A stretch of DNA of 64,000 bases from an uncultured Fibrobacterota bacterium (GCA_963753345.1 CAVWBU010000021.1:229839-293838); one strand, 5' to 3'. Shown: positions 1 through 64,000, counted from the stretch's first letter. Translations and numbers: made by a program. The notes: a model not told the origin generated them from the letters alone.

Positions 1-13
1 TCTCCTCGACGCG

Positions 14-1522
14 GTGAAGCGCCTGCAGGCCATGGTAAAGGTCTCGCAGGACCTCGGCGCCCTGGAAAAACCCGGCGCCCTGCTTGACAAAATAATGAAC
101 AGCATCTTCGACATGTTCCCGCACGCCGACCGCGCGTTCATTATGCTGCGCGACCGGTTGTCGGGCGAGCTTGCGCCCGCGCTCGGCCGCACGCGCGATT
201 CGTCCGCGCCGCAGCAGGAGTTTCCGGTGAGCCGCACCATCCTCAAGACCGTGGCCGAGAAGAAACAGTCGATCCTCTCGTCCGACGCGCAGCAGGACAA
301 CCGGTTCGTGTCGCAGCAGTCAATTGTCGACCTCTCGATCCGTTCCCTCATGTGCGCGCCGTTCGTGTGCAAAGGCGAGCTTCTCGGCGTGATAAGCGTG
401 GACACCATGTCGAGCCGGCGCGCGTTCAACGCGGACGACCTCGCCGTGCTCACGAGCATCGCGGGCCAGGCGGCCATCGCCATCAAGAACGCGGAGCTGT
501 ACACGCAGGTGGCGAAGGAGACCCAGATGCGCACGCAGCTGTCGCGGTACCTGTCGCCCGACGTGGTGGAGGGCGTCATCGACGGCACCGTGCCCCTCAC
601 GCTCGGCGGCGAGCGCAAGCGCGGCACCGTGTTCTTCTGCGACATCGTGGGGTTCACGGCCATGGCCGAGACCATGAGCGCTCTTGACGTAGTGGAACTG
701 CTCAACCGGTACTTTCGCGTGACCACCGAGATCATCACCAGGCACCGCGGCACCCTGCACAAATTCGGCGGCGACATGATCATGGCGTTCTGGAACGTGA
801 TGTTCGAGGACAAGAGCGCCCAGGAAAACGCGCTGCGCGCCAGCATCGAGATGCAGGCCGCGGTGTGGCGGTTCGGACGCGAGCTCGCCGCCGCAGACCG
901 GCCACAGATCTACGTGGGCATCGGCTGCAACACTGGCGAATTCGCGGGCGGCAACATCGGCGGCGAGGACCGGATGGAATACACCGTTGTCGGCGACAAC
1001 GTGAACCTGGCCCAGCGCATCGAGTCGCTCGCCTCGCGCTGGCAGGTGTTCGCTGCGCAGCAGACCTACGAGCCCGCCTCGCACCTGTGCGCGGCCGTCG
1101 AACTGCCGCTCGCAAATGTCAAGGGTAAGTCGCAGCAGATAAAGGTGTTTTCGGTGCGCGGGGTGGAATCGGCCGGCGGCGACATGCTCCTCAACATTCC
1201 CGTGACGCTTGGGGGCGAAGGCGCGGAGGAGGGGCTTCTCACGCGGTTCCGCAAAACCCCTCAGGCACTTTCCCTGTGCCTCGACGCAGGCGCGAAAGTG
1301 AAGCAGGACGACAAATGCGAATGCACGTTCGACCTTCCCGAGCTCGCAAAGGCAGTGGTGCTTTCAGGTGATGTTGTCGCAGTTGAAGATCCTTCAGCTG
1401 ACATGCCTCATTCAAGAATCGCCGTGCTGGGCAACATTGACGGAGCGGAAGCGCTGGAGTTTTTAAAGCCGGGGTCGCTCGTGGAGTCGGGGAGGACGTG
1501 GGCCGAGATGAAGAGGCACTAA
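14..1522 (+). CDS. GAF-domain class III adenylate/guanylate cyclase; probably 5'-truncated by the window edge; possible PilZ-like C-terminal domain
   Basis: GAF-like region (SLMCAPF..GELLGVI..D, F...DL..L..IA.QAAIAI.NA.LY) followed by cyclase motifs FCDIVGFT, KFGGDMIMAFW and YTVVGDNVNLAQRIES. The frame is open to the window start. Confidence 0.9.
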   Translation: MKRLQAMVKVSQDLGALEKPGALLDKIMNSIFDMFPHADRAFIMLRDRLSGELAPALGRTRDSSAPQQEFPVSRTILKTVAEKKQSILSSDAQQDNRFVSQQSIVDLSIRSLMCAPFVCKGELLGVISVDTMSSRRAFNADDLAVLTSIAGQAAIAIKNAELYTQVAKETQMRTQLSRYLSPDVVEGVIDGTVPLTLGGERKRGTVFFCDIVGFTAMAETMSALDVVELLNRYFRVTTEIITRHRGTLHKFGGDMIMAFWNVMFEDKSAQENALRASIEMQAAVWRFGRELAAADRPQIYVGIGCNTGEFAGGNIGGEDRMEYTVVGDNVNLAQRIESLASRWQVFAAQQTYEPASHLCAAVELPLANVKGKSQQIKVFSVRGVESAGGDMLLNIPVTLGGEGAEEGLLTRFRKTPQALSLCLDAGAKVKQDDKCECTFDLPELAKAVVLSGDVVAVEDPSADMPHSRIAVLGNIDGAEALEFLKPGSLVESGRTWAEMKRH

Positions 1523-1555
1523 GTAATAGCCCCATTCAATTTTGAAAGAGATTTT

Positions 1556-1820
1556 GGCGCCCCGCTGCTACGCAGCGGCGGCCGTCCTTCCGGTCCACCC
1601 CTTCGGCCTCGGGCCATCTAATTTTAGAATGTAGATTGTAGAATGTAGATTGGAAATGCGAAAGATCGACAAAACTGTTTTCAATCTACAATCATCAATC
1701 TAAAATCTACAATTAAGAGTCCGGGCGGCATCCCGCTATGGCGGGACCTCCAGTCGCCCCTAACGCGCGGCAACAGTAATCTGTTCTGTCAAGTAGCAAC
1801 ACTTACGCTATGGGGATTTC
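1556..1820 (-). repeat. Structured dispersed repeat, module B, carrying a TGTAGAT heptamer hairpin insert
   Basis: Reverse complement reads ...cttgaca...gccgcgcgttaggggcgactggaggtcccgc-cata-gcgggatgccgcccggactctt[heptamer hairpin]agatggcccgaggccgaagg...ggggcgcc, matching the other module B copies. Confidence 0.85.
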
Positions 1821-1975
1821 TCATCAAGCAAGACACGGAAGTCCTGATTAGTCAAGAATGCGCGGATTGTGCAAGATTGCCGCTGCCACGCATTAGGCCG
1901 GACGGAGCCCTGCGCGGCCCTTGAGCCTGCAGAAAAAGCTCTTTTCTTGACTTGGGCGGTCAAATCCGTCTGCCA

Positions 1976-4240
1976 TCATTGCAAAATCGCCATTCTCAAT
2001 TTCACCGTATGTTTTCCACCCACGTTGACGCTGGCAAGGTAAACGCCGCGCGACGCGCCACGGCAGTTCCAGACAAGCGCAACTCCATTGCCGGCCAGGT
2101 TATCTGATAGTGCAGCCACCTGCTTTCCGAGGAGATTGAACACGGCAATTTCTACGCGGGTCGGGGCGCCCAAATTGAAAACAAAGTTGATTTGATCGCG
2201 GCCGGGGTTGCAATACGCTCTCACCGTTTCGGGAGCAACGGGTGCTTGCGCCAGAGCAACTCCGCTGGGCAAGGTGATTTTCGTCTTGTAAAGCCCGGTG
2301 CTTGTCGCGGCATACAACGAGCCGGCGCAGAGCGCATTGACGGCATTGAACCCGTTGGAATACACCTGCCAGGTGCTTCCCCCATCGACGCTTATATGAA
2401 TAGTTCCGTATCCGTCTGCAAAGCACAGCGCTTTCTTGTTGTCCACGGTCGTGGTAATGACAAAGGCCGGAATTTGCACCTGGGTGTTGATATTCGTCCA
2501 CGTCGTTCCCCGGTCGGCGCTGTGAAACAGGCCATTCGACATCGTGGCGATATAAATTTGGGCGGGGTCATCGGGATCGATAACGAGCGAAGTGACAATA
2601 TCCTTCGGGACCGGCATCTGCGTCCAGTTCAATCCGCCGTCAATGCTCTTATAGGCGCCCGTGGTGTTGTCGCTTTTTTGCTGGCAGAACTGGCCTTTGC
2701 CCGCATACAGGGTCAGCGTGTCTTGCGGATCAACGGCAATGAAGCTGATGACCGAGCCTGGGAAGGCGATCGGCTGCCAGGTGTTGCCGCTGTCAATGCT
2801 CTTGTACAATCCGTCATTGGGCCGCGGGGACGAGATGCCGCTGCCCACGCCCGCGTATACAACAGCACTGTTGCCGGATTCGAACGCGAACTTGAGCACC
2901 CCTCCTGAATTCACCGGCAGCGACGATAGAAGCCGCCATGTTTCGCCGTAATCATCGCTTCGTACAATCGCTTCCGCCATGTTTCCCATTACCTGCTGGC
3001 AGGCGATGACCGAAGCGGCATTGGACGGCGGCACAATCATGTCGCCCAGGCCCGCCCGCAATCCGTTCAATCCGAGCAAACGGGTCCATGAGGAGCCGCT
3101 GTCTTTGCTGCGGTAAAAATCGACGTCGCTTCCCGCGTAAAAAACATTTTTCTCAATGGGATTGTGATAGAGAAACAGGAACCGGACTCCCCGGATATTC
3201 GTGTTGGCATCGTGGAACGTAACGCCATTCGTGCTTTTGTAAATGCCATACCCGTTGGCATCGGCCAGGTAGATTTTGCTGCTATCACCGACAGGATCGC
3301 ACAGTCCATTTATCGGGCCGCTGACCGTCGAGTCAATGGCGCCCTGCAGAGTCCAGGTCTCTCCGGTGTCAACACTCCTATAGCAATTTCTTTCATTGAA
3401 GGCCAACAGCAGATTGCCGCCAAGATCCGCCATCATGACGGTTCTCATCCCTTGCGTACCCAGGGTGGCGTTGACCGCCACTGCTGACCACGTGGCGCCT
3501 CCGTCCATGCTTTTGAAAATAAGGGAGCGACCACCCGCAAAGACATGCAACGGGTTGTCCGGATCCACGGTCAGCGAATAAACCGGCGAACTCGCAAGGC
3601 CGAAATAGGACGCAGAAAATTCAGTCCAATCAGCTCCTGCGTTGGCGCTGCAAAAAATGCCGCCGTCCCCGTCATAATTTTTTTGCGCGGTGACAACGAT
3701 GTGTTCGGCTGCCATGGCAATGCGCGAAATTGCAAAGTCCTGCGGCAGCGTGTAAACCGCGCTCCACGTATTTCCGCCATTCGTGGTTTTATAGACATGG
3801 GCAGGATTGATCTGCCGGTCACTGGCATATGCGACGTTGGCATTGGCCGGGTCGCATGCGATTTGCTCCAATGCCACCGGCGTGCTTAATTGAGCCCACG
3901 TTGCGCCGCCATCCAGGCTTTTGCTGATTCCCAGCATGCTGGTTGCGCCGTTGACGCACACGTAAACGACATTGGCGTTGGCAGGCGAATAGGCGATTCC
4001 AGTGATAAGACCGCTGAAGTTGGGGACCTGCTGCCATGTCGCGGCGCCGTCTGTGCTCTTATACAGGGATTGAATGCCGCCGGCCCAAAGAACGTTATGG
4101 TCAAGAGGATTCATGGCCAGGCTCCACATCTGCCCGCCGAAAATATCGGCATTGGTCCACGAACCCATATCCGCCCCAAACGAAAAGGATCTCAAAAGCA
4201 ATAATGACGCCATAGAAACCAACATTGAATTCTTTTTCAT
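1976..4240 (-). CDS. Secreted BNR/Asp-box beta-propeller protein (VPS10/GH74-like fold) with a C-terminal T9SS/FlgD-like domain
   Basis: Signal peptide, many S-x-D-G-G-x-T-W repeats, and a C-terminal VFNLLGKQVA...WN......GVYLA segment. RBS ggaggg precedes the ATG at 4240. Confidence 0.8.
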   Translation of the reverse strand: MKKNSMLVSMASLLLLRSFSFGADMGSWTNADIFGGQMWSLAMNPLDHNVLWAGGIQSLYKSTDGAATWQQVPNFSGLITGIAYSPANANVVYVCVNGATSMLGISKSLDGGATWAQLSTPVALEQIACDPANANVAYASDRQINPAHVYKTTNGGNTWSAVYTLPQDFAISRIAMAAEHIVVTAQKNYDGDGGIFCSANAGADWTEFSASYFGLASSPVYSLTVDPDNPLHVFAGGRSLIFKSMDGGATWSAVAVNATLGTQGMRTVMMADLGGNLLLAFNERNCYRSVDTGETWTLQGAIDSTVSGPINGLCDPVGDSSKIYLADANGYGIYKSTNGVTFHDANTNIRGVRFLFLYHNPIEKNVFYAGSDVDFYRSKDSGSSWTRLLGLNGLRAGLGDMIVPPSNAASVIACQQVMGNMAEAIVRSDDYGETWRLLSSLPVNSGGVLKFAFESGNSAVVYAGVGSGISSPRPNDGLYKSIDSGNTWQPIAFPGSVISFIAVDPQDTLTLYAGKGQFCQQKSDNTTGAYKSIDGGLNWTQMPVPKDIVTSLVIDPDDPAQIYIATMSNGLFHSADRGTTWTNINTQVQIPAFVITTTVDNKKALCFADGYGTIHISVDGGSTWQVYSNGFNAVNALCAGSLYAATSTGLYKTKITLPSGVALAQAPVAPETVRAYCNPGRDQINFVFNLGAPTRVEIAVFNLLGKQVAALSDNLAGNGVALVWNCRGASRGVYLASVNVGGKHTVKLRMAILQ

Positions 4241-4405
4241 TTTTCCCTCCACGGGCAAACGTGTTTCGCGGTCAACGGGGCCTTAGCTGAGATCATACAG
4301 TCTCCCGCGATTATTGTCAACAGCGGCATCCTATCCGTCCGGTCTTATTTCGTTTGGACGGCGGCCTGTTCATTTGTTTGAAATAAATCGGTGTGCCACG
4401 ACGAT

Positions 4406-4424
4406 CACTTCGACAAGCTCAGTG
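4406..4424. repeat. Short CTTCGACAAGCTCAG-type repeat (second copy at 53219-53234)
   Basis: cacttcgacaagctcagtg here versus cttcgataagctcagc at 53219. Confidence 0.5.
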
Positions 4425-4483
4425 CAAGCCTTGGTCGTGTTCATGAAAGTTTACAAATGATGGCAAACAGCACTGATGGTCTT

Positions 4484-4725
4484 CGCGCCAGGGGCGACTG
4501 GAGGTCGTGCTGGAGCACGATGCTGCCCGGACTCTTAATTGTAGATTCTAGATTGATGATTGTAGATTGACAAAGACAAACTGGTCTATCTCTTGCATTT
4601 CCAATCTACATTCTACAATCTACATTCTAAAATTAGATGGCCCGAGGCCTGCGGCCGACGACCCTTGGAAGCACCCGAAGGGGTGGACCGGAAGGAGGGC
4701 TGCCGCCGTCTTCGGCGGGGCGCCC
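4484..4725 (+). repeat. Structured dispersed repeat, module B; inverted partner of 1556-1820
   Basis: cgcgccaggggcgactggaggtcgtgc-tgga-gcacgatgctgcccggactctt[heptamer hairpin]agatggcccgaggcc...ggggcgccc. Confidence 0.85.
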
Positions 4726-4836
4726 AATTTTTTTATTCATAATAGCAAAATTTGTCCGCCGAAAACTTATTTTGCCACTAGATTTGATCATGGTGCCGTA
4801 CCGTTCGCTTTTCTTTTTCTCGAAAGGAGACGGGAC

Positions 4837-6585
4837 ATGAAAAACGTCGCATCAGCAATTCTTCTTGCCATCGCTTTCTTCATCGGCGGTACATTTGCCG
4901 GCAACGCTTCGGTTGCCGCACTTCCCACCCAGACCAGCATCATCAAAGACAGCATCACCTGGACATTCTCCCAGGCGGTGCCGGTGGGACAGTTTGTCAA
5001 CGGAGATTATTACGTTGTGGGCCCGGTGACCGTTACTGCGATTTCGCCCGCCCCGCAGAGTGTTGCGCCGTACGCGAACGGATCGGTGCTCAACCTGCCC
5101 ACGCCGGACGGGAAAAGCGCTTTTGATCAGCGGCTGAACGACGGCAGCGACGAATCATGGTGGTTCAATGCAAGCGAGCGCGTGTACCCTCCCATCTCCC
5201 TGAAACCGGGAGACGCATTGGTTTCATCGATCAGCCTGTCCGCAGCTCAATACCACAATGTTCCGGAAGTGATGCGCGCCGGTGACCAAAGCTGCAGCCC
5301 GGTTGCCAGCGTATCCGTTCTCACGGTCCTGGGCGCCGCCGTATCATCCGATGCTTTCCGCCCGTCGTATTGCGACCGGAAGCAGACAATTTATCATGCC
5401 GATTCCCTGCAGCGCCAGCTTCTGCCGTCCGTGGTTCCCCCCAATCCGGCCGCGACCCCGACTCTTGCGCAATTTGAGACCTGGTTCCGCAGGCCATGGA
5501 TCGACATGAACCCTTTCCTTTTTGATGCTCCCGCGGCCTATATGCCCAGTTACGGCGCGCACGTGGGATTTGCGGTTTCTTATGTCGGGCTGGTTTTGTC
5601 GCTCAACTTCACGCCTGCGCAAAAAGTAAACCTCACCAATTACTTTGTGCAGTACGGCATTGATTTGTTCGGATGCCTTAAAGCAGGATACGGATGGCCG
5701 GCTTTTGGAGGTCATCGCAGCGGAAGAAAAATGCCCGTTGTTCTTGCAGGCATTCTGCTGCAATGCGATTCGATGAAAAACGTGTCCACGTATTTTCCCG
5801 ACAAGTTCGGCGAAGACATGCAGACGCTCTACATCAGTTCGCTCCCGCCGGCGGGCAAATACACCAAGGCATGGCAGGGCGCCAAGGTGATTTACGGAGG
5901 CCACTACGGGGTTCATCCGGACGGAACGCCTGTTGATACGGGACTCTATGGTCCTTACGAACAGCTTCAGCCGAGGGATTGGCCGCTCCTCACTCCCACC
6001 GAGCAGCTGGGAGAAGCGTACCGGCGCTGCTGCACCTCCATGAGCTGGATCGGCGAGGCTTTGACCATGCATCTTATGGGGGCCGAAGCCATTTGGAACC
6101 ATCCGGCTTTTTTTGATTACGTTGTCCGGTGGATGTGCGAAAACGATTCGCTCGCAATCGACAGCATCAAGGCGCAAAGTGGATTCGATTACAGCTCATC
6201 GTGGGACCGGCAGCAGCAGACCGCCGGAGTTTTGCAGGGCGAATTTCCCCAGTACACTTTTATTGATGATATGTGGCGGACGTATCATCCGTGCAGCACA
6301 AGCATGGTGATTCAAAACGTTCGCGATCGATCCATTCAGTCAAATTCGACTCTTCTCGTCTTTTCCAACCCTTCCAATGCCATGGTTTTTATCAGACTGC
6401 CGAATCTGTCGGGACCAGTCGACGTGGAGATTTATTCCCTCACCGGAGTAAGAGTGGCGCGCTTTCGCCATGTTCGGGAGGGAAGGGTTGTCTGGAATGC
6501 GGCGAATTGTTCCAGCGGTCTCTATTTGATAGAGGCCAGTGCAGGAACCCGCGAGCTTACCGGGAGGCTGCAGTTGGTGAGATGA
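4837..6585 (+). CDS. Secreted protein of unknown function with a C-terminal T9SS/FlgD-like domain
   Basis: RBS aaggag and ATG at 4837; signal peptide MKNVASAILLAIAFFIGGTFA; C-terminal VEIYSLTGVRVARF...WN....SSGLYLI. The longer ORF-track start lies inside the repeat. Confidence 0.75.
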   Translation: MKNVASAILLAIAFFIGGTFAGNASVAALPTQTSIIKDSITWTFSQAVPVGQFVNGDYYVVGPVTVTAISPAPQSVAPYANGSVLNLPTPDGKSAFDQRLNDGSDESWWFNASERVYPPISLKPGDALVSSISLSAAQYHNVPEVMRAGDQSCSPVASVSVLTVLGAAVSSDAFRPSYCDRKQTIYHADSLQRQLLPSVVPPNPAATPTLAQFETWFRRPWIDMNPFLFDAPAAYMPSYGAHVGFAVSYVGLVLSLNFTPAQKVNLTNYFVQYGIDLFGCLKAGYGWPAFGGHRSGRKMPVVLAGILLQCDSMKNVSTYFPDKFGEDMQTLYISSLPPAGKYTKAWQGAKVIYGGHYGVHPDGTPVDTGLYGPYEQLQPRDWPLLTPTEQLGEAYRRCCTSMSWIGEALTMHLMGAEAIWNHPAFFDYVVRWMCENDSLAIDSIKAQSGFDYSSSWDRQQQTAGVLQGEFPQYTFIDDMWRTYHPCSTSMVIQNVRDRSIQSNSTLLVFSNPSNAMVFIRLPNLSGPVDVEIYSLTGVRVARFRHVREGRVVWNAANCSSGLYLIEASAGTRELTGRLQLVR

Positions 6586-6620
6586 GGCCGCTAGGGTTTT
6601 TGATGACCGCGGATCTTTAC

Positions 6621-6659
6621 AAAAAGGGGTTCTTTGCTTTCCGGCAAAGAGCCCTTTTT
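6621..6659. terminator. Bidirectional intrinsic terminator-like hairpin (near copy at 11407-11442)
   Basis: aaaaaggggttctttgc-tttccg-gcaaagagcccttttt. Confidence 0.7.
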
Positions 6660-6748
6660 ACCTATGTCCTGACTGCACCCTCTTTTTCTAAATTCTACAT
6701 TCTACAATCTACCTTCTACAATTATGAATGGTCAAGAGGCCGGGATTT
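6621..6748 (-). mobile_element. Degenerate att-like duplication of the tRNA-Ser 3' end plus its downstream heptamer repeats and terminator
   Basis: 6729-6748 tggtcaagaggccgggattt matches 11481-11500 tggcggagaggctgggattt at 16/20 positions. The adjacent tctacattctacaatcta repeats and the terminator are also duplicated. Confidence 0.65.
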
Positions 6749-7111
6749 CCTCGCCACGTTCCGTACCTTATTGATCCCGCCAATAGTCTCTATCTGACTG
6801 CTTCAAAACTGCACCAACCATGTTCTGCAATGCCAAGAACCCTTGTAGATTAACGAGAGAAAAGATAGACGGTCTCACGAACGATGAAAACATGCATGAG
6901 AGAGAAATTCCGATTCTGTCTTGTCAATAAACTCTGAAGAATGACCGGCAGCCGTCCCGTGGAAAGATGCCATCCCTCCTGCAATACTTCTAAGAAAGGG
7001 AGGCGGTTTTCTTGAGGATAGTCCCGTCATAATTTCATGAAGGAGGCATAGCGGATGGTATTTTTCCCTGCGTCGGAGGTTCGGGCAAACAAAGTGTGGA
7101 ATAATACTTAT

Positions 7112-7208
7112 GGGGACCTCTAAAAATTCCATATTTTGCTAAAAATGTGGCGAATCTAGTCAAAAATCGCCAATCGTTTTCTGAAAAAGGCAATTTTTAG
7201 AGGTTCCC
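7112..7208. mobile_element. 97-bp MITE-like element with about 17-bp terminal inverted repeats and a TTAT target-site duplication
   Basis: Left end ggggacctctaaaaatt; right end aatttttagaggttccc; ttat at 7108-7111 and 7209-7212. Confidence 0.7.
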
Positions 7209-7210
7209 TT

Positions 7211-8593
7211 ATGTATAATAGACCGAAAATGCGAAGCTATGTAATATTTTTCATATTGGCAATGACGCTTGTGCTTGTTTCAATCAGCACAACCTCGGTT
7301 GCGGTTGCATTTCCGGTAATTACCGCCTCATTCCATATTACGCTGATTCTGGCCGGATGGATCATCAGCATTTATCAGTTGGGCGTTACCGGCATAATGC
7401 CGATAGCCGGTAAATTGGGAGATATCTTGAGCAAGAAAGTCACCTTTTTGCTCTGCTTGTCTTTTTTCACGGTAGGCTCGCTGCTCTGCGCATTTTCATC
7501 GAACATAGGGCTGCTGATTATTTCCCGTTTCATACAGTCACTCGGGGGTGGCGGAATCATGCCTGCAGCCATGGGAATCGTTGCGGAGGAATTCCCCAGG
7601 TCCAAGCACCGGGCCATCGGGCTCTTCAGCAGTATCTTTCCGATAGGGCAAATAATCGGTCCTAATCTTGGAGGGTTCCTTGTGGAATCATTCGGCTGGC
7701 GGTCCATATTCTGGCTAAACATACCGTTGTGCCTTGTCGTTATTTTCCTGGCGGTTCTATTTCTTCGCCGCGAAGAAAGGAAGAATGAACGAATAGATGT
7801 TCTTGGAACCGTGCTTCTTTTCGCCTCCTTGTTTTTGTTGATGGCTGGTTTGAGCGTTATCGGTTCCGGGCAATCGGTGAAAATGATTATAGCGGCAATA
7901 GTGCTTCTTTGCACGGCGACGATGCTGATGGTGAGGCTCATAGGGCATGAAAGGAAAACACAAAACCCTATTATCGATTTTGCCGTGCTGAGAGGCAGGC
8001 CCTTCATGGCCGCGAATGTTTTTAATTTCATATACGGGGTTGCGATAATCGGCGTTATGTCGCTTATCCCTGCGTATGCCGTTTTCGTTTACAAGATGAG
8101 CACGCTGCAAAGCGGAATTCTCATGACCCCGCGGTCCGTTGCCATGATCGCGGCTTCTTTGTTAACGAGTCTTTATATCATGCGATGGGGATATCGCTGG
8201 CCGATAATCGCCGGCACCCTTGCTACAGCGGCAGCGCTTCTGCTGTTCAGTTTCAAATTCAATAGTATATTTCTTCTTTACATCATATCATCGATTGTCG
8301 GGGTCGGGGCCGGACTTGCGGCGCCTGCTTCCAACAATGCCTGCATCGAGCTCATGCCGGAGCACGTATCAACGATTACAGGGATTCGGGGGATGTTTCG
8401 CCAGACCGGCGGGGCACTGAGCATAGCCGTTGCAACCATCATTCTGCACGCTTCTGGCAATATGCTTCTGGGATTTCGCATTATTTTTCTTGGAATGGTT
8501 GTGGCGCTGATCGGTGTTATCCCCGCAGTTTTCTTGATGCCGAGTTCTCCAAAGGCTGCCGTATCTCGGGTGGATTTGGATTCTGAAGACTAA
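7211..8593 (+). CDS. MFS drug/H+ antiporter (DHA2-like); true start may be 7229
   Basis: Many transmembrane segments; GKLGDILSKK (motif A-like), RFIQSLGGGG, GQIIGPNLGG and WRSIFWLNIP. Confidence 0.9.
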   Translation: MYNRPKMRSYVIFFILAMTLVLVSISTTSVAVAFPVITASFHITLILAGWIISIYQLGVTGIMPIAGKLGDILSKKVTFLLCLSFFTVGSLLCAFSSNIGLLIISRFIQSLGGGGIMPAAMGIVAEEFPRSKHRAIGLFSSIFPIGQIIGPNLGGFLVESFGWRSIFWLNIPLCLVVIFLAVLFLRREERKNERIDVLGTVLLFASLFLLMAGLSVIGSGQSVKMIIAAIVLLCTATMLMVRLIGHERKTQNPIIDFAVLRGRPFMAANVFNFIYGVAIIGVMSLIPAYAVFVYKMSTLQSGILMTPRSVAMIAASLLTSLYIMRWGYRWPIIAGTLATAAALLLFSFKFNSIFLLYIISSIVGVGAGLAAPASNNACIELMPEHVSTITGIRGMFRQTGGALSIAVATIILHASGNMLLGFRIIFLGMVVALIGVIPAVFLMPSSPKAAVSRVDLDSED

Positions 8594-8609
8594 ATAGAGG
8601 AGGAGAGTA

Positions 8610-9422
8610 ATGGCAATCAAAGGTGAATGGATTGAGTATGGCGATCAGAAGGGGTACTTTGCCTTTCCTGAAAAGGCCTCTTTGCCGCTTCCGGCCATCA
8701 TGGTGATTCAGGAGGCATGGGGTGTGAATGACCATATCGAAGACGTCACGAGGCGTTTCGCCGCCGCAGGATATGCGGCGCTTGCCCCGGATCTTTTCGC
8801 GGTCGGCGGTGTGAGGCCGGCGGCGCTTTCCCGCGAACGGATCGAAAAGGCGATGAAGTTCATGAGGCAGCTGCCTCCTTCTGCCGCGGGAAATCCTGCG
8901 GCCCGGGATGCCGAGCTTGCCAGGCTTCCGGAATCCGAGAGAAAGGAAATCGGCGAAACCTTCGGACAGTTGTTCGGCGGTCCCGGCAGGCTGGCAGGAT
9001 ATATTCCCCGGCTCAGGGAAGCCGTCCGTCATCTCAGAAGCACGCAAAAGGAAACAAAGGCCCAAAAAGTGGCCTGCGTCGGCTTTTGCATGGGAGGAGG
9101 ACTCTCGGCCCTTCTGGCCTGTGAAGAACCGGAAATTTCAGGCGCCGCAGTATTCTACGGGACTACGCCTCCCGCCGAAAAAATACCCTCCATACACTGT
9201 CCCGTTATCGCCTTCTACGGCGGCAACGACCAGCGAGTCAACGCCGGCATTCCCGTTTTCGAGGAAGCCATGCGCAACGCTGGCAAGTCCTATGAACACG
9301 TTGTGTATGAAGGGGCGAACCACTCCTTCTTCAACGACGACGGCCAGTCTTACAACGTCAATGCGGTTCGTGATGCGTTTGCGCGGCTCTTGACTTTCTT
9401 TAACAAAACCCTGTCGGACTAG
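8610..9422 (+). CDS. Dienelactone hydrolase family protein
   Basis: IQEAWGVNDHIEDV, APDLF, nucleophile motif GFCMGG and HSFFND; RBS gaggag. Confidence 0.92.
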   Translation: MAIKGEWIEYGDQKGYFAFPEKASLPLPAIMVIQEAWGVNDHIEDVTRRFAAAGYAALAPDLFAVGGVRPAALSRERIEKAMKFMRQLPPSAAGNPAARDAELARLPESERKEIGETFGQLFGGPGRLAGYIPRLREAVRHLRSTQKETKAQKVACVGFCMGGGLSALLACEEPEISGAAVFYGTTPPAEKIPSIHCPVIAFYGGNDQRVNAGIPVFEEAMRNAGKSYEHVVYEGANHSFFNDDGQSYNVNAVRDAFARLLTFFNKTLSD

Positions 9423-9431
9423 GAACCGGCA

Positions 9432-10571
9432 TTGGGTCAGCTCTCGGAATGCCTGGTAATGGCCAAACCTGGAGGGCCACGGTGCAATATGCGCTGCGCG
9501 TATTGCTATTACCTTGGCAAAGAGCGCCTCTTCCCCGCAGGCACCTTGCGGATGCCCGAAGATCTTCTTGAAAAGTACATCGCCCAGCGGTTTGAAGCTT
9601 CACCCGGGCCCAACACCCATTTCGAGTGGCATGGCGGGGAGCCGACGCTGCTGGGCCTGGATTATTTCCGCACCATCACACGGCTGCAACGCAAACATAA
9701 ACCGGCCGGGCGCGCGCTTTCCAACGGCCTGCAGACCAACGGCCTCCTGATTGATGATGAGTGGGCCGAGTTCCTTGCCCAAGAAGGGTTTTCCGTCGGG
9801 CTTAGCCTCGACGGGCCGGTTGAGTTTCATGACGCATTCAGGAAAACAGCCGATGGCCGCCCCACACATTCGCAGGTTGTTCATGCTTTCCATGTGCTAA
9901 GAGAGCGTCGTGTGTTCTGTAATGTGCTCTGTGTGCTCCATTCTGTAAACACGGCCGCGCCCGACAGGCTGTATGATTTCTTCCGCGGCATGGGTGTCTC
10001 CTATATCCAATTTCTGCCGCTTGTCGGCGCTGGCCAAGCAACTTCCAAGCCCGAGGAGATAGGTGATTTCCTGTGCCGGATTTTCGACCGATGGATCAGG
10101 GAAGATGTCGGCCGGACGGTGATCCAAATCTTCGATGAGGCGCTGCGGCCTATGTACGGCGTGCCGCACGCTTTGTGCGTTCACCGGGAGAGATGCGGCG
10201 ACGCGGCTGTCCTGGAACATGACGGGAGTCTTTACGCATGCGATCATTTTGTCGATCCGGAACATTTGATCGGAAATATAAGGGAAAGAAAACTCTGCGA
10301 CTTGGCAGCTGATCCCAAAATGGCCTGCTTCGGAAGAGCCAAGAAGGACACGCTGCCTAGGTACTGCAGGGAATGCGAGGTGCTTTCATTCTGCAACGGC
10401 GGCTGCCCCAAGGACCGAATAGCACAAGCCCACGATGGAGAGAAAGGCCTGAATTACCTCTGCCCGGCTTATAAAGCCTTCTTTCTCCATGCGAGGCCCG
10501 AACTGACTCGCCTGGCTGGCCACATGAAAGCCGGGAACCCGCTGAGGGAATTCAGGGCAGCCGGAACTTGA
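9432..10571 (+). CDS. Anaerobic sulfatase-maturase-like radical SAM/SPASM protein
   Basis: CNMRCAYC, WHGGEPTL, QTNG, SLDGP and SPASM cysteines (YACDHFV, C..C.....C.GGCPKDR, NYLC). Confidence 0.9.
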   Translation: MGQLSECLVMAKPGGPRCNMRCAYCYYLGKERLFPAGTLRMPEDLLEKYIAQRFEASPGPNTHFEWHGGEPTLLGLDYFRTITRLQRKHKPAGRALSNGLQTNGLLIDDEWAEFLAQEGFSVGLSLDGPVEFHDAFRKTADGRPTHSQVVHAFHVLRERRVFCNVLCVLHSVNTAAPDRLYDFFRGMGVSYIQFLPLVGAGQATSKPEEIGDFLCRIFDRWIREDVGRTVIQIFDEALRPMYGVPHALCVHRERCGDAAVLEHDGSLYACDHFVDPEHLIGNIRERKLCDLAADPKMACFGRAKKDTLPRYCRECEVLSFCNGGCPKDRIAQAHDGEKGLNYLCPAYKAFFLHARPELTRLAGHMKAGNPLREFRAAGT

Positions 10572-10664
10572 AAAGTTGCCTCGGCAGCAAAGATCGGACT
10601 TAAGACCGCCAAGAAATTCGGTGCGTCGATTTCCCCGTCACAATACCCTGTGCCATCACGAGCT

Positions 10665-11351
10665 CTATTTTTTTATCTTCTTGCCCTCCGAAAATGCATC
10701 GCCTAGATAGTTACCAATGCCATAGTAGGCGCGGTTCGCCGGATTAAAGACCATCGGTTTTATCTTCTCCATGTCCGGTGCTCCGTCTTTCCCCAGCACT
10801 GTCTCATCGGCCTTTACGTCCTTGATCTCGCCGACGAACATCGTGTGGGATCCCAGTTTGACAATTTGAATTACGGAGCATTCCACAGCGAACGGGAACT
10901 CCTTGACATACGGTGCATCCACCAGATCGCTCTTTACTGGCGTGAGCTTTGTAGCGGCAAACTTGTCCTCTGTCCGGCCCGAAACGATCCCGAAGTAATC
11001 GGCTTGTTGGATGTATTTTTCTGAAGGGATACTGATCGTGAAGGCTTTGCGAGCCATGATATTGCCATAGGTATACGTTGCTTCCCGGATGGCAATGGCG
11101 ACGCAAGGCGGCTTGGAACAACAAATACCGCCCCACGCAACGACCATTGCATCCGGCTTGTCGGATTTATCGTATGATCCTACGACAAAAACCGGTGTGG
11201 GGAAGACAAGGGTTTTCGCTCCAATGGACTTTTTCATCTTCGCTCCCTTCTTGTCGATATCGGATGTGGAATCCTGTGCAAAAACGGACACCGTTACCAT
11301 TGCTCCTGTGATCAAAAATCCGCTGGTTATGGCCGCAATAAATTTTTTCAT
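10665..11351 (-). CDS. Flavin reductase/flavoredoxin family protein with an N-terminal signal-peptide-like extension (alternative start 11237)
   Basis: [36 protein letters not shown] and [10 protein letters not shown]. Confidence 0.85.
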
Positions 11352-11406
11352 CCTGTTTCTCCTTAGGTACACACGTTTATGGTTTAAAGGGAAGTCCAAA
11401 TAAAAT

Positions 11407-11442
11407 AAAGGGTTCCTTGCTTTCCGGCAAGGAGCCCCTTTT
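11407..11442. terminator. Terminator hairpin downstream of tRNA-Ser
   Basis: aaagggttccttgc-tttccg-gcaaggagcccctttt. Confidence 0.7.
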
Positions 11443-11480
11443 GATTTTTCAATCTACATTCTACAATCTACAATTAAGAA

Positions 11481-11568
11481 TGGCGGAGAGGCTGGGATTT
11501 GAACCCAGGGTACGTTTCCGCACACACGCTTTCCAGGCGTGCACCTTCGGCCGCTCGGTCACCTCTCC
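11481..11568 (-). tRNA. tRNA-Ser (anticodon GGA)
   Basis: Reverse complement GGAGAGGTGACCGAGCGGCCGAAGGTGCACGCCTGGAAAGCGTGTGTGCGGAAACGTACCCTGGGTTCAAATCCCAGCCTCTCCGCCA: cloverleaf with a long variable arm, TTCAAAT T-loop and encoded CCA. Confidence 0.97.
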
Positions 11569-11795
11569 GTGTAAATGTCGCATCCTAGGCAATCGGGATG
11601 AAAAATACCTGTTTGCGGCTGCGATGTAAATACCGCAATTGATGACGGCCACCTGCGCCAAGCGGCTGGGAAGCTCAACCCGCCTTGCCAAATGGCGGTT
11701 CACCTGCTCTTTTCGCAGATTCTTTTTCCTTTCGCTTGTCCTTTTTGTATATTGAGTTATCATTACCGAACGCAATTTCATCCCGGAGGTGCAGA

Positions 11796-12071
11796 ATGGC
11801 GAGAATCACAAAGGCAGAGTTGAGCAGGCTGCAGAAGACGCTCAAGACCGACGAGGCGATCGGCAGAAAGCTGGGGATCACCCGTCAGGCGGTTCATCAA
11901 TGGAGAAAGAAATACGGCGTGGAGTCGCGGTGGGACCAGAACCCGGAGCGCAACAAGAAGATGGTTTCCCTGTACAAGGCGGGCAAGACCGGAAACGAAA
12001 TTGCGGACAAGTTCGGACTTTCTTTGTCGCAGACGTATAGATTGATAGGCAAGGGCAAAAAGAAGAGATAA
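11796..12071 (+). CDS. Small basic tandem helix-turn-helix DNA-binding protein
   Basis: RBS ggagg; two HTH-like motifs (DEAIGRKLGITRQAVHQWRKKYG and GNEIADKFGLSLSQTYRLI). Confidence 0.75.
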   Translation: MARITKAELSRLQKTLKTDEAIGRKLGITRQAVHQWRKKYGVESRWDQNPERNKKMVSLYKAGKTGNEIADKFGLSLSQTYRLIGKGKKKR

Positions 12072-12127
12072 AGATAAATCCTCATGTGGGGGAAGATCAG
12101 CCTGTCTCAAAACCCAGTTTAAGAACT

Positions 12128-12263
12128 GGGCGCCTGCCTTCGGCACCGGTTCTCCTTCCGGTCTCGGCCACGGCCTCGGGCTGCCACGGCCCTATGGCCC
12201 GCAGGGCCGGGTCCGGGCAGCATCCCGCTCTAGCGGGACCTCCAGTCGCCCCTGGCGCTTGGC
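12128..12263 (-). repeat. Structured dispersed repeat, module B
   Basis: Reverse complement: gcgccaggggcgactggaggtcccgc-taga-gcgggatgctgcccggacccggccctgcgggccatagggccgtggcagcccgaggccgtggccgagaccggaaggagaaccgg...ggcgccc. Confidence 0.85.
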
Positions 12264-12326
12264 AGCGGGAATACTCCACAATTCTCATATGCTTGACTAA
12301 TAAGACCTTGTCTGGATATCTTTCCT

Positions 12327-12517
12327 GAATTCCATATGGCGCAAACATTGCTGCTTGACAGAGTAGATCTCCGTTTCCGCGCGTTAGGTGGACCGTAGGG
12401 TGCGCTGGAGCGCATTGCCGCCTGATCCCTCGCCGAAGGCGGTAGGGACGGGCGGCAACGAGGCCGAAGGGCCGAGCCCGGAGGGAGACCGACCCGAGCG
12501 AAGCGAGGGGAACGCCC
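12327..12517 (+). repeat. Structured dispersed repeat, module B (GGTGGAC subtype), back-to-back with 12128-12263
   Basis: gaattcc..tggcgc..cttgaca..ccgcgcgttaggtggacc..tgcgc-tgga-gcgca-ttgccgcctg..cgcc-gaa-ggcg..cgggcggcaacgaggcc..gagcgaagcgaggggaacgccc. Confidence 0.85.
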
Positions 12518-12535
12518 AACTCTTTTTCATATTTC

Positions 12536-13576
12536 TTAACCTCTTACCAAAAGACTCTTCTCCCTCTTTGCCGTCACCCTTCCCACTATCGCCGCTTTCG
12601 GATATCCTTTATCAATTAGCCTCTTCACTATATCATCAGCAACACTTTCCTGCACGCACATAAGCAGCCCGCCCGAGGTCTGCGCGTCGAGGCAGAGCAT
12701 CTTCATGGTGTAATCGAGGTCTTTCTCGAACGTGCAGTCTTGTTCCACGAACTCCTGGTTTCGGAAGGCCGCGCCCGGGATGCAGCCGCTTTCGGCAAGG
12801 GCGTAGGCGCCGGACAGAATCGGCACCTCCTGCGAATCGATTTCGAGGGTCACGCCGCTTGCCTGCGCCATGGTGAGGCCGTGGCCGAGCAGGGAAAATC
12901 CGGTGACGTCGGTCGCGCACCGCACGCCGTGCTCCTGCATCACTTCCGCGCCGGCCCTGTTGAGGAGTTTCATGGTGTCAAGACAGGCGCGGTAGTCCAC
13001 GTCCGACACATCGCCGACCCGCTGTCCCGCGACGATGACGCCGCTGCCGATGGGCTTGGTGAGGACGAGAACGTCGCCGGCAGCGGCGCGATCGTTTCTG
13101 ATGATGCGATCCGGATGGACAACGCCGGTTACGGCCAGTCCGTACTTGGGGGGGAAGTCGTCTATGGTGTGGCCGCCTGCCACCACGGCGCCCGCTTCCT
13201 CTATTTTCTGCAGCCCGCCGCGCAGTATTTCGCGCAGGACCTCGAGCGGTATCTTTGCGGACGGGAACATGCACAGGTTGAGCGCGGCAACGGCCTTGCC
13301 GCCCATGGCGAACACGTCGGACAGCGCATTTGCCGCCGCGATCTGGCCGAATTCGTACGGGTCGGAGCACACCGGCGGAAAAAAGTCGGTGGTGAGGATG
13401 ACGGCAAGGTCATCCGTCAGCTTGTACACGCCCGCGTCGTCGTGCGTCCCGATGCCCACGAGCAGGTTCTCGTTTGTCATTCTCGCGAGACCGCCGAGCG
13501 CCTCGGACAATTTCTGCGCGGGCAGCTTTGCGGAACAGCCTCCGTATTCCACGGTGGACAGCAGGTCGAATGTCAT
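12536..13576 (-). CDS. selD: Selenide, water dikinase (Cys-type)
   Basis: GGCSAKL, DDAGVY, TTDFFPPV, ANALSDVFAMGG, GGHTI, TDVTGF and DAQTSGGLL. Confidence 0.95.
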   Translation of the reverse strand: MTFDLLSTVEYGGCSAKLPAQKLSEALGGLARMTNENLLVGIGTHDDAGVYKLTDDLAVILTTDFFPPVCSDPYEFGQIAAANALSDVFAMGGKAVAALNLCMFPSAKIPLEVLREILRGGLQKIEEAGAVVAGGHTIDDFPPKYGLAVTGVVHPDRIIRNDRAAAGDVLVLTKPIGSGVIVAGQRVGDVSDVDYRACLDTMKLLNRAGAEVMQEHGVRCATDVTGFSLLGHGLTMAQASGVTLEIDSQEVPILSGAYALAESGCIPGAAFRNQEFVEQDCTFEKDLDYTMKMLCLDAQTSGGLLMCVQESVADDIVKRLIDKGYPKAAIVGRVTAKREKSLLVRG

Positions 13577-13670
13577 GAGAATGTTTCCTTTAAAGAGGAA
13601 ATGGTATATTATCTTTTATAAAGATAAATCGTATCGCGGGCTGCAGGCCACAGCGAGGAAGGGGCAGAGA

Positions 13671-14078
13671 ATGAAGAAAATCGTGATACTTGCGGTTATC
13701 ATGTGCGCGACCTCCGTCTTTGCGTGGAAAAAGGAGGCCCATTTCATTTCCATGCCCATCATCGAAGGGGCCGGATTGTACACATCCATCCGGTGCCTTC
13801 AGGACACAAGATCGCTTTCGACGCAGATTCCCTCCATTACCACCATAGTGCTCCTTGGGGGCAATGCGGGCCTCGGCGCCATTGCGATTTTCGGCCCGCA
13901 GGACAATTACCCCATACTGCGCACCATCCATCGTTACATGGGTATGGCCGTTTCCGCAGCGGCCCTGTGGATGACCATTGCCGCGGCCAACGACAGGGAC
14001 GTCAACAACCTCACGAGGAACATTTCGTACGGGTATACTGCCGTGACGACGGTGCCGATTATAATTTTCTCGTTCTAA
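13671..14078 (+). CDS. Hypothetical membrane protein
   Basis: Signal peptide MKKIVILAVIMCATSVFA followed by several hydrophobic segments. Confidence 0.65.
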   Translation: MKKIVILAVIMCATSVFAWKKEAHFISMPIIEGAGLYTSIRCLQDTRSLSTQIPSITTIVLLGGNAGLGAIAIFGPQDNYPILRTIHRYMGMAVSAAALWMTIAAANDRDVNNLTRNISYGYTAVTTVPIIIFSF

Positions 14079-14111
14079 AATTTCCAGTAATAATCCAGAA
14101 ATAATATTGCT

Positions 14112-14554
14112 GGATGGGGGAAGTATCCCCCTCGCTCCGGCCCGGCCGCGCCGCTTTACAAATCAGCACCCCGGATATACGCGTCCGGTCCTCCGCTACC
14201 CCCTCCTGGGTGACCCCCAAGAAGAGACAGTTGCAAGAATCAACCACCCGTGTGGGGGCACCCGCGAGGAGCAGTTGAAACGTTGAGAAGTTGAATAGTT
14301 CAAAGAAAGAGCATTGCTATTCATTCTGAGAATTCCGATTGGCGCAAGAACGGCAAATTTGCAGAATGTATTTCTTTTTGCCGCGCGTTAGGTGGACTGA
14401 AGGGTGAGCAAGGGCGAATTGCCGGCTGACCCCTCGCCGCAGGCGACTTGGGGCGGTCCGGCAACGAGGCCGACAGGCCGAGCCCGGAAGGAGACCGACC
14501 CCGGATATGTAGAGGCGTAGCGCGCTACGACGCTGCCTATCCGGGGGAACGCCC
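14112..14554. repeat. Composite structured element: module A + octamer repeats + linker + module B (with a GTAG palindrome insert)
   Basis: gggggaagtatccccctcgctccggcccgg...gggtgaccccc...gggggcaccc; gttgaaac gttgagaa gttgaata; gaattccgattggcgc...gccgcgcgttaggtggac...gggggaacgccc. Confidence 0.85.
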
Positions 14555-14677
14555 AAATTATATCTCTCTCCACTCTTCTTATCTTCTCCCAATCATTTTA
14601 CCCTTTATTATCCCCGTCCCTCATTTTACAATATAGCTTCGCAACAACATGCCTCTTCTTAAGGAATCGTCAATTCC

Positions 14678-15424
14678 ATGGCCCTGGCGAAAACAAAATT
14701 GAACAACGGCGTTCTCTGTGTCATCCCGGCGCGGTACGCGTCCACCAGGCTTCCCGGAAAACCTCTCCTTATGTTCCGAAACCTGCCGCTCGTGATGTGG
14801 TGCTATAACCGGGCCGTGCGGTCGGGCGCGTTCGATCTTGTGTGCGTGGCCACCGACGACAGGCGCATCTGCGAAACGGTCCGGAAATTCGGCGGCACCG
14901 CAATGCTCACGTCCCTGCGGCACGCCTCGGGGACCGACCGGGTGTGCGAGGTCGCCCGCGCGCTCCATTACCGGTACATTGTAAACCTCCAGGGAGACGA
15001 GCCGCACATTCCTCTTGTGCTCATGCGCCGATTCGCGCAGAGGCTCTCTTCGCTCGACGATAATTCCTTGCTAACATGCGTTTCGCATGCTACAATACAG
15101 GAGAAAGACAATCCGAACGTCGTCAAGGCCGTGCTTGACAGAAAGGGCGATGCGCTGTATTTCTCCCGCGCGCCGATCCCGTTCGACCGCGACGGCACAC
15201 AAAGGACCATGTTCGCGCATCGGGGCATGTACGGGTTCACGGCGCGGTCGCTCGCGCGGTTCTGCGCCTTTCCGCAGGGCGAACTTGAAAAAAGGGAAAA
15301 GCTCGAGCAGCTTCGCGCACTGGAAAACGGCATGCGCATCGTGTGCATCGGGACCCGCGCGAAGTATTGCGGCATCGACACGGCCCGGGACGCGGCCGCG
15401 TTCAGGAAATCGGTGGAAGGATAG
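14678..15424 (+). CDS. kdsB: 3-deoxy-manno-octulosonate cytidylyltransferase
   Basis: IPARYASTRLPGKPL, SGTDR, VNLQGDEP, LYFSRAPIP and LEQLRALENG. Confidence 0.95.
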   Translation: MALAKTKLNNGVLCVIPARYASTRLPGKPLLMFRNLPLVMWCYNRAVRSGAFDLVCVATDDRRICETVRKFGGTAMLTSLRHASGTDRVCEVARALHYRYIVNLQGDEPHIPLVLMRRFAQRLSSLDDNSLLTCVSHATIQEKDNPNVVKAVLDRKGDALYFSRAPIPFDRDGTQRTMFAHRGMYGFTARSLARFCAFPQGELEKREKLEQLRALENGMRIVCIGTRAKYCGIDTARDAAAFRKSVEG

Positions 15425-15432
15425 TGTCGCCC

Positions 15433-16908
15433 ATGCCGAATGAGGACGGAAGAGCCGACGATACCCGCGTGCAGGACGTCCATCTGGTCGTTGTCGACGA
15501 CGAGAAGTCGATCTGCGGAATCGTCGGGCAATATCTCAAGATGAAAGGATACGCGGTCACCTGTTTTGGCTCGGGGGAAGAGGCGGTCGACTTCATCAAG
15601 CAGAACGCGGTCGACCTTGTTCTCTCGGATATCAAGATGCCGGGAATGTCGGGCGTCGACCTGCTCAAGTGGGTGCGCGAGTACAATCATTCGCTGCCGG
15701 TGCTCATCACCACCGGGTATCCCACCCTCGACACGGCGATCGAGGCGCTCAAGCTCGGCGCGTACGATTACCTCACCAAGCCGTTCCATCTCGAGGAAAT
15801 AGCGGAAAAGATCAAGCGGGCGCTTATCAACAAGCAGCTCGAAGAGGAGAACCTGCTGTTCTCGAAGCTGGTTTCCCTGCACGAGGTGACGAAGATCCTC
15901 GCGTCGACCCATCAGCTTGCGGAACTCCACCAGAAGGTGCTTGACTTCGCGGTGAAAATAGCGAAGGCCGACGGCGCGGCGGTCATGTTTTTCGACGACG
16001 CCGCGCACCTGGCGTTGGCCGAATGCACCACGCACTATCCCCCCGAGTTCTGGCAGGGCGAGCTGTTTTCCGCCGTGGCGGCCTGGGTGGCCCAGAACGA
16101 GGAGCCGCTTGTGATGGAAACTGGGGAGACGAAAATGTTCCACGAGTTCCCGCCGCTTCCCGACTCGATACGGTCGTACATCGCGTTTCCCCTCAGGACG
16201 CCGCAGCGGACGATCGGCGTGCTCAACCTTGTCCGGGCCCGCGACAAGCACCCGTTTTCAAACGTCGACCTCGAAATCGTCAACGTCCTCGCGTCGCAGG
16301 CAAGCATTTCCGTCGAGAACGTGAGGCTGTACCAGAACATACGCGACAACTATCTCAAGACCATTCGCGCCTTTGCGCTGGCCGTGGAAGCGAAAGACCG
16401 GTACACGCACGGCCATTCCGAGAACGTGATGAAATACACCATTGTGATCGGGAAGCGCCTCGGCCTCTCCGAGGACGATCTCGAGAACGTGAAGTACGCC
16501 GGGCTCCTCCACGACGTCGGCAAGATCGGCATGAGCGAGCTCATTCTCAACAAGCCGGGAAGGTTGACGCCGGCGGAATTCGACGAGATAAAAAAGCACC
16601 CCACCCTCGGGGCGAACATCATCGCCGACGTGCCCTTTCTGCGGCCGCTGGTGCCCATGGTGCTCCACCATCACGAGTTCTACGACGGGAGCGGCTACCC
16701 GAGCGGCATCAAGGGCGAGGAGATCCCCTTCGGCGCGCGCATTCTGGCCGTTGCCGACGCCTACGAGGCCATGACGTCGGACCGGCCGTACCGCCGGTCC
16801 CTGTCGTCGCAGGCCGCCATGGAAATACTGACAAGCGGCAAAGGAAGGCAGTTCGATCCCAACATCGTGGACACGTTCTGCGAGATTCTGCGCCCCGGAT
16901 CGGGCTAG
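15433..16908 (+). CDS. Response regulator with REC, GAF and HD-GYP domains (cyclic-dinucleotide phosphodiesterase)
   Basis: VVDDE, SDIKMPG and YLTKPF (receiver); GAF; KDRYTHGHS, LLHDVGKIG and HHE.YDGSGYP. Confidence 0.92.
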   Translation: MPNEDGRADDTRVQDVHLVVVDDEKSICGIVGQYLKMKGYAVTCFGSGEEAVDFIKQNAVDLVLSDIKMPGMSGVDLLKWVREYNHSLPVLITTGYPTLDTAIEALKLGAYDYLTKPFHLEEIAEKIKRALINKQLEEENLLFSKLVSLHEVTKILASTHQLAELHQKVLDFAVKIAKADGAAVMFFDDAAHLALAECTTHYPPEFWQGELFSAVAAWVAQNEEPLVMETGETKMFHEFPPLPDSIRSYIAFPLRTPQRTIGVLNLVRARDKHPFSNVDLEIVNVLASQASISVENVRLYQNIRDNYLKTIRAFALAVEAKDRYTHGHSENVMKYTIVIGKRLGLSEDDLENVKYAGLLHDVGKIGMSELILNKPGRLTPAEFDEIKKHPTLGANIIADVPFLRPLVPMVLHHHEFYDGSGYPSGIKGEEIPFGARILAVADAYEAMTSDRPYRRSLSSQAAMEILTSGKGRQFDPNIVDTFCEILRPGSG

Positions 16909-17066
16909 CCCGGCATCGGCGGACCGCCGACGTTGCGGAATACGACCGCCGCGTTCTTTACAGTTGCATTGCGAAGCGCAATCACGCATTTTTATTCTCT
17001 TGTGCGCCGGCCCAGCCCGCGGTCCGGCGCCGACCTCAATCACCCTCTGCGCGGGCCGGAGCGACA

Positions 17067-17984
17067 ATGGCGACGCGTCCCGACACCGTGTGCGGCGTGG
17101 AGATATCGCGTGACAGCATCAGCGTCGCCCAGTTTTCGGCGTCCGACAACGCCGTGGTCAATGCGAGCATCGTCCCCGGTCCCGCCGCCGACGCCGACCC
17201 CGCCGCGGATTTTGTTTCGTCCCTCAAACCGGAATTTACAAAACTGACGGCCGGCATGAAGTGCCGGGGCCTGGCCGCCGCGGTCGCGATGCCGGCGAAT
17301 TTCGCGGTTGTAAAGAAGCTGATGCTTGACGCAGACGAAGCAAACGTGCGCGAGGCGATCGGGTGGGAGCTGGGACGGCACATCGTGGGAACGATGGACG
17401 ACTACGCGTTCGACTACGAGCCCCTGTCCGGCGGCGGCGACGGCGTGAAGCGCTACCTTGCGGTTGCGTACCGTCACGCCGCGGTTCAGAAACTCGTTTC
17501 GCTCCTCAAGGCGGCCCGCATTCCTCCCAAAATTGTTGACCTCGACATCTTCGCGCTCGTGGCCGCGTTCGAGGCGAACTACCGTGAGTACATCGGTCGC
17601 GTCACGGCCCTCATTCACGGCGGAAGCGATTCGTCGCGTCTTATCATCACCTCGGGCGGAACGTTTCTGGATTTCGACGTGGTGGAGCACCGCGGCGGGC
17701 GCGCGTCGGCCGACGACTACGGGGTGCAGCTCAAGGAAGCCGTGCGGAGGAGTTCCTTTGGAAGGCAGGCGGCGCAGGCGATTTTCGTGACCGGTCCGCT
17801 GTTTTCCGACCCGGATTTCAGCGAGGCGGTGTGCTCCTGCCTGGGCAACGCCAAGGCGCTCGACCCCTTCAGGATAGTCAGTTTGACGGCTCCCATTCCC
17901 AAAGAAGAACTTGTCAAGTGCGTCCCGCACCTTGCCGTTGCCGTGGGCCTCGCGATCCGGTGCGCCGCGGAGGCCGACGCATGA
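17067..17984 (+). CDS. PilM-like type IV pilus assembly protein
   Basis: N-terminal CGVEISRDSISV, AVAMP...VVKKL, DYAFDYE, LVAAFEANY and C-terminal AVAVGLA. Confidence 0.65.
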   Translation: MATRPDTVCGVEISRDSISVAQFSASDNAVVNASIVPGPAADADPAADFVSSLKPEFTKLTAGMKCRGLAAAVAMPANFAVVKKLMLDADEANVREAIGWELGRHIVGTMDDYAFDYEPLSGGGDGVKRYLAVAYRHAAVQKLVSLLKAARIPPKIVDLDIFALVAAFEANYREYIGRVTALIHGGSDSSRLIITSGGTFLDFDVVEHRGGRASADDYGVQLKEAVRRSSFGRQAAQAIFVTGPLFSDPDFSEAVCSCLGNAKALDPFRIVSLTAPIPKEELVKCVPHLAVAVGLAIRCAAEADA

Positions 17985-18880
17985 TACGCATCAATCTCCT
18001 CAGAAAACGGCATGCGGGCACGGGAGCCGGGCTCGGCAACATCGGGAAAATTATAGGAATCGCCGCGGCCGCGGTGATTGTCGTTGCTGCGGGCGGCGTC
18101 CTGTGGACGTTCCGCGCCGCCCTGATTCCTCCGGCGCCGCCGCAGCAGAAGCAGGAAACGGTTGCGCAAAAGGAGCCGGCCTCTTCCGCGCCGGCGGGGC
18201 CCGGCATGCTTACGGAAGTGGTCAGGGAAGTGAGGGAAGAGGGAGGCGGCGCCGCGGCGGGACCTTCCTACAACGACCTGTCGTTCGACGAAAGAATCGC
18301 GTACGAAGTCCTGTTTGCAAAGAACGTGCTGGAGCTCATGGACAGGGCGGTGCCCGCCAGCGTGGGGATCCGTACGCTGGAAGCGGACAATTTCCAGACG
18401 GTGTACGCCGTGGGGCTCGCGCCGTCGCGCGCGCTCGTTGAAGGCCTGTTCGCCTCGCTCAAGGCAGGCAAGGTGAGCCTGCTGCCCAGGCCGCTCACGC
18501 AGATTGCGCCGAACGGCGGCGACAGTTACCGGTTCGCCGTCACCGGAAGGGTGAAGTTCGCGCCCGACCCGGCGGCGGGCGTTTCCCTTCCCCTCAATGG
18601 AGACCTTCCCCGCGCGCTGCAGGCGTTCGAAAAGGCCGCCAGGGAGAACTCAATCTCCATTGTCAAGAAACCGTCGAAGGCGTCGACCGAAAAGGTGGGC
18701 GGGTGCTGCCGCTACCTGTACCAGTGGTCGGGCACGGGGACCTACAGGAATTTCGCCAGGTTCGTCGATTATCTGTGCCAGACACGGCAGGCGTTCGCCT
18801 TCAAGCGCATCTCCCTGACCGCCGCAAGCGGCCCGCACGTTGCGATCGAATCGCAGGTCATCGTCACCACGCGCGAGTGA
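17981..18880 (+). CDS. PilN/PilO-like bitopic membrane protein
   Basis: Starts MIRINLL (typical of PilN), has one transmembrane segment, and overlaps the pilM-like stop by ATGA. Confidence 0.55.
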   Translation: MIRINLLRKRHAGTGAGLGNIGKIIGIAAAAVIVVAAGGVLWTFRAALIPPAPPQQKQETVAQKEPASSAPAGPGMLTEVVREVREEGGGAAAGPSYNDLSFDERIAYEVLFAKNVLELMDRAVPASVGIRTLEADNFQTVYAVGLAPSRALVEGLFASLKAGKVSLLPRPLTQIAPNGGDSYRFAVTGRVKFAPDPAAGVSLPLNGDLPRALQAFEKAARENSISIVKKPSKASTEKVGGCCRYLYQWSGTGTYRNFARFVDYLCQTRQAFAFKRISLTAASGPHVAIESQVIVTTRE

Positions 18881-18926
18881 GCCGGCGCGGCTCCCGCCCG
18901 GCGCAACATCTTCCACGGACAGCGTC

Positions 18927-19478
18927 ATGAAACTCCGCATCGTTGCCGGCACCCTCGGCCGGCGCGTGATAACCGTTGACAAGCGTGCGCAGGGGTTCCG
19001 TCCCACGCAGGAACGCGTCCGCCAGGCCGTCGCCGAAACGCTCAAGCCGCGCATTGCCGGCGCGCGGGCGGCCGACGTCTGCGCCGGCAGCGGGGCCATG
19101 GGCATCGAGCTTTTAAGCCGCGGCGCGGCAAGCATTGATTTTGTGGAAAAAGACCGGGCCCGCGCGCACGCCATCGAGCGGCAGTGCGCGGCGTTCGGGA
19201 TTCAGCGCCGGTGCAGGGTGCTTGCCTGCAACGTCCGCGGCTTTATTGATGAATGCGAAGGCTTGTACGACATCATTTTTTATGACCCGCCGTACGGCGA
19301 TCCGGCGCTCGCCGCGCTGGTGCCGGCAGTGGTGGGACTGCTTGCGCCGCAAGGCGTGCTCGCGTTCGAGCGGGACAAATCGGATACGTATCAAGGTGAA
19401 ATGGTGTCGTTGGCGCAATATCGGGTTGAGGTCAGGACCTATGGTGATACGGCGGTAGAATATGTCGCACGGACATAG
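18927..19478 (+). CDS. rsmD: 16S rRNA m2G966 methyltransferase
   Basis: LRIVAG, RPTQERVR, D..AGSGAMGIE.LSRGA, DPPY and YGDT. Confidence 0.9.
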   Translation: MKLRIVAGTLGRRVITVDKRAQGFRPTQERVRQAVAETLKPRIAGARAADVCAGSGAMGIELLSRGAASIDFVEKDRARAHAIERQCAAFGIQRRCRVLACNVRGFIDECEGLYDIIFYDPPYGDPALAALVPAVVGLLAPQGVLAFERDKSDTYQGEMVSLAQYRVEVRTYGDTAVEYVART

Positions 19479-19649
19479 TAGTTGTATTGATGGAACTAAA
19501 ATCGGAATATCGTCGGTGTTGACTTGATGGCTGAGTCAGGGGCGTGCAATTCCGGTTCAACGCTTTTTTTGCTTCATCATCCTCTTCAATTCCATAACCC
19601 TCGCCAATGCAAACACGTATTTTTTCATCAAGAAGGAGGACATCGCCCC

Positions 19650-20126
19650 ATGCCCACGGCACTGTATCCCGGCACCTTTGATCCGATAACCTTCGGCCAT
19701 ATCGACATTGCGGTCCGCGCCGCGAAGATTTTCAGCAGGGTGATCGCCGTCGTTGCCGACAACCCCGTTAAAGACCGGCTGTTTTCTCACAAGGAACGCC
19801 TTGCCATGGCACGGGAGGCTCTTGCGGGCGTTCCCAATATCGAAGTGATCGCCTACGCCGGCCTCATCGCCAACTGCCTGCGGGAGCACAAGGCCACCGT
19901 GCTCATCCGCGGCCTGCGCGCCATCTCCGACTTCGAATACGAATTCCAGATGGCCTTCACAAACAGGAACATAAACAGGAACGCCGAGACCGTGTTCCTC
20001 ATGCCGAGTTCGAAATACACCTATCTCAATTCCTCCATGGTCAAGCAGATCTCCAGGCTCGGGGGGGATGTGGGCGCCTTTGTCCCGCAGTGCGTGGTGC
20101 GCCGGCTTGCGAAGAAAAAACGATAA
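19650..20126 (+). CDS. coaD: Phosphopantetheine adenylyltransferase
   Basis: YPGTFDPITFGH, RGLRAISDFEYE and SSMVK; RBS aggagg. Confidence 0.95.
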   Translation: MPTALYPGTFDPITFGHIDIAVRAAKIFSRVIAVVADNPVKDRLFSHKERLAMAREALAGVPNIEVIAYAGLIANCLREHKATVLIRGLRAISDFEYEFQMAFTNRNINRNAETVFLMPSSKYTYLNSSMVKQISRLGGDVGAFVPQCVVRRLAKKKR

Positions 20127-20965
20127 TGGACTACGGCCTCCCTCCCTTTACAAAAGGCATTCGCGGTCTTGTTGTCGCCTCCACGGCGGTGTGGATCCTG
20201 CAGCTTCTGCCCGGCGTCGGCGCCATGGTGACCGGGCTGGGCGCGCTCGTTCCGTACAGCGCCTTCGGGCATCTGCAGGTGTGGCGGCTTGTGAGCTACG
20301 CGTTCCTGCACGACACCGCGGGCCCGTTTCACATCCTGTTCAACATGTTCACGCTCTGGATGTTCGGCGCGGAGCTGGAGGAGCAGTGGGGCACGCGGCG
20401 GTTCGTGGTGTTCTACCTGTGCGCGGCCGCCGGTTCCGGGCTGTTCAGTCTCATCACGGCCTTGAGCCCGTTTATGTGGTTCACGCCGGTGATCGGCGCG
20501 TCGGGCGCGGTGCTCGCGCTCCTCACCGTGTACGCGCTGTATTTCCCGCGGCGTCAACTTCTTCTCTTCTTTCTTTTTCCGGTGAACGTTCTTGTCGCCG
20601 TGGCCGTCTTCGGCGCCATCTCGCTGTTCGGTGCCGCGCATTCGTGGGGAAATGTTTCGCATCTCACGCACCTGGGCGGCATTGCGGTGGGGTTCCTGTA
20701 CGTGAAGTTTTTCCCTGTTGTGAATGATTACCTCAGGCGCGCCGGATTGCGTGCGGACGAGGCGAGGCAGCGGGCCGCACAGCGAAAAAAGAGCGCGGGT
20801 CGCGAGTACTTTGAAGATGTGGTTGACCCGATTCTTAAAAAGATCTCCGAAAGCGGAATGGACTCGCTGACGGAAGAAGAGAAGAATACGCTTGAGCGGG
20901 CGTCGAAAAGAAACAAGAACAAGGGCGAGGATTCGGGAAAAATTCTTCCTTTCAATCGCGGATAG
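20126..20965 (+). CDS. Rhomboid family intramembrane serine protease
   Basis: WRL..Y.FLH, HILFNM, GASG and HLGG. Confidence 0.92.
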   Translation: MDYGLPPFTKGIRGLVVASTAVWILQLLPGVGAMVTGLGALVPYSAFGHLQVWRLVSYAFLHDTAGPFHILFNMFTLWMFGAELEEQWGTRRFVVFYLCAAAGSGLFSLITALSPFMWFTPVIGASGAVLALLTVYALYFPRRQLLLFFLFPVNVLVAVAVFGAISLFGAAHSWGNVSHLTHLGGIAVGFLYVKFFPVVNDYLRRAGLRADEARQRAAQRKKSAGREYFEDVVDPILKKISESGMDSLTEEEKNTLERASKRNKNKGEDSGKILPFNRG

Positions 20966-21110
20966 AGGGCGTGAGGCATCTGGCTCGGCGCCGCTTTATC
21001 GCATTGGACAACGTTTGCACCACGAAACAATATCCGGTAACGAAGCTTCGGCGCGAGCAGTCCAATAGTTTCGCAAAGGGAAATATCACGGCAATCACCG
21101 GAACGTCACT

Positions 21111-22397
21111 ATGAATAGACCAAATCCGATTCTTGTCATTATCACTTTTATGTTTTTTGGAACCGCATCTCACCCCGCCGCCCAGCAGGCTTCGGCGTTG
21201 AGCCTCGAATCGTACGTTGCTCTTGCGGAAAAGAACAATCCCCAGGTTCGTGTTGCAAACGCTGCGGTCGCGTCCGGAGTTGCCGCATGGAAATCGGCAA
21301 GATCGAAGTTGTTGCCCCAGGTAAACGGACTGGCGGATGCTGGCCGGGCGATGTCGCCGCTCTCGCCGCCGTACAGCGGCGAGGGTTACGCCGACGGTTA
21401 TTCGGCCGGGGTCACGGGCCAGCAACTTCTGTTTGATTTCGGAAAGTCGTATCTTTCGACCCGGGCAGGTTCGAAACTTGTCGCCGCCGACAAAGAGGAT
21501 GCAATAAGTTCCCTGCAGACCGTTGTGCTCAATGCCAAAACCGCCTATTTCAACTACCTGCTGTCGCAGATGCTGTATGCCGTGGCCAACGAAGCGCTTT
21601 CGCAGACCCAAGCGCACCTTAACCAAGCCAGAATTCTCTATGAAACAGGCAAGCAGGCGAAATACACCGTCACCGCGGCCGAAGTCGACGTCGCCAACGC
21701 CACGGTAAACGAGATCACCACGCGAAACGGCGTGAAACTCGCAAAAGTCCAGATGGAGGTCGCGGCCGGCGTCCCCCTCGGCGATTCCCTGATCCTCACC
21801 GACAGCCTTGTGGTAAAGGAACCCGACATCACCAGGGAGCAGGCGCTCGAACGCGCGACCGATTCCCTGCCGCAGCTGGTGTCCCTGCGCGCCAGGCTTG
21901 AGGCCGCAAAGCTCCAATTGACATCTGCGAAGGCGGCGCTGCTTCCCAATCTTAACGCGACCGCCGGCATCGGATACGAATCGCGGAACACCTACGCTTC
22001 GGAATGGCAGCAGGACTGGAACGTGGGCGTGAATCTTGCGGTTCCCATTTTTCAAGGCGGCTTTCTCGTCGCGGCCGTGGAAGCGGCGCAGGCTTCGGTG
22101 GACCAGTCGAAGGCGACGCTCGATGCGACCGTCCAAAACGTCCAGTCGGCCATAGACCAGGATTACTACGGAAAAGTGGAAGCGGCCGAGCGCATTGCCG
22201 CGACGCAGAAGCTCATCGAATCATCGCAGCAGTCCCTGCAGCTCGCGCAGGAGCGCTTCTCCGCGGGCGCGGCGGCGTCGCTGGAAGTCACCGACGCCGA
22301 GCTTGTGCTTGCCAATGCGAAAAGCAGTTATGCCCAGGCGCTGTACGATTACCGGACAGGCCATGCGAAGCTTCTCGCAGCCATGGGTGCATTCTGA
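21111..22397 (+). CDS. TolC-family outer membrane efflux protein
   Basis: Signal peptide and duplicated OEP-like repeats (LLPQV...Q.LFDFG; LLPNL...PIFQGG). Confidence 0.9.
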   Translation: MNRPNPILVIITFMFFGTASHPAAQQASALSLESYVALAEKNNPQVRVANAAVASGVAAWKSARSKLLPQVNGLADAGRAMSPLSPPYSGEGYADGYSAGVTGQQLLFDFGKSYLSTRAGSKLVAADKEDAISSLQTVVLNAKTAYFNYLLSQMLYAVANEALSQTQAHLNQARILYETGKQAKYTVTAAEVDVANATVNEITTRNGVKLAKVQMEVAAGVPLGDSLILTDSLVVKEPDITREQALERATDSLPQLVSLRARLEAAKLQLTSAKAALLPNLNATAGIGYESRNTYASEWQQDWNVGVNLAVPIFQGGFLVAAVEAAQASVDQSKATLDATVQNVQSAIDQDYYGKVEAAERIAATQKLIESSQQSLQLAQERFSAGAAASLEVTDAELVLANAKSSYAQALYDYRTGHAKLLAAMGAF

Positions 22398-22413
22398 ACA
22401 ACGAGGAGATGTA

Positions 22414-23751
22414 ATGACCACAAAAAGCTGGATTCTGGCCGGGTGTGTTGCGGCCGTGGTGATTGGGGCGGGCGGATTCTTCTACTTTTCAAAAGGGAAA
22501 CAGCCGGTTTCCTACCGCACCGCGGCGGTGACGCGGGGCGATCTCAAGGTGCAGGTGACCGCGACCGGGTCGCTCAATTCCTTTCTCACAGTGCAGGTGG
22601 GCACCCAGGTGAGCGGCACCGTTGCCCGCCTTTTTGTTGATTTCAACTCACGCGTGAAGAAGGGCCAGATTGTCGCGCTGCTCGACACCATGCTCCTGCA
22701 TGCGGCCGTTGTCGACGCGCGCGCTTCCCTCGTCAAGGCCGATGCGCAGCTGACCCTGTCGGCGCAGAATTGCGCGAGGACGCGGGCGCTTTTCGCGAAA
22801 GGACTTGTCGCGCAGGCCGACCTCGATGCCGCGGTTTCCGACTCCGCAAGCTCGGCCTCGGCCAAAGCCTCGGCCAAAGCAGCGCTCGACCGCGCGGTCA
22901 TCAACCTCAATTACGCGACGATCACCTCGCCCATCACCGGTGTGGTGATCAACCGCGCGGTGGATGTTGGTCAAACGGTGGCCGCGAGCTTCAACACGCC
23001 CACGATATTCACCATTGCCGACGATCTCACCAAGATGCAGGTGCAGGCGAGCATCGACGAGGCGGACATCGGCCAGGTGAAGGTGGGCCAGGTGGCGAAC
23101 TTCACCGTGGACGCCTATCCGGCGCGCACCTTTGTCGGCACCGTGTCGCAGATACGGCTGCAGCCCACCACGGTGCAGAACGTGGTGACCTACACGGTGA
23201 TGATCGATGTTGACAACAAGGACATGGCGCTGCTGCCGGGCATGACCGCCAATGTCACCATCGATGTGCAGAAGGCGGACAGCGTCCTCCAGGTCCCTGT
23301 TGCGGCACTCAAATTCACTCCTCCCATGGCGCAGGGCGGCAAATGGCGAAGACAAGGCGCAGCGGGCGGCGACTCCAGCCGCGCGGGCAGGCAATGGTCG
23401 GGCGCGCCGCACGACACCGGTGCCCAGGGGTACCACGGCGGAGGATGGGGCGGCGACACAACGCAACGACGCCACGGGCAATGGGCGTCGGCCGGCGCGG
23501 GCGACACCGCGCATGGGCACGGGCAATGGAAGGGCCAGGCCGGTGAAGACAAGGGACATGTATTCCTGCTCGTTGAAGGAAAACCGAAATTCGTAAGAGT
23601 AAAGACAGGACTTTCGAACGGTGGATTCACGGCCGTGGAAGGGGATTTGCAGCCGGGCGACCAAGTGATCGTGGGAATCCTGACAAGCAAGGCCCCTGCC
23701 CAGGCGGTGCCGCTCACCGGCGGCGGCGCGCCGGGAATGAGGCGGTTCTAA
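22414..23751 (+). CDS. MacA-like periplasmic adaptor subunit with a Gly/Trp-rich insertion
   Basis: VQVGTQVSG, ITSPITGVV, GQTVAASFNTP, DEADIGQV and LLPGMTA; RBS gaggag. Confidence 0.9.
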   Translation: MTTKSWILAGCVAAVVIGAGGFFYFSKGKQPVSYRTAAVTRGDLKVQVTATGSLNSFLTVQVGTQVSGTVARLFVDFNSRVKKGQIVALLDTMLLHAAVVDARASLVKADAQLTLSAQNCARTRALFAKGLVAQADLDAAVSDSASSASAKASAKAALDRAVINLNYATITSPITGVVINRAVDVGQTVAASFNTPTIFTIADDLTKMQVQASIDEADIGQVKVGQVANFTVDAYPARTFVGTVSQIRLQPTTVQNVVTYTVMIDVDNKDMALLPGMTANVTIDVQKADSVLQVPVAALKFTPPMAQGGKWRRQGAAGGDSSRAGRQWSGAPHDTGAQGYHGGGWGGDTTQRRHGQWASAGAGDTAHGHGQWKGQAGEDKGHVFLLVEGKPKFVRVKTGLSNGGFTAVEGDLQPGDQVIVGILTSKAPAQAVPLTGGGAPGMRRF

Positions 23752-23756
23752 AAGAA

Positions 23757-23832
23757 ATGTAGATTGTAGATTGACGATTGCAGATTTCAAAAAAAATGGC
23801 CTCCAACTAATGACCAATGACCAATGACCAAC
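23757..23832. repeat. Two heptamer tandem-repeat tracts (TGTAGAT and TGACCAA) inside the efflux operon
   Basis: atgtagattgtagattgacgattgcagatt; taatgaccaatgaccaatgaccaac. Confidence 0.7.
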
Positions 23833-23899
23833 AACCCTTTGTTCGCGGTGACAGAGTCAAACGTGCTTGTCAATTTGTAATGTGCAACTCGGAATTACC

Positions 23900-24640
23900 A
23901 TGACACCGGCAATGATCACCCTCCGCGGTATCTCCAAGGCCTACTCCATGGGCGACAGCACGCTCTGGGCGCTGGACAAGGTCGATCTGGACATTCACAA
24001 AGGGGAATTTGTTGCCATCATGGGCGCGAGCGGCTCGGGCAAGTCCACGCTCATGAACATCCTCGGCTGCCTCGACGTGCCCACGAACGGGGTGTATTCC
24101 CTTGACGGCACGGAAGTCCAGAAAATGTCGCGCAACGAGCTTGCGGTGCTCCGCAACCGCAAACTCGGGTTCGTGTTCCAGTCGTTCAACCTGCTGCCGC
24201 GCACCGCGGCCATCGAGAATGTGGAACTGCCCATGCTCTACAACCACACCGTGTCGCCGCGCGAGTCCCGGCACCGGGCGCTGGCCGCCCTTGACGCGGT
24301 GGGACTCAAGGACCGTGCCCACCATTATTCGAACCAGCTCTCCGGCGGCCAGCAGCAGCGCGTGGCCATCGCACGCTCCATTGTCAACGACCCGGTGCTG
24401 ATGCTCGCCGACGAACCCACCGGCAACCTCGACACGCGCACGAGCGTGGAGGTGATGGCGGTGTTCCAAGGTCTCAACAGTCGCGGCATTACCGTAGTGC
24501 TGGTGACGCACGAACAGGACATCGCGCAATATACAAAAAGGAACGTGGTGTTCCGCGACGGCAAAATCCTGTCCGACACACCGGTTGCAGCGCCGAGAAG
24601 TGCCGCATCCGAGCTTGCGGCCATTAAGGCAAGGAGTTGA
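23900..24640 (+). CDS. MacB-like ABC transporter ATP-binding protein
   Basis: [22 protein letters not shown] and [10 protein letters not shown]. Confidence 0.93.
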
Positions 24641-24644
24641 CACA

Positions 24645-25865
24645 ATGCGGCTTCTCAGCATTCTGCGCATGGCGCTCCGCTCCATCAACCGGAACAAGAT
24701 GCGGTCGTTCCTCACCATGCTCGGCATCGTGATCGGCGTGGCTGCGGTGATCGCCATGCTCGCCATAGGCCAGGGCGCGCGCAACGCGATCAATTCCCAG
24801 ATAGCAAGCCTCGGCACCAACCTGCTCATGATCTTCCCCGGTGCCTTTACGGCAGGCGGCGTGCGCTCCGAGGCAGGCACGGCGTCGCGGCTGTCCGAAG
24901 ACGACGCCAACGCCATCAAGGCGCAGTGCCCGGCCGTCATGTATTCGACGCCCATGGCGCGCACGAGCTCGCAGGTGAAGGCCGGCGGCCAGAACTGGCG
25001 GACCTCCATTTTCGGCGCCTATCCCAACTATCTCGGAATCCGCGACTGGGACTTGGCGAGCGGGAACATGTTCACGGATGCGGACGAGCGCGGCGCGAAC
25101 AAAGTGTGCGTGCTGGGCCAGACCGTGATCACCAACATCTTCGGCCAGGGGGCCAACGCCGTGGGGCAGATCATCCGGATCAAGAACCTGCCGTTCATGG
25201 TGGTGGGAACGCTCATTGCCAAAGGGCAAAACGCAGGCGGAATGGATCAGGACGATTGCGTTATTGCACCGTACTCAACGGTTCAGAAGAAATTGATCGG
25301 CTCCACCTACGCGGGAAATCTGATGGCCTCTGCGGTCACGGTCGAGGCCACCGAGGAGGCGCGCCAGGAAATCAACCAAACGCTCATGAACCGGAGAAAA
25401 GGGAGCCAGGGCGACGGCTACGACTACACCATCCGCACCCAGACCGACATCAGCAACGCGGCGAACCAGACCGCGCAGACGTTAAGCATCCTCCTTGCCA
25501 GCATCGCGCTCGTGTCCCTGCTCGTGGGCGGCATCGGGATCATGAACATCATGCTCGTGTCGGTAACCGAGCGCACGCGCGAGATAGGGATCCGCATGGC
25601 CGTGGGCGCGAAGGGAAGCGACGTGCTCCTCCAGTTCCTCGTGGAGGCCCTGGTGCTCAGTTTCATGGGCGGCATCATCGGCATGATCGGCGGCGCGGGC
25701 GCGTCGTGGGTTATTTCCAAAAGTCAAGGATGGCCCATCGCCATCTCCGGCTGGTCGCTGCTGCTCGGGTTCGGCTTTTCGGCCGCGACCGGCATCTTCT
25801 TCGGCTGGTATCCGGCGAGCAAGGCGGCGCAGTTGAATCCGATAGATGCGCTGAGATATGAGTAA
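24645..25865 (+). CDS. MacB/FtsX-like ABC transporter permease
   Basis: [37 protein letters not shown] and ALRYE. Confidence 0.93.
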
Positions 25866-25910
25866 TTCTTCTTTTCCACATTTCTTACAATAATCCATAA
25901 AAAACTTTTT

Positions 25911-26402
25911 GGTGGGGGAGGTATCCCCCTCGCTGCGGCCCGGCCGCGCCGCCTTGCAAACCGGTAATCCGAATCTGCGCGTTCGGTCCTTCGCTACCCC
26001 CTCTTGGGTGGCCCCCAAGTGGGAGCAGCAGTAAAACCACACTTCTGTGTGGGGGCACCCGTGGAGAGCAGTTGAAAAGAAAAAGTGTTGAAACGTTGAA
26101 AAGTTGAAGCGTTGAAAAGTGGAAAATGCAAAGAAGAAGCGCTGACTCATTTGTTGTGGATACCAATTGGCGCGAGAAGAAGCAATTGACTGAACGAAAT
26201 TCCTCTGCCGCGCGTTAGGGGCGACTGGAGGTCCCGCTGGAGCGGGATGCCGCCCGGACCCGCCTTTTGTAGAGACGCAGCGTGCTGCGTCTCTACAAAA
26301 GGAATAGGGCCGTGGCGGCCCGAGGCCGCAGGCCGAGACCGAAAGGAGAACCGACCCCAAGTAGAGCCGCACGCCCGTGCGGCTCTACTTGGGGGAACGC
26401 CC
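25911..26402. repeat. Composite structured element A + octamers + linker + B, with two nested GTAG REP-like palindromes
   Basis: Same architecture as 14112-14554; palindromes at 26263-26302 and 26355-26394. Confidence 0.88.
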
Positions 26403-26568
26403 AGATTCACTTTTCTTTCTTCTTATTGCCGTTACCCAAATATGTAACGGATAACGCGACCCCGCCTCCTATTTCCCCCCAAAATCCCTCTTTGAGTTGT
26501 ATACTTAAGGGAGGAGAATTTTTCCGAGAGTCATTAACCTGTATCATTCGTCAAAGGGGGAGGGAACA

Positions 26569-27996
26569 ATGAGAAAGGCAGCGTGTACGCTTGGAATCGT
26601 CCTCGGCTTGGCACTCTCCGGCCTGCACGCGCAGGTGGCGGGATCATTCCCCGTCATTTTCAATAACCTGGCCAAGGCCACCTATCCGGACAGCCAGATC
26701 TACATCTATTCTATCGGCATGACGGGCAACCAATGGTGCTACATGACCAAGGACGGCACCATGCTGCCGATGTCCGCGGCAGATGCCACCGCACCCGGAC
26801 ACCTGACCAAGAACGGCAAGAATTACCCCAATTACCCTTTTCGTCTTTCCGACGCACAGAATTTCAGGATACCTCCGTCTGTCGGCGGCGGGCGTCTTTA
26901 TATGAGTGTCGGGTCACCCCTTTACATGACGGGAGACGCCGGCGGGGTTCAGTTGCCGGACCCCAACAATCCCGGTGACCCCAACGACTCCGTGTATTAT
27001 GATTGGTTCGAGTATACCTATGGTTACAATACTCTTCAATTCGGCGGCAACACTACCCAGGTGGATCTCTTCGGCTTCCCCTATGTCGCAATAGTCAGAC
27101 AGGACGCCGGCAACGGCGTCACAAACAGTTTTCTTGACAGCTGCGGCATCAACATTCCAAGGGACCAGATCATTCAAAATTTTCATGACAGCATGTCGGC
27201 GCCCTTTCAGGGCTGCATAAGGCCGTGCCGCGTGGTCGCGCCGCGTTCGTCGAGCCAATTCGGCACGGGCGGCGCATACGTGAATTACCTGAAGCCCTAT
27301 CTCGATTCGCTCTGGACGTTGTGGAAAACGGCCCCGCTCAATTTCAGCAACGGCAACAATCACTATGTCGGCACGGTCAACGCCGCCGGAACCCTGGTGT
27401 TTACCGGCGCGGAGGCCGGATCCATGGCGGAACCAACCACGCAGATGGTCTGGGCCTGCGCAGGCTTTCCGGGGTATGTCGGGGCAGCGCTTTCCGCAGC
27501 CATGAACCGCGGCGTTGCCGGAAACGGCGCCGACTATTACGTCCCGTCGACCTACTACAACAGAAGCCCCTACATGAATGAATTTTCCAAGGTCCTGCAT
27601 GAAATCAGCATTCATCATCTTGCCTACGGCTTCGGCTACGACGACAACAACAACCAGAGTTCGGTGTTGATTGTGGGCAGTTCGAAGCCGCTTACGTCGC
27701 TTACCATCACTATTGAGCCGTTTGTATCAGCCCCTGTCGCCGCCGTTGTTCCGGAGAATAAACCCGCCGCTCACCGGCCCGCGCTCCGGTACTTGTCAAA
27801 TAGTCAGATCGCGCTCGGTAATGCAGGTCAGGTTGAAAATGTTTCGATTGTTGCATTGAATGGAAAGATTGTCGTGAAAAATGCGCTTGTAAACAACAAT
27901 GTGGTGAGTTTGAAAGGCCTGGCTGGCGGAACGTACTATGTACAGATAAAGGACAAAGCCGGGAATATTGCTTCGGCAATGGTGTTCAAGAGGTAA
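26569..27996 (+). CDS. Secreted GH64-like beta-1,3-glucanase with a C-terminal T9SS-like domain
   Basis: GRLYMSVG, DPN...YYDWFEYTY, NTTQVDLFGFP, AAMNRG and AYGFGYDD. Confidence 0.85.
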   Translation: MRKAACTLGIVLGLALSGLHAQVAGSFPVIFNNLAKATYPDSQIYIYSIGMTGNQWCYMTKDGTMLPMSAADATAPGHLTKNGKNYPNYPFRLSDAQNFRIPPSVGGGRLYMSVGSPLYMTGDAGGVQLPDPNNPGDPNDSVYYDWFEYTYGYNTLQFGGNTTQVDLFGFPYVAIVRQDAGNGVTNSFLDSCGINIPRDQIIQNFHDSMSAPFQGCIRPCRVVAPRSSSQFGTGGAYVNYLKPYLDSLWTLWKTAPLNFSNGNNHYVGTVNAAGTLVFTGAEAGSMAEPTTQMVWACAGFPGYVGAALSAAMNRGVAGNGADYYVPSTYYNRSPYMNEFSKVLHEISIHHLAYGFGYDDNNNQSSVLIVGSSKPLTSLTITIEPFVSAPVAAVVPENKPAAHRPALRYLSNSQIALGNAGQVENVSIVALNGKIVVKNALVNNNVVSLKGLAGGTYYVQIKDKAGNIASAMVFKR

Positions 27997-28020
27997 CGCA
28001 TCAAGTACAACATGTGATTG

Positions 28021-28463
28021 GGTGGGGGAAGTTTCCCCCTAGGGTTCAGCCAACCGGCGTAATGTGGGGGGCGCATTCCAATACGCCCTTTTTATTTTAT
28101 GCGCCGGTTGTCTGAACCCATACCCCCTCGTGGGTAGCCCCCTAGAGAGTTGATTTGCGAGAAAGTTGCCTCAGCTGCGGGGGCACCGGGAAAGATCGTT
28201 GAAAAGTTGAATAGTTGAAATGTTGAAAAGTGGAAAATGCAAAGAAGAAGCGCTGACTTATTTGTTGTGGATACCGATTGGCGCGAGAAGAAGTAATTGA
28301 CCGAATAGAATTCCCTTGCCGCGCGTTAGGGGCGACTGGAGGTCCCGCCAAAGCGGGATGCCGCCCGGACCCGGCCGCTACCGCGGCATAGGGCCGAGGC
28401 GGCCCGAGGCCGGTGGCCGAGACCGGAAGGAGAACCGACCCGAGCGCAGCGAGGGGAACGCCC
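28021..28463. repeat. Composite structured element A + octamers + linker + B; direct copy relative to 25911-26402
   Basis: Shares a near-identical linker (gttgaaaagtggaaaatgcaaagaagaagcgctgact.atttgttgtggatacc.attggcgcgagaagaag) and the module B core. Confidence 0.88.
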
Positions 28464-28469
28464 AGATCT

Positions 28470-29966
28470 TTAACTTGTCTTAGCAGCTAACAATTTGTCA
28501 ATCAGCGCAGGAAGCGGAATTAGAGAAATCGTGGTCTGCTGGTCCGACATCGCATAGGGCACGACAAGCATGTTGTTGTGAAGCAGCGCCCCGCACGTGT
28601 AAACAACGTTGGGAACATACCCCGACCTGCCGGCCTCAGTCCAACGGATGAGAGGCTCCTGTAAACGCCCGAGTATTTTTGCGGGATTCTCTTTGTCCAG
28701 AAGAACGGCGCTTATGGAATACTGACGGAACGGCCCGACGCCGTGGGTGACAAGGAGCCAGCCGGCGTCGGTCTCAATTGGCGAGCCGCAGTTTCCGATC
28801 TGCACGAATTCCCATGGATACGAAGGCTTCATGAGCGGTATGGATTCGTGCCAGAAATGAATGTTGTCGGAGTACATGAGAAAAAGGTTCTCGTTGTCCT
28901 GACGTGATATCATGGCGTACAGGCCGTTTATCCTGCGGGGAAACAGGGCCATTCCCTTGTTGACGGCCGCATTCCCGTTAAGGGTGATCATCTTGAAATG
29001 CTCGAAATTCTCCGTTTCCATCACCTGCGGGAGAATCGCCTTGCCGTCATAGGCGGTGTAGGTGGCGTAGTATTTTTTGCTTCCGTCCTTGTCGGTGAAA
29101 AGAACAAAGCGCGCGTCTTCAATGCCGTTCTGCTCGCTGGGAGAGAGTGGGAACAGGACCCGTTCCGAAAGAGAAACTGAAGGATCGAAGCGCGCCTCAT
29201 AATTGCACCGGGCCAGCCACAGGATTTTGTCGCTGGTGAGCCGGTCGTCCGGGGACACGGGCTTATGGTTGAAGACATATGATTTTACTTTTTCCGCAAG
29301 ATTGTCAAACGTGAATTCATCCGCCAGCGAGCCGATAATCGATCTTGAGAAATCGTTGTAGATATCCATTTCACGGAGTTTCAGGGCAAAACAGGTCTTA
29401 TCATAAAGAGTGTTTGTCTTCATTTCCGCGGGAGAGGCAAAGCCGCGGGGCGCGTCAATGGTTATGGCATGATTCGCGTCGATGCATCCGCTGCGGAATG
29501 TCAACGATGAGATATGGCCTTCGCCGGTCGCCCGCAGGCTCAGGATAAAACGGAGGGAACCCTCGGCCAGTCCCGACTGGTCGGGGTGAGGAACTATTGA
29601 CGGATTGAAAAGCGCAGCGGATTCGAATGAATATTCGGCCAGAAAGAACGAGCCGATGAGAAGCCTTCGTTCCGGCGAAGGCGGTATGTCGGAAGGCATA
29701 TAACGGCGGACAAAATCGAATTGGCGCTCCAGAAGAAGCTCAAAATTATGATGCCGATGTGAAAATTTGCCAAGTACATCCCTGAGTTCTTTCTGTACGT
29801 CGGCCTCTTCGAGCGACAGCACTCTCGAAATGATCCGTTCGACGCGGGACTCGTTGAAAGGAATATGCGGCCGTGCGATAATCCGCCGGCTGTCGTGCGT
29901 AAGGACAATGCCCGTGTCTTGTACGGGGACGGGCGAGGAATCACGGGAAGCATTTATTTTATTCAT
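28470..29966 (-). CDS. Glycoside hydrolase family 130 (mannoside phosphorylase-like) protein
   Basis: ALFNPSIV, GIEDARFV, YATYTAYDG, NKGMALFP, GNCGSPIET and GYVPNVVYTCG; ATG at 29966 overlaps the upstream gene's stop. Confidence 0.9.
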   Translation of the reverse strand: MNKINASRDSSPVPVQDTGIVLTHDSRRIIARPHIPFNESRVERIISRVLSLEEADVQKELRDVLGKFSHRHHNFELLLERQFDFVRRYMPSDIPPSPERRLLIGSFFLAEYSFESAALFNPSIVPHPDQSGLAEGSLRFILSLRATGEGHISSLTFRSGCIDANHAITIDAPRGFASPAEMKTNTLYDKTCFALKLREMDIYNDFSRSIIGSLADEFTFDNLAEKVKSYVFNHKPVSPDDRLTSDKILWLARCNYEARFDPSVSLSERVLFPLSPSEQNGIEDARFVLFTDKDGSKKYYATYTAYDGKAILPQVMETENFEHFKMITLNGNAAVNKGMALFPRRINGLYAMISRQDNENLFLMYSDNIHFWHESIPLMKPSYPWEFVQIGNCGSPIETDAGWLLVTHGVGPFRQYSISAVLLDKENPAKILGRLQEPLIRWTEAGRSGYVPNVVYTCGALLHNNMLVVPYAMSDQQTTISLIPLPALIDKLLAAKTS

Positions 29967-32239
29967 TCCGGTATCGGCTCCTTGAAACTTTCGATAACGT
30001 GGGTGATATTGGTCATCTCGGCCAGGGACAGAAGAAACGCGATGGTGGACTCGGCGCCCTGATTCCGGTTGACCCTGTCCACATGAAGTCCGTCGTAGCA
30101 GCCGCCGTTTGCCGTCTCGTAAAGCGGAATTCCCAGATCGTTCGCCCCCAGAAACCATTGGAACGCCTTTTCCGCTTCGTCGTACCAACGCCTGTCTTTT
30201 GTCGTGCGGTACGCTTCCAGGCACGCAGAAATCGTGGAATACGCCTCGATCGGCTGCTGATCGAAAACAGGCTTGGATGCGCCGCGTTCGAATATTTTGT
30301 CCGTGCCCACGGGCTGAAAATGGCCCCGGGACGAAGTCTGCACTGCGGTGAGCCACTGCAATGAATCTATTCCGCTTGCAAGCATTTTATCATTTGTCAG
30401 GCCCCGGCCGCTCACGATAAGGGCATGGGGGATTTTTGCGTTATCGTAACTCAAGCCCTGCTCAAACCACTTCCACTCGTCGCTGCTGTTCTCCTCGTAC
30501 AGTTTGAGGAGCTTTGTTGCCAGCGCTTCCAGGCTGCTGCGGGCGAACCTGTCGCCCGGAAACCGCTGCTGATATTCGTAGGAGCCGATGAGCGCAAAGG
30601 CCCACGCCCGCGGAGAGGAAAACGATGATACGGGCGTCAGCGCCTGCTCGAAAATCTCCGCCGCCATTTGTGTGAAGCCCTGGTTGGGGGACCGGCTGAT
30701 GCAGGTCCCGAGGGCCCATACCGCCCGCCCATGGCTGTCTTCGGAAAAGTTCTCATTTGTCCATGTGCGCTGGAAGCTGAGAAAATTCCTGAACCGCGCG
30801 GCTTTTTCATCCCAGGCATACCGCACGAACCCCAGGAAACGGCTTGCAAGGTCATTCAGCCTTGTCGAATTGATCGTGCCGAGATTCTCAAGCAATACGG
30901 TAAGGATAAGCGCCCTGGCATTGTCGTCGGTGCAGTATCCTTCGGCGAAGTTGGGGACATTATGCATGGCATGCTGGAATATTCCCATGGAATCGCTCAT
31001 GCGCAGGAAATGGTCGAGCTTGATATCCGGCAAAATGAGCGGCTGCTCGTTGAGCGGACGCATGGAGAAGTTCTTCTGCATGGCCGTCGGCCGTTTCTGG
31101 CGCGCCTCTTCGAACAGGTCGCCGTATTGTTTCGCCACATTGCTCCAAATCATCTCACGGCCGAGCAGATAAGCGTTCTTGCGCATGGAATGGCGTTCGA
31201 CCTCATTCTCGATAAGCCTCATGATCGCCCGGCCCATGGCGCCCGAATCCCCGAACGGCACAAGAACGCCCCTGTTGTCCGCGAGCAGCTCCTCGGCATG
31301 CCAGAACGGCGTTGAGATCACGGCGTTGCCCGCGCCGAAGGAATAGGCGAGCGTTCCCGAGGTTATTTGCGATTCGTCAAGATAGGGGGTGAGGTAAATG
31401 TCGGCAAGCGCAAGCAGCTCTTTAAGCTCTTCAATGGAAACGAACCTGTCGTGGAATATCACATTCCCCGACACGCCGAGTTCGTCGGCCAGAAGCTGCA
31501 GCGAGAGCCGGTATCTCTCGCCCTCATGCCTGAGAAGATTGGGATGGGTGACACCGGCCACCAGGTACACGACATTGGGGTGCTTGCTGATGACGTCCGG
31601 AAGCGCGCGAAGCACGACTTCGATGCCTTTGCTGGGAGCAAGCAGTCCGAAGGTGAGAAGGACCGTCTTGCCTTCCACGCCATACTGGTCCTTGTAGAAA
31701 CTCGGATCAATAAAAGGCACATCGGGAATTCCATGCGGTATCAGACGCACTTTGTCAGTCGGCACTTTGTAAACACTGTTGAGAATCTCAGCGCCCATCT
31801 TGGTCATGACAACGACATAATCGGAAATTGAAAGCAGGACGTCCATAACGCGGCGCTGTTGAATATTCGGATTCTTGAGTATCGTATGAAGCGTGGTAAT
31901 AAGCGGCATTTTCTGGTTGCGCAGCAGGGTCAATACATAGCTGCCCGCTTTTCCGCCGAAAATGCCGTATTCGTGCTGGAGGCAGACGATATCAACGTCA
32001 TTGATATTCAGGAAGTCGGCTGCCGCCTTGTAGGTGTCTATGTCCTGCTCCCTGATCTCGAAACGGACGCGTTCCGGGTATTGATACCCTTCTTCGATAT
32101 CGGTTATGGGAATGGCAAAGCACTGGACCCCGGGATTAATTGACGCAAAAGACTCGCAGATATCCGTGGTAAACGTCGCGATCCCGCATTGACGGGGGAG
32201 ATAATTGCCGATGAACGCGACTTTTTTGATGTTCTTCAT
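29963..32239 (-). CDS. GT4 glycosyltransferase fused to a C-terminal helical (six-hairpin-like) domain
   Basis: PRQCGIATFT, QHEYGIFGG, TFGLL..SKG, SGTLAY; C-terminal YCTDDNARAL, FDQQPIE and NQGAES. Confidence 0.9.
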   Translation of the reverse strand: MKNIKKVAFIGNYLPRQCGIATFTTDICESFASINPGVQCFAIPITDIEEGYQYPERVRFEIREQDIDTYKAAADFLNINDVDIVCLQHEYGIFGGKAGSYVLTLLRNQKMPLITTLHTILKNPNIQQRRVMDVLLSISDYVVVMTKMGAEILNSVYKVPTDKVRLIPHGIPDVPFIDPSFYKDQYGVEGKTVLLTFGLLAPSKGIEVVLRALPDVISKHPNVVYLVAGVTHPNLLRHEGERYRLSLQLLADELGVSGNVIFHDRFVSIEELKELLALADIYLTPYLDESQITSGTLAYSFGAGNAVISTPFWHAEELLADNRGVLVPFGDSGAMGRAIMRLIENEVERHSMRKNAYLLGREMIWSNVAKQYGDLFEEARQKRPTAMQKNFSMRPLNEQPLILPDIKLDHFLRMSDSMGIFQHAMHNVPNFAEGYCTDDNARALILTVLLENLGTINSTRLNDLASRFLGFVRYAWDEKAARFRNFLSFQRTWTNENFSEDSHGRAVWALGTCISRSPNQGFTQMAAEIFEQALTPVSSFSSPRAWAFALIGSYEYQQRFPGDRFARSSLEALATKLLKLYEENSSDEWKWFEQGLSYDNAKIPHALIVSGRGLTNDKMLASGIDSLQWLTAVQTSSRGHFQPVGTDKIFERGASKPVFDQQPIEAYSTISACLEAYRTTKDRRWYDEAEKAFQWFLGANDLGIPLYETANGGCYDGLHVDRVNRNQGAESTIAFLLSLAEMTNITHVIESFKEPIPE

Positions 32240-32323
32240 ATTGCCTTAAATCTAGTTCATGAGGGAATATTTTCCTATTCTCATAGAGGAGGATTGTCTT
32301 TTTGTATCTGATTTATGGTCTTT

Positions 32324-32571
32324 GGTGGGGGAAGTTTACCCCGTCGGGTACTTCCAAGGGTCGTCCCCCTCGCTGCGGCCCGGTCGCACTGATTTACGAG
32401 CAAGAATTCTGAAAGTGCGCGACCGGTCCTCCGGCGCTTTCCGCCCTTCCTGTTGGGCGGGCGCAATCCCCTCGTGGGTAGCCCCCCAGTGAGTTGGTTT
32501 GCGAGAAAGAAACATCAGCTGCGGGGGCACCGAGAAAGAGGGTTGAAAAGTTGACGGTTGACAGTTGACAG
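32324..32571. repeat. Module A of the structured repeat followed by GTTGACA heptamers
   Basis: ggtgggggaagtttaccc..cgggtacttccaagggtcgtccccctcgctgcggcccgg...gggtagcccccc...gggggcacc. Confidence 0.85.
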
Positions 32572-32587
32572 CAGGACAAAAGCAAGG

Positions 32588-32616
32588 TGTCATTGCGAGG
32601 AGTCTTCGACGAAGCA
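32588..32616. repeat. TGTCATTGCGAG...GACGAAGCA short repeat (second copy about 42911-42938)
   Basis: tgtcattgcgaggagtcttcgacgaagca here versus tgtcattgcgagcaagacgaagcaatc. Confidence 0.55.
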
Positions 32617-32798
32617 CCACGACTAGGACCGCACACAAAACTACAGGAGTAGTCGCGTCCGCGAATCTCCCGTGGTTTCTATCGCCATTGGGGTCGAATT
32701 CTCATTGATTGCAATTGATTGCTTGACTCGCGGGAGGCGAAAAGTTGCTTTTTGGAGGGGGAATACATAGTTTTTGGTTGAAATTGCGGGTAGGGCCC

Positions 32799-32875
32799 AT
32801 ATCCGCCGGGATATGAGCAGAAAAGAACGGAGCATCTATGAGGAATCAAAAGCCAAAACAGATTCCGAAGTTTAA
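32799..32875 (+). pseudogene. 3' remnant of a BrnT-family toxin gene
   Basis: Translates ISA-(one base missing)-RDMSRKERSIYEESK..., the typical BrnT C-terminus, and overlaps the brnA start. No 5' part is visible. Confidence 0.65.
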
Positions 32876-33149
32876 AACCGAAGATGAAGAGCGCGAGTTC
32901 TGGGCAGCCCATGACTCTGCGGAATACTTGGATTGGTCAAAGGCGAAGAAGCTGCGCTTCACGAAGCTGCGTCCCTCCGTGCGAAGCATTTCTTTGCGTT
33001 TGCCGGAAGCGCTTCTGGAAAGAATCAAAATACTTGCGAACAGAAATGATATTCCCTATCAATCTCTGATGAAAGTCTATCTTTCGGAACGTGTGGAAAA
33101 AGAGATTGTGGGAAAGCGGCTTGCAGCGCAGCACCATTGGATTTCATGA
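32838..33149 (+). CDS. BrnA/CopG-family antitoxin
   Basis: IPKFKTEDEEREFW..HD..EY.DW, ISLRLP and IPYQSLMKVYL. Confidence 0.85.
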   Translation: MRNQKPKQIPKFKTEDEEREFWAAHDSAEYLDWSKAKKLRFTKLRPSVRSISLRLPEALLERIKILANRNDIPYQSLMKVYLSERVEKEIVGKRLAAQHHWIS

Positions 33150-33284
33150 CGGCTAATATGATAAGCCGTTTGAGGTAATATTGGATGTGCCGTCTATTGT
33201 CCAATACATAATTAGCTGTACATAAACGTAGCAAAATGCATATTTCTTATAAATGACAAACGTGCATCCGGAGGCGACTCCCGA

Positions 33285-34082
33285 TTGGGCACAGAGAAAC
33301 AGACAAAATGCATTAGCCAGCATCAGTGGGATGCGCAGTTGAAAGAACAGCGCAATGAAACTGGTTTACCCGGATATTGGGAATCCTTGGCCGAAAATTG
33401 TAGTCAATGGGGTGCTGAGATTTCTGTGGGACCGTTTTGGATGGCAGCGACTAAAAACCTACCTGAATGGATCAATGAATTCCGCCTAAAATACGAAAGT
33501 CCCCTTCTTACTATGCCGGGTCTGCCGAATTTTGTTGGGAAGGGAATGGAACGAACTAAACAAAAACTTTACGAGCTTGCCATCAATGATAAACTGTTCA
33601 GAAAAAATGCTGTAAACCAGCAAGGTCCACCGATACCCATTCTTAATGATTTGGTTCGTACGCGAATTTCTTGCCAATACATTGATGGAGTCGAATTCAT
33701 TGCTAGCAAACTATTTGAGCTTGCGCGGCAGATGAATTTGACACCAAACAGATGCAGAGAGGGTCGTCTCGAAGGATACTTTGCACAGCATATCACATTC
33801 GCACAGCAGGTTTACTACCGATTTGCTGGTGGCAATGAACCGGCTACTGTCCTTTGCGAAATTCAGGTTGCCACAGACCTGTCTACTCGCATCTGGGAAG
33901 CAACCCACTTAGTATACGAAAAAGCAAGAACAACAGCAGACCATCCTGAGGATTGGCAATGGAACCCTAAAGATCCAAGATTTGTTTCTCGCCAGTTAGG
34001 GCACATGATGCACTTAGCAGACGGTCTGCTTGTTCAATTGAGAGAAGCCATCAACCAAATAAGAGAAAGAGGCTTAAAATGA
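33285..34082 (+). CDS. RelA/SpoT synthetase-domain protein (small alarmone synthetase-like)
   Basis: Motif order K..ERTKQK, DLVRTRI, GYFAQH, EIQVAT, WEATHLVYEK; TTG start after ggagg; AT-rich. Confidence 0.7.
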   Translation: MGTEKQTKCISQHQWDAQLKEQRNETGLPGYWESLAENCSQWGAEISVGPFWMAATKNLPEWINEFRLKYESPLLTMPGLPNFVGKGMERTKQKLYELAINDKLFRKNAVNQQGPPIPILNDLVRTRISCQYIDGVEFIASKLFELARQMNLTPNRCREGRLEGYFAQHITFAQQVYYRFAGGNEPATVLCEIQVATDLSTRIWEATHLVYEKARTTADHPEDWQWNPKDPRFVSRQLGHMMHLADGLLVQLREAINQIRERGLK

Positions 34083-34522
34083 ATATTGCAAACGAATGCA
34101 AGGCTTACGCGAGTATTTACGATTATGATAGACTAGTACAATTGCTTACCTATGCTCAAGAGCTTTCTCCTGAAGAGATTGCCGCCACTATTCCCTCAAT
34201 AAAGTTGGCGACAGACGGTCCTGCTTTGGCTTCCATATTTATTGTAACAAAGAATATGCTTGGTGAAATTAGAGTATCCGGAACGTCTTACGACATCGAT
34301 TTTGTCAATATTAATACGGTCCAGAATTATAGAATATCATCTAGCGAACACACTGTTGACAACGCTGATGGTACTAAGATCAGCTATCAGATCGCAAAAG
34401 TCAAATTTGTCCATTCACTGAGCTCAACCTTTACTTCTGAATTCGAATATGTTGGAATGGATCGCAAGGCGTGGCTTGCCAAGCTTATGAAAACAATCCC
34501 TATTAGTATCCTCTGTCAATAG
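34079..34522 (+). CDS. Hypothetical protein translationally coupled to the SAS-like gene
   Basis: ATGA overlap; same AT-rich composition; beta-rich with a C-terminal amphipathic helix. Confidence 0.7.
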   Translation: MNIANECKAYASIYDYDRLVQLLTYAQELSPEEIAATIPSIKLATDGPALASIFIVTKNMLGEIRVSGTSYDIDFVNINTVQNYRISSSEHTVDNADGTKISYQIAKVKFVHSLSSTFTSEFEYVGMDRKAWLAKLMKTIPISILCQ

Positions 34523-34692
34523 CGACTAATTGTTTTGTTTCATTTAAAACTATCAACAAACATCTTACATGCAGTTTAAGCTAAGGAAAAAACGCGAACC
34601 CCCAACGTCGATTTGCTCCTTTTCTATGCGTTCCGCCGGTTTTCCAGTTTTGTTAGCAAGAAATCGAAATATCATTTCTCCCGGAGCCCTCT

Positions 34693-34833
34693 ATGAAACC
34701 CCTTCTCGTCCTTCCATCCCTCCTGTCAATCATCGCGCTCTCCTTCTCCCAAACTCGCTCTTGCAGCGTGAGCGGCGGCGGCTTTTCGCCCCTTGGAAGT
34801 ACCCGAAGGGTAAACTTCTCCCCCAAAGCATGA
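34693..34833 (+). pseudogene. 5' stub of a secreted-protein gene (signal peptide only) running into a repeat end
   Basis: RBS ggag; MKPLLVLPSLLSIIALSFSQ..., then reads into the module A end and stops. Confidence 0.5.
34789..34828. repeat. Terminal fragment of module A, inverted relative to 32320-32360
   Basis: Reverse complement ctttgggggagaagtttacccttcgggtacttccaagggg versus ctttggtgggggaagtttaccccgtcgggtacttccaaggg. Confidence 0.8.
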
Positions 34834-35079
34834 TCTCTTTGCACGGTGATAGCTGCCTTTGCTAATCCTTGAACCTGCGCCAATAATTAAACGACTATAT
34901 GAATGATTTGGATTAAGGATGCAGGAAATGGTTTTCTTGCAGAAAACGATTTTTGTCGCTTATGCCGCCCGACAGAGTCCCAATAGCGATGATATATTGT
35001 TATTGAGGGCATTTGAAGGGCGGCGGCCCGGTGCGCAACAACCGTCACCAAGATGTTTTCATCCCACAAAGGAGTTTTT

Positions 35080-36469
35080 ATGCGCTACCGAATGGTAGTT
35101 GACTTGTTTTGCGGCTGCCGTCAATTTCCGGTTATATACATGAGCGCAATCTGCCCTCACCGGGAAAGTCCTGGATTATTATTCGAACCCTGTAGGCGGC
35201 GCATATGTACACCTGATGGAGCAGAACGTTTCCGACACCACAAAGAGCGATGGAAGTTTCGTTTTTTCCACCACGGCCGCAATGCGGGCAACGTCCGCTT
35301 CGGCGTCGCGGCCCATTACCGTGAGCAGGGGCGCGGTCGCGCTCCGGCTTGCCGGGCAAAGCGCTGTTGCGCTGGACCTCTTTGATACACGCGGCAGATG
35401 CGTTTCGGCCCTGTTCAAGGGAACCCTTCCGGGCGGAGATCATTCATTTACAATTGCACAGGAGCATGGCGCTACGCAGGTGTTGTTTCTAAGGGCCGTG
35501 ATTGACGGAAAATCCTCCGTGTTTCCCCTGGTTTGCGGAACCGGCAGTTCGATGCAGGCGGCAATTCCGCAAGCTGGTCACGGCGCGGGCGCGCTGACCA
35601 AGAGGACCGCGGACACGCTGGATGCCATTGAAGTCACCTGCAGCGGGTATCAGCCGACCGTTGTGCCGCTTTACGGAGGCGAACAGCAGATTACCATTAA
35701 AATTCCCGGCAACATAGGCCTTTCGTTTGTCTATATAGGAGGAGCGCCGATACCGGCAGTGAAATATGCGAAAATTAATGACACCAATGCGTTGCTTGCG
35801 CAGACCGTGACTGCCACTTTTGGAGACACGGTCTGGGTTCCTGCTCAAAACAACACCAGCCATCACCTAATGGTCACGACGTACGGCACGACAGGATTCA
35901 AGACCGGTGAAGGCGCGATAGATGTGCATGTTCCTGCAGACCGGGGAATAGTCGCACCTGTCATCATTTCCCTGTTTCCCCAGCCCGGCACGGCCCAGAC
36001 CGTAGCGGACCTGCGCATTACCGACCAGGTTTTCCCGTGGCAGGAGCAGGGGGGATCGTACTGGACCGGTCCCGCGGACAGCCTATGGGAGATTTTTGAC
36101 GGAGGAGCCCTCACGTATATCAACGGCGGACTTATCGACTGGATTTATCAGGGTGTGGAAACCTCGCCGGATTCCACGCGTCAGGCAAGTCTTTTTGTTG
36201 GGAATTACGGAACTGCACTCACGGCGACAGCGGAGTACGGTGCACTGAAAACAGGGTACTCCTACTTGATTCCAGTTGAAATCCCGGGATTTGACAGCTC
36301 GGTCGCGATCGCAGAGGTGATCGGGGGAGGGATCAAGGTGATGGCACATTTCAACAAGTTTTACGTGGAATTTTATTTGCAAAATTATGATGCCACGGAC
36401 ACGGACACCGCCCTGGCCGACGCCGTGACTCTGCTCTCGTGGTACCGGATGAGGATTGCGGGGCAATAG
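35080..36469 (+). CDS. Secreted protein with a carboxypeptidase-regulatory-like N-terminus and an internal FlgD/T9SS-like domain; 5' end frameshifted
   Basis: RBS aaggag and ATG at 35080. The 35216 frame extends upstream as AQSALTGKVLDYYSNPVGGAYVHL to a TGA at 35141. Confidence 0.6.
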
Positions 36470-36654
36470 GAGAATTGACGAAGTTGTTGAATCTTGGTCT
36501 ATTCGATCATCAATGAAGAAAATAAAGAGATCAAAGAGTTGGTAGGGGCTGGCCGCCCCTAAGAGCCAAGGAAAGGGCAAAAGACATAATTTATTGCGCG
36601 AAGCGCCACTACCTTACCCTTAAGAAATGAAATGACAAAATGCTTATTATAACA

Positions 36655-36800
36655 ACCCCCGGCGGCCAAAGCGCCGCCACCCCCTTGGAAAGGGGGACTT
36701 CCTCTCCGTAAACTTTCCTGTTGCAACCCTTGCGTGGTTTTTACCGTATAGCATCTCCCCGCAGGAAGAAAGTGACAAAGTAACAAAGTGACAAAGTTAC
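36655..36800. repeat. Palindromic GC repeat plus GTGACAAA octamer tract
   Basis: ccccttggaaaggggg hairpin; agtgacaaagtaacaaagtgacaaagttac. Confidence 0.55.
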
Positions 36801-36831
36801 GGAGTGAAACCACCGCAAATAGATTACTGTA

Positions 36832-36957
36832 CAACTGCTCTCCACGGGTGCCCCCCAGCCGAAGCATGTTCTTGCAAATCAACTTACTTGGGGGCCACCC
36901 CGGAGAGGGGAGTGCCGAGGACCGTCGGGCCGAGGCCGGGGGAGAAACTTCTCCCCC
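36832..36957. repeat. Module A in reverse orientation
   Basis: Reverse complement gggggagaagtttctcccccggcctcggcc..ggtcctcggcactcccctctccggggtggccccc...gggggcacccgtggagagcagttg; closest to the copy at 54263. Confidence 0.85.
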
Positions 36958-37044
36958 ATACGCATTCACTTCTCTAATTCGCAAACATAATTTTCTTTGC
37001 CCCACTCTTCCCCCTGATAGCAACGTATTTTCTTCACCCTACCG

Positions 37045-38361
37045 ATGATGACGCAAAAAGAAACCGCCGCACTTGATATTGTCAAGGCCCTGGCCGCGCA
37101 CGGCCACCGGGCCCTGTATGCGGGCGGGTGCGTCCGCGACATGGTGATGGGAAAGCCGTTTACCGCCGACATCGACATCGCGACGTCGGCGACGCCGCAG
37201 ACCGTGCGTGCGCTGTTCGACCATGTGATCCCGGTGGGAGAGCATTTCGGCGTGGAGATCGTGATGCGCGACGGCATCCCCTTCGAGGTTGCCACGTTCC
37301 GCAGGGACGTGGGGTCCACCGACGGCCGCCACCCGGATTCCGTGGCATTCGCGGATGAAAAGGAGGACGCGCTTCGCCGCGACTTCACTATCAACGGAAT
37401 GTTCTTCGACCCGATAGCGGGAACCGTGCTCGATTATGTGGGCGGCAGGGCGGATATCGAAAAGAGTGTGGTGCGCGCCATCGGAGACGCCGGCAAAAGG
37501 TTTACGGAGGATTATCTTCGCATGGTGCGCGCCATACGGTTTTCCGCGCGGTTCGGCTTTGCCATAGAGCACCACACGTGGGAGGCGCTTGCGAGCAATG
37601 CCGCGGGCATAGCGCGGATTTCCGCCGAGCGTCTGTTCGCCGAATTTGACAAAATCTTTTGCGGTCCGCACGCCGACCGGGCGCTGGTGCTCCTCCACGA
37701 GAGCGGGCTGCTTGCCGTTGTTCTGCCCGAGGTGGAAGGCCTCGCGGGAGTGGATCAGCCCAGGGAATTCCACCCCGAGGGCGACGTGTTCGCGCACACG
37801 GTGCGCGCGCTGTCCTTGCTTGCAAACCCCACGCACGTTGCGGCTTGGGGCGCGCTCCTGCACGATATCGGCAAACCCGCCACCATTTCGGTGAGCGACC
37901 GCATACGGTTTTCGAACCACGACCGCGTTGGCGCGACCATGGCGGCGCGCCTGCTCCGCAGGCTCAAGGCGCCGAATTCCCTTCTGGAAAGCGTGTGCGA
38001 GGTGGTCGACAACCACATGAACTTCATCAACGTGACGAAGATGCGGCTTGCCACGCTCAAGCGGTTTCTGTCTCGTCCCTTCATCGACGACGAACTGGAA
38101 GTCCACCGCGTGGACTGCCTGGCGAGCCACGGCGACCTGTCAAATTATACCTTTGTCAAGGAGAAGCGCGCCGAGCTGCCGGTCGAGGAAATCAAGCCGC
38201 CTGCGTTGATTTCCGGGAAAGACCTCATCGCCATGGGGCTTGCGCCCGGGCCGCTGTTCGGGAAAATACTGGGTGAGGCGTACGATCTGCAGCTTGAGAA
38301 CAAGTTGACGTCGAGAGAAGAAGCCGTGGAGTGGGTTAAAAAGAACTATGCTTCTAAATAA
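37045..38361 (+). CDS. cca: CCA-adding tRNA nucleotidyltransferase family protein with an HD domain
   Basis: GGCVRD, DIDIAT, EVATFR, DALRRDFTIN, EDYLRMVRAIRF, HPEGDV and LLHDIGKP. The exact activity (CCA-, CC- or A-adding) cannot be resolved by eye. Confidence 0.85.
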   Translation: MMTQKETAALDIVKALAAHGHRALYAGGCVRDMVMGKPFTADIDIATSATPQTVRALFDHVIPVGEHFGVEIVMRDGIPFEVATFRRDVGSTDGRHPDSVAFADEKEDALRRDFTINGMFFDPIAGTVLDYVGGRADIEKSVVRAIGDAGKRFTEDYLRMVRAIRFSARFGFAIEHHTWEALASNAAGIARISAERLFAEFDKIFCGPHADRALVLLHESGLLAVVLPEVEGLAGVDQPREFHPEGDVFAHTVRALSLLANPTHVAAWGALLHDIGKPATISVSDRIRFSNHDRVGATMAARLLRRLKAPNSLLESVCEVVDNHMNFINVTKMRLATLKRFLSRPFIDDELEVHRVDCLASHGDLSNYTFVKEKRAELPVEEIKPPALISGKDLIAMGLAPGPLFGKILGEAYDLQLENKLTSREEAVEWVKKNYASK

Positions 38362-38460
38362 AAGATTTTGCGCGCCGCTCTCAGCGGAGAATTTTACATA
38401 CCCCTCCATTCACATATCATATATATTTAATTGTCGTTAGGGAGTTGTGCATCTGGGAGA

Positions 38461-38483
38461 AGGCGGGCGAAAGCCCGTTTTTT
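38461..38483 (+). promoter_or_regulatory. rimP leader hairpin (attenuator-like)
   Basis: aggcgggc-gaaa-gcccgtttttt just upstream of rimP. Confidence 0.65.
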
Positions 38484-38520
38484 GTTATGATGTGAAAACC
38501 CGGTTGTCGCGGTGGTGCCC

Positions 38521-38976
38521 ATGACGCTCGACGAAATAAGGCCGATCATCGAGGGAAAGCTCAAGTTTTTGCGCATGGAGCTGTACGACCTCAAGTTCGT
38601 GGCGGCCGGGCGGCATTCGGTGCTGCGGGTCTTTATCGACAAGGAAGGCGGCGTCGCGATTGACGATTGCGAAAACGCGAGCCGCGAACTGTCGATGCTG
38701 CTCGATGTGGAGAATTTCTCCGCCACGCCGTACACGCTCGAGGTCTCCTCGCCGGGGGCCGACAGGCCGCTCGCCACGCAGCACGATTTTGTCAAGGTGA
38801 TCGGCCAGTACGTGCGGCTCGAACTCAAGGGCGAAGGAACGCAGCGGCCCGTGGTGGTGGGAAAATGCGTTTCATGCGCCGACAACGTCCTGTCCGTTGA
38901 AGGTGACGATGGCGCCGAAAAGAAAATACCGCTTGACGCCATTGCAAAGGGAAAACTGGACATCCGTTTCAAATAA
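38521..38976 (+). CDS. rimP: Ribosome maturation factor RimP
   Basis: LRVFIDK, DDCE..SR and YTLEVSSPG.DRPL; lies upstream of nusA. Confidence 0.95.
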   Translation: MTLDEIRPIIEGKLKFLRMELYDLKFVAAGRHSVLRVFIDKEGGVAIDDCENASRELSMLLDVENFSATPYTLEVSSPGADRPLATQHDFVKVIGQYVRLELKGEGTQRPVVVGKCVSCADNVLSVEGDDGAEKKIPLDAIAKGKLDIRFK

Positions 38977-38996
38977 CTCTTAAAAGGAAACAGACC

Positions 38997-40364
38997 ATGA
39001 AGGCGAAGAACAAGAACGAAAATGTCAAGGCCCTCGATATTGCGGCGGCGCTTTCCAGCGTCACCAAGGAGAAAAGCATCAGCATGGACCTTGTGTCCGA
39101 CACGCTCCGCGACGCGCTCGTGACGGCCGCGAAACGGTATCTGGGAAAGCCCACCAACGTCGAGGTGAAGGTCGACAAGGAAAAGGGGCTCATCGAAGTG
39201 TACACGCGCCAGACGGTCGTGGAGACGGTCGTCGATCCTGAAAAGGAAATATCGTTTGAGGAGGCGCGGAAAGCCGACCCGGACCTGGAGGTGGGCGACG
39301 AGCTGATGCAGGAGCTGGACATGGACCGGTTCGGGCGCAGCGCCATCCAGACCGCCAAGCAGGTGATCGTGCAGCGGGTGCGCGAGGCCGAACGCGAAAA
39401 GGTGTTCGCCGACTACAGCGAGCGCATCGGCGAACTCGTGACCGGCACGGTGCAGCAGATTGACAAGGGAAATATCCTGGTGAACCTCGGCCGCACCGAG
39501 GCGCTTCTGCCGTACAAGGAGCAGATCCGCAAGGAGCGGTACCGCCAGGGCGATCCGATCCGCGGGTGCATCGTGGAAGTCAAGAACAACCCCAAAGGGC
39601 CGCAGGTGATCGTTTCCCGGACGGCGCCGGAGTTCCTGGCGCGCCTGTTCGAGCTCGAAGTCCCGGAAATATTCGACAAGACCGTGAAGATCGTGAAGGT
39701 CGTGCGCGACCCGGGTTTCCGCTCGAAGATCGCGGTCACCACGAGCGACGACCGCGTGGACCCCGTGGGCGCGTGCGTGGGCATGCGGGGCAACCGCGTG
39801 CAGGCCATCGTGCGGGAACTGTCGAACGAACGCATCGACATCATCAACTGGACCGAGGAGCTTTCGCTCCTCGTACGGCGCGTGTTCTCGCCCGCGGAAG
39901 TGAAGCGCGTGGTGCCCGTCACCGAGAAGAAGATCGTGGTCGTCATCCGCGAGGACGATCTTGCGCAGGCGATCGGCAAGGAAGGACAGAACATCAGGCT
40001 CGCCTCCAAGATGATCGAGAAGGACATCGACGTGTACGGCGACGAGGAGTTCGCGGCCTTTACGGAAGAAGAACGCACCGCGATCCTCGCGGGCCTGCCG
40101 CCCAAGCCCGAGTCTGAGGAACCCAGGGAAGGCGCCGTTGAGGCTGTCGAGCCGGAAGACCTTCCCGGTACCGAAGCGCCCGGGGCGGTTGCAGGGGCGG
40201 AAACGGCGTTGGAGCCGGAATCGTCCATCGAGTCGCTTGTCGAGAACGCCGTGGAAGCCGAATCGGAGTCGGAAATAGAAATAGATCCGGACAAGGCCGC
40301 GCCGGGCAGCGAAGCGGTCGCCGGTGAAGAGCCGGCCGAAGGCCGGGACGGCGAAGAAGCATAG
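38997..40364 (+). CDS. nusA: Transcription termination factor NusA with an acidic C-terminal tail
   Basis: FGR.A.QTAKQVI.Q, LFELEVPEI, DPVGACVGMRG and AIGKEGQN. Confidence 0.97.
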   Translation: MKAKNKNENVKALDIAAALSSVTKEKSISMDLVSDTLRDALVTAAKRYLGKPTNVEVKVDKEKGLIEVYTRQTVVETVVDPEKEISFEEARKADPDLEVGDELMQELDMDRFGRSAIQTAKQVIVQRVREAEREKVFADYSERIGELVTGTVQQIDKGNILVNLGRTEALLPYKEQIRKERYRQGDPIRGCIVEVKNNPKGPQVIVSRTAPEFLARLFELEVPEIFDKTVKIVKVVRDPGFRSKIAVTTSDDRVDPVGACVGMRGNRVQAIVRELSNERIDIINWTEELSLLVRRVFSPAEVKRVVPVTEKKIVVVIREDDLAQAIGKEGQNIRLASKMIEKDIDVYGDEEFAAFTEEERTAILAGLPPKPESEEPREGAVEAVEPEDLPGTEAPGAVAGAETALEPESSIESLVENAVEAESESEIEIDPDKAAPGSEAVAGEEPAEGRDGEEA

Positions 40365-40428
40365 CGCGCGCATCGGTGCGCGCCCGTCACGGCGGCGCCG
40401 GCACCGTGTAAACCAGCAGAGGTTCGCA

Positions 40429-42846
40429 ATGGCAAAAGAAAAAGTGTACAAGCTCGCCCAGGAATTCAAGGTTTCGAGCGAGGCTCTCGTCCAGATGCTC
40501 CAGCAGATGGGAATTCCCGTCAAGAGCCACATGAGCACGGTGGACGAGAACCTGCGCGACGAAATCAAGAAAAAATTCGAATCGGAACGGGCCGAGATCA
40601 AGAAGGAGTACGAGCGCAAGAAGCAGATCATAGCGAAGGCCAAGGAAGAGCTCCTTACCAAAGTGGAAAAACCGGAGCCCGCGCCCGCACCTCCGACCGA
40701 GGTCAAAAAACCGCAGCCGTTGCCGGCGGTCGCCATCGAGGCGCAGCGGGAAAAAGAAAGGCGCTTCCGCAACCGCGAATTCGGCTCCTCAGAGTTCCGC
40801 GCCCGCGAGGAGCAGTCGCCGAGAATCAAGACCATGGCGTTTATGCCCGTTGGGGCGCCCGCCGCAGGGACCGCGCCGTCGACCGCCAGCCGACCCGCAG
40901 GCGGGGGGAGGTCGTCGTTCCGCAAGGCGAAGAAGAAGGGCGGCAAGAAAAAGCCGGAGCGTCCGGAAATAGACGAAATGCAGCTCAAGGCAAACATCAA
41001 GAAAACGCTTGCCAAGATCGGCAGCGGCTCGGAGCGCAAGAAATACAAGAAGGAGGCGCGTCCCAAGGAAGACGGGACGGTCGAGGAGAAGAAGATACTT
41101 AACGTAAGCGAATTCGTGACGGTTGCGGAGCTCGCGAACATGATGCAGGCGGCGGTGTCCGAGGTGATCGCCAAGTGCCTCGAGCTCGGCCTGTTCGTCA
41201 CCATCAACCAGCGGCTCGATTTCGGGACCATCGAGCTTGTTGCGGACGAATTCGGGTTCACCGCCCAGCTCATGAGCGAATACGCGACCGAGACCGACGA
41301 AGCCGACGAGGAGACCGCCGGCGGGAAAGAGGAGCCGCGCGCCCCCGTGGTGACCGTGATGGGCCACGTGGACCACGGAAAAACGTCGCTCCTTGATTAT
41401 ATCCGCAAGACCAACGTGATCGCCGGCGAGGCGGGCGGCATCACCCAGCACATCGCCGCATACGAGGTCACCACGCCGCACGGCACGGTCACGTTCCTCG
41501 ACACGCCGGGCCACGAGGCGTTCACCGCCATGCGCGCGCGCGGCTCGCAGATCACCGACGTCATCGTCCTCATTGTCGCTGCCGACGCGGGCGTGATGCC
41601 GCAGACCAAGGAGGCGATCGACCACGCGCGGGCCGCGAACGTTCCGCTCGTGGTGGCCATCAACAAGGTTGACCTGCCCACGGCCAACGTCGACCGCGTC
41701 AAGAACGAGCTTGCGCAGTACAACGTGCTCGTGGAAGGCTACGGCGGCCAGGTGACGTGCGTCGAAATTTCCGCCAAGACGGGCAAGGGGGTCGACAAGC
41801 TGCTGGAAATCCTGTCGCTCGAGACCCAGATCATGGAGCTCAAGGCGAACCCCGAGGGCCCGGCGCGCGGCGTGGTGATCGAATCGGAACTTGACAAAGG
41901 GAAAGGCCCGGTGGCCACGGTGCTCATCGAGAAGGGGATGCTTGTCAAAGGCGACGCCTTCGTCACCGGCATCCACTCCGGGCGCGTGCGCGACCTCTTT
42001 AATGACCGCGGCACGGTGGTGGAGCGCGCCCGCCCGTCGCAGCCGGTGCTCGTGCTCGGGCTGTCGGGCACGCCGCAGGCCGGCGATTCGTTCCGCGTGG
42101 TTGCCGACGAAAAAGAGGCGCGCGAAATAAGCGCCCGCCGCAGGCTCGCGCAGAAGGAACGGGAGCTGCGCCGCATGGGAGGGCTCTCGCTCGACCACCT
42201 GTACGAACAGATCCAGGCCGGCAGCGTCAAGACGCTCAACCTCATCATCAAGGGCGACGTCGACGGGTCAGTGGAGGCGCTCGCCTCGTCCCTGGAAAAA
42301 CTTTCCACCGGTGAGATAAAGATCCGCGTGATCCACAAGAGCGTGGGCGCCATCAAGGAATCGGACATCAACCTGGCGCTGGCGTCGACGGCCATCATCA
42401 TCGGGTTCCATCTGAGCCCCAACAGCAAGATACGCGAACTTGCCAAGAAGGAAGGCGTTGACATCCGCGTCTACCGCATCATCTACGAGGCGATCGAAGC
42501 GGTGAGGAAGGCCATGGAGGGCATGCTCGAACCCGAGGTGAAGGAAAACGTGACGGCGCAGGTCGAGGTGCGGCAGGTGTTCAAGGTGTCGAAGGTGGGC
42601 GTTATCGCCGGCTGCTTCGTTGTTTCCGGGACCGTCAAGAACGGCAGCAAGGCGCGCCTCATCCGCGACGACGTCGAGATCGTCGACAGCAAAATTTCCT
42701 CGCTGCGCCGGCACAAGGACGACGTGCGCGAGGTGGCTTCCGGCTTCGAGTGCGGCCTGACACTGGAGAACTTTGCCGACTACCATGAGAACGACCGCGT
42801 CGAGGTGTACGAGGAGATCCAGGTGGCGAGGAAGCTGGCGCTGTAG
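40429..42846 (+). CDS. infB: Translation initiation factor IF-2
   Basis: [31 protein letters not shown] and NKVD. Confidence 0.98.
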
Positions 42847-43019
42847 AAGGTTGGAGCGTTGGTGAATGGTAGACGCGTTGGAGCGTTGTGAACCATGCTG
42901 AGTATAAGGGTGTCATTGCGAGCAAGACGAAGCAATCTGCCGTTGAAATGACTGGCAGGATCGGCGTGTCATCAACCTTCTTCTTTGTCACTCTATTACC
43001 ATACCATTCTTATTGTATT

Positions 43020-43370
43020 ATGCACTGGCACGTTGAAAGGCTTCGCGAGGAACTCCGTAAGGAGATAGGCCTTGCCATTGCCGCGGAAATGCGGGATCCG
43101 CGCATTCCCGACGTCGTCACCATCACCGAGGTGCGTCTTGCCCCGGACTGCCGCAACGCAACCATTATGGTGAGCGTTATGGGGACGGCCGCCGAGCAGA
43201 AGGCGGTGCTGGACGTACTCAACCATGCAGCGCCGTATCTGCAGCATGTCGTGGCCGGCCGGATCGTGATGAAATTCATCCCTCGGCTGTACTTCAAGCT
43301 GGACAAGTCACTTGACGAAAGCGAGCACATGGGCCGGCTTTTCAAAGAAATACAAGATGATCTGGTCTGA
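43020..43370 (+). CDS. rbfA: Ribosome-binding factor A
   Basis: RDPR, TITEV.L..D and P.L.F..D.S; follows infB. Confidence 0.9.
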   Translation: MHWHVERLREELRKEIGLAIAAEMRDPRIPDVVTITEVRLAPDCRNATIMVSVMGTAAEQKAVLDVLNHAAPYLQHVVAGRIVMKFIPRLYFKLDKSLDESEHMGRLFKEIQDDLV

Positions 43371-44307
43371 ACTCGATTCCATCATCCAAGCTTCTTCCTC
43401 GTTTCTCATATCGTCGCATGTGGGCCTGGACGGCGACTGCATCGGCTCGCAGCTTGCCATGCACTGGTTCCTTACGTCCCTCGGCAAGCGCGTGGTGGTC
43501 TACGACAACGACACGCTGCCGGAAAAGTTCCAGTTCCTCACCGATTCTGGCGTGCTCACCGCCGAAAGACCGGCCGGCCCGTTCGATGTGCTTGTGGTGC
43601 TCGATTGTTCCAACCCGAGCCGGCTCGGCTGGGAGAACATAGCCGACATGAGCACCGTTGTGGTCAACATGGACCATCACCGCGACAACGTGCTGTTCGG
43701 CACGCTCAACATCGTCAAGAAGAACGGCGCAGCCACGGCGGAACTGATCTACGAGTACTTTACGCACAAGAAGCTTGCCTATCCCCCGCATGTCGCCGAG
43801 GCGCTGTACGCGGCAATCATGACCGACACCGGCGCATTCCGTTTTTCAAATACCAACGGCGGCATCCTCCGGATGTGCGCCGACCTGTGCGACCGCGGCG
43901 CCGACCCCGCGAAGATCTACGACAAGGTGTACGCGTCGTTTTCGTCGGGCGGTCTGCTGCTGCAGTCGAGGATCTGGTCCACGATTGCGTTTTACCATGG
44001 CGGCGCGGTCTGCTGCATGGAAATGCCGTACGGACTCATCAAGGAGCTGGGCGCCACCTACGGAGATTCAGAAGGCATGGCCGACCTCACCATCATGGGC
44101 GCGGACGTGGAAGTGGGCGTGCTCATCAAGTACGACGAAAAGCAAACGCATTTTTCCCTCCGGTCAAAAGGCCGCGTCGACGTGGGCAGGATCGCCCAGA
44201 GCGTGGAGGGCGGCGGCGGGCACTCCAGCGCGGCCGGCTGCACCATGACCCTGCCCTTTGCGGAGGCGAAACCCAAGATGCTTTCGATCATTGAGAAAGC
44301 GCTGTGA
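43357..44307 (+). CDS. nrnA: DHH/DHHA1 oligoribonuclease/PAP phosphatase
   Basis: H...DGD..GS, DHH, TDTG.F, SLRS and GGGH..AAG. Confidence 0.9.
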   Translation: MIWSELDSIIQASSSFLISSHVGLDGDCIGSQLAMHWFLTSLGKRVVVYDNDTLPEKFQFLTDSGVLTAERPAGPFDVLVVLDCSNPSRLGWENIADMSTVVVNMDHHRDNVLFGTLNIVKKNGAATAELIYEYFTHKKLAYPPHVAEALYAAIMTDTGAFRFSNTNGGILRMCADLCDRGADPAKIYDKVYASFSSGGLLLQSRIWSTIAFYHGGAVCCMEMPYGLIKELGATYGDSEGMADLTIMGADVEVGVLIKYDEKQTHFSLRSKGRVDVGRIAQSVEGGGGHSSAAGCTMTLPFAEAKPKMLSIIEKAL

Positions 44308-45174
44308 ACGGTTTTTTCTTTATTGACAAGCCCGCAGGCCCCACGTCGTTTGATGTGGTGCGGCAGCTGCGCAGGGCGTGCGGAGAAAAGACCGGCCATT
44401 CGGGCACGCTCGACCCGCAGGCAAGCGGTCTTCTGATTTGCGCGGTGGGCGACGCGACAAGGCTGCTGCCCTGCCTTCCTGCCGAGCCCAAGCGCTATTC
44501 GTTCGGCGTAACATTCGGCGCCGAGACCGATACGCTTGACAGTGAGGGAACCGTGGTCGCCGCCAGCGGCCGCGTTCCGCTTGAGGAAGAGGTGCGGGCG
44601 GCGCTTCCGAAGTTTACGGGCCGCGTCACGCAGACGCCGCCGCGTTTTTCGGCCGTGCGCGTGGAGGGAGAGCGCGCGTACGATCTCGCGCGCCGGCAAA
44701 GAGTATTTGAACTGAAAGAGCGGACCGTCGCCATAGCCTCTCTCGCGCTTGCGCGGTTCGATGCGCCCGAGGCGTCCCTCGACGTCACGTGCTCCGGCGG
44801 GACGTATGTCCGCTCGCTCGCACGGGACCTTGCAAAGTCTCTCGGAACGCTGGCCTTCGCATCGTTCATACGGCGGCTCGCCATTGGACCGTTTGCGGTC
44901 GACAATGCCGTGTCACCCGCGGCCGCGGCCAACGACCCTTCGGTGCACGTTGTGCCCGTGGCCAAAGCACTGGGGTCGGTCCCCTCGGTCGTGCTGGGTC
45001 CGGTGCAGCTCGAAACCGTAGGCGATGGGGAAGGACATCGCAATTGACAAGAGCGATGACCTGGTGATTGCTTATAACGGACAAGGCGACGTCGCGGCGG
45101 TACTCAAGAAAAGCGAAGGAAAGTATCATCCGGATAAGGTGTTTGTAAAACAAGTTGAGAAGTTGAGGAGTTGA
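44304..45174 (+). CDS. truB: tRNA pseudouridine(55) synthase; +1 frameshift near 45020, corrected stop at 45172-45174
   Basis: DKPAG.TS, GHSGTLDP.ASG and CSGGTYVRSL. The PUA-like tail GKDIAIDK...YHPDKVF continues in the shifted frame. Confidence 0.9.
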
Positions 45175-45405
45175 GAGGTTGAGAAGTTAAAGAAACGGCA
45201 ATCAATTTCCTGCGGATGCCGGTCGGCGCGAGAAGAGTAGTTTGACTTATGGGAATTCCGATGCCGCGCGTTAGGTGGACCGGAGGGTGAGCGAGAGCGA
45301 ATTGCCGGCCGACCCCTCGCCGGAGGCGACTAGGGGCGGTCCGGCAACGAGGCGAACAGCCGAGCCCGAAGGGAGACCGGCCCGAGCGGAGCGAGGGAAA
45401 CGCCC
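45153..45405 (+). repeat. Octamer tract + linker + module B (GGTGGAC subtype) between truB and ribF
   Basis: agttgaga repeats; gccgcgcgttaggtggacc...ttgccgg..tcgcc-gga-ggcga..ccggcaa...gagcggagcgagggaaacgccc. Confidence 0.85.
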
Positions 45406-45429
45406 ATATCTTTTAGAGTATTTATTAAT

Positions 45430-46377
45430 ATGAATCTTATTCACTACAAAAACATCCCCGCCTTAGTAACCGGCTCCGTCATTTCAGTGGGCAATTTCGA
45501 CGGCATCCACAAAGGCCACGAGGTCCTTGTAAAGGAGGTCGTGAAGCGTGCGCGTGAAAAAGGCCTTTCGAGCATCATCGTCACCTTCGATCCGCACACG
45601 CGCTCCGTGGTGCAGCCGGAATCCGCTCCGCCTGTGCTTTCCACTCTCGAGGAAAAGGCGTTTCTTCTTGAACAGCACAACGTCGATTACTTGGCCTGGA
45701 TACCTTTCACGTCCGAGTTCGCCGCCACGGAACCGCAGGTCTTTGTGGACACTGTTCTTGTGGAGACGCTGCACGCGCAAGAATGGGTGATGGGGGATGA
45801 ACACACGTTCGGCAGGAAGAAGTCGGGAAACAAGAACTTTTTGCAGTCCGGGTCAGGCAGGAACCATATTAATACATTTCCCGTTGCGCCATTGACGCAT
45901 CGGGACACCGTGGTTTCCTCCACGGAGATCCGCAAACGGATCGTGGAAGGCGCCATGGAGGAAGCGGTGGCCTTGCTCGGGCATCCGTATCTTGTGTCGG
46001 CGAAACGGGTCCCCGGAATTCAGAAGGGCCAGCAATTGGGGTTTCCGACCCTCAATTTTACGCGGCCTGCCGACAACAAGGTTCTGCCGCCGCCCGGCGT
46101 ATATGCCGCCACGCTGGAATATGAGGCGAAGAAATGGCGGGGGGCTTTTTATTTCGGGAACTGTCCGACCTTTTCCAACCGTGATTTCCACCTCGAATTC
46201 CACGAGTTCGATTTCACCGGCGAGGTCCCGGGCGAAGGTGAGACGGCGCACCTGTGGCTCCACGCCCTTGTGCGGAAGGACGAGGCTTTTACCTCGGAAG
46301 ACGTGCTCGTGCGGCAGATGAAGAACGACGTTACCATCATTCAAAACTTTTTTGCAGGAGAGGGACTATGCCGATAG
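45430..46377 (+). CDS. ribF: Bifunctional riboflavin kinase/FAD synthetase
   Basis: GNFDGIHKGH, TFDPH, VSSTEIR and LGFPTLN. Confidence 0.93.
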   Translation: MNLIHYKNIPALVTGSVISVGNFDGIHKGHEVLVKEVVKRAREKGLSSIIVTFDPHTRSVVQPESAPPVLSTLEEKAFLLEQHNVDYLAWIPFTSEFAATEPQVFVDTVLVETLHAQEWVMGDEHTFGRKKSGNKNFLQSGSGRNHINTFPVAPLTHRDTVVSSTEIRKRIVEGAMEEAVALLGHPYLVSAKRVPGIQKGQQLGFPTLNFTRPADNKVLPPPGVYAATLEYEAKKWRGAFYFGNCPTFSNRDFHLEFHEFDFTGEVPGEGETAHLWLHALVRKDEAFTSEDVLVRQMKNDVTIIQNFFAGEGLCR

Positions 46378-46637
46378 CCAAGGATCGCAATGCCGCGATC
46401 GTCAAGGAGTACGGGAAGAACGACAAGGACACGGGAGACGCGGGCGTCCAGGTGGCGCTTCTTACCGAGCGCATCAATTTTCTCACCGGACACGCCAAGG
46501 CCCACGTCAAGGACCATCATTCGCGCCACGGACTGCTCAAGCTCGTGGGCCAGAGAAAAGCCATGCTTGACTTCCTCAAGAAGCGCGACATCGAGAAGTA
46601 CAGACTGATTATCAAAAAACTTAACATCAGAAAGTAG
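46368..46637 (+). CDS. rpsO: 30S ribosomal protein S15
   Basis: DTG...VQVALLT.RI and KDHHSR.GLLKLVGQR. Confidence 0.97.
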   Translation: MPIAKDRNAAIVKEYGKNDKDTGDAGVQVALLTERINFLTGHAKAHVKDHHSRHGLLKLVGQRKAMLDFLKKRDIEKYRLIIKKLNIRK

Positions 46638-46673
46638 CTCCGGAACCGGACACGCTGCTTTCAGGAGAGATTC

Positions 46674-48809
<2,136 letters not shown>

Positions 48810-48813
48810 AGAA

Positions 48814-48840
48814 CGGGCGCGAAAGCGCCCGATTTCTTTT
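48814..48840 (+). terminator. Intrinsic terminator after pnp
   Basis: cgggcgc-gaaa-gcgcccg followed by atttctttt. Confidence 0.8.
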
Positions 48841-48856
48841 GGCCGTGAGACCTTTT

Positions 48857-48959
48857 GACCTCACCCCATCACCCCGGCCCGTCGCTCTGCTCCGGGCCAC
48901 CCCTCTTCCCCTCTCCTATTGGAGAGGGGAAGAGGGGACGGGGGAGTTGGGGTGAGGTC
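48857..48959. repeat. Nested palindromic repeat of the CCTCACCCC...CCCTCTCC/GGAGAGGG...GGGGTGAGG type
   Basis: 12-bp outer inverted repeat gacctcacccca/tggggtgaggtc; inner cccctcttcccctctcc-tatt-ggagaggggaagagggg. Confidence 0.75.
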
Positions 48960-49235
48960 TCTTTGACAACAGCGCGCGGGTGCCCTGTCTGACAAATCTC
49001 CCTCCAACCCGTGTGGCCCGGATCTGCGATCCGGGTTCTTCTTCTGCGGCGTATGATCTTCAATCGGAATTCTATTGAAGGGCCACACCCTCGTGCCGCC
49101 AGGCGGTTGACACATGAACAAAGAATATTTTCAAGGAAAAAATTATCTCCGCGTGCTATATTACACGTGCAGGGAGAAGGTGGGATGGTCTTTAAACAGT
49201 TGGAGATCACCGTTTTTAAAAAAGGAGTTGTTACC

Positions 49236-50153
49236 ATGTTGTATCCCGCTAAGGTTGTCTTTCCAGCCATTGTCTGTTTCCTGTTCGTCTCCATGGCCGG
49301 CGCCGCGATTCCGCCCGGGTACACGGGCACGCCGTACGCGGGCGACACGCTCCTGGGCAAACCGCAACAGCTTCCGGGCGTCATAAAGGAAATATTCGTC
49401 GATGTCGGCGGCGGCAATGTGACAACGCAGGCCTACAGCAACTGGGATTACGACTGTCTTGGCTACGGTACCAACGGGCAACTTGATTCTTCGGTAAATG
49501 CCACGCATCCGACCTCGCATCTTGCATATATGAACGCAGGGTTGAATCCGAAATATACGGTTCACGTCAACACGGCCGGCACCTATTATGTCGACTTCAA
49601 GCTCGCCAATGTCAACGCACCCCCGAACCTCATCACGCTCACCTACTACGACGGGGCAAAGGTCCATAGTGATTCGGTTAAAAACCTTCCCGCGGTCGTG
49701 CTGGTGACTCCTCCGGCCGGCGGAGTGACGGAAATCTGGCATAATTGGACCGTCAACTTCAATGTCGATTCGGTCGCACTCGATACGGGATTGCAGGTTG
49801 TTCAGATAACATTTGCTCAGGGAGCCTGGAATTCTGATTGGGCGCGATTCCGGCTCAAGGGCGGAACCGATATTCGTACAGCAGCGCCAGTGCACGCCCG
49901 CCCCGTGGGCCTTAAGGCGGAGGTGATTGCAAACGGCCGCATGTCCGTTTCCTGCAATGCCGCCGGTCCGGTGAGGATTTCCCTCATGGATTGCGCTGGC
50001 AGAACCGTTGTGACCGCGCAGGAACGGTTCCTTTCCGCCGGCACGCACGAACTGATCATCCCGTTTACCGGAGCGCGCTGCGGCATCTATGTGCTTCGGC
50101 TGGAGCAGAACGGCATCTCGACCGAATCGCGGTTTTTGCAAATGCAGCAGTAG
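49236..50153 (+). CDS. Secreted protein with a CBM6/35-like jelly-roll and a C-terminal T9SS/FlgD-like domain
   Basis: RBS aaggag; signal peptide; PQQLPG, YTVHVNTAGTY, L.TG.QV..I.F..G..N.D; C-terminal MDCAGRTV...GIYVLRL. Confidence 0.65.
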   Translation: MLYPAKVVFPAIVCFLFVSMAGAAIPPGYTGTPYAGDTLLGKPQQLPGVIKEIFVDVGGGNVTTQAYSNWDYDCLGYGTNGQLDSSVNATHPTSHLAYMNAGLNPKYTVHVNTAGTYYVDFKLANVNAPPNLITLTYYDGAKVHSDSVKNLPAVVLVTPPAGGVTEIWHNWTVNFNVDSVALDTGLQVVQITFAQGAWNSDWARFRLKGGTDIRTAAPVHARPVGLKAEVIANGRMSVSCNAAGPVRISLMDCAGRTVVTAQERFLSAGTHELIIPFTGARCGIYVLRLEQNGISTESRFLQMQQ

Positions 50154-50176
50154 GTGAAAATTGACGGCGAAATAAG

Positions 50177-50200
50177 AGGGCGCTTTAGGGCGCCCTTTTT
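50177..50200 (+). terminator. Intrinsic terminator
   Basis: agggcgc...gcgccct followed by a T-run. Confidence 0.7.
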
Positions 50201-50332
50201 CTTTTTGACTCCGATCCTGACCTTCTTACGGTCACATCGTAAAAGTCAGCTCTTGGAAATTGACTTTATTCAGGTCACATGGTAATTTGGTCATGATTCT
50301 TGGGTTGCCACAAAATAGAAATGGCGATTCCC

Positions 50333-50794
50333 ATGCCCAAAAAATCTCCCCCGAAAATAATCGTCCAGCGCCTGCCTCACGGAAACGGCCTGCCCCTTCC
50401 GTTGCGGATGTCCAAGGACGCCAGCGGCTGCGACGTTTCCGCCGCGATTGAAACCGACGTGGTGCTCGAACCTTCGGCGCGCGCGCTGGTGCCCACGGGT
50501 TTCTGCTTCGAAATCCCGAAGGGATACGAAGTACAGGTGCGTTCGCGCTCCGGCCTCGCGATAAAGCACGGCGTGTTTGTGCTCAATTCTCCCGGCACCA
50601 TAGACGCGGACTACCGCGGCGAGGTGAAGGTGATCCTTGCTAACGCGGGGAGCGCGCCCTTTACCATTAAGCGCGGCGACCGCATTGCCCAGCTCGTGGT
50701 GGCGCCGGTGGCGAACAATATTGACTTTGCGGAAAGCGGGTCGGTTTCAAAGACGGACAGAGGAGCGGGCGGGTTCGGGCATACGGGGGTGTAA
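50333..50794 (+). CDS. dut: dUTP diphosphatase (start may be 50321)
   Basis: [28 protein letters not shown] and [10 protein letters not shown]. Confidence 0.96.
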
Positions 50795-50797
50795 AAG

Positions 50798-50885
50798 AGT
50801 TAAAAGTTGAAAGTTGAAAGTGAAAAGAAAACCAAATTCTATTCTGGGTTCTAGCCTGAAACTTTCAACCTCCAACATCCAACTC
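50798..50885. repeat. GTTGAAA heptamer tract with an inverted degenerate counterpart between convergent genes
   Basis: gagttaaaagttgaaagttgaaagtgaaa ... actttcaacctccaacatccaactc. Confidence 0.6.
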
Positions 50886-50891
50886 GTTTCT

Positions 50892-51548
50892 CTATTTCCC
50901 TGATTTACGAAGATTTTCCACAACAGCGGTAAACGACTCCGGCACCTCCGCTTCAACCCTCTTCTCTTCTCCCGACAAAAGTTTGAACGTTATCTCCTGC
51001 GCGTGCAGCATCATGCGCGGAAACGCGGCCTGCGCCGCCTTATCGCCGTATAGCCTGTCGCCCGCGATCGGATGGCCGATGCTGTAGAAATGCACGCGGA
51101 TCTGGTGCCTCCGGCCGGTGAGAGGGTGCGCCTTCACAAGAGAGAAATTGCCGAGCTTCTCCGCCACCTCGTATTCCGTGGCGCTCGCCTTTCCGCGCAG
51201 TTCGTCCACGCCCATGCGGCCGGAACCGTACTGATGAATAGGCTTGTTGATAACGCCCCTTCCGTTGGCGGGCGTGCCGTGCACAAGGGCGAGATAGGTT
51301 TTCCTTATGGTATGTGCGGCGAACTGATCGTTGAGGCATTTATGTGCCCCTGCGTTTTTCGCAAACAGCATGACCCCGCTCACGTCCTTGTCGAGCCGGT
51401 GGACGACAAAGAGCTTCCGACCGTACTTTATTGACAGAAGGGAAAGAAGCGTGTCTTTCCCTTTTTCGCTACCCGGAATTGAGGTGAGGCCTTCGGGCTT
51501 GCACACCGCGAAAAGGTCGCTGTTTTCGAAGAGGATGGGAATTTCCAT
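50892..51548 (-). CDS. RluA-family pseudouridine synthase
   Basis: KP.GL, VHRLDKDVSG, TGRRHQIRVH and GHPI.GD..YG. Confidence 0.92.
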   Translation of the reverse strand: MEIPILFENSDLFAVCKPEGLTSIPGSEKGKDTLLSLLSIKYGRKLFVVHRLDKDVSGVMLFAKNAGAHKCLNDQFAAHTIRKTYLALVHGTPANGRGVINKPIHQYGSGRMGVDELRGKASATEYEVAEKLGNFSLVKAHPLTGRRHQIRVHFYSIGHPIAGDRLYGDKAAQAAFPRMMLHAQEITFKLLSGEEKRVEAEVPESFTAVVENLRKSGK

Positions 51549-51657
51549 TATTCAAAAATACAACAATGTGGTTACGGGAATTGCGCGATGCGATCCGAAC
51601 ACCACCGTTGCGCACCGATCCTTCGGAAATATTCCCCCGCGTGGAGGCAGAATGTTC

Positions 51658-52638
51658 TCATTTGGTCAACCATTGTCTCACAATATTCAGCGACGCCGTA
51701 TCGGATTCCAGGCGGAAATCGGGCTCCGGAGGCTTGAAGGCGTCGAACCACAGGAGCGCGCCTACGCACGGGTTGTCGTCCATGAACGAAAACATTCCGT
51801 GCAGCCATGCAGGCCTGCGGGCGTCCGAGGGACATGCGGTCTCGCAGATCCACAGAGGTTTGCCTATCCCGGCCAATCCTGTCAGCGATGAGCGGAAGAT
51901 GTCTTCGAATGATTCCCACGAATGATACGGGTCGTAGCGGTCTCCGTAGTTGTATCCGTCAAGCCCAATGATATCGACCGCGCTGTCTCCCGGATAGTAC
52001 GGCAGGATGTTGCTGATTACTGTCTGATTGCTCCATACCGCGCCGGGGCAGAAGATCCATTGCACGTTGGAGGCGTTCTGCAGGGCAAAAACCCGCCGTG
52101 CATGGAGCCATGCGGCGATAAACGGGGCCGGCCTGCCGCCCCAGGGAAACCATGTGCCGTTCATTTCGTAGCCGAACCTTATGTAAACGGGGGCGGCAAC
52201 CTGCCTCGCTGCGGCGGCGAACAGCGCAAGCGCGCTGTCCCATGCACCGTGTGCCACTTCGTCAAGCAACGTGTCGTTTGCGGCCGAATCGAGCGATAGC
52301 GATATCACGTTGATGCTCACGACGGTGGAAATGTTTCGCAAGGCGTTTGTGCTGACAACGGCAGTGGGGAAGGGGTCGTCGATCTGCTGATACCAGAGAA
52401 CATATCCCGGCTTGGCACCAAGCAGCGAGGTTATTGAATCCAGGGCCGGAGCATAGTCGCCGAAAAACGATTCCGAGAATATTCCGAAGCGGGAATTGTT
52501 GGGCGCAGAAGGGGAAGAGCTTCCCTTGTCGCATATGACAAGAGTAGGAGGCGGAGAGGAAGGAACGGTTGAACAACCGGCAAGGAGCGCAGTCAGCGTG
52601 GCGCAGAAGAAGACCGTGCGTGCCGCAACCTTATGCAT
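51658..52638 (-). CDS. GH26-like glycoside hydrolase lipoprotein
   Basis: Lipobox LLAGC; RFGYEMNG.WF.WG, YYPGD..VD.IGLDGYN and KPLWICE. Confidence 0.8.
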   Translation of the reverse strand: MHKVAARTVFFCATLTALLAGCSTVPSSPPPTLVICDKGSSSPSAPNNSRFGIFSESFFGDYAPALDSITSLLGAKPGYVLWYQQIDDPFPTAVVSTNALRNISTVVSINVISLSLDSAANDTLLDEVAHGAWDSALALFAAAARQVAAPVYIRFGYEMNGTWFPWGGRPAPFIAAWLHARRVFALQNASNVQWIFCPGAVWSNQTVISNILPYYPGDSAVDIIGLDGYNYGDRYDPYHSWESFEDIFRSSLTGLAGIGKPLWICETACPSDARRPAWLHGMFSFMDDNPCVGALLWFDAFKPPEPDFRLESDTASLNIVRQWLTK

Positions 52639-52763
52639 CCGGAACAATCCGCCTCTTGGTTATTCTGCGTTCTTCGTCAACCGCGAAAATTCTCCCGGCA
52701 GGCCTTGCGGTAAAGGGCGATTGGGAAGAGCACGACAAAATGGTTCATGGTGATTGATGGATC

Positions 52764-53129
52764 CTATCTGTCAAGACTCGATGGCGGTTTGCCAAAGAGT
52801 TTGGTGAGAGCGGCAATGATGGTTTCGGACACGTCCCCGGTCAGCGCCAATGCGCTTTCCTTGCTCTCCAGGTACAGGCGATTGAGCCTCCCGTCGAACA
52901 AGAAGTCCCATTCGTCGCCTTCGGGGCTGTGCCTTTCATCAATCATCGGCACCTTCAATTCGTCGAAATACTTTCTGATGCCGATCACCATAAGATCGTG
53001 GTCAAATGCCGGAATGATGGCGGCAATTTCTCGGCGATTGGGCCTGGTATACAAGAGATTCCCTTGCTGGTCGATCACTGAAAAATTACCTCCTCCTACT
53101 TTCCAGCGCAAATTCCAGGCGATTGCCAT
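52764..53129 (-). CDS. Hypothetical protein
   Basis: 121-aa ORF with plausible composition filling the gap between recognised genes. Confidence 0.55.
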   Translation of the reverse strand: MAIAWNLRWKVGGGNFSVIDQQGNLLYTRPNRREIAAIIPAFDHDLMVIGIRKYFDELKVPMIDERHSPEGDEWDFLFDGRLNRLYLESKESALALTGDVSETIIAALTKLFGKPPSSLDR

Positions 53130-53267
53130 ATTCTGATTTCTCGGAGTTTTCTCCTTGTCTTACGGGGCCCTATAGTGCATTTTCTTTCTTGAATTGTCTT
53201 TTTTGCGATTTCTGCGCGCTTCGATAAGCTCAGCACAGGACTCTGCGGTGAACATATTTTTTGCCGT

Positions 53268-54252
53268 ATGAAATGCATCGTCATGTTCTCCGGCGGGCTC
53301 GATTCCACCATCGCCGTGCACCTGCTCATGCGTCTCGGGTTCGACGTGCTTGCGCTCAACTACGTGCTGCCGTTCTATTCCGGGTTCGGCCTCTCCCACG
53401 GCGAAATCAAGGCCCGCGCCGCCGCGCTCAACGTGCCGTTGCGCATCGAGGAGGAGGGGCAGGAATACCTTGACATGTTCAAGTCGCGGAAGTTCGGGTT
53501 CGGCAAGAACGTGAACCCATGCATCGACTGCAGGATACACCGGTTCAAAAAGGCCGCGGTCATCATGGCCGAAACCGGCGCGTCGTTCATCGCCACCGGC
53601 GAGGTGGTGGGCCAGCGGCCCATGTCCCAGCGCCGGGAGTGCTTTGACATAATAGAAAGGGAATCCGGCCTGAGAGGCATGATCGTTCGGCCGCTGTGCG
53701 CCAAGATCCTCAAGGCCTCCATTCCCGAAGAACGCGGATGGATCAAGCGCGAAGACATGCTTGACTTCTGGGGACGAGGCCGCAAGGGCCAGATGGCCTA
53801 TGCGGCCGGGTTCGGTCTCACGTACCCGTCGCCCGCGGGCGGGTGCCTGCTCACGCATGTGCGCACGGCCGAGCGCTATGCCGACCTGGAGAAGAACGAC
53901 CCGGGCTTTTTCCCTCAACGATTTCAAGCTGCTTGCCTACGGCAGGCATTTCAGGATAAGTCCGAAACTCCTGTTTGTCCAGGCGCGCGACGACGCGGAA
54001 AACGAACCCATCGATTCGCTCCGCCTTCCGCAGGACACGCAGGTACTTCTAAGAGACATTCCCGGCCCGGTGGGACTCGTTCGAGGTGAGGGAACGGAAG
54101 AGGAGATGATGCTCGCCTGTTCGATCTTCGCAAAGTACACCCGCGAAAGGACAAAGGCTGTTAGTGCCTTGGTATTGACAAAGGGTGATGGGCAGCGGGT
54201 GGTTGAGGTCAAGCCGGCGAGCGAAGAACTGTGTGAAAAGTATAGGATTTAA
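53268..54252 (+). CDS. PP-loop tRNA thiolation-like enzyme (ThiI/MnmA-like with C-terminal extension); +1 frameshift at T5 53907-53911
   Basis: SGGLDS, NPCIDC, TGEVVGQRPMSQ and PSPAGGCLLT; continues as FKLLAYGRHFR in the next frame. Confidence 0.75.
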
Positions 54253-54260
54253 TCAAGACG

Positions 54261-54697
54261 TCGGGGGAGAAGTATCTCCCCCGGCCTCGGCCTCCTCGTT
54301 TCGCCTTTGGCGAACCTGCGGGGTCCTCGGCACTCCCCTCTCCTGGGTGCACCCCAAGTGGATTCAGTTGCAGAACCAGACTCCTGTGCGGGGGCACCCA
54401 GGTGGAGTAGTTGATAAGTTGAGAGGTTGAGAGGTCAAATCAAGGCCAATGTTTTACTACCTGAGGATTCCGATTGGCGCGAGAAGGAGTTCTTGACTGA
54501 TAAGACATCTGTTGCCGCGCGCCAGGCAGGACTGGAGGCCGCGCTGGAGCGCGGTGCCGCCCGGACCCGGCCCTGTGGGCCATAGGGCCGAGGCGGCCCG
54601 AGGCCGCAGGCCGAGACTGGAAGGACGGCCGCCGCCGTCTTCGGCGGGGCGCCCTTATTAGCTCGTGAGTTTTGAGGCCCCTGTACCTCTCCCCCGA
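54261..54697. repeat. Composite structured element A + octamers + linker + B (B ends at 54654) plus an extra inverted A-terminus
   Basis: tcgggggagaagta at 54261-54274 versus tacctctcccccga at 54684-54697; module B core gccgcgcgccaggcaggactggagg ccgcgc-tgga-gcgcgg tgccgcccggaccc. Confidence 0.85.
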
Positions 54698-54716
54698 AAT
54701 AAGACTTATTTTTCAA

Positions 54717-57356
54717 TTAATTATTCCGCTGTTCCCACTTGATTTCCGGTATCTTCTTTATATTTATTAAAAAATAATATCCCGGATTGTACCCCGCCGG
54801 CCGCCAGTCGAAGCGCATGTCCCAGCATTCCTGGTCGTAGTGGAAATGCACGTCGTGGTCCACGAGCTGGTTGGTCACGAAGTTGTAGGTGCTGCTCCAC
54901 GACACCGACCAGTTGCGCGTGAAGTTGACGGATGCGGATGTGCTCAGGCTGTACTGCTTGGTGGTCACGAAGGGATCGGTGGGCGACGTCCGCGACTGCG
55001 AAAAGGTGTAGGTCGGGCTTATGCCCGCCTGCCACTGCTGGGGCCCGGCCCGCAGATAGTGCAGGTCGAATTTCGGCATCAGGCTGTCCGCCGCGATCTT
55101 GTCGCCTTCCCACAGGGTGCCGTGCAGACCGAGTGAGCTCGACGGCGAGATGGTGACGCTGTACTGGTGCAGCAGGGGAAGGGAGAGCCTGTTGTTCTCA
55201 TCGTACATCCAGAAGGTCGAGTTGTACCCGACGCGCACGATTTCGTATCCGGTGTTTGCGGAAATGGAAAGGTCGCTGAATTTTCTGGTGGGCGCCTCGA
55301 AATCGTACGCGGTCGACAGGGTTGCCGAAAGGATCTCGAACTTCTTTTCGGCCGGCTTTTCGCCCGGTGCGGCCGGCTTGTCAAGAAGCTTTCCCTGAAG
55401 GTCGTTGGCAAGGTTGATGCCCACGCTTTGACTTGGTATTGCCTTCGCCGGCGCGTACGGCTCTATCGGGGTGAACTGAACGTCCAGGTCATGTTTGGGC
55501 GTGTAGGTGTAGCTGAGCGATGGCGTGAAGGTGTGTCGCAGCCCTGCAAAGTTGAAGATGTGAATGGGAAATATTCCGTACAGGTTCGTGCTAAGGCTTA
55601 CGCCCGCGTTCCATGAATAGTCGCTTTTCCATCTGTTGGTTTGCGTGTAATTGGGCCTCTTTATGATTGCCACGCTGTCCACCGACTTGAACAGGGTATC
55701 GTGGAGCTGAGTGATGTTGTTGAGGGTGTCAAAGGTTTCGACGACGAGGGGAGCGGGAGACTTCTTGGTCAGCTGCGCCCGCGTAAGGGTGTCGTAAATT
55801 GTGTCACTGATATACGTGGTGTCGCCGTTGGCGGAGGTGTCCATGTACATGTCGAAGGTCGATGCTTGGGCGTTGAAATTCGGATTCACGGTAAGGTATT
55901 TGAACAGCGTTTGCGGCGAGGACAGGCTGAACGATTGCGCGATGGCCTTCCTGTGGTAGGACTCGCCGGTGTCGCCCGCGCCGGTGTAGTTGCGCATGAT
56001 TCCGCTTGCTTGATAGGAATAGAAAATCTTGTTGTACCACGCCGCCTCGTTCTTTTCGTTGTCCGGCACATTTTCCTTCGGCGTGAAGGGGATGAGAGGA
56101 CGCGACGGCAGGTTGAAGTTGACGTTCGGCAAGTCCTCGGTTATTTCGCCGGTGGTAAGGTTCTGGCTCCTGTTCCAGGTGACGTTGGCGCTCCCGTTGA
56201 TGGCGGGAATTCTCTGCGACAAAGACATGTTCGCGTTGAGGTTCTGGTTGAGGATCTGCGTCGAATCCTCGGAATAGGTGGTAAAGAAGTTGTTGGTGCC
56301 CACCATGGTGCCGCGGCCCGACAGCGTTGTGTTGCCGTCGGGCGTGATGTTCTGGTTATGCGTGTAGTCCAGGGACCATTGCTGGCTCCTGGTGAGAAAG
56401 GTCCCGCTGTTGGCGTATTGTCCCGTGAGCGAGCCGCTCAGCCAGTACTTTCGCGAATACCGGGTGGCGCCGTTGAAAACGAAATTGTTGAACTCCATTA
56501 TCTTGGCCCACGCGGTGAAATCCACGTACTCGTTGGGCACGAAGTAGTATCCCAGGTTGTCAAGGTAGCCGCCCGATTCGGGGTGTCCGCCCCAGATGGG
56601 AGTGAGAAACCCGCTCTTGCGGTTGCGTTCGAGCGGAAATATGAAATAGGGGAGCCAGGCCACGGGCGCGTCGCCGAGCGCAAAGACCACGGGCCTGCTT
56701 ATCACCTGGTCGTTGGGAACGACCTTGACGGTCTTTCCGTAGAAGAAATAATCGGGCGTGTCGACGAACGCGCAGGTGGTGTAATTGCCTTCCTCGATGA
56801 AAAGGTCGTTGTTTTCCGCTTTGACAATCTTGTTGCCGTTGAAGTAGGCGTCGTCCATGTGCGCGCTCGCGTACTTCACGCGCCCGCGTTTCGTCTTGAT
56901 GTTGTACACCATGGATTCGCCGACCGTGGTGTCGCGTTTCTCCACGAGCTGCGGCTTGCCCGACGCGACAAGCAGGCCGTCGTCCATGAGGTAGGTTATC
57001 GAGTCCGCGTTGAGCGTGATGTCCTGGTACTTCACCACCGCATTGCCGATAAGATTGAGACGCTTATTCTCCACGTCGTAGTCGATATAACCGCCGTCGG
57101 CGCCGTAATACACGGTGTCGAGCACGCCCTTCCCACCGGCTTTTTTCGTTGTGTCCTTTGCCGCGGCCGGGTGTTGCGCCTTTACGGGTGCAATCGGTAT
57201 CGCGGTCTTCTGCCGGATCGTGTCGCTTGATACGGTGGAGGTGGGCGCTGCGGCGGTGTCGGCAGGCAAGGTCGCTGCGGCCGTGAAAACGGCACAAAAT
57301 GCGGTGGTCAAGAACGCGCACAGCAGCGCGCGTTCAAAATCATGGAATGCTGGCAT
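54717..57356 (-). CDS. lptD: Putative LPS assembly protein LptD
   Basis: OstA-like N-terminal region (L.GNA.VKY.DI.L.AD.I), YTTC, P...LPY..FP...RKSGFL.P and a beta-barrel ending ...ECWDMRF.W. Confidence 0.8.
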   Translation of the reverse strand: MPAFHDFERALLCAFLTTAFCAVFTAAATLPADTAAAPTSTVSSDTIRQKTAIPIAPVKAQHPAAAKDTTKKAGGKGVLDTVYYGADGGYIDYDVENKRLNLIGNAVVKYQDITLNADSITYLMDDGLLVASGKPQLVEKRDTTVGESMVYNIKTKRGRVKYASAHMDDAYFNGNKIVKAENNDLFIEEGNYTTCAFVDTPDYFFYGKTVKVVPNDQVISRPVVFALGDAPVAWLPYFIFPLERNRKSGFLTPIWGGHPESGGYLDNLGYYFVPNEYVDFTAWAKIMEFNNFVFNGATRYSRKYWLSGSLTGQYANSGTFLTRSQQWSLDYTHNQNITPDGNTTLSGRGTMVGTNNFFTTYSEDSTQILNQNLNANMSLSQRIPAINGSANVTWNRSQNLTTGEITEDLPNVNFNLPSRPLIPFTPKENVPDNEKNEAAWYNKIFYSYQASGIMRNYTGAGDTGESYHRKAIAQSFSLSSPQTLFKYLTVNPNFNAQASTFDMYMDTSANGDTTYISDTIYDTLTRAQLTKKSPAPLVVETFDTLNNITQLHDTLFKSVDSVAIIKRPNYTQTNRWKSDYSWNAGVSLSTNLYGIFPIHIFNFAGLRHTFTPSLSYTYTPKHDLDVQFTPIEPYAPAKAIPSQSVGINLANDLQGKLLDKPAAPGEKPAEKKFEILSATLSTAYDFEAPTRKFSDLSISANTGYEIVRVGYNSTFWMYDENNRLSLPLLHQYSVTISPSSSLGLHGTLWEGDKIAADSLMPKFDLHYLRAGPQQWQAGISPTYTFSQSRTSPTDPFVTTKQYSLSTSASVNFTRNWSVSWSSTYNFVTNQLVDHDVHFHYDQECWDMRFDWRPAGYNPGYYFLINIKKIPEIKWEQRNN

Positions 57357-57486
57357 GTTGACCCGAACGGAATTTCCTTTAGGAAATAAAATACTTTAGA
57401 GCGACGGAAGACTACGAGGAAACCGGGACATTATTGCGGGATGCGGGTAGCGCGGAACGGGACCACGGGACACTTATTTGTCAAGG

Positions 57487-58176
57487 TCAACTGTCAACAG
57501 TCAACCCGCTGGCCTTGCCGCCTGCGTCATCTCCTTGGGGCGGTTTCCACCGCCTGATTCTCTTCTTCTTCCGCGTCTTCCGCTGCATCCAGAAGAGCAT
57601 GACCATCATGGCGCCGAGGAAAACGGCTTTCGTGTAAACACCGCCCCACGGCGCGGGCTTCCGGTGATAGACCCGGCCCGTAAGGATGAGCGGCGGGATG
57701 GTGTCGCCGCACGTGTCGAAGGCGAATACGCCCACCTGATAGGCGCCCGTCGAGTCGTGCCAGATGCTGTCCCAGGGGATAACCCATTCTGCGGCGATGC
57801 CGCCTGCCGCCGTGCCGGCAAGCGGGGCGGTCCGGTAGAACGGCTTCAGGGAATCGAGCGAGGCCTGCATTTCCATAAAGCAATAGGGCGAGAGGCGGTG
57901 CGGCAGGAACCGGAATTTCCACAGCCCGCACGTTGTGCGTCCGGCGGACGCGAAGTACCCGGTTAGGCCTTCGCGTGTGTTAAGCACATCGTACAGCCAG
58001 AGTGAGTCTTTCGACAGAGGCGCCGCGTCGCGCTTGTTCCACTCGAGGAGAAACCCGTCGAGCTGGACCGACCTGCCGTCGCGGTCCACGCTGCGCACCT
58101 GCACCGCGGCAGCGGGGCATGCAAATGCGCACGCCGCCAGACACGAAGCGACAAATGCCTTTGTCAACGGGCGCAT
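57487..58176 (-). CDS. Hypothetical exported protein with a C-terminal membrane anchor
   Basis: Signal peptide MRPLTKAFVASCLAACAFACPAAA; LDG.L.EW; transmembrane segment and basic tail; the stop falls in GTTGACA heptamers. Confidence 0.6.
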   Translation of the reverse strand: MRPLTKAFVASCLAACAFACPAAAVQVRSVDRDGRSVQLDGFLLEWNKRDAAPLSKDSLWLYDVLNTREGLTGYFASAGRTTCGLWKFRFLPHRLSPYCFMEMQASLDSLKPFYRTAPLAGTAAGGIAAEWVIPWDSIWHDSTGAYQVGVFAFDTCGDTIPPLILTGRVYHRKPAPWGGVYTKAVFLGAMMVMLFWMQRKTRKKKRIRRWKPPQGDDAGGKASGLTVDS

Positions 58177-58919
58177 CTGAATCCTATGCTCACTTCCCCG
58201 AAATTGGGTTCGAACCAATGGCGGTTCTTTATCCGGAGCTGCTGTGGCGTCGAATACCAGCCGCCGCCGCGTATCACCCGGTATTGGCCCGCGTCGGCGC
58301 CCTGCGGGTCGGATGGGGGCGAGGACGCGTAGTAGTCGGGATCGTAGTGGTCGGCCGTCCATTCCCACACGTTGCCGGTCATGTCGTACAGTCCCCACGG
58401 GTTCGGGGCAAAGGATGCTGTTTTTGCCGGACTGTTTGCCGGCGTCAGCGGGCATCTTCGGGGTGAGGGAGGTTCGTCTCCCCAGGAGTACTGGGCTTGT
58501 CGGCCGGCGAGCGCCGCGTATTCCCATTGCGCCTCGGTGGGAAGTCTCTTGCCGCGGGCCCTGCAAAAGGCCTGGGCCTGGAACCAGGTGACGCAGACCA
58601 CGGGGTATTGCGCGTTGCGGAGTGCCTGCGGAACGCGCACGTTTCTGAACCCCTGCCCCGTCCAGATCACGCACGCGCCGTCGTCGTAGTGCGCGGGGGT
58701 GCAGGCGCCTGCGGCCGCGCATGAATCGTACTGGGCGAAGGTGACTTCTGTCTTGTCAATCGAAAACGGGGAAACCGTCACCTCGTGCGCGGGCGCTTCG
58801 ATCGGCGCGCCGTTGTCGGCTCCCATGGTGAAGGAACCGCCCGGCACCTGCACCGTCTGGGCGAACAGCAACGGCGCGGCAAGGGCGCCGACCGCCAGGA
58901 AGCGGTGCGGAAAAATCAT
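58164..58919 (-). CDS. Formylglycine-generating enzyme (SUMF1/FGE-sulfatase) domain protein
   Basis: F.MG, EVT..QY, PVV.VTW..A.AFC, RLPTEAQWEYAA, NPWGLYDMTGNVWEW, RGGGW and GFRC. Confidence 0.9.
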   Translation of the reverse strand: MIFPHRFLAVGALAAPLLFAQTVQVPGGSFTMGADNGAPIEAPAHEVTVSPFSIDKTEVTFAQYDSCAAAGACTPAHYDDGACVIWTGQGFRNVRVPQALRNAQYPVVCVTWFQAQAFCRARGKRLPTEAQWEYAALAGRQAQYSWGDEPPSPRRCPLTPANSPAKTASFAPNPWGLYDMTGNVWEWTADHYDPDYYASSPPSDPQGADAGQYRVIRGGGWYSTPQQLRIKNRHWFEPNFGEVSIGFRCAR

Positions 58920-58955
58920 GGACTGTTTCTTGTTGCAGTGGTGCGGCAAAGATTT

Positions 58956-59738
58956 CTAGTGCGCGGCTTCATTCATCTCCACGGCGAGGATGACCACGCC
59001 GAAAACCACAAAGGCCCCCACGGCGACAATCGCGGCAATTCTGTCGAATCCCTTTTTCTTTGCCGCCGGCGCCGCTTTCTGCGCCGTGCCTGCGGCCGCG
59101 ATGGGCTTCAGGGCGGCCGACACGGTATCGGTTTTTCCTTCCGTCAAGGTCATCCGCTTCTCAAGGGGCGCAAAGCCCGCCTTCTCAATTTTGAGAGTGT
59201 GGTCGCCCGGCTTGATCCGGGGATTGTCGCACGGAGTGACGCCAAGTTCCTTGTCGTCAAGAAACGCGGCGGCCCCGGAAGGCTGGGAAACAACGACGAG
59301 GCGCGCGGGCAAAACCAGCGCCACGTTCAGGCTCACGGCGCTGTCGGCCGGAACGTCCACGCTCACCTTCTTGCCGAAATATCCCGCGGATTTCACGATG
59401 AGGATGTGCGTGCCGGGGACAAGGCTGTCAAGCGTAAGGGGGCTCTGGCCCTTTTGGACGCTGTCGAGGCTGACCTCCGCGCCGGCAGGCACGGTGCTTA
59501 TTGACAAATGACCGAAGTGAGGGTGCTTTGAAGTATCGGCGGCCGGAGCCGAAGCCTGTTTCTGCGCAGTTGAATCGGCCTTTGTCGCGGGCGCCTGTTT
59601 TTTCGCAAGCGAATCGACCTTCGCAGCAGGCGCCTGTTTCTTCGAAAGCGAATCGGCCTTAGAGCCGGACGCCGGCGCTGAACTCGCGGTCAGTCCGGTC
59701 ACCATCACGCAAACGAGCGCCGCGGTAAGAGCTTTCAT
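58956..59738 (-). CDS. PEGA-domain protein with an N-terminal Lys/Ala/Pro repeat and a C-terminal transmembrane segment
   Basis: Two PEGA repeats (S.P.GA.V.LD....G.TP, PG.H.L.....GY/F); three KxDSxxxKQA repeats. Confidence 0.85.
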   Translation of the reverse strand: MKALTAALVCVMVTGLTASSAPASGSKADSLSKKQAPAAKVDSLAKKQAPATKADSTAQKQASAPAADTSKHPHFGHLSISTVPAGAEVSLDSVQKGQSPLTLDSLVPGTHILIVKSAGYFGKKVSVDVPADSAVSLNVALVLPARLVVVSQPSGAAAFLDDKELGVTPCDNPRIKPGDHTLKIEKAGFAPLEKRMTLTEGKTDTVSAALKPIAAAGTAQKAAPAAKKKGFDRIAAIVAVGAFVVFGVVILAVEMNEAAH

Positions 59739-59804
59739 CGTTGTATTGTCCTTTCGGCCGGTCTGGTATACGTCAATCGCTGAGGGCGCTGCAGGGAAAC
59801 CGGC

Positions 59805-60065
59805 CTATGCGTTCACCTGCTCAAAGGGAATCGCCTCGTCGATGAGCATGATCGGGATGTCTTCCCGGATCGGATAGAGATATTTTTTGTCTTCACGGAG
59901 AAGGCCGGCGTCGATCTGCTCCTTGACCACTTCGCCGCCACGGTTCTTGAGCGCACCCGCCTTTATCTTCGCGTTGATTTTCGCGATCACGTCGCCTTCC
60001 ACCAGTTTAACGTCCTGTTTGGTTTCCGGGCAGCAGAGGATATCGAGCAGTTCCTTGTCGACCAT
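59805..60065 (-). CDS. Trm112/YcaR-like protein
   Basis: LLDILCCP and YPIREDIPIMLIDEA. Confidence 0.85.
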   Translation of the reverse strand: MVDKELLDILCCPETKQDVKLVEGDVIAKINAKIKAGALKNRGGEVVKEQIDAGLLREDKKYLYPIREDIPIMLIDEAIPFEQVNA

Positions 60066-60364
60066 ACGGGCTCCTTCTTTGCAACCGATTTTTGGCGTAT
60101 AAGATTACGATAAGCACTAAAATACATTGCCTTTCCGATAAAGAACAATTTATCCCGCGTGCCATCGGCGTTGATGACAATCGCAAAACCCGATATTTCT
60201 GCTGCAGGTGGCTTCCTGAGGGCCGCAAGGGAGTCCACGGGTAGACAAGGCACCCGGCGAGGGGATGAGAAAAATTGCTTTCCCAACGTTTCGCCTTGAT
60301 TTCATAATATTTTTACGGTATATTCAATGGTATCAATAGTGATACTATCTTTGGCGTATTTACT

Positions 60365-60616
60365 ATGACAAGAATTGAGAAGACTCTCATACAAATGCGT
60401 CGGAGTGCGAAGAATATCCGGTTTTCCGACCTTTGCGGAGTGTGCAATCATTACTTTGGGCAACCGCGGCAAAGCGGATCAAGCCACGGGGTATATAAAA
60501 TGCCTTGGCCGGGCGACCCGAGAGTGAATATTCAGGATGACAATGGCATGGCGAAACCATATCAAGTTAAACAAGTTCTCAAAGCGATTGCGAGGCTGCA
60601 AAATGAAAATGTTTAA
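60365..60616 (+). CDS. hicA: HicA-family toxin
   Basis: NIRFSDL, GSSH, PRVNIQ and AKPYQVKQV. Confidence 0.85.
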   Translation: MTRIEKTLIQMRRSAKNIRFSDLCGVCNHYFGQPRQSGSSHGVYKMPWPGDPRVNIQDDNGMAKPYQVKQVLKAIARLQNENV

Positions 60617-60932
60617 TGATCATTACTCCTACCGTGTAATCTGGTCCGAAGAAGACAAAGAATATGTCGGCCTTTGCGCCGAATTTCCCAGCCTCAGTTG
60701 GCTTGCAAAATCACCGGAAATTGCGATCCATGGAATTCGGGAAGTTGTCGCGAACGCCATCAGCGATATGAAAAGAAATGGCGAGGCCATTCCGGTTCCG
60801 GTTACTTCAAAACGGTACAGCGGAAAGTTTATCGTCCGTGTTCCACCGGAAGTTCATCGGCGGCTCGCTTTAGAGGCCGCGGAATCCGGGGTGAGCCTCA
60901 ACCGATTGGCAAGTGCAAGGCTTTCGGCGTGA
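60603..60932 (+). CDS. hicB: HicB-family antitoxin
   Basis: WSEED.EYVG.C.EFPSLSW, YSGKF.VR..PE.HR.L and GVSLN. Confidence 0.9.
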   Translation: MKMFNDHYSYRVIWSEEDKEYVGLCAEFPSLSWLAKSPEIAIHGIREVVANAISDMKRNGEAIPVPVTSKRYSGKFIVRVPPEVHRRLALEAAESGVSLNRLASARLSA

Positions 60933-60986
60933 AAGACGGATACAAGGTTGTCATTGACTAATGACCATTGAAAAAGGAATCCCAAA

Positions 60987-61058
60987 ATGCCAAATGAAAT
61001 TGAAAAGGCAAGTCATGCGACGTTTGAAAGTATCCGGCTAAGGCGGCAGCATGAGTAA
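60987..61058 (+). pseudogene. Short stub resembling a DinD N-terminus
   Basis: RBS aagga; MPNEIEKASHATFESIR resembles the neighbouring ...EYKSFEDIK start. Confidence 0.4.
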
Positions 61059-61407
61059 CTTACAGGCAAAAGAATACAAATCCTTTGAAGATATCAAGCA
61101 CCTTTCGGATGATGGAAGTGAATTCTGGTACGCTAGGGAACTTGCGCCCGTTCTTGAGTATGTACAATGGCGGAATTTTTCCAAGGTATTGGACAGGGCA
61201 ATGCTCGCTTGCAAGAATAGCGGATATGCGGTTTCGGATCATTTTGCTGAGGTCAGCAAAACGATAAGGATGCCTAAAACCGCCACTAAGGAAGTTGTCG
61301 ATTATAAGCTCTCACGTTACGCCTGCTATTTGATTGTCCAAAACGGCGACCCGCGAAAAGAAGTTATCGCCAAGATGCCTTGCTTCATATCCGGGGAGAC
61401 CGAATGA
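61051..61407 (+). pseudogene. dinD: Truncated DinD/BRO-N family gene
   Basis: FEDIK, EFWYAREL..VLEY..W.NF, DY.LSRYACYLIVQNGDPRKEVIA, then abrupt divergence and a stop at 118 aa. Confidence 0.75.
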
Positions 61408-61616
61408 AAAGCAAACGGCGAAAGCACAACCAGATGCTTGACGAAAAAGATTCGCCTCCTACGCTTTATCGCAAGTATCATCTGCCTGGTTTTTTAACGG
61501 GAAGAATCAAGGAATCATTATACGATAGCTGGCTCAACGAGCGGGCGAACACGCTGGAATTCGAAATCGTCTCGTGGCTCGTCAACGACTGCAAGAGTTC
61601 AAGATGCGGACGGTGA
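61404..61616 (+). CDS. Hypothetical short protein or gene fragment
   Basis: ATGA overlap with dinD and RBS gggag; no recognisable motif. Confidence 0.3.
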   Translation: MKSKRRKHNQMLDEKDSPPTLYRKYHLPGFLTGRIKESLYDSWLNERANTLEFEIVSWLVNDCKSSRCGR

Positions 61617-61731
61617 GACCGGGGAAAATGGGGGAAAGATGAGCTTCTGTAAAGAAACTCTCCTTATACGCCCACCGGCCCGCGAAAAAAGAAAGCCCCT
61701 CTCAGTAAGTCCCTATCAGTTTGTCAAATAA

Positions 61732-63515
61732 TCAATTATCCCGAACGCACCGGACACTGAACCCGACTTGATTGTTGTTGTTGCTACGGGACACATTCGC
61801 GCTGTCGTAGTACATGTAACAGTCCCACGAGTATGTAGCGTCGTTCGCCGTAGCCGACCACCAGTTACCGTAGTTGCCAATGGCGTGTGAATGCACCAGC
61901 GTTGTCACGATAACCGCCCGGAAGCGCCGAAAAACCGGTTGCATTTGTAGCGCCGGTATTAGGAGAAGTCCAATGTGTCGTGCCGGCTTCTTTCAGCGGC
62001 CCCCCTGCCACACTCTCTCCGCCAAGGTACGTGGTGAGCACGGTCCATTCGGAGTCTGTTGGTACATGCCAGCCTGTCGGGGCCAGTTTGCCCGTGTTTA
62101 CGGCATACCAATTGTACAATGCTCCATAGGTGATTCTTATAGGTGGCTGAATCGTTATTATACCAGCAATACCCCGGTGTTGTAAGAGCGGCCCATGCAG
62201 TGTTATCCGTTACCAATGGTATTGCGGTGCCATCGTTATATTTGGTGGTTTTCAGGTTCTCCACCATCCAGACTTGCGTCCCTATTGTAACTGTGTGATA
62301 AACATTTCCGTCGGTGTCAGCAATATTGACAACTAGCTCCCTGCGGCGTCGCCGTCACTATGCTACTCAATCCCGACTCTCCTCCGGCGTTCACCGCGGA
62401 CACGGCAAAGGCGTACTGCGTTCCGTTTGTCAACCAGCCACCTGCTTCGGAGATGTCACACCTGTCAACTTTGATCCACTCGTCTTGTCAACCGTGGTTC
62501 CGGGCAGTAGTACAGGTTGTACGATGTCGCGCCGGTTACGGCGCCCCAACTTACCGTAGCGCCGCCATCTCCAGCGACTACGCTGGAAATAACAGGGATT
62601 GCCTGAGGCGTCGCCGTTACTACATTGCTCAATCCCGACTCTCCGCCGGCATTCACCGCGCTTACGGCGAATGCGTACTGCGTCCCATTTGTCAATCCCG
62701 ATACCAATTTCGGAGATGCCACCCCTGTTAACCTTGATCCGGTCGCCTCGGCAACCGTCGTTCCTGTATTGTAGTACAGGTTGTACGATGTCGCGCCGGT
62801 TGCGGCGCCCCAGGTTACGGTCACGCTGCCGTCACCCGGCGTTACGCTCGAAATCGAAGGAGCCGAAAGGATCGCTTCCATCTTCACGGTATCGATTGTG
62901 CCGGTATACGATTGAATCGGAACTATTATCGAGCCATACCCGGTTTTACTGAATACCAGGGTGTCGATTGTCGCTCCTGCCTCCAACCTCTTCGCCAACC
63001 CATTCCGGCTTCCCCGCATACCATTATTTGTCAAATTGCCTTGAACCGCGGTTTGCATCGGCAGATAGCGATGAATCCAGGTTTGATTACCCTGTCGAAC
63101 TCGAATGAAATACAGTCCTGCAGCAACCCGTGAAGCGGAAAGGTTGATATCATACGTTCCGCCGGATAAATTACGCGTCTTTGAACAGGGTCGTCATTTT
63201 TACTCCGGTGGCGTTGAACAGTTCAACCGTCACGGGTGAAGGTTCTGAAATGTTAAGCCTCAGAAGGTTTCCGACAATTCTGCTTCCCGGAATGATCTTG
63301 GCGGAAGAACGGCCTGCCCCTGTTGATCGTGTGGCAATGATCTGCCATTTCCCTTGCGCATCGGTCGTGTCCGAAATTCCCAAGGTCTTCAAAGCGACGA
63401 GAACGCCGGGTAGAGGAGACCCGCCGACAGCATCGGTGACGGTCCCCGTTAAGTTCACCTGCGCGACAGCTCCAAAGCACAACACCATCACGATGCCGAT
63501 AAGCTTATTCGTCAT
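61732..63515 (-). CDS. Secreted FISUMP (Fibrobacter major paralogous) domain protein with two fibronectin-III repeats; multiply frameshifted
   Basis: Successive frames give a signal peptide, VNLTGTV, FnIII x2 (VT/SWGA.TGATSYNLYY, L.NGTQYAFAVSAVNAGGESGLS), W.VENLKTTKYNDG, LYNWYAV, PTGWHVPTD.EW, GFSALPGG and GFSVRCVRD. Confidence 0.8.
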
Positions 63516-63776
63516 GTAACCCCCCAGACTGATAGGTTTTCGATTTTTCGAAATGAGAAACCGCTGCAAGGATTTTTTCTTTACGGTTGACGACATTCCC
63601 GGCCTTTCCACCGTTCCCCGGTCCTAATCACCGGCAACCTTACTCATAATATAGGGACATTTGCGGGCAAAATCAAGAAAAAACGCCTGCCGGGCAATTG
63701 GCGCGGCCAAGGGGTTGCCGATTTTGTTGCAATCCATCTGGCCTTTTCCCTTCAATTTTGAGTATTTCATCAACCC

Positions 63777-63917
63777 ATGAAATCACCGCTGCATGAATTT
63801 TCCATCCCCATAACGGTTGAATTCGAGGACGCGGATTCCTACAAGATCGCGCACCACGCAAAGCTCGTGTCCTACCTCGAGCGCGCCCGTGTACGGTATT
63901 TTTCGGGCCTGGTATAG
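63777..63917 (+). pseudogene. Truncated 4HBT/YbgC-like acyl-CoA thioesterase (46 aa)
   Basis: MKSPLHEFSIPITVEFEDADSYKIAHHAKLVSYLERARVRYF then a stop; matches the V.F.D.D....HH..Y.ERAR hot-dog motif. Confidence 0.6.
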
Positions 63918-64000
63918 AAGGGAGACTTGATTAATGCGTATAATCAACATTTCAACCGGCAACATCTTTCCCTTCTCTGAAGATTCAAGGCAACTTATTC

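Follow-up and report, generated by a model that had tools for sequence, protein, structure and literature searches.

The window analysed here, a stretch of 64,000 nucleotides from an uncultured Fibrobacterota bacterium, carries housekeeping genes (nusA, infB, truB, pnp, lptD) that neighbour the elements listed in Table 1. The A-B loci are copies of one lineage-specific, non-coding and polar composite element, 328-515 nt long and built from two folded GC-rich modules, A and B. In order, the unit comprises an AT-rich 5' edge, module A, a C-poor run of 7-8-nt repeats (units include GTTGARA, TGTAGAT and GACAAAGT), a conserved unpaired leader, module B and an AANUCUUUYU tail. The family is best read as new and lineage-specific, a set of structured repeats that fold as a single strand, RNA being the likeliest.

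A covariance model built from five of the nine module B sites named in the sequence-only reading recovers all nine, with E-values in the window from 7e-26 to 1e-9. In addition, a 46-nt degenerate pattern derived from the copies matches the window eight times, versus 0 matches in 100 dinucleotide-preserving shuffles. For module A, six 3' domains are found, while the site at 34789 previously taken for a partial copy is a mere A 5' hairpin fragment on the minus strand, missed by both covariance models (A and B). Protein-coding sequence was rejected because copies differ by 1-2-nt indels; a 140-aa frame across 12097-12519 has two database relatives covering 30-43% and no Pfam family.

The expectation of further copies in related Fibrobacterota genomes is borne out at no fewer than 55 loci, 48 of those listed coming from one Chitinivibrionales MAG, and the hosts among the matches listed are Chitinivibrionales/Fibrobacterota genomes only. 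Within 248 kb, made up of the window and 54 loci of three Fibrobacterota MAGs, the covariance model finds at least 73 module B copies, and hundreds of genomic copies are plausible. A same-strand module A lies 42-254 nt upstream of 43 of the 73 B copies; the reverse order occurs in 0.

Table 1. Composite elements, single modules and module A 3' domains in the window
Feature	Coordinates	Strand	Parts or basis	Particulars
Full A-B	14112..14558	+	A 14112-14284; octamer run 14269-14304; leader ~14328-14374; B 14375-14558	B of GGTGGAC subtype, with long slot-2 hairpin
Full A-B	25911..26406	+	A 25911-26081; (GTTGAAAA)n run 26070-26126; leader ~26157-26201; B 26202-26406	Two palindromic GTAGAG..CTCTAC hairpins in slots, 26269-26296 and 26361-26388
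Full A-B	28020..28467	+	A 28020-28208; (GTTGAAAA)x5 28198-28237; leader ~28268-28312; B 28313-28467	
Full A-B	54261..54658	+	A 54261-54420; octamer run 54405-54435; leader ~54464-54508; B 54509-54658	B has the CC/GG variant of stem P1
B only, truB/ribF gap	45152..45409	+	(AAGTTGAG)x4.6 run 45152-45188; leader; B 45258-45409	ribF start codon 21 nt past B
B, left half of back-to-back doublet	12124..12268	-	Covariance-model match	3' end runs into canonical terminator hairpin and U-run, ~12100-12126, minus strand
Leader and B, right half of doublet	12325..12521	+	Covariance-model match; B 12371-12521	B ends 15 nt from stop codon of convergent AIR-synthase-like gene
B without recognisable leader	4473..4729	+	Covariance-model match	Inverted heptamer runs, 4538-4570 / 4602-4633, form a long hairpin that fills slot 1; 32-nt sub-module 4657-4688
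B with doublet-type leader	1551..1776	-	Covariance-model match	Slot 1 heptamer-run hairpin like that of 4473-4729, at 1621-1652 / 1681-1713
Degenerate B 5' remnant	1880..1945	+	Weak covariance-model match with filters off, 16.5 bits, E 0.14	Probably the decayed partner of the 1551-1776 copy
A without B	32324..32571	+	Covariance-model match; heptamer run 32541-32571	5' hairpin holds 32-nt sub-module, antisense, 32334-32365
A without B	36769..36966	-	3' domain 36825-36915, then (ACTTTGTN)n run 36769-36797 on minus strand	
Isolated A 5' hairpin fragment with sub-module	34789..34825	-	Sequence compared with 32324-32366	
Module A 3' domains	14193-14284, 25991-26081, 28117-28208, 32461-32552, 54330-54420	+	Covariance model	
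Module A 3' domain	36825-36915	-	Covariance model	

Gene context

All elements lie between genes, in many cases at 3-60 nt from the nearest one, and interrupt usual operon pairs: gltX-glnS (locus L024), lptC-lptA (L032) and, in the window, truB-ribF. The back-to-back doublet arrangement is also present at L015, L016 and L040, and the element stands at the ends of several short MAG contigs (e.g., L001, L003, L020, L049).

Of the copies between co-directional genes, as crudely called, 21 are in sense and 13 in antisense orientation, and the orientation of the element is untied to that of its neighbours. Such a mixture does not readily fit an mRNA element that acts purely in cis. Local duplication could instead have given rise to immobile cis-regulatory leaders or terminators, each fixed beside the one gene that it serves; these would fit the tight placement at gene ends, the U-rich tail and the conservation of an orthologous module A described below. 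However, such regulators sit badly with the two orientations, with the 143 flanking ORFs (~2 kb per side of 54 loci), which belong to a wide range of unrelated Pfam families, no one family recurring beside the element, with the swapping of modules at orthologous loci, and with one composite doublet type at loci whose flanks are unrelated; we regard them as very unlikely.

The earlier statement that the window holds no cognate enzyme agrees with a Pfam scan of its 82 long ORFs, in which no transposase, recombinase, reverse transcriptase or nuclease partner is found. Neither the 82 window ORFs nor the 143 flank ORFs include a Y1/HUH, TnpB/OrfB, IscB/HNH, DEDD, reverse transcriptase or RAYT-like gene, and no enzyme recurs among the flanking ORFs. 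Mobile-element hits in the scanned ORFs are confined to two genes of the IS5-type DDE kind and one for an integrase, in differing positions, and the sole gene found between A and B (L012) encodes a leucine-rich lipoprotein.

Folds of the two modules and the edges of the unit

Module B is a ~150-nt five-helix fold whose 5' and 3' ends pair with each other in the closing stem P1 (GCGYY/RRCGC), which covaries. Its pair cells are paired in 91.1% of cases, versus 75.4% in shuffled and 35-49% in slid controls, counts that overstate independent events because many copies come from one genome. The compensatory changes first noticed by eye are genuine, with both sides altered in 35 of 45 module B pairs, and the main helices are also recovered by a structure-blind MAFFT alignment (34/73 copies). 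Among the top 40 mutual-information pairs, 15 are predicted pairs, and the other strong ones point to no extra helix. Covariation, the structure-blind alignment and a median pairwise identity of 62% (range 45-93%) together uphold the claim of a structured nucleic-acid family in which structure is kept more than sequence. One proposed helix does not stand: the pairing of upstream tggcgcg with cgcgtta or cgcgcca is unsupported by covariation, because tggcgcg barely varies and G pairs with C and U alike. Instead, the TT/CC dinucleotide covaries with AA/GG near the 3' end (UA 49-55, CG 15, UG 1-7).

Mismatches at paired positions are asymmetric (G.U 86 vs A.C 51; G.A/A.G 109 vs C.U/U.C 26), and the module A covariance model scores 81-93 bits sense vs 15-19 bits antisense; both measures point to the folding of one strand. 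Module A covariation is weaker (77.4% paired vs 72.3% shuffled), with A.C commoner than G.U. Folding of 28021-28466 yields -190 kcal/mol, versus -163.5 +/- 6.3 for shuffles (z -4.18).

The junction nucleotides of module B are nearly invariant, and several GGA and AGGAG motifs occupy conserved unpaired positions. The hairpin tips tolerate inserts of up to 125 nt, and small palindromes and 32-nt sub-modules are nested in them in either orientation. All eight GTAGAG..CTCTAC palindromes found lie in or beside module B slots, and 0 are free-standing.

The 5' edge of the element is sharp: in 41 copies, an A-rich block occupies positions -17 to -10 and YTWGGT positions -6 to -1 relative to the first hairpin; the bases immediately 5' of the element show only loose conservation. 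The leader is conserved in sequence without covariation, and TTGAC lies 26-27 nt ahead of P1 in 47 of 69 copies. At the other end, the U-rich tail holds at least five T in eight positions in 38/66 copies, versus 11/66 at a control position. The U-run begins ~4-6 nt past the last stem, a spacing that is not ideal for intrinsic termination, and at several loci B ends 10-40 nt ahead of a start codon, which argues against an efficient terminator there. A terminator scan around two elements shows no enrichment, with 6 found versus 3.3 +/- 1.9 in shuffles.

These edges bear on the view that every element, or every B by itself, constitutes a gene of its own encoding a stable trans-acting ncRNA, for example a scaffold or sponge of an RNA-binding protein, with the AT-rich block before A and/or the leader as promoter and the U-rich tail as terminator. 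The sharp 5' edge, the leader with its fixed TTGAC, the tail, the unpaired GGA/AGGAG motifs and an orientation independent of the neighbours would all be in keeping with such a gene, as would the pairing of the ends of B in P1, since many stable small RNAs have paired 5' and 3' ends. However, no sigma-70-like -10 lies at the right spacing past TTGAC, a promoter scan finds nothing at the elements, and the leader motif is not seen ahead of other genes in the window. Moreover, downstream genes that begin 10-40 nt after B have no room for a promoter of their own, and a single trans-acting RNA would not ordinarily have diverged paralogues numbering in the tens to hundreds. We therefore consider a family of independent ncRNA genes somewhat unlikely.

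Divergence, module turnover and mobility

The nearest same-genome neighbour of a copy is at a median identity of 80% and a maximum of 93%, and judged by such divergence the copies are old. In a related MAG, the locus orthologous to 14112..14558 (L036) conserves the flanks and module A, the latter identical at 144/151 positions, with B swapped for the other subtype. In the genes on either side of this locus, identity at third codon positions is 83-87%, and the comparison with A argues for selection in place on A at this one orthologous locus. At the locus orthologous to 54261..54658 (L017), modules A and B are both replaced. Module replacement at these two loci points to turnover between the window genome and the related MAG.

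The suggestion of a mobile element is unsupported, since terminal inverted repeats, target duplication, near-identical copies and a recurrent enzyme among 143 flanking ORFs are all missing. An inverted-repeat search of four full elements reveals internal hairpins only, and for 32 full elements the longest word common to the two flanks averages 5.5 nt, versus 5.14 +/- 0.18 (max 5.61) for mismatched flanks, so that neither terminal inverted repeats (four elements) nor target-site duplications (32 elements) speak for a MITE. Flank-to-body complementarity is 6.31 vs 6.41 +/- 0.18 in cross-pairs, and identity is 6.03 vs 5.94; matching at control level argues against bridge-RNA-like loops, and IS110 bridge-RNA target loops were rejected on this ground. 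An IS110 bridge RNA or IS200-IS605 omega-RNA was likewise rejected, with DEDD, OrfB/TnpB, Y1 and HNH/IscB domains in 0/82 window ORFs and 0/143 flank ORFs (~2 kb per side of 54 loci).

A non-autonomous transposon could nonetheless move as a folded single strand, as a PATE/REPIN-like derivative of IS200/IS605, IS110 or RAYT type. A and B would then be its two ends, B possibly a guide-RNA scaffold (omega/bridge-like), and its enzyme would come from a gene at some other place in the genome. The high copy number, the intergenic positions and presence at contig ends, the strand-specific fold, the fixed order of two end modules, their replacement at orthologous loci and the sub-modules nested in hairpin tips are all consistent with this, and absent inverted repeats and target duplications fit these families. 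On the other hand, none of the scanned ORFs is of a fitting type, no copy holds an enzyme gene between A and B, recent copies are missing at a maximum identity of 93%, flank/body matching stays within the cross-pair controls, the bases just 5' of the element are loosely conserved, and HEARO and all other Rfam models are silent; such a transposon appears unlikely.

Known repeat and RNA classes and a possible role

The sequence-only reading could match the element to no familiar REP/BIME, attC, CRISPR, riboswitch or ribozyme. Rfam 15 (4227 models, including riboswitches, ribozymes, group I/II introns, HEARO, GOLLD, ROOL, OLE, tmRNA and 6S) likewise gives no match: for the whole window, both the gathering threshold and E<=1 yield nothing beyond a tRNA and one miRNA-like match at chance level. 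One full element searched at E<=10 gives six chance-level matches, the best at 21.8 bits against a gathering score of 40. An integron attC array was rejected on the irregular spacing (0.1-17 kb), both orientations, housekeeping neighbours and the lack of an integrase in the window, and a CRISPR array on copies of 150-500 nt at 45-93% identity with genes between them.

A REP consists of one hairpin of 20-40 nt, headed by GTAG or CGTC, and has a RAYT partner. The elements resemble the REP/BIME and REPIN sequences of proteobacteria in being GC-rich, intergenic and high-copy, with stable folds, in mosaic clusters and often after genes or within operons (in part after excerpts of PMC3337134, PMC3733652 and PMC3184786), and the two B copies set back to back bring to mind the inverted REPs paired in a REPIN. 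The A-B unit departs from REPs in its length of 328-515 nt, in having a five-helix junction where unpaired bases are invariant, and in its fixed polarity; none of 225 ORFs is RAYT-like. BOX (boxA-boxB-boxC, Streptococcus pneumoniae), ERIC/IRU and Correia elements are modular 100-300-nt non-coding repeats with variable internal sub-units, co-transcribed with neighbouring genes and without an enzyme of their own; in essence, each is an inverted-repeat element or a long palindrome with imperfections. The A-B unit is similarly a modular non-coding repeat without its own enzyme, but it lacks terminal inverted repeats, its fold is branched and covariation-supported, and the sequences are unrelated.

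The explanation we favour, tentatively and with less than even confidence, is a composite element with a single-strand fold, spread by recombination and with a role at transcript boundaries. Folding would take place within a single strand, most probably an RNA that is transcribed together with the adjacent genes or between them, and a factor whose gene lies in another part of the genome could recognise the surface of the invariant B junction. Spread and reshuffling would occur mainly via recombination or gene conversion between copies, any transposition being presumably rare or ancient. In place, the stable structure and U-rich tail may mark transcript boundaries, by 3'-end protection or intergenic processing, a role that would resemble those of REP/BIME, BOX and ERIC in other bacteria. 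Against this, the invariant junction and leader exceed the needs of a simple stability element.

HEARO/IscB omega-RNA, TnpB omega-RNA (PATE) and IS110 bridge RNA are large, ornate, multicopy structured units, often without a protein gene, and IscB/TnpB/IS110-type elements lack inverted repeats or target duplications. The A-B unit is likewise large, ornate and multicopy (for the OMEGA systems, see the excerpted review PMC13565253), but differs in having no Rfam match, no IscB/TnpB/DEDD gene in 225 ORFs and no flank-matching loops. It is doubtful, though conceivable, that the unit is the folded nucleic-acid part of an unrecognised system, either a mobile-element guide or recognition RNA (or single-stranded end) or an ornate multicopy RNA. 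If the former, the mobile element would be of a novel kind, its enzyme gene residing at another site in Chitinivibrionales genomes; if the latter, this would be a novel class of multicopy RNA, ~400 nt long, that acts as a catalyst or in a ribonucleoprotein. In either case catalysis or binding would take place at the invariant B junction, with the hairpin tips free to expand.

A last likeness is confined to the run between A and B and to free-standing runs. Although their unit sequences differ, these runs recall the TAACTGA heptamer direct repeats, which the excerpts of PMC4679880 place in intergenic DNA of Beggiatoaceae, cyanobacteria and Bacteroidetes, in having 2-6 copies of a 7-8-nt unit in intergenic positions near gene ends.

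Detection of a two-module repeat family

A direct-repeat search places the named loci in families, and nine copies of B, a five-helix non-coding module of ~150 nt, can be aligned over their entire length. A degenerate pattern derived from the B copies matches eight times in the window, as against no match in 100 shuffles, and a covariance model based on five copies detects the full set of nine (E-values of 7e-26 to 1e-9), as well as a decayed remnant when filters are off. We therefore find that the B family described in the sequence-only reading is real. A second covariance model, representing the 3′ domain of the upstream module A, detects six window copies that score 81-93 bits in sense and 15-19 bits in antisense at the same loci.

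The copies also extend beyond the window. Among species-representative genomes, we find at least 55 loci (at least 48 in one Chitinivibrionales MAG, at least six in an uncultured Fibrobacterota MAG and at least one in a Fibrobacteres fen MAG), so stated because copy number and taxonomic range are lower bounds. The genes flanking the fetched loci show 86-96% DNA identity to a Chitinivibrionales MAG, which bears out a Fibrobacterota origin for the window. The window and 54 of these loci make up 248 kb, L045 being omitted because it lies inside locus L046. They contain 73 copies by the B model, and the A model gives 48 matches, one of the latter being the antisense of another and one being cut by a contig end.

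Rfam, searched at three sensitivities, gives no match to the element (the full A-B unit), in agreement with the initial failure to assign it to a known RNA family. Among 72,556 plasmids and among 50,697 phage records, blastn found no match to one full element, and a spurious frame translated across two back-to-back B copies (the doublet), an uninformative proxy for metagenome spread, has two relatives only. Dispersed structured repeats are known from a few well-studied phyla. In the text returned by a full-text search covering structured RNAs, REP/MITE and multicopy repeats, we found no published description for Fibrobacterota, Fibrobacter or Chitinivibrionales.

Fold and anatomy of the element

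The B consensus comprises a closing stem, GCGYY/RRCGC, and a long-range stem interrupted by purine-rich internal loops (AGG, GACYGGAGG and GAAGG), with three hairpins at the junction and one more near the 3′ end. In an alignment of the 73 copies fitted to the B model, 91.1% of pair cells are standard, compared with 75.4% after shuffling and 35-49% when partners are slid, and 35 of 45 pairs carry changes on both sides, which upholds the compensatory changes first noted by the model that read the window. Since this alignment is model-fitted, a further alignment was also made with MAFFT only, using the 34 of the 73 copies without long inserts. From it, RNAalifold recovers the main hairpins and the closing stem (UA 22-23, CG 10-11) once more; 11 of 27 pairs show compensatory changes. 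Predicted pairs account for 15 of the top 40 mutual-information pairs in B; the other strong pairs touch predicted helices or their neighbours, and no pseudoknot or extra helix is suggested. One pairing proposed earlier, between TGGCGCG and CGCGYYA, finds no support: TGGCGCG is near-invariant, and YY covaries with the 3′ RR instead. In the 3′ domain of A, 77.4% is paired versus 72.3% in shuffled controls, and covariation support is weaker than for B.

The A 3′ domain lies 42-254 nt upstream of B on the same strand in 43 of the 73 B copies, while only four A copies occur without B. In the 32 full units for which both ends could be defined, length varies from 328 to 515 nt. At their sharp 5′ edge, an A-rich block (-17 to -10) and YTWGGT precede the hairpin GGGGGARGUAUCCCCC. 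The stretch 3′ of A is a run of 7-8-nt units with little C (GTTGARA and variants), followed by the leader, GGATNCCGATTGGCGCGAGAAG...TTGAC-N-GAATAGATTTCC, which is conserved in sequence and shows no covariation; in 47 of 69 copies, its TTGAC is placed 26-27 nt 5′ of the first stem. The tail 3′ of B reads A-A/G-N-T-Y-T-T-T, and five or more T occur in the eight positions after B in 38 of 66 copies; at a control position, 11 of 66 copies do so. The B core belongs to a fixed unit of two modules, about 400 nt long, and the family is unusual among dispersed repeats in having a branched, covariation-supported core with invariant unpaired bases as opposed to a simple palindrome. We note that neither the leader nor the A edge gave a convincing match as a promoter of sigma-70, sigma-54, ECF or Bacteroidetes -7 type, that the 16 window occurrences of TAnnTTTG are at or below a rough chance estimate, and that the leader motif is not seen again before other window genes.

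Paired positions of the fold hold 86 G.U versus 51 A.C, and 109 G.A/A.G mismatches versus 26 of their complements. Together with the fixed order and polarity of the modules, this asymmetry indicates that one strand folds. That strand is most simply read as RNA, single-stranded DNA being the alternative; the RNA reading draws on the U-rich tail and on the minus-strand copy of the doublet, which ends in a canonical terminator hairpin and U-run. Such ends would also suit independent trans-acting RNA genes, a reading that we consider unlikely. The distance from the 3′ end of B to the next gene is often 3-60 nt. In several copies a start codon follows 10-40 nt past B, or the element sits inside a usual operon pair, for instance gltX/glnS (locus L024), lptC/lptA (locus L032) and truB/ribF (window), so that B can be no efficient terminator there.

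Turnover, genomic setting and possible roles

Median pairwise identity is 62% over 153 model columns, and the nearest neighbour in the same genome has a median identity of 80% and a maximum of 93%; the copies are old. High pairing despite such low identity implies that the fold matters, be it for the host, for the spread of the element or for both. We found no terminal inverted repeats in four full elements, no target duplication in 32 (mean shared flank word 5.5 nt versus 5.14 +/- 0.18 for mismatched pairs) and no flank-to-body complementarity or identity above cross-pair controls. The fetched loci show no synteny between MAGs by which empty sites could be recognised. Turnover of modules happens: the ortholog of one window unit (14112-14558) has kept A and both flanks, but its B belongs to the other subtype, identical at 87/150 positions, and an extra repeat block is inserted; both modules differ in the ortholog of another (54261-54658). 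Orthologous A copies at a single locus are identical at 144 of 151 positions, versus 83% and 87% at third codon positions of the neighbouring genes, which suggests constraint on A in place. Of the non-autonomous mobile or structured family first envisaged, the structured fold and the copies elsewhere hold; the inverted-repeat, target-duplication and flank-match tests gave no sign of mobility, and module turnover is what is seen.

The window is ordinary chromosomal DNA, in which Pfam identifies nusA, infB, rbfA, truB, ribF, pnp, dut and lptD as well as glycoside hydrolases and an efflux/ABC operon. As the sequence-only reading had stated, it holds no cognate enzyme: Pfam finds no transposase, recombinase, reverse transcriptase or RNA-guided nuclease in its 82 long ORFs. 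An autonomous partner among adjacent genes, which that reading had proposed to look for, did not emerge either, since no enzyme recurs beside the elements in these 82 and a further 143 flanking ORFs. The latter belong to many unrelated families (tRNA synthetases, LPS-transport proteins, glycoside hydrolases, biosynthetic enzymes), and mobility genes among them amount to two IS5-type transposases and one integrase at unrelated positions. That the elements are remnants of a single-strand transposon or a guide-RNA scaffold, served by an enzyme outside the sequence examined, would accommodate a one-stranded fold and strikes us as rather improbable.

By crude gene calls, trained on the Pfam-positive genes of the window, the 73 B copies lie between co-directional genes (21 sense, 13 antisense), convergent genes (18) or divergent genes (9), with no called gene on one side in 12. 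In locus L012, a leucine-rich lipoprotein gene stands between A and B. Fixed cis-regulatory elements, to which the short distances to gene ends and the constraint on A might point, are very unlikely in our view, given this mixture of settings and the exchange of modules at orthologous sites.

Beside the doublet is encoded a 91-aa protein that carries two helix-turn-helix motifs (HTH_23/HTH_28), and paralogues 47-57% identical to it lie near elements in loci L013 and L019. The 34 homologues found for it are short and DNA-binding, with varying source labels; the few with a named organism all come from Chitinivibrionales or Chitinispirillales MAGs. The protein is weakly similar to the CRISPR-repeat-binding protein Cbp1 and, at the N-terminus of the latter, to IS630 transposases. 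We regard it as no more than a candidate binding partner, since it is not placed consistently with respect to the elements.

In sum, we tentatively favour a lineage-specific repeat family that folds as RNA and would be reshuffled mainly via recombination between copies. The elements might act on transcript boundaries, as REP/BIME, BOX and ERIC repeats do, and a factor whose gene lies elsewhere could recognise the invariant B junction. If they merely stabilise or punctuate transcripts, a distant phylum would still have evolved its own REP-like solution. The family is ready-made for RNA annotation, could explain some assembly breaks in these MAGs and, with dozens of diverged paralogues per genome, offers a natural data set for structure modelling. 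It is also a lead to a partner protein or mobility mechanism, much as HEARO RNAs were known before IscB was discovered.

Inserts, doublet and neighbouring repeats

Inserts at three hairpin tips of B reach 125, 42 and 59 nt and include inverted heptamer runs, GTAGAG..CTCTAC palindromes and a 32-nt sub-module. The sub-module occurs at 19 sites with at most six substitutions in the window and loci, 15 of them within B in sense, three within the 5′ hairpin of A in antisense and one elsewhere, and appears to be a small nested insert able to occupy either module. Eight perfect or near-perfect palindromes fill B tips, and none was seen outside B in the window and loci; they share the GTAG head of classical REP sequences. 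The two doublet copies, of different subtype and ~100 nt apart, repeat as a unit in loci L015, L016 and L040, where the flanking genes are unrelated.

Coordinates of the element-associated and neighbouring features (window positions unless a locus is named)
Feature	Position	Strand	Remark
Decayed B remnant	1880-1945
32-nt sub-module	4657-4688	+	17 more sites in loci
32-nt sub-module	32334-32365	-	antisense
GTAGAG...CTCTAC palindromes	26269-26296, 26361-26388		six more in loci
B doublet	12100-12521
Double-HTH protein	11796-12071	+
Double-HTH paralogues	L013:3000-3284, L019:2595-2864
Free-standing tandem runs	6686-6720, 11450-11474, 23758-23786, 23809-23831, 50798-50825, 57486-57505
Potential long hairpin	around 50850-50880		run with inverted partner
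Low-GC stretch	32324-36966
A module at its edge	32324-32552	+
A module at its edge	36825-36966	-	inverted
A-hairpin fragment	34789-34825
BrnA/CopG-type antitoxin gene	32838-33149
HicB-family antitoxin and BRO-N genes	60537-61407		near window end
Repeat in PEGA-domain gene	59554-59660		39-nt unit x2.7
Repeat in fn3-domain gene	62340-62854		84-94-nt units, spacing about 262-264 nt

Tandem 7-8-nt runs (TTCTACA, CAATCTA, TGTAGAT, AATGACC, AGTTGAA, GTCAACA) also occur in intergenic regions without A or B, often directly 3′ of stop codons or beside the tRNA; several could form a long hairpin with an inverted partner. Both these and the runs of the element resemble the intergenic TAACTGA heptamer repeats of Beggiatoaceae, as described in PMC4679880; the analogy concerns the repeat runs, not A or B.

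A low-GC stretch (0.43-0.52 versus about 0.57 elsewhere), edged by A modules in inverted orientation and including an A-hairpin fragment, carries an antitoxin gene and several ORFs without family. It could represent an island, inserted between elements or captured there. Antitoxin and BRO-N genes at GC 0.47-0.49 lie further downstream, suggesting a prophage or mobile remnant. The repeats within the PEGA-domain and fn3-domain genes are ordinary coding repeats.
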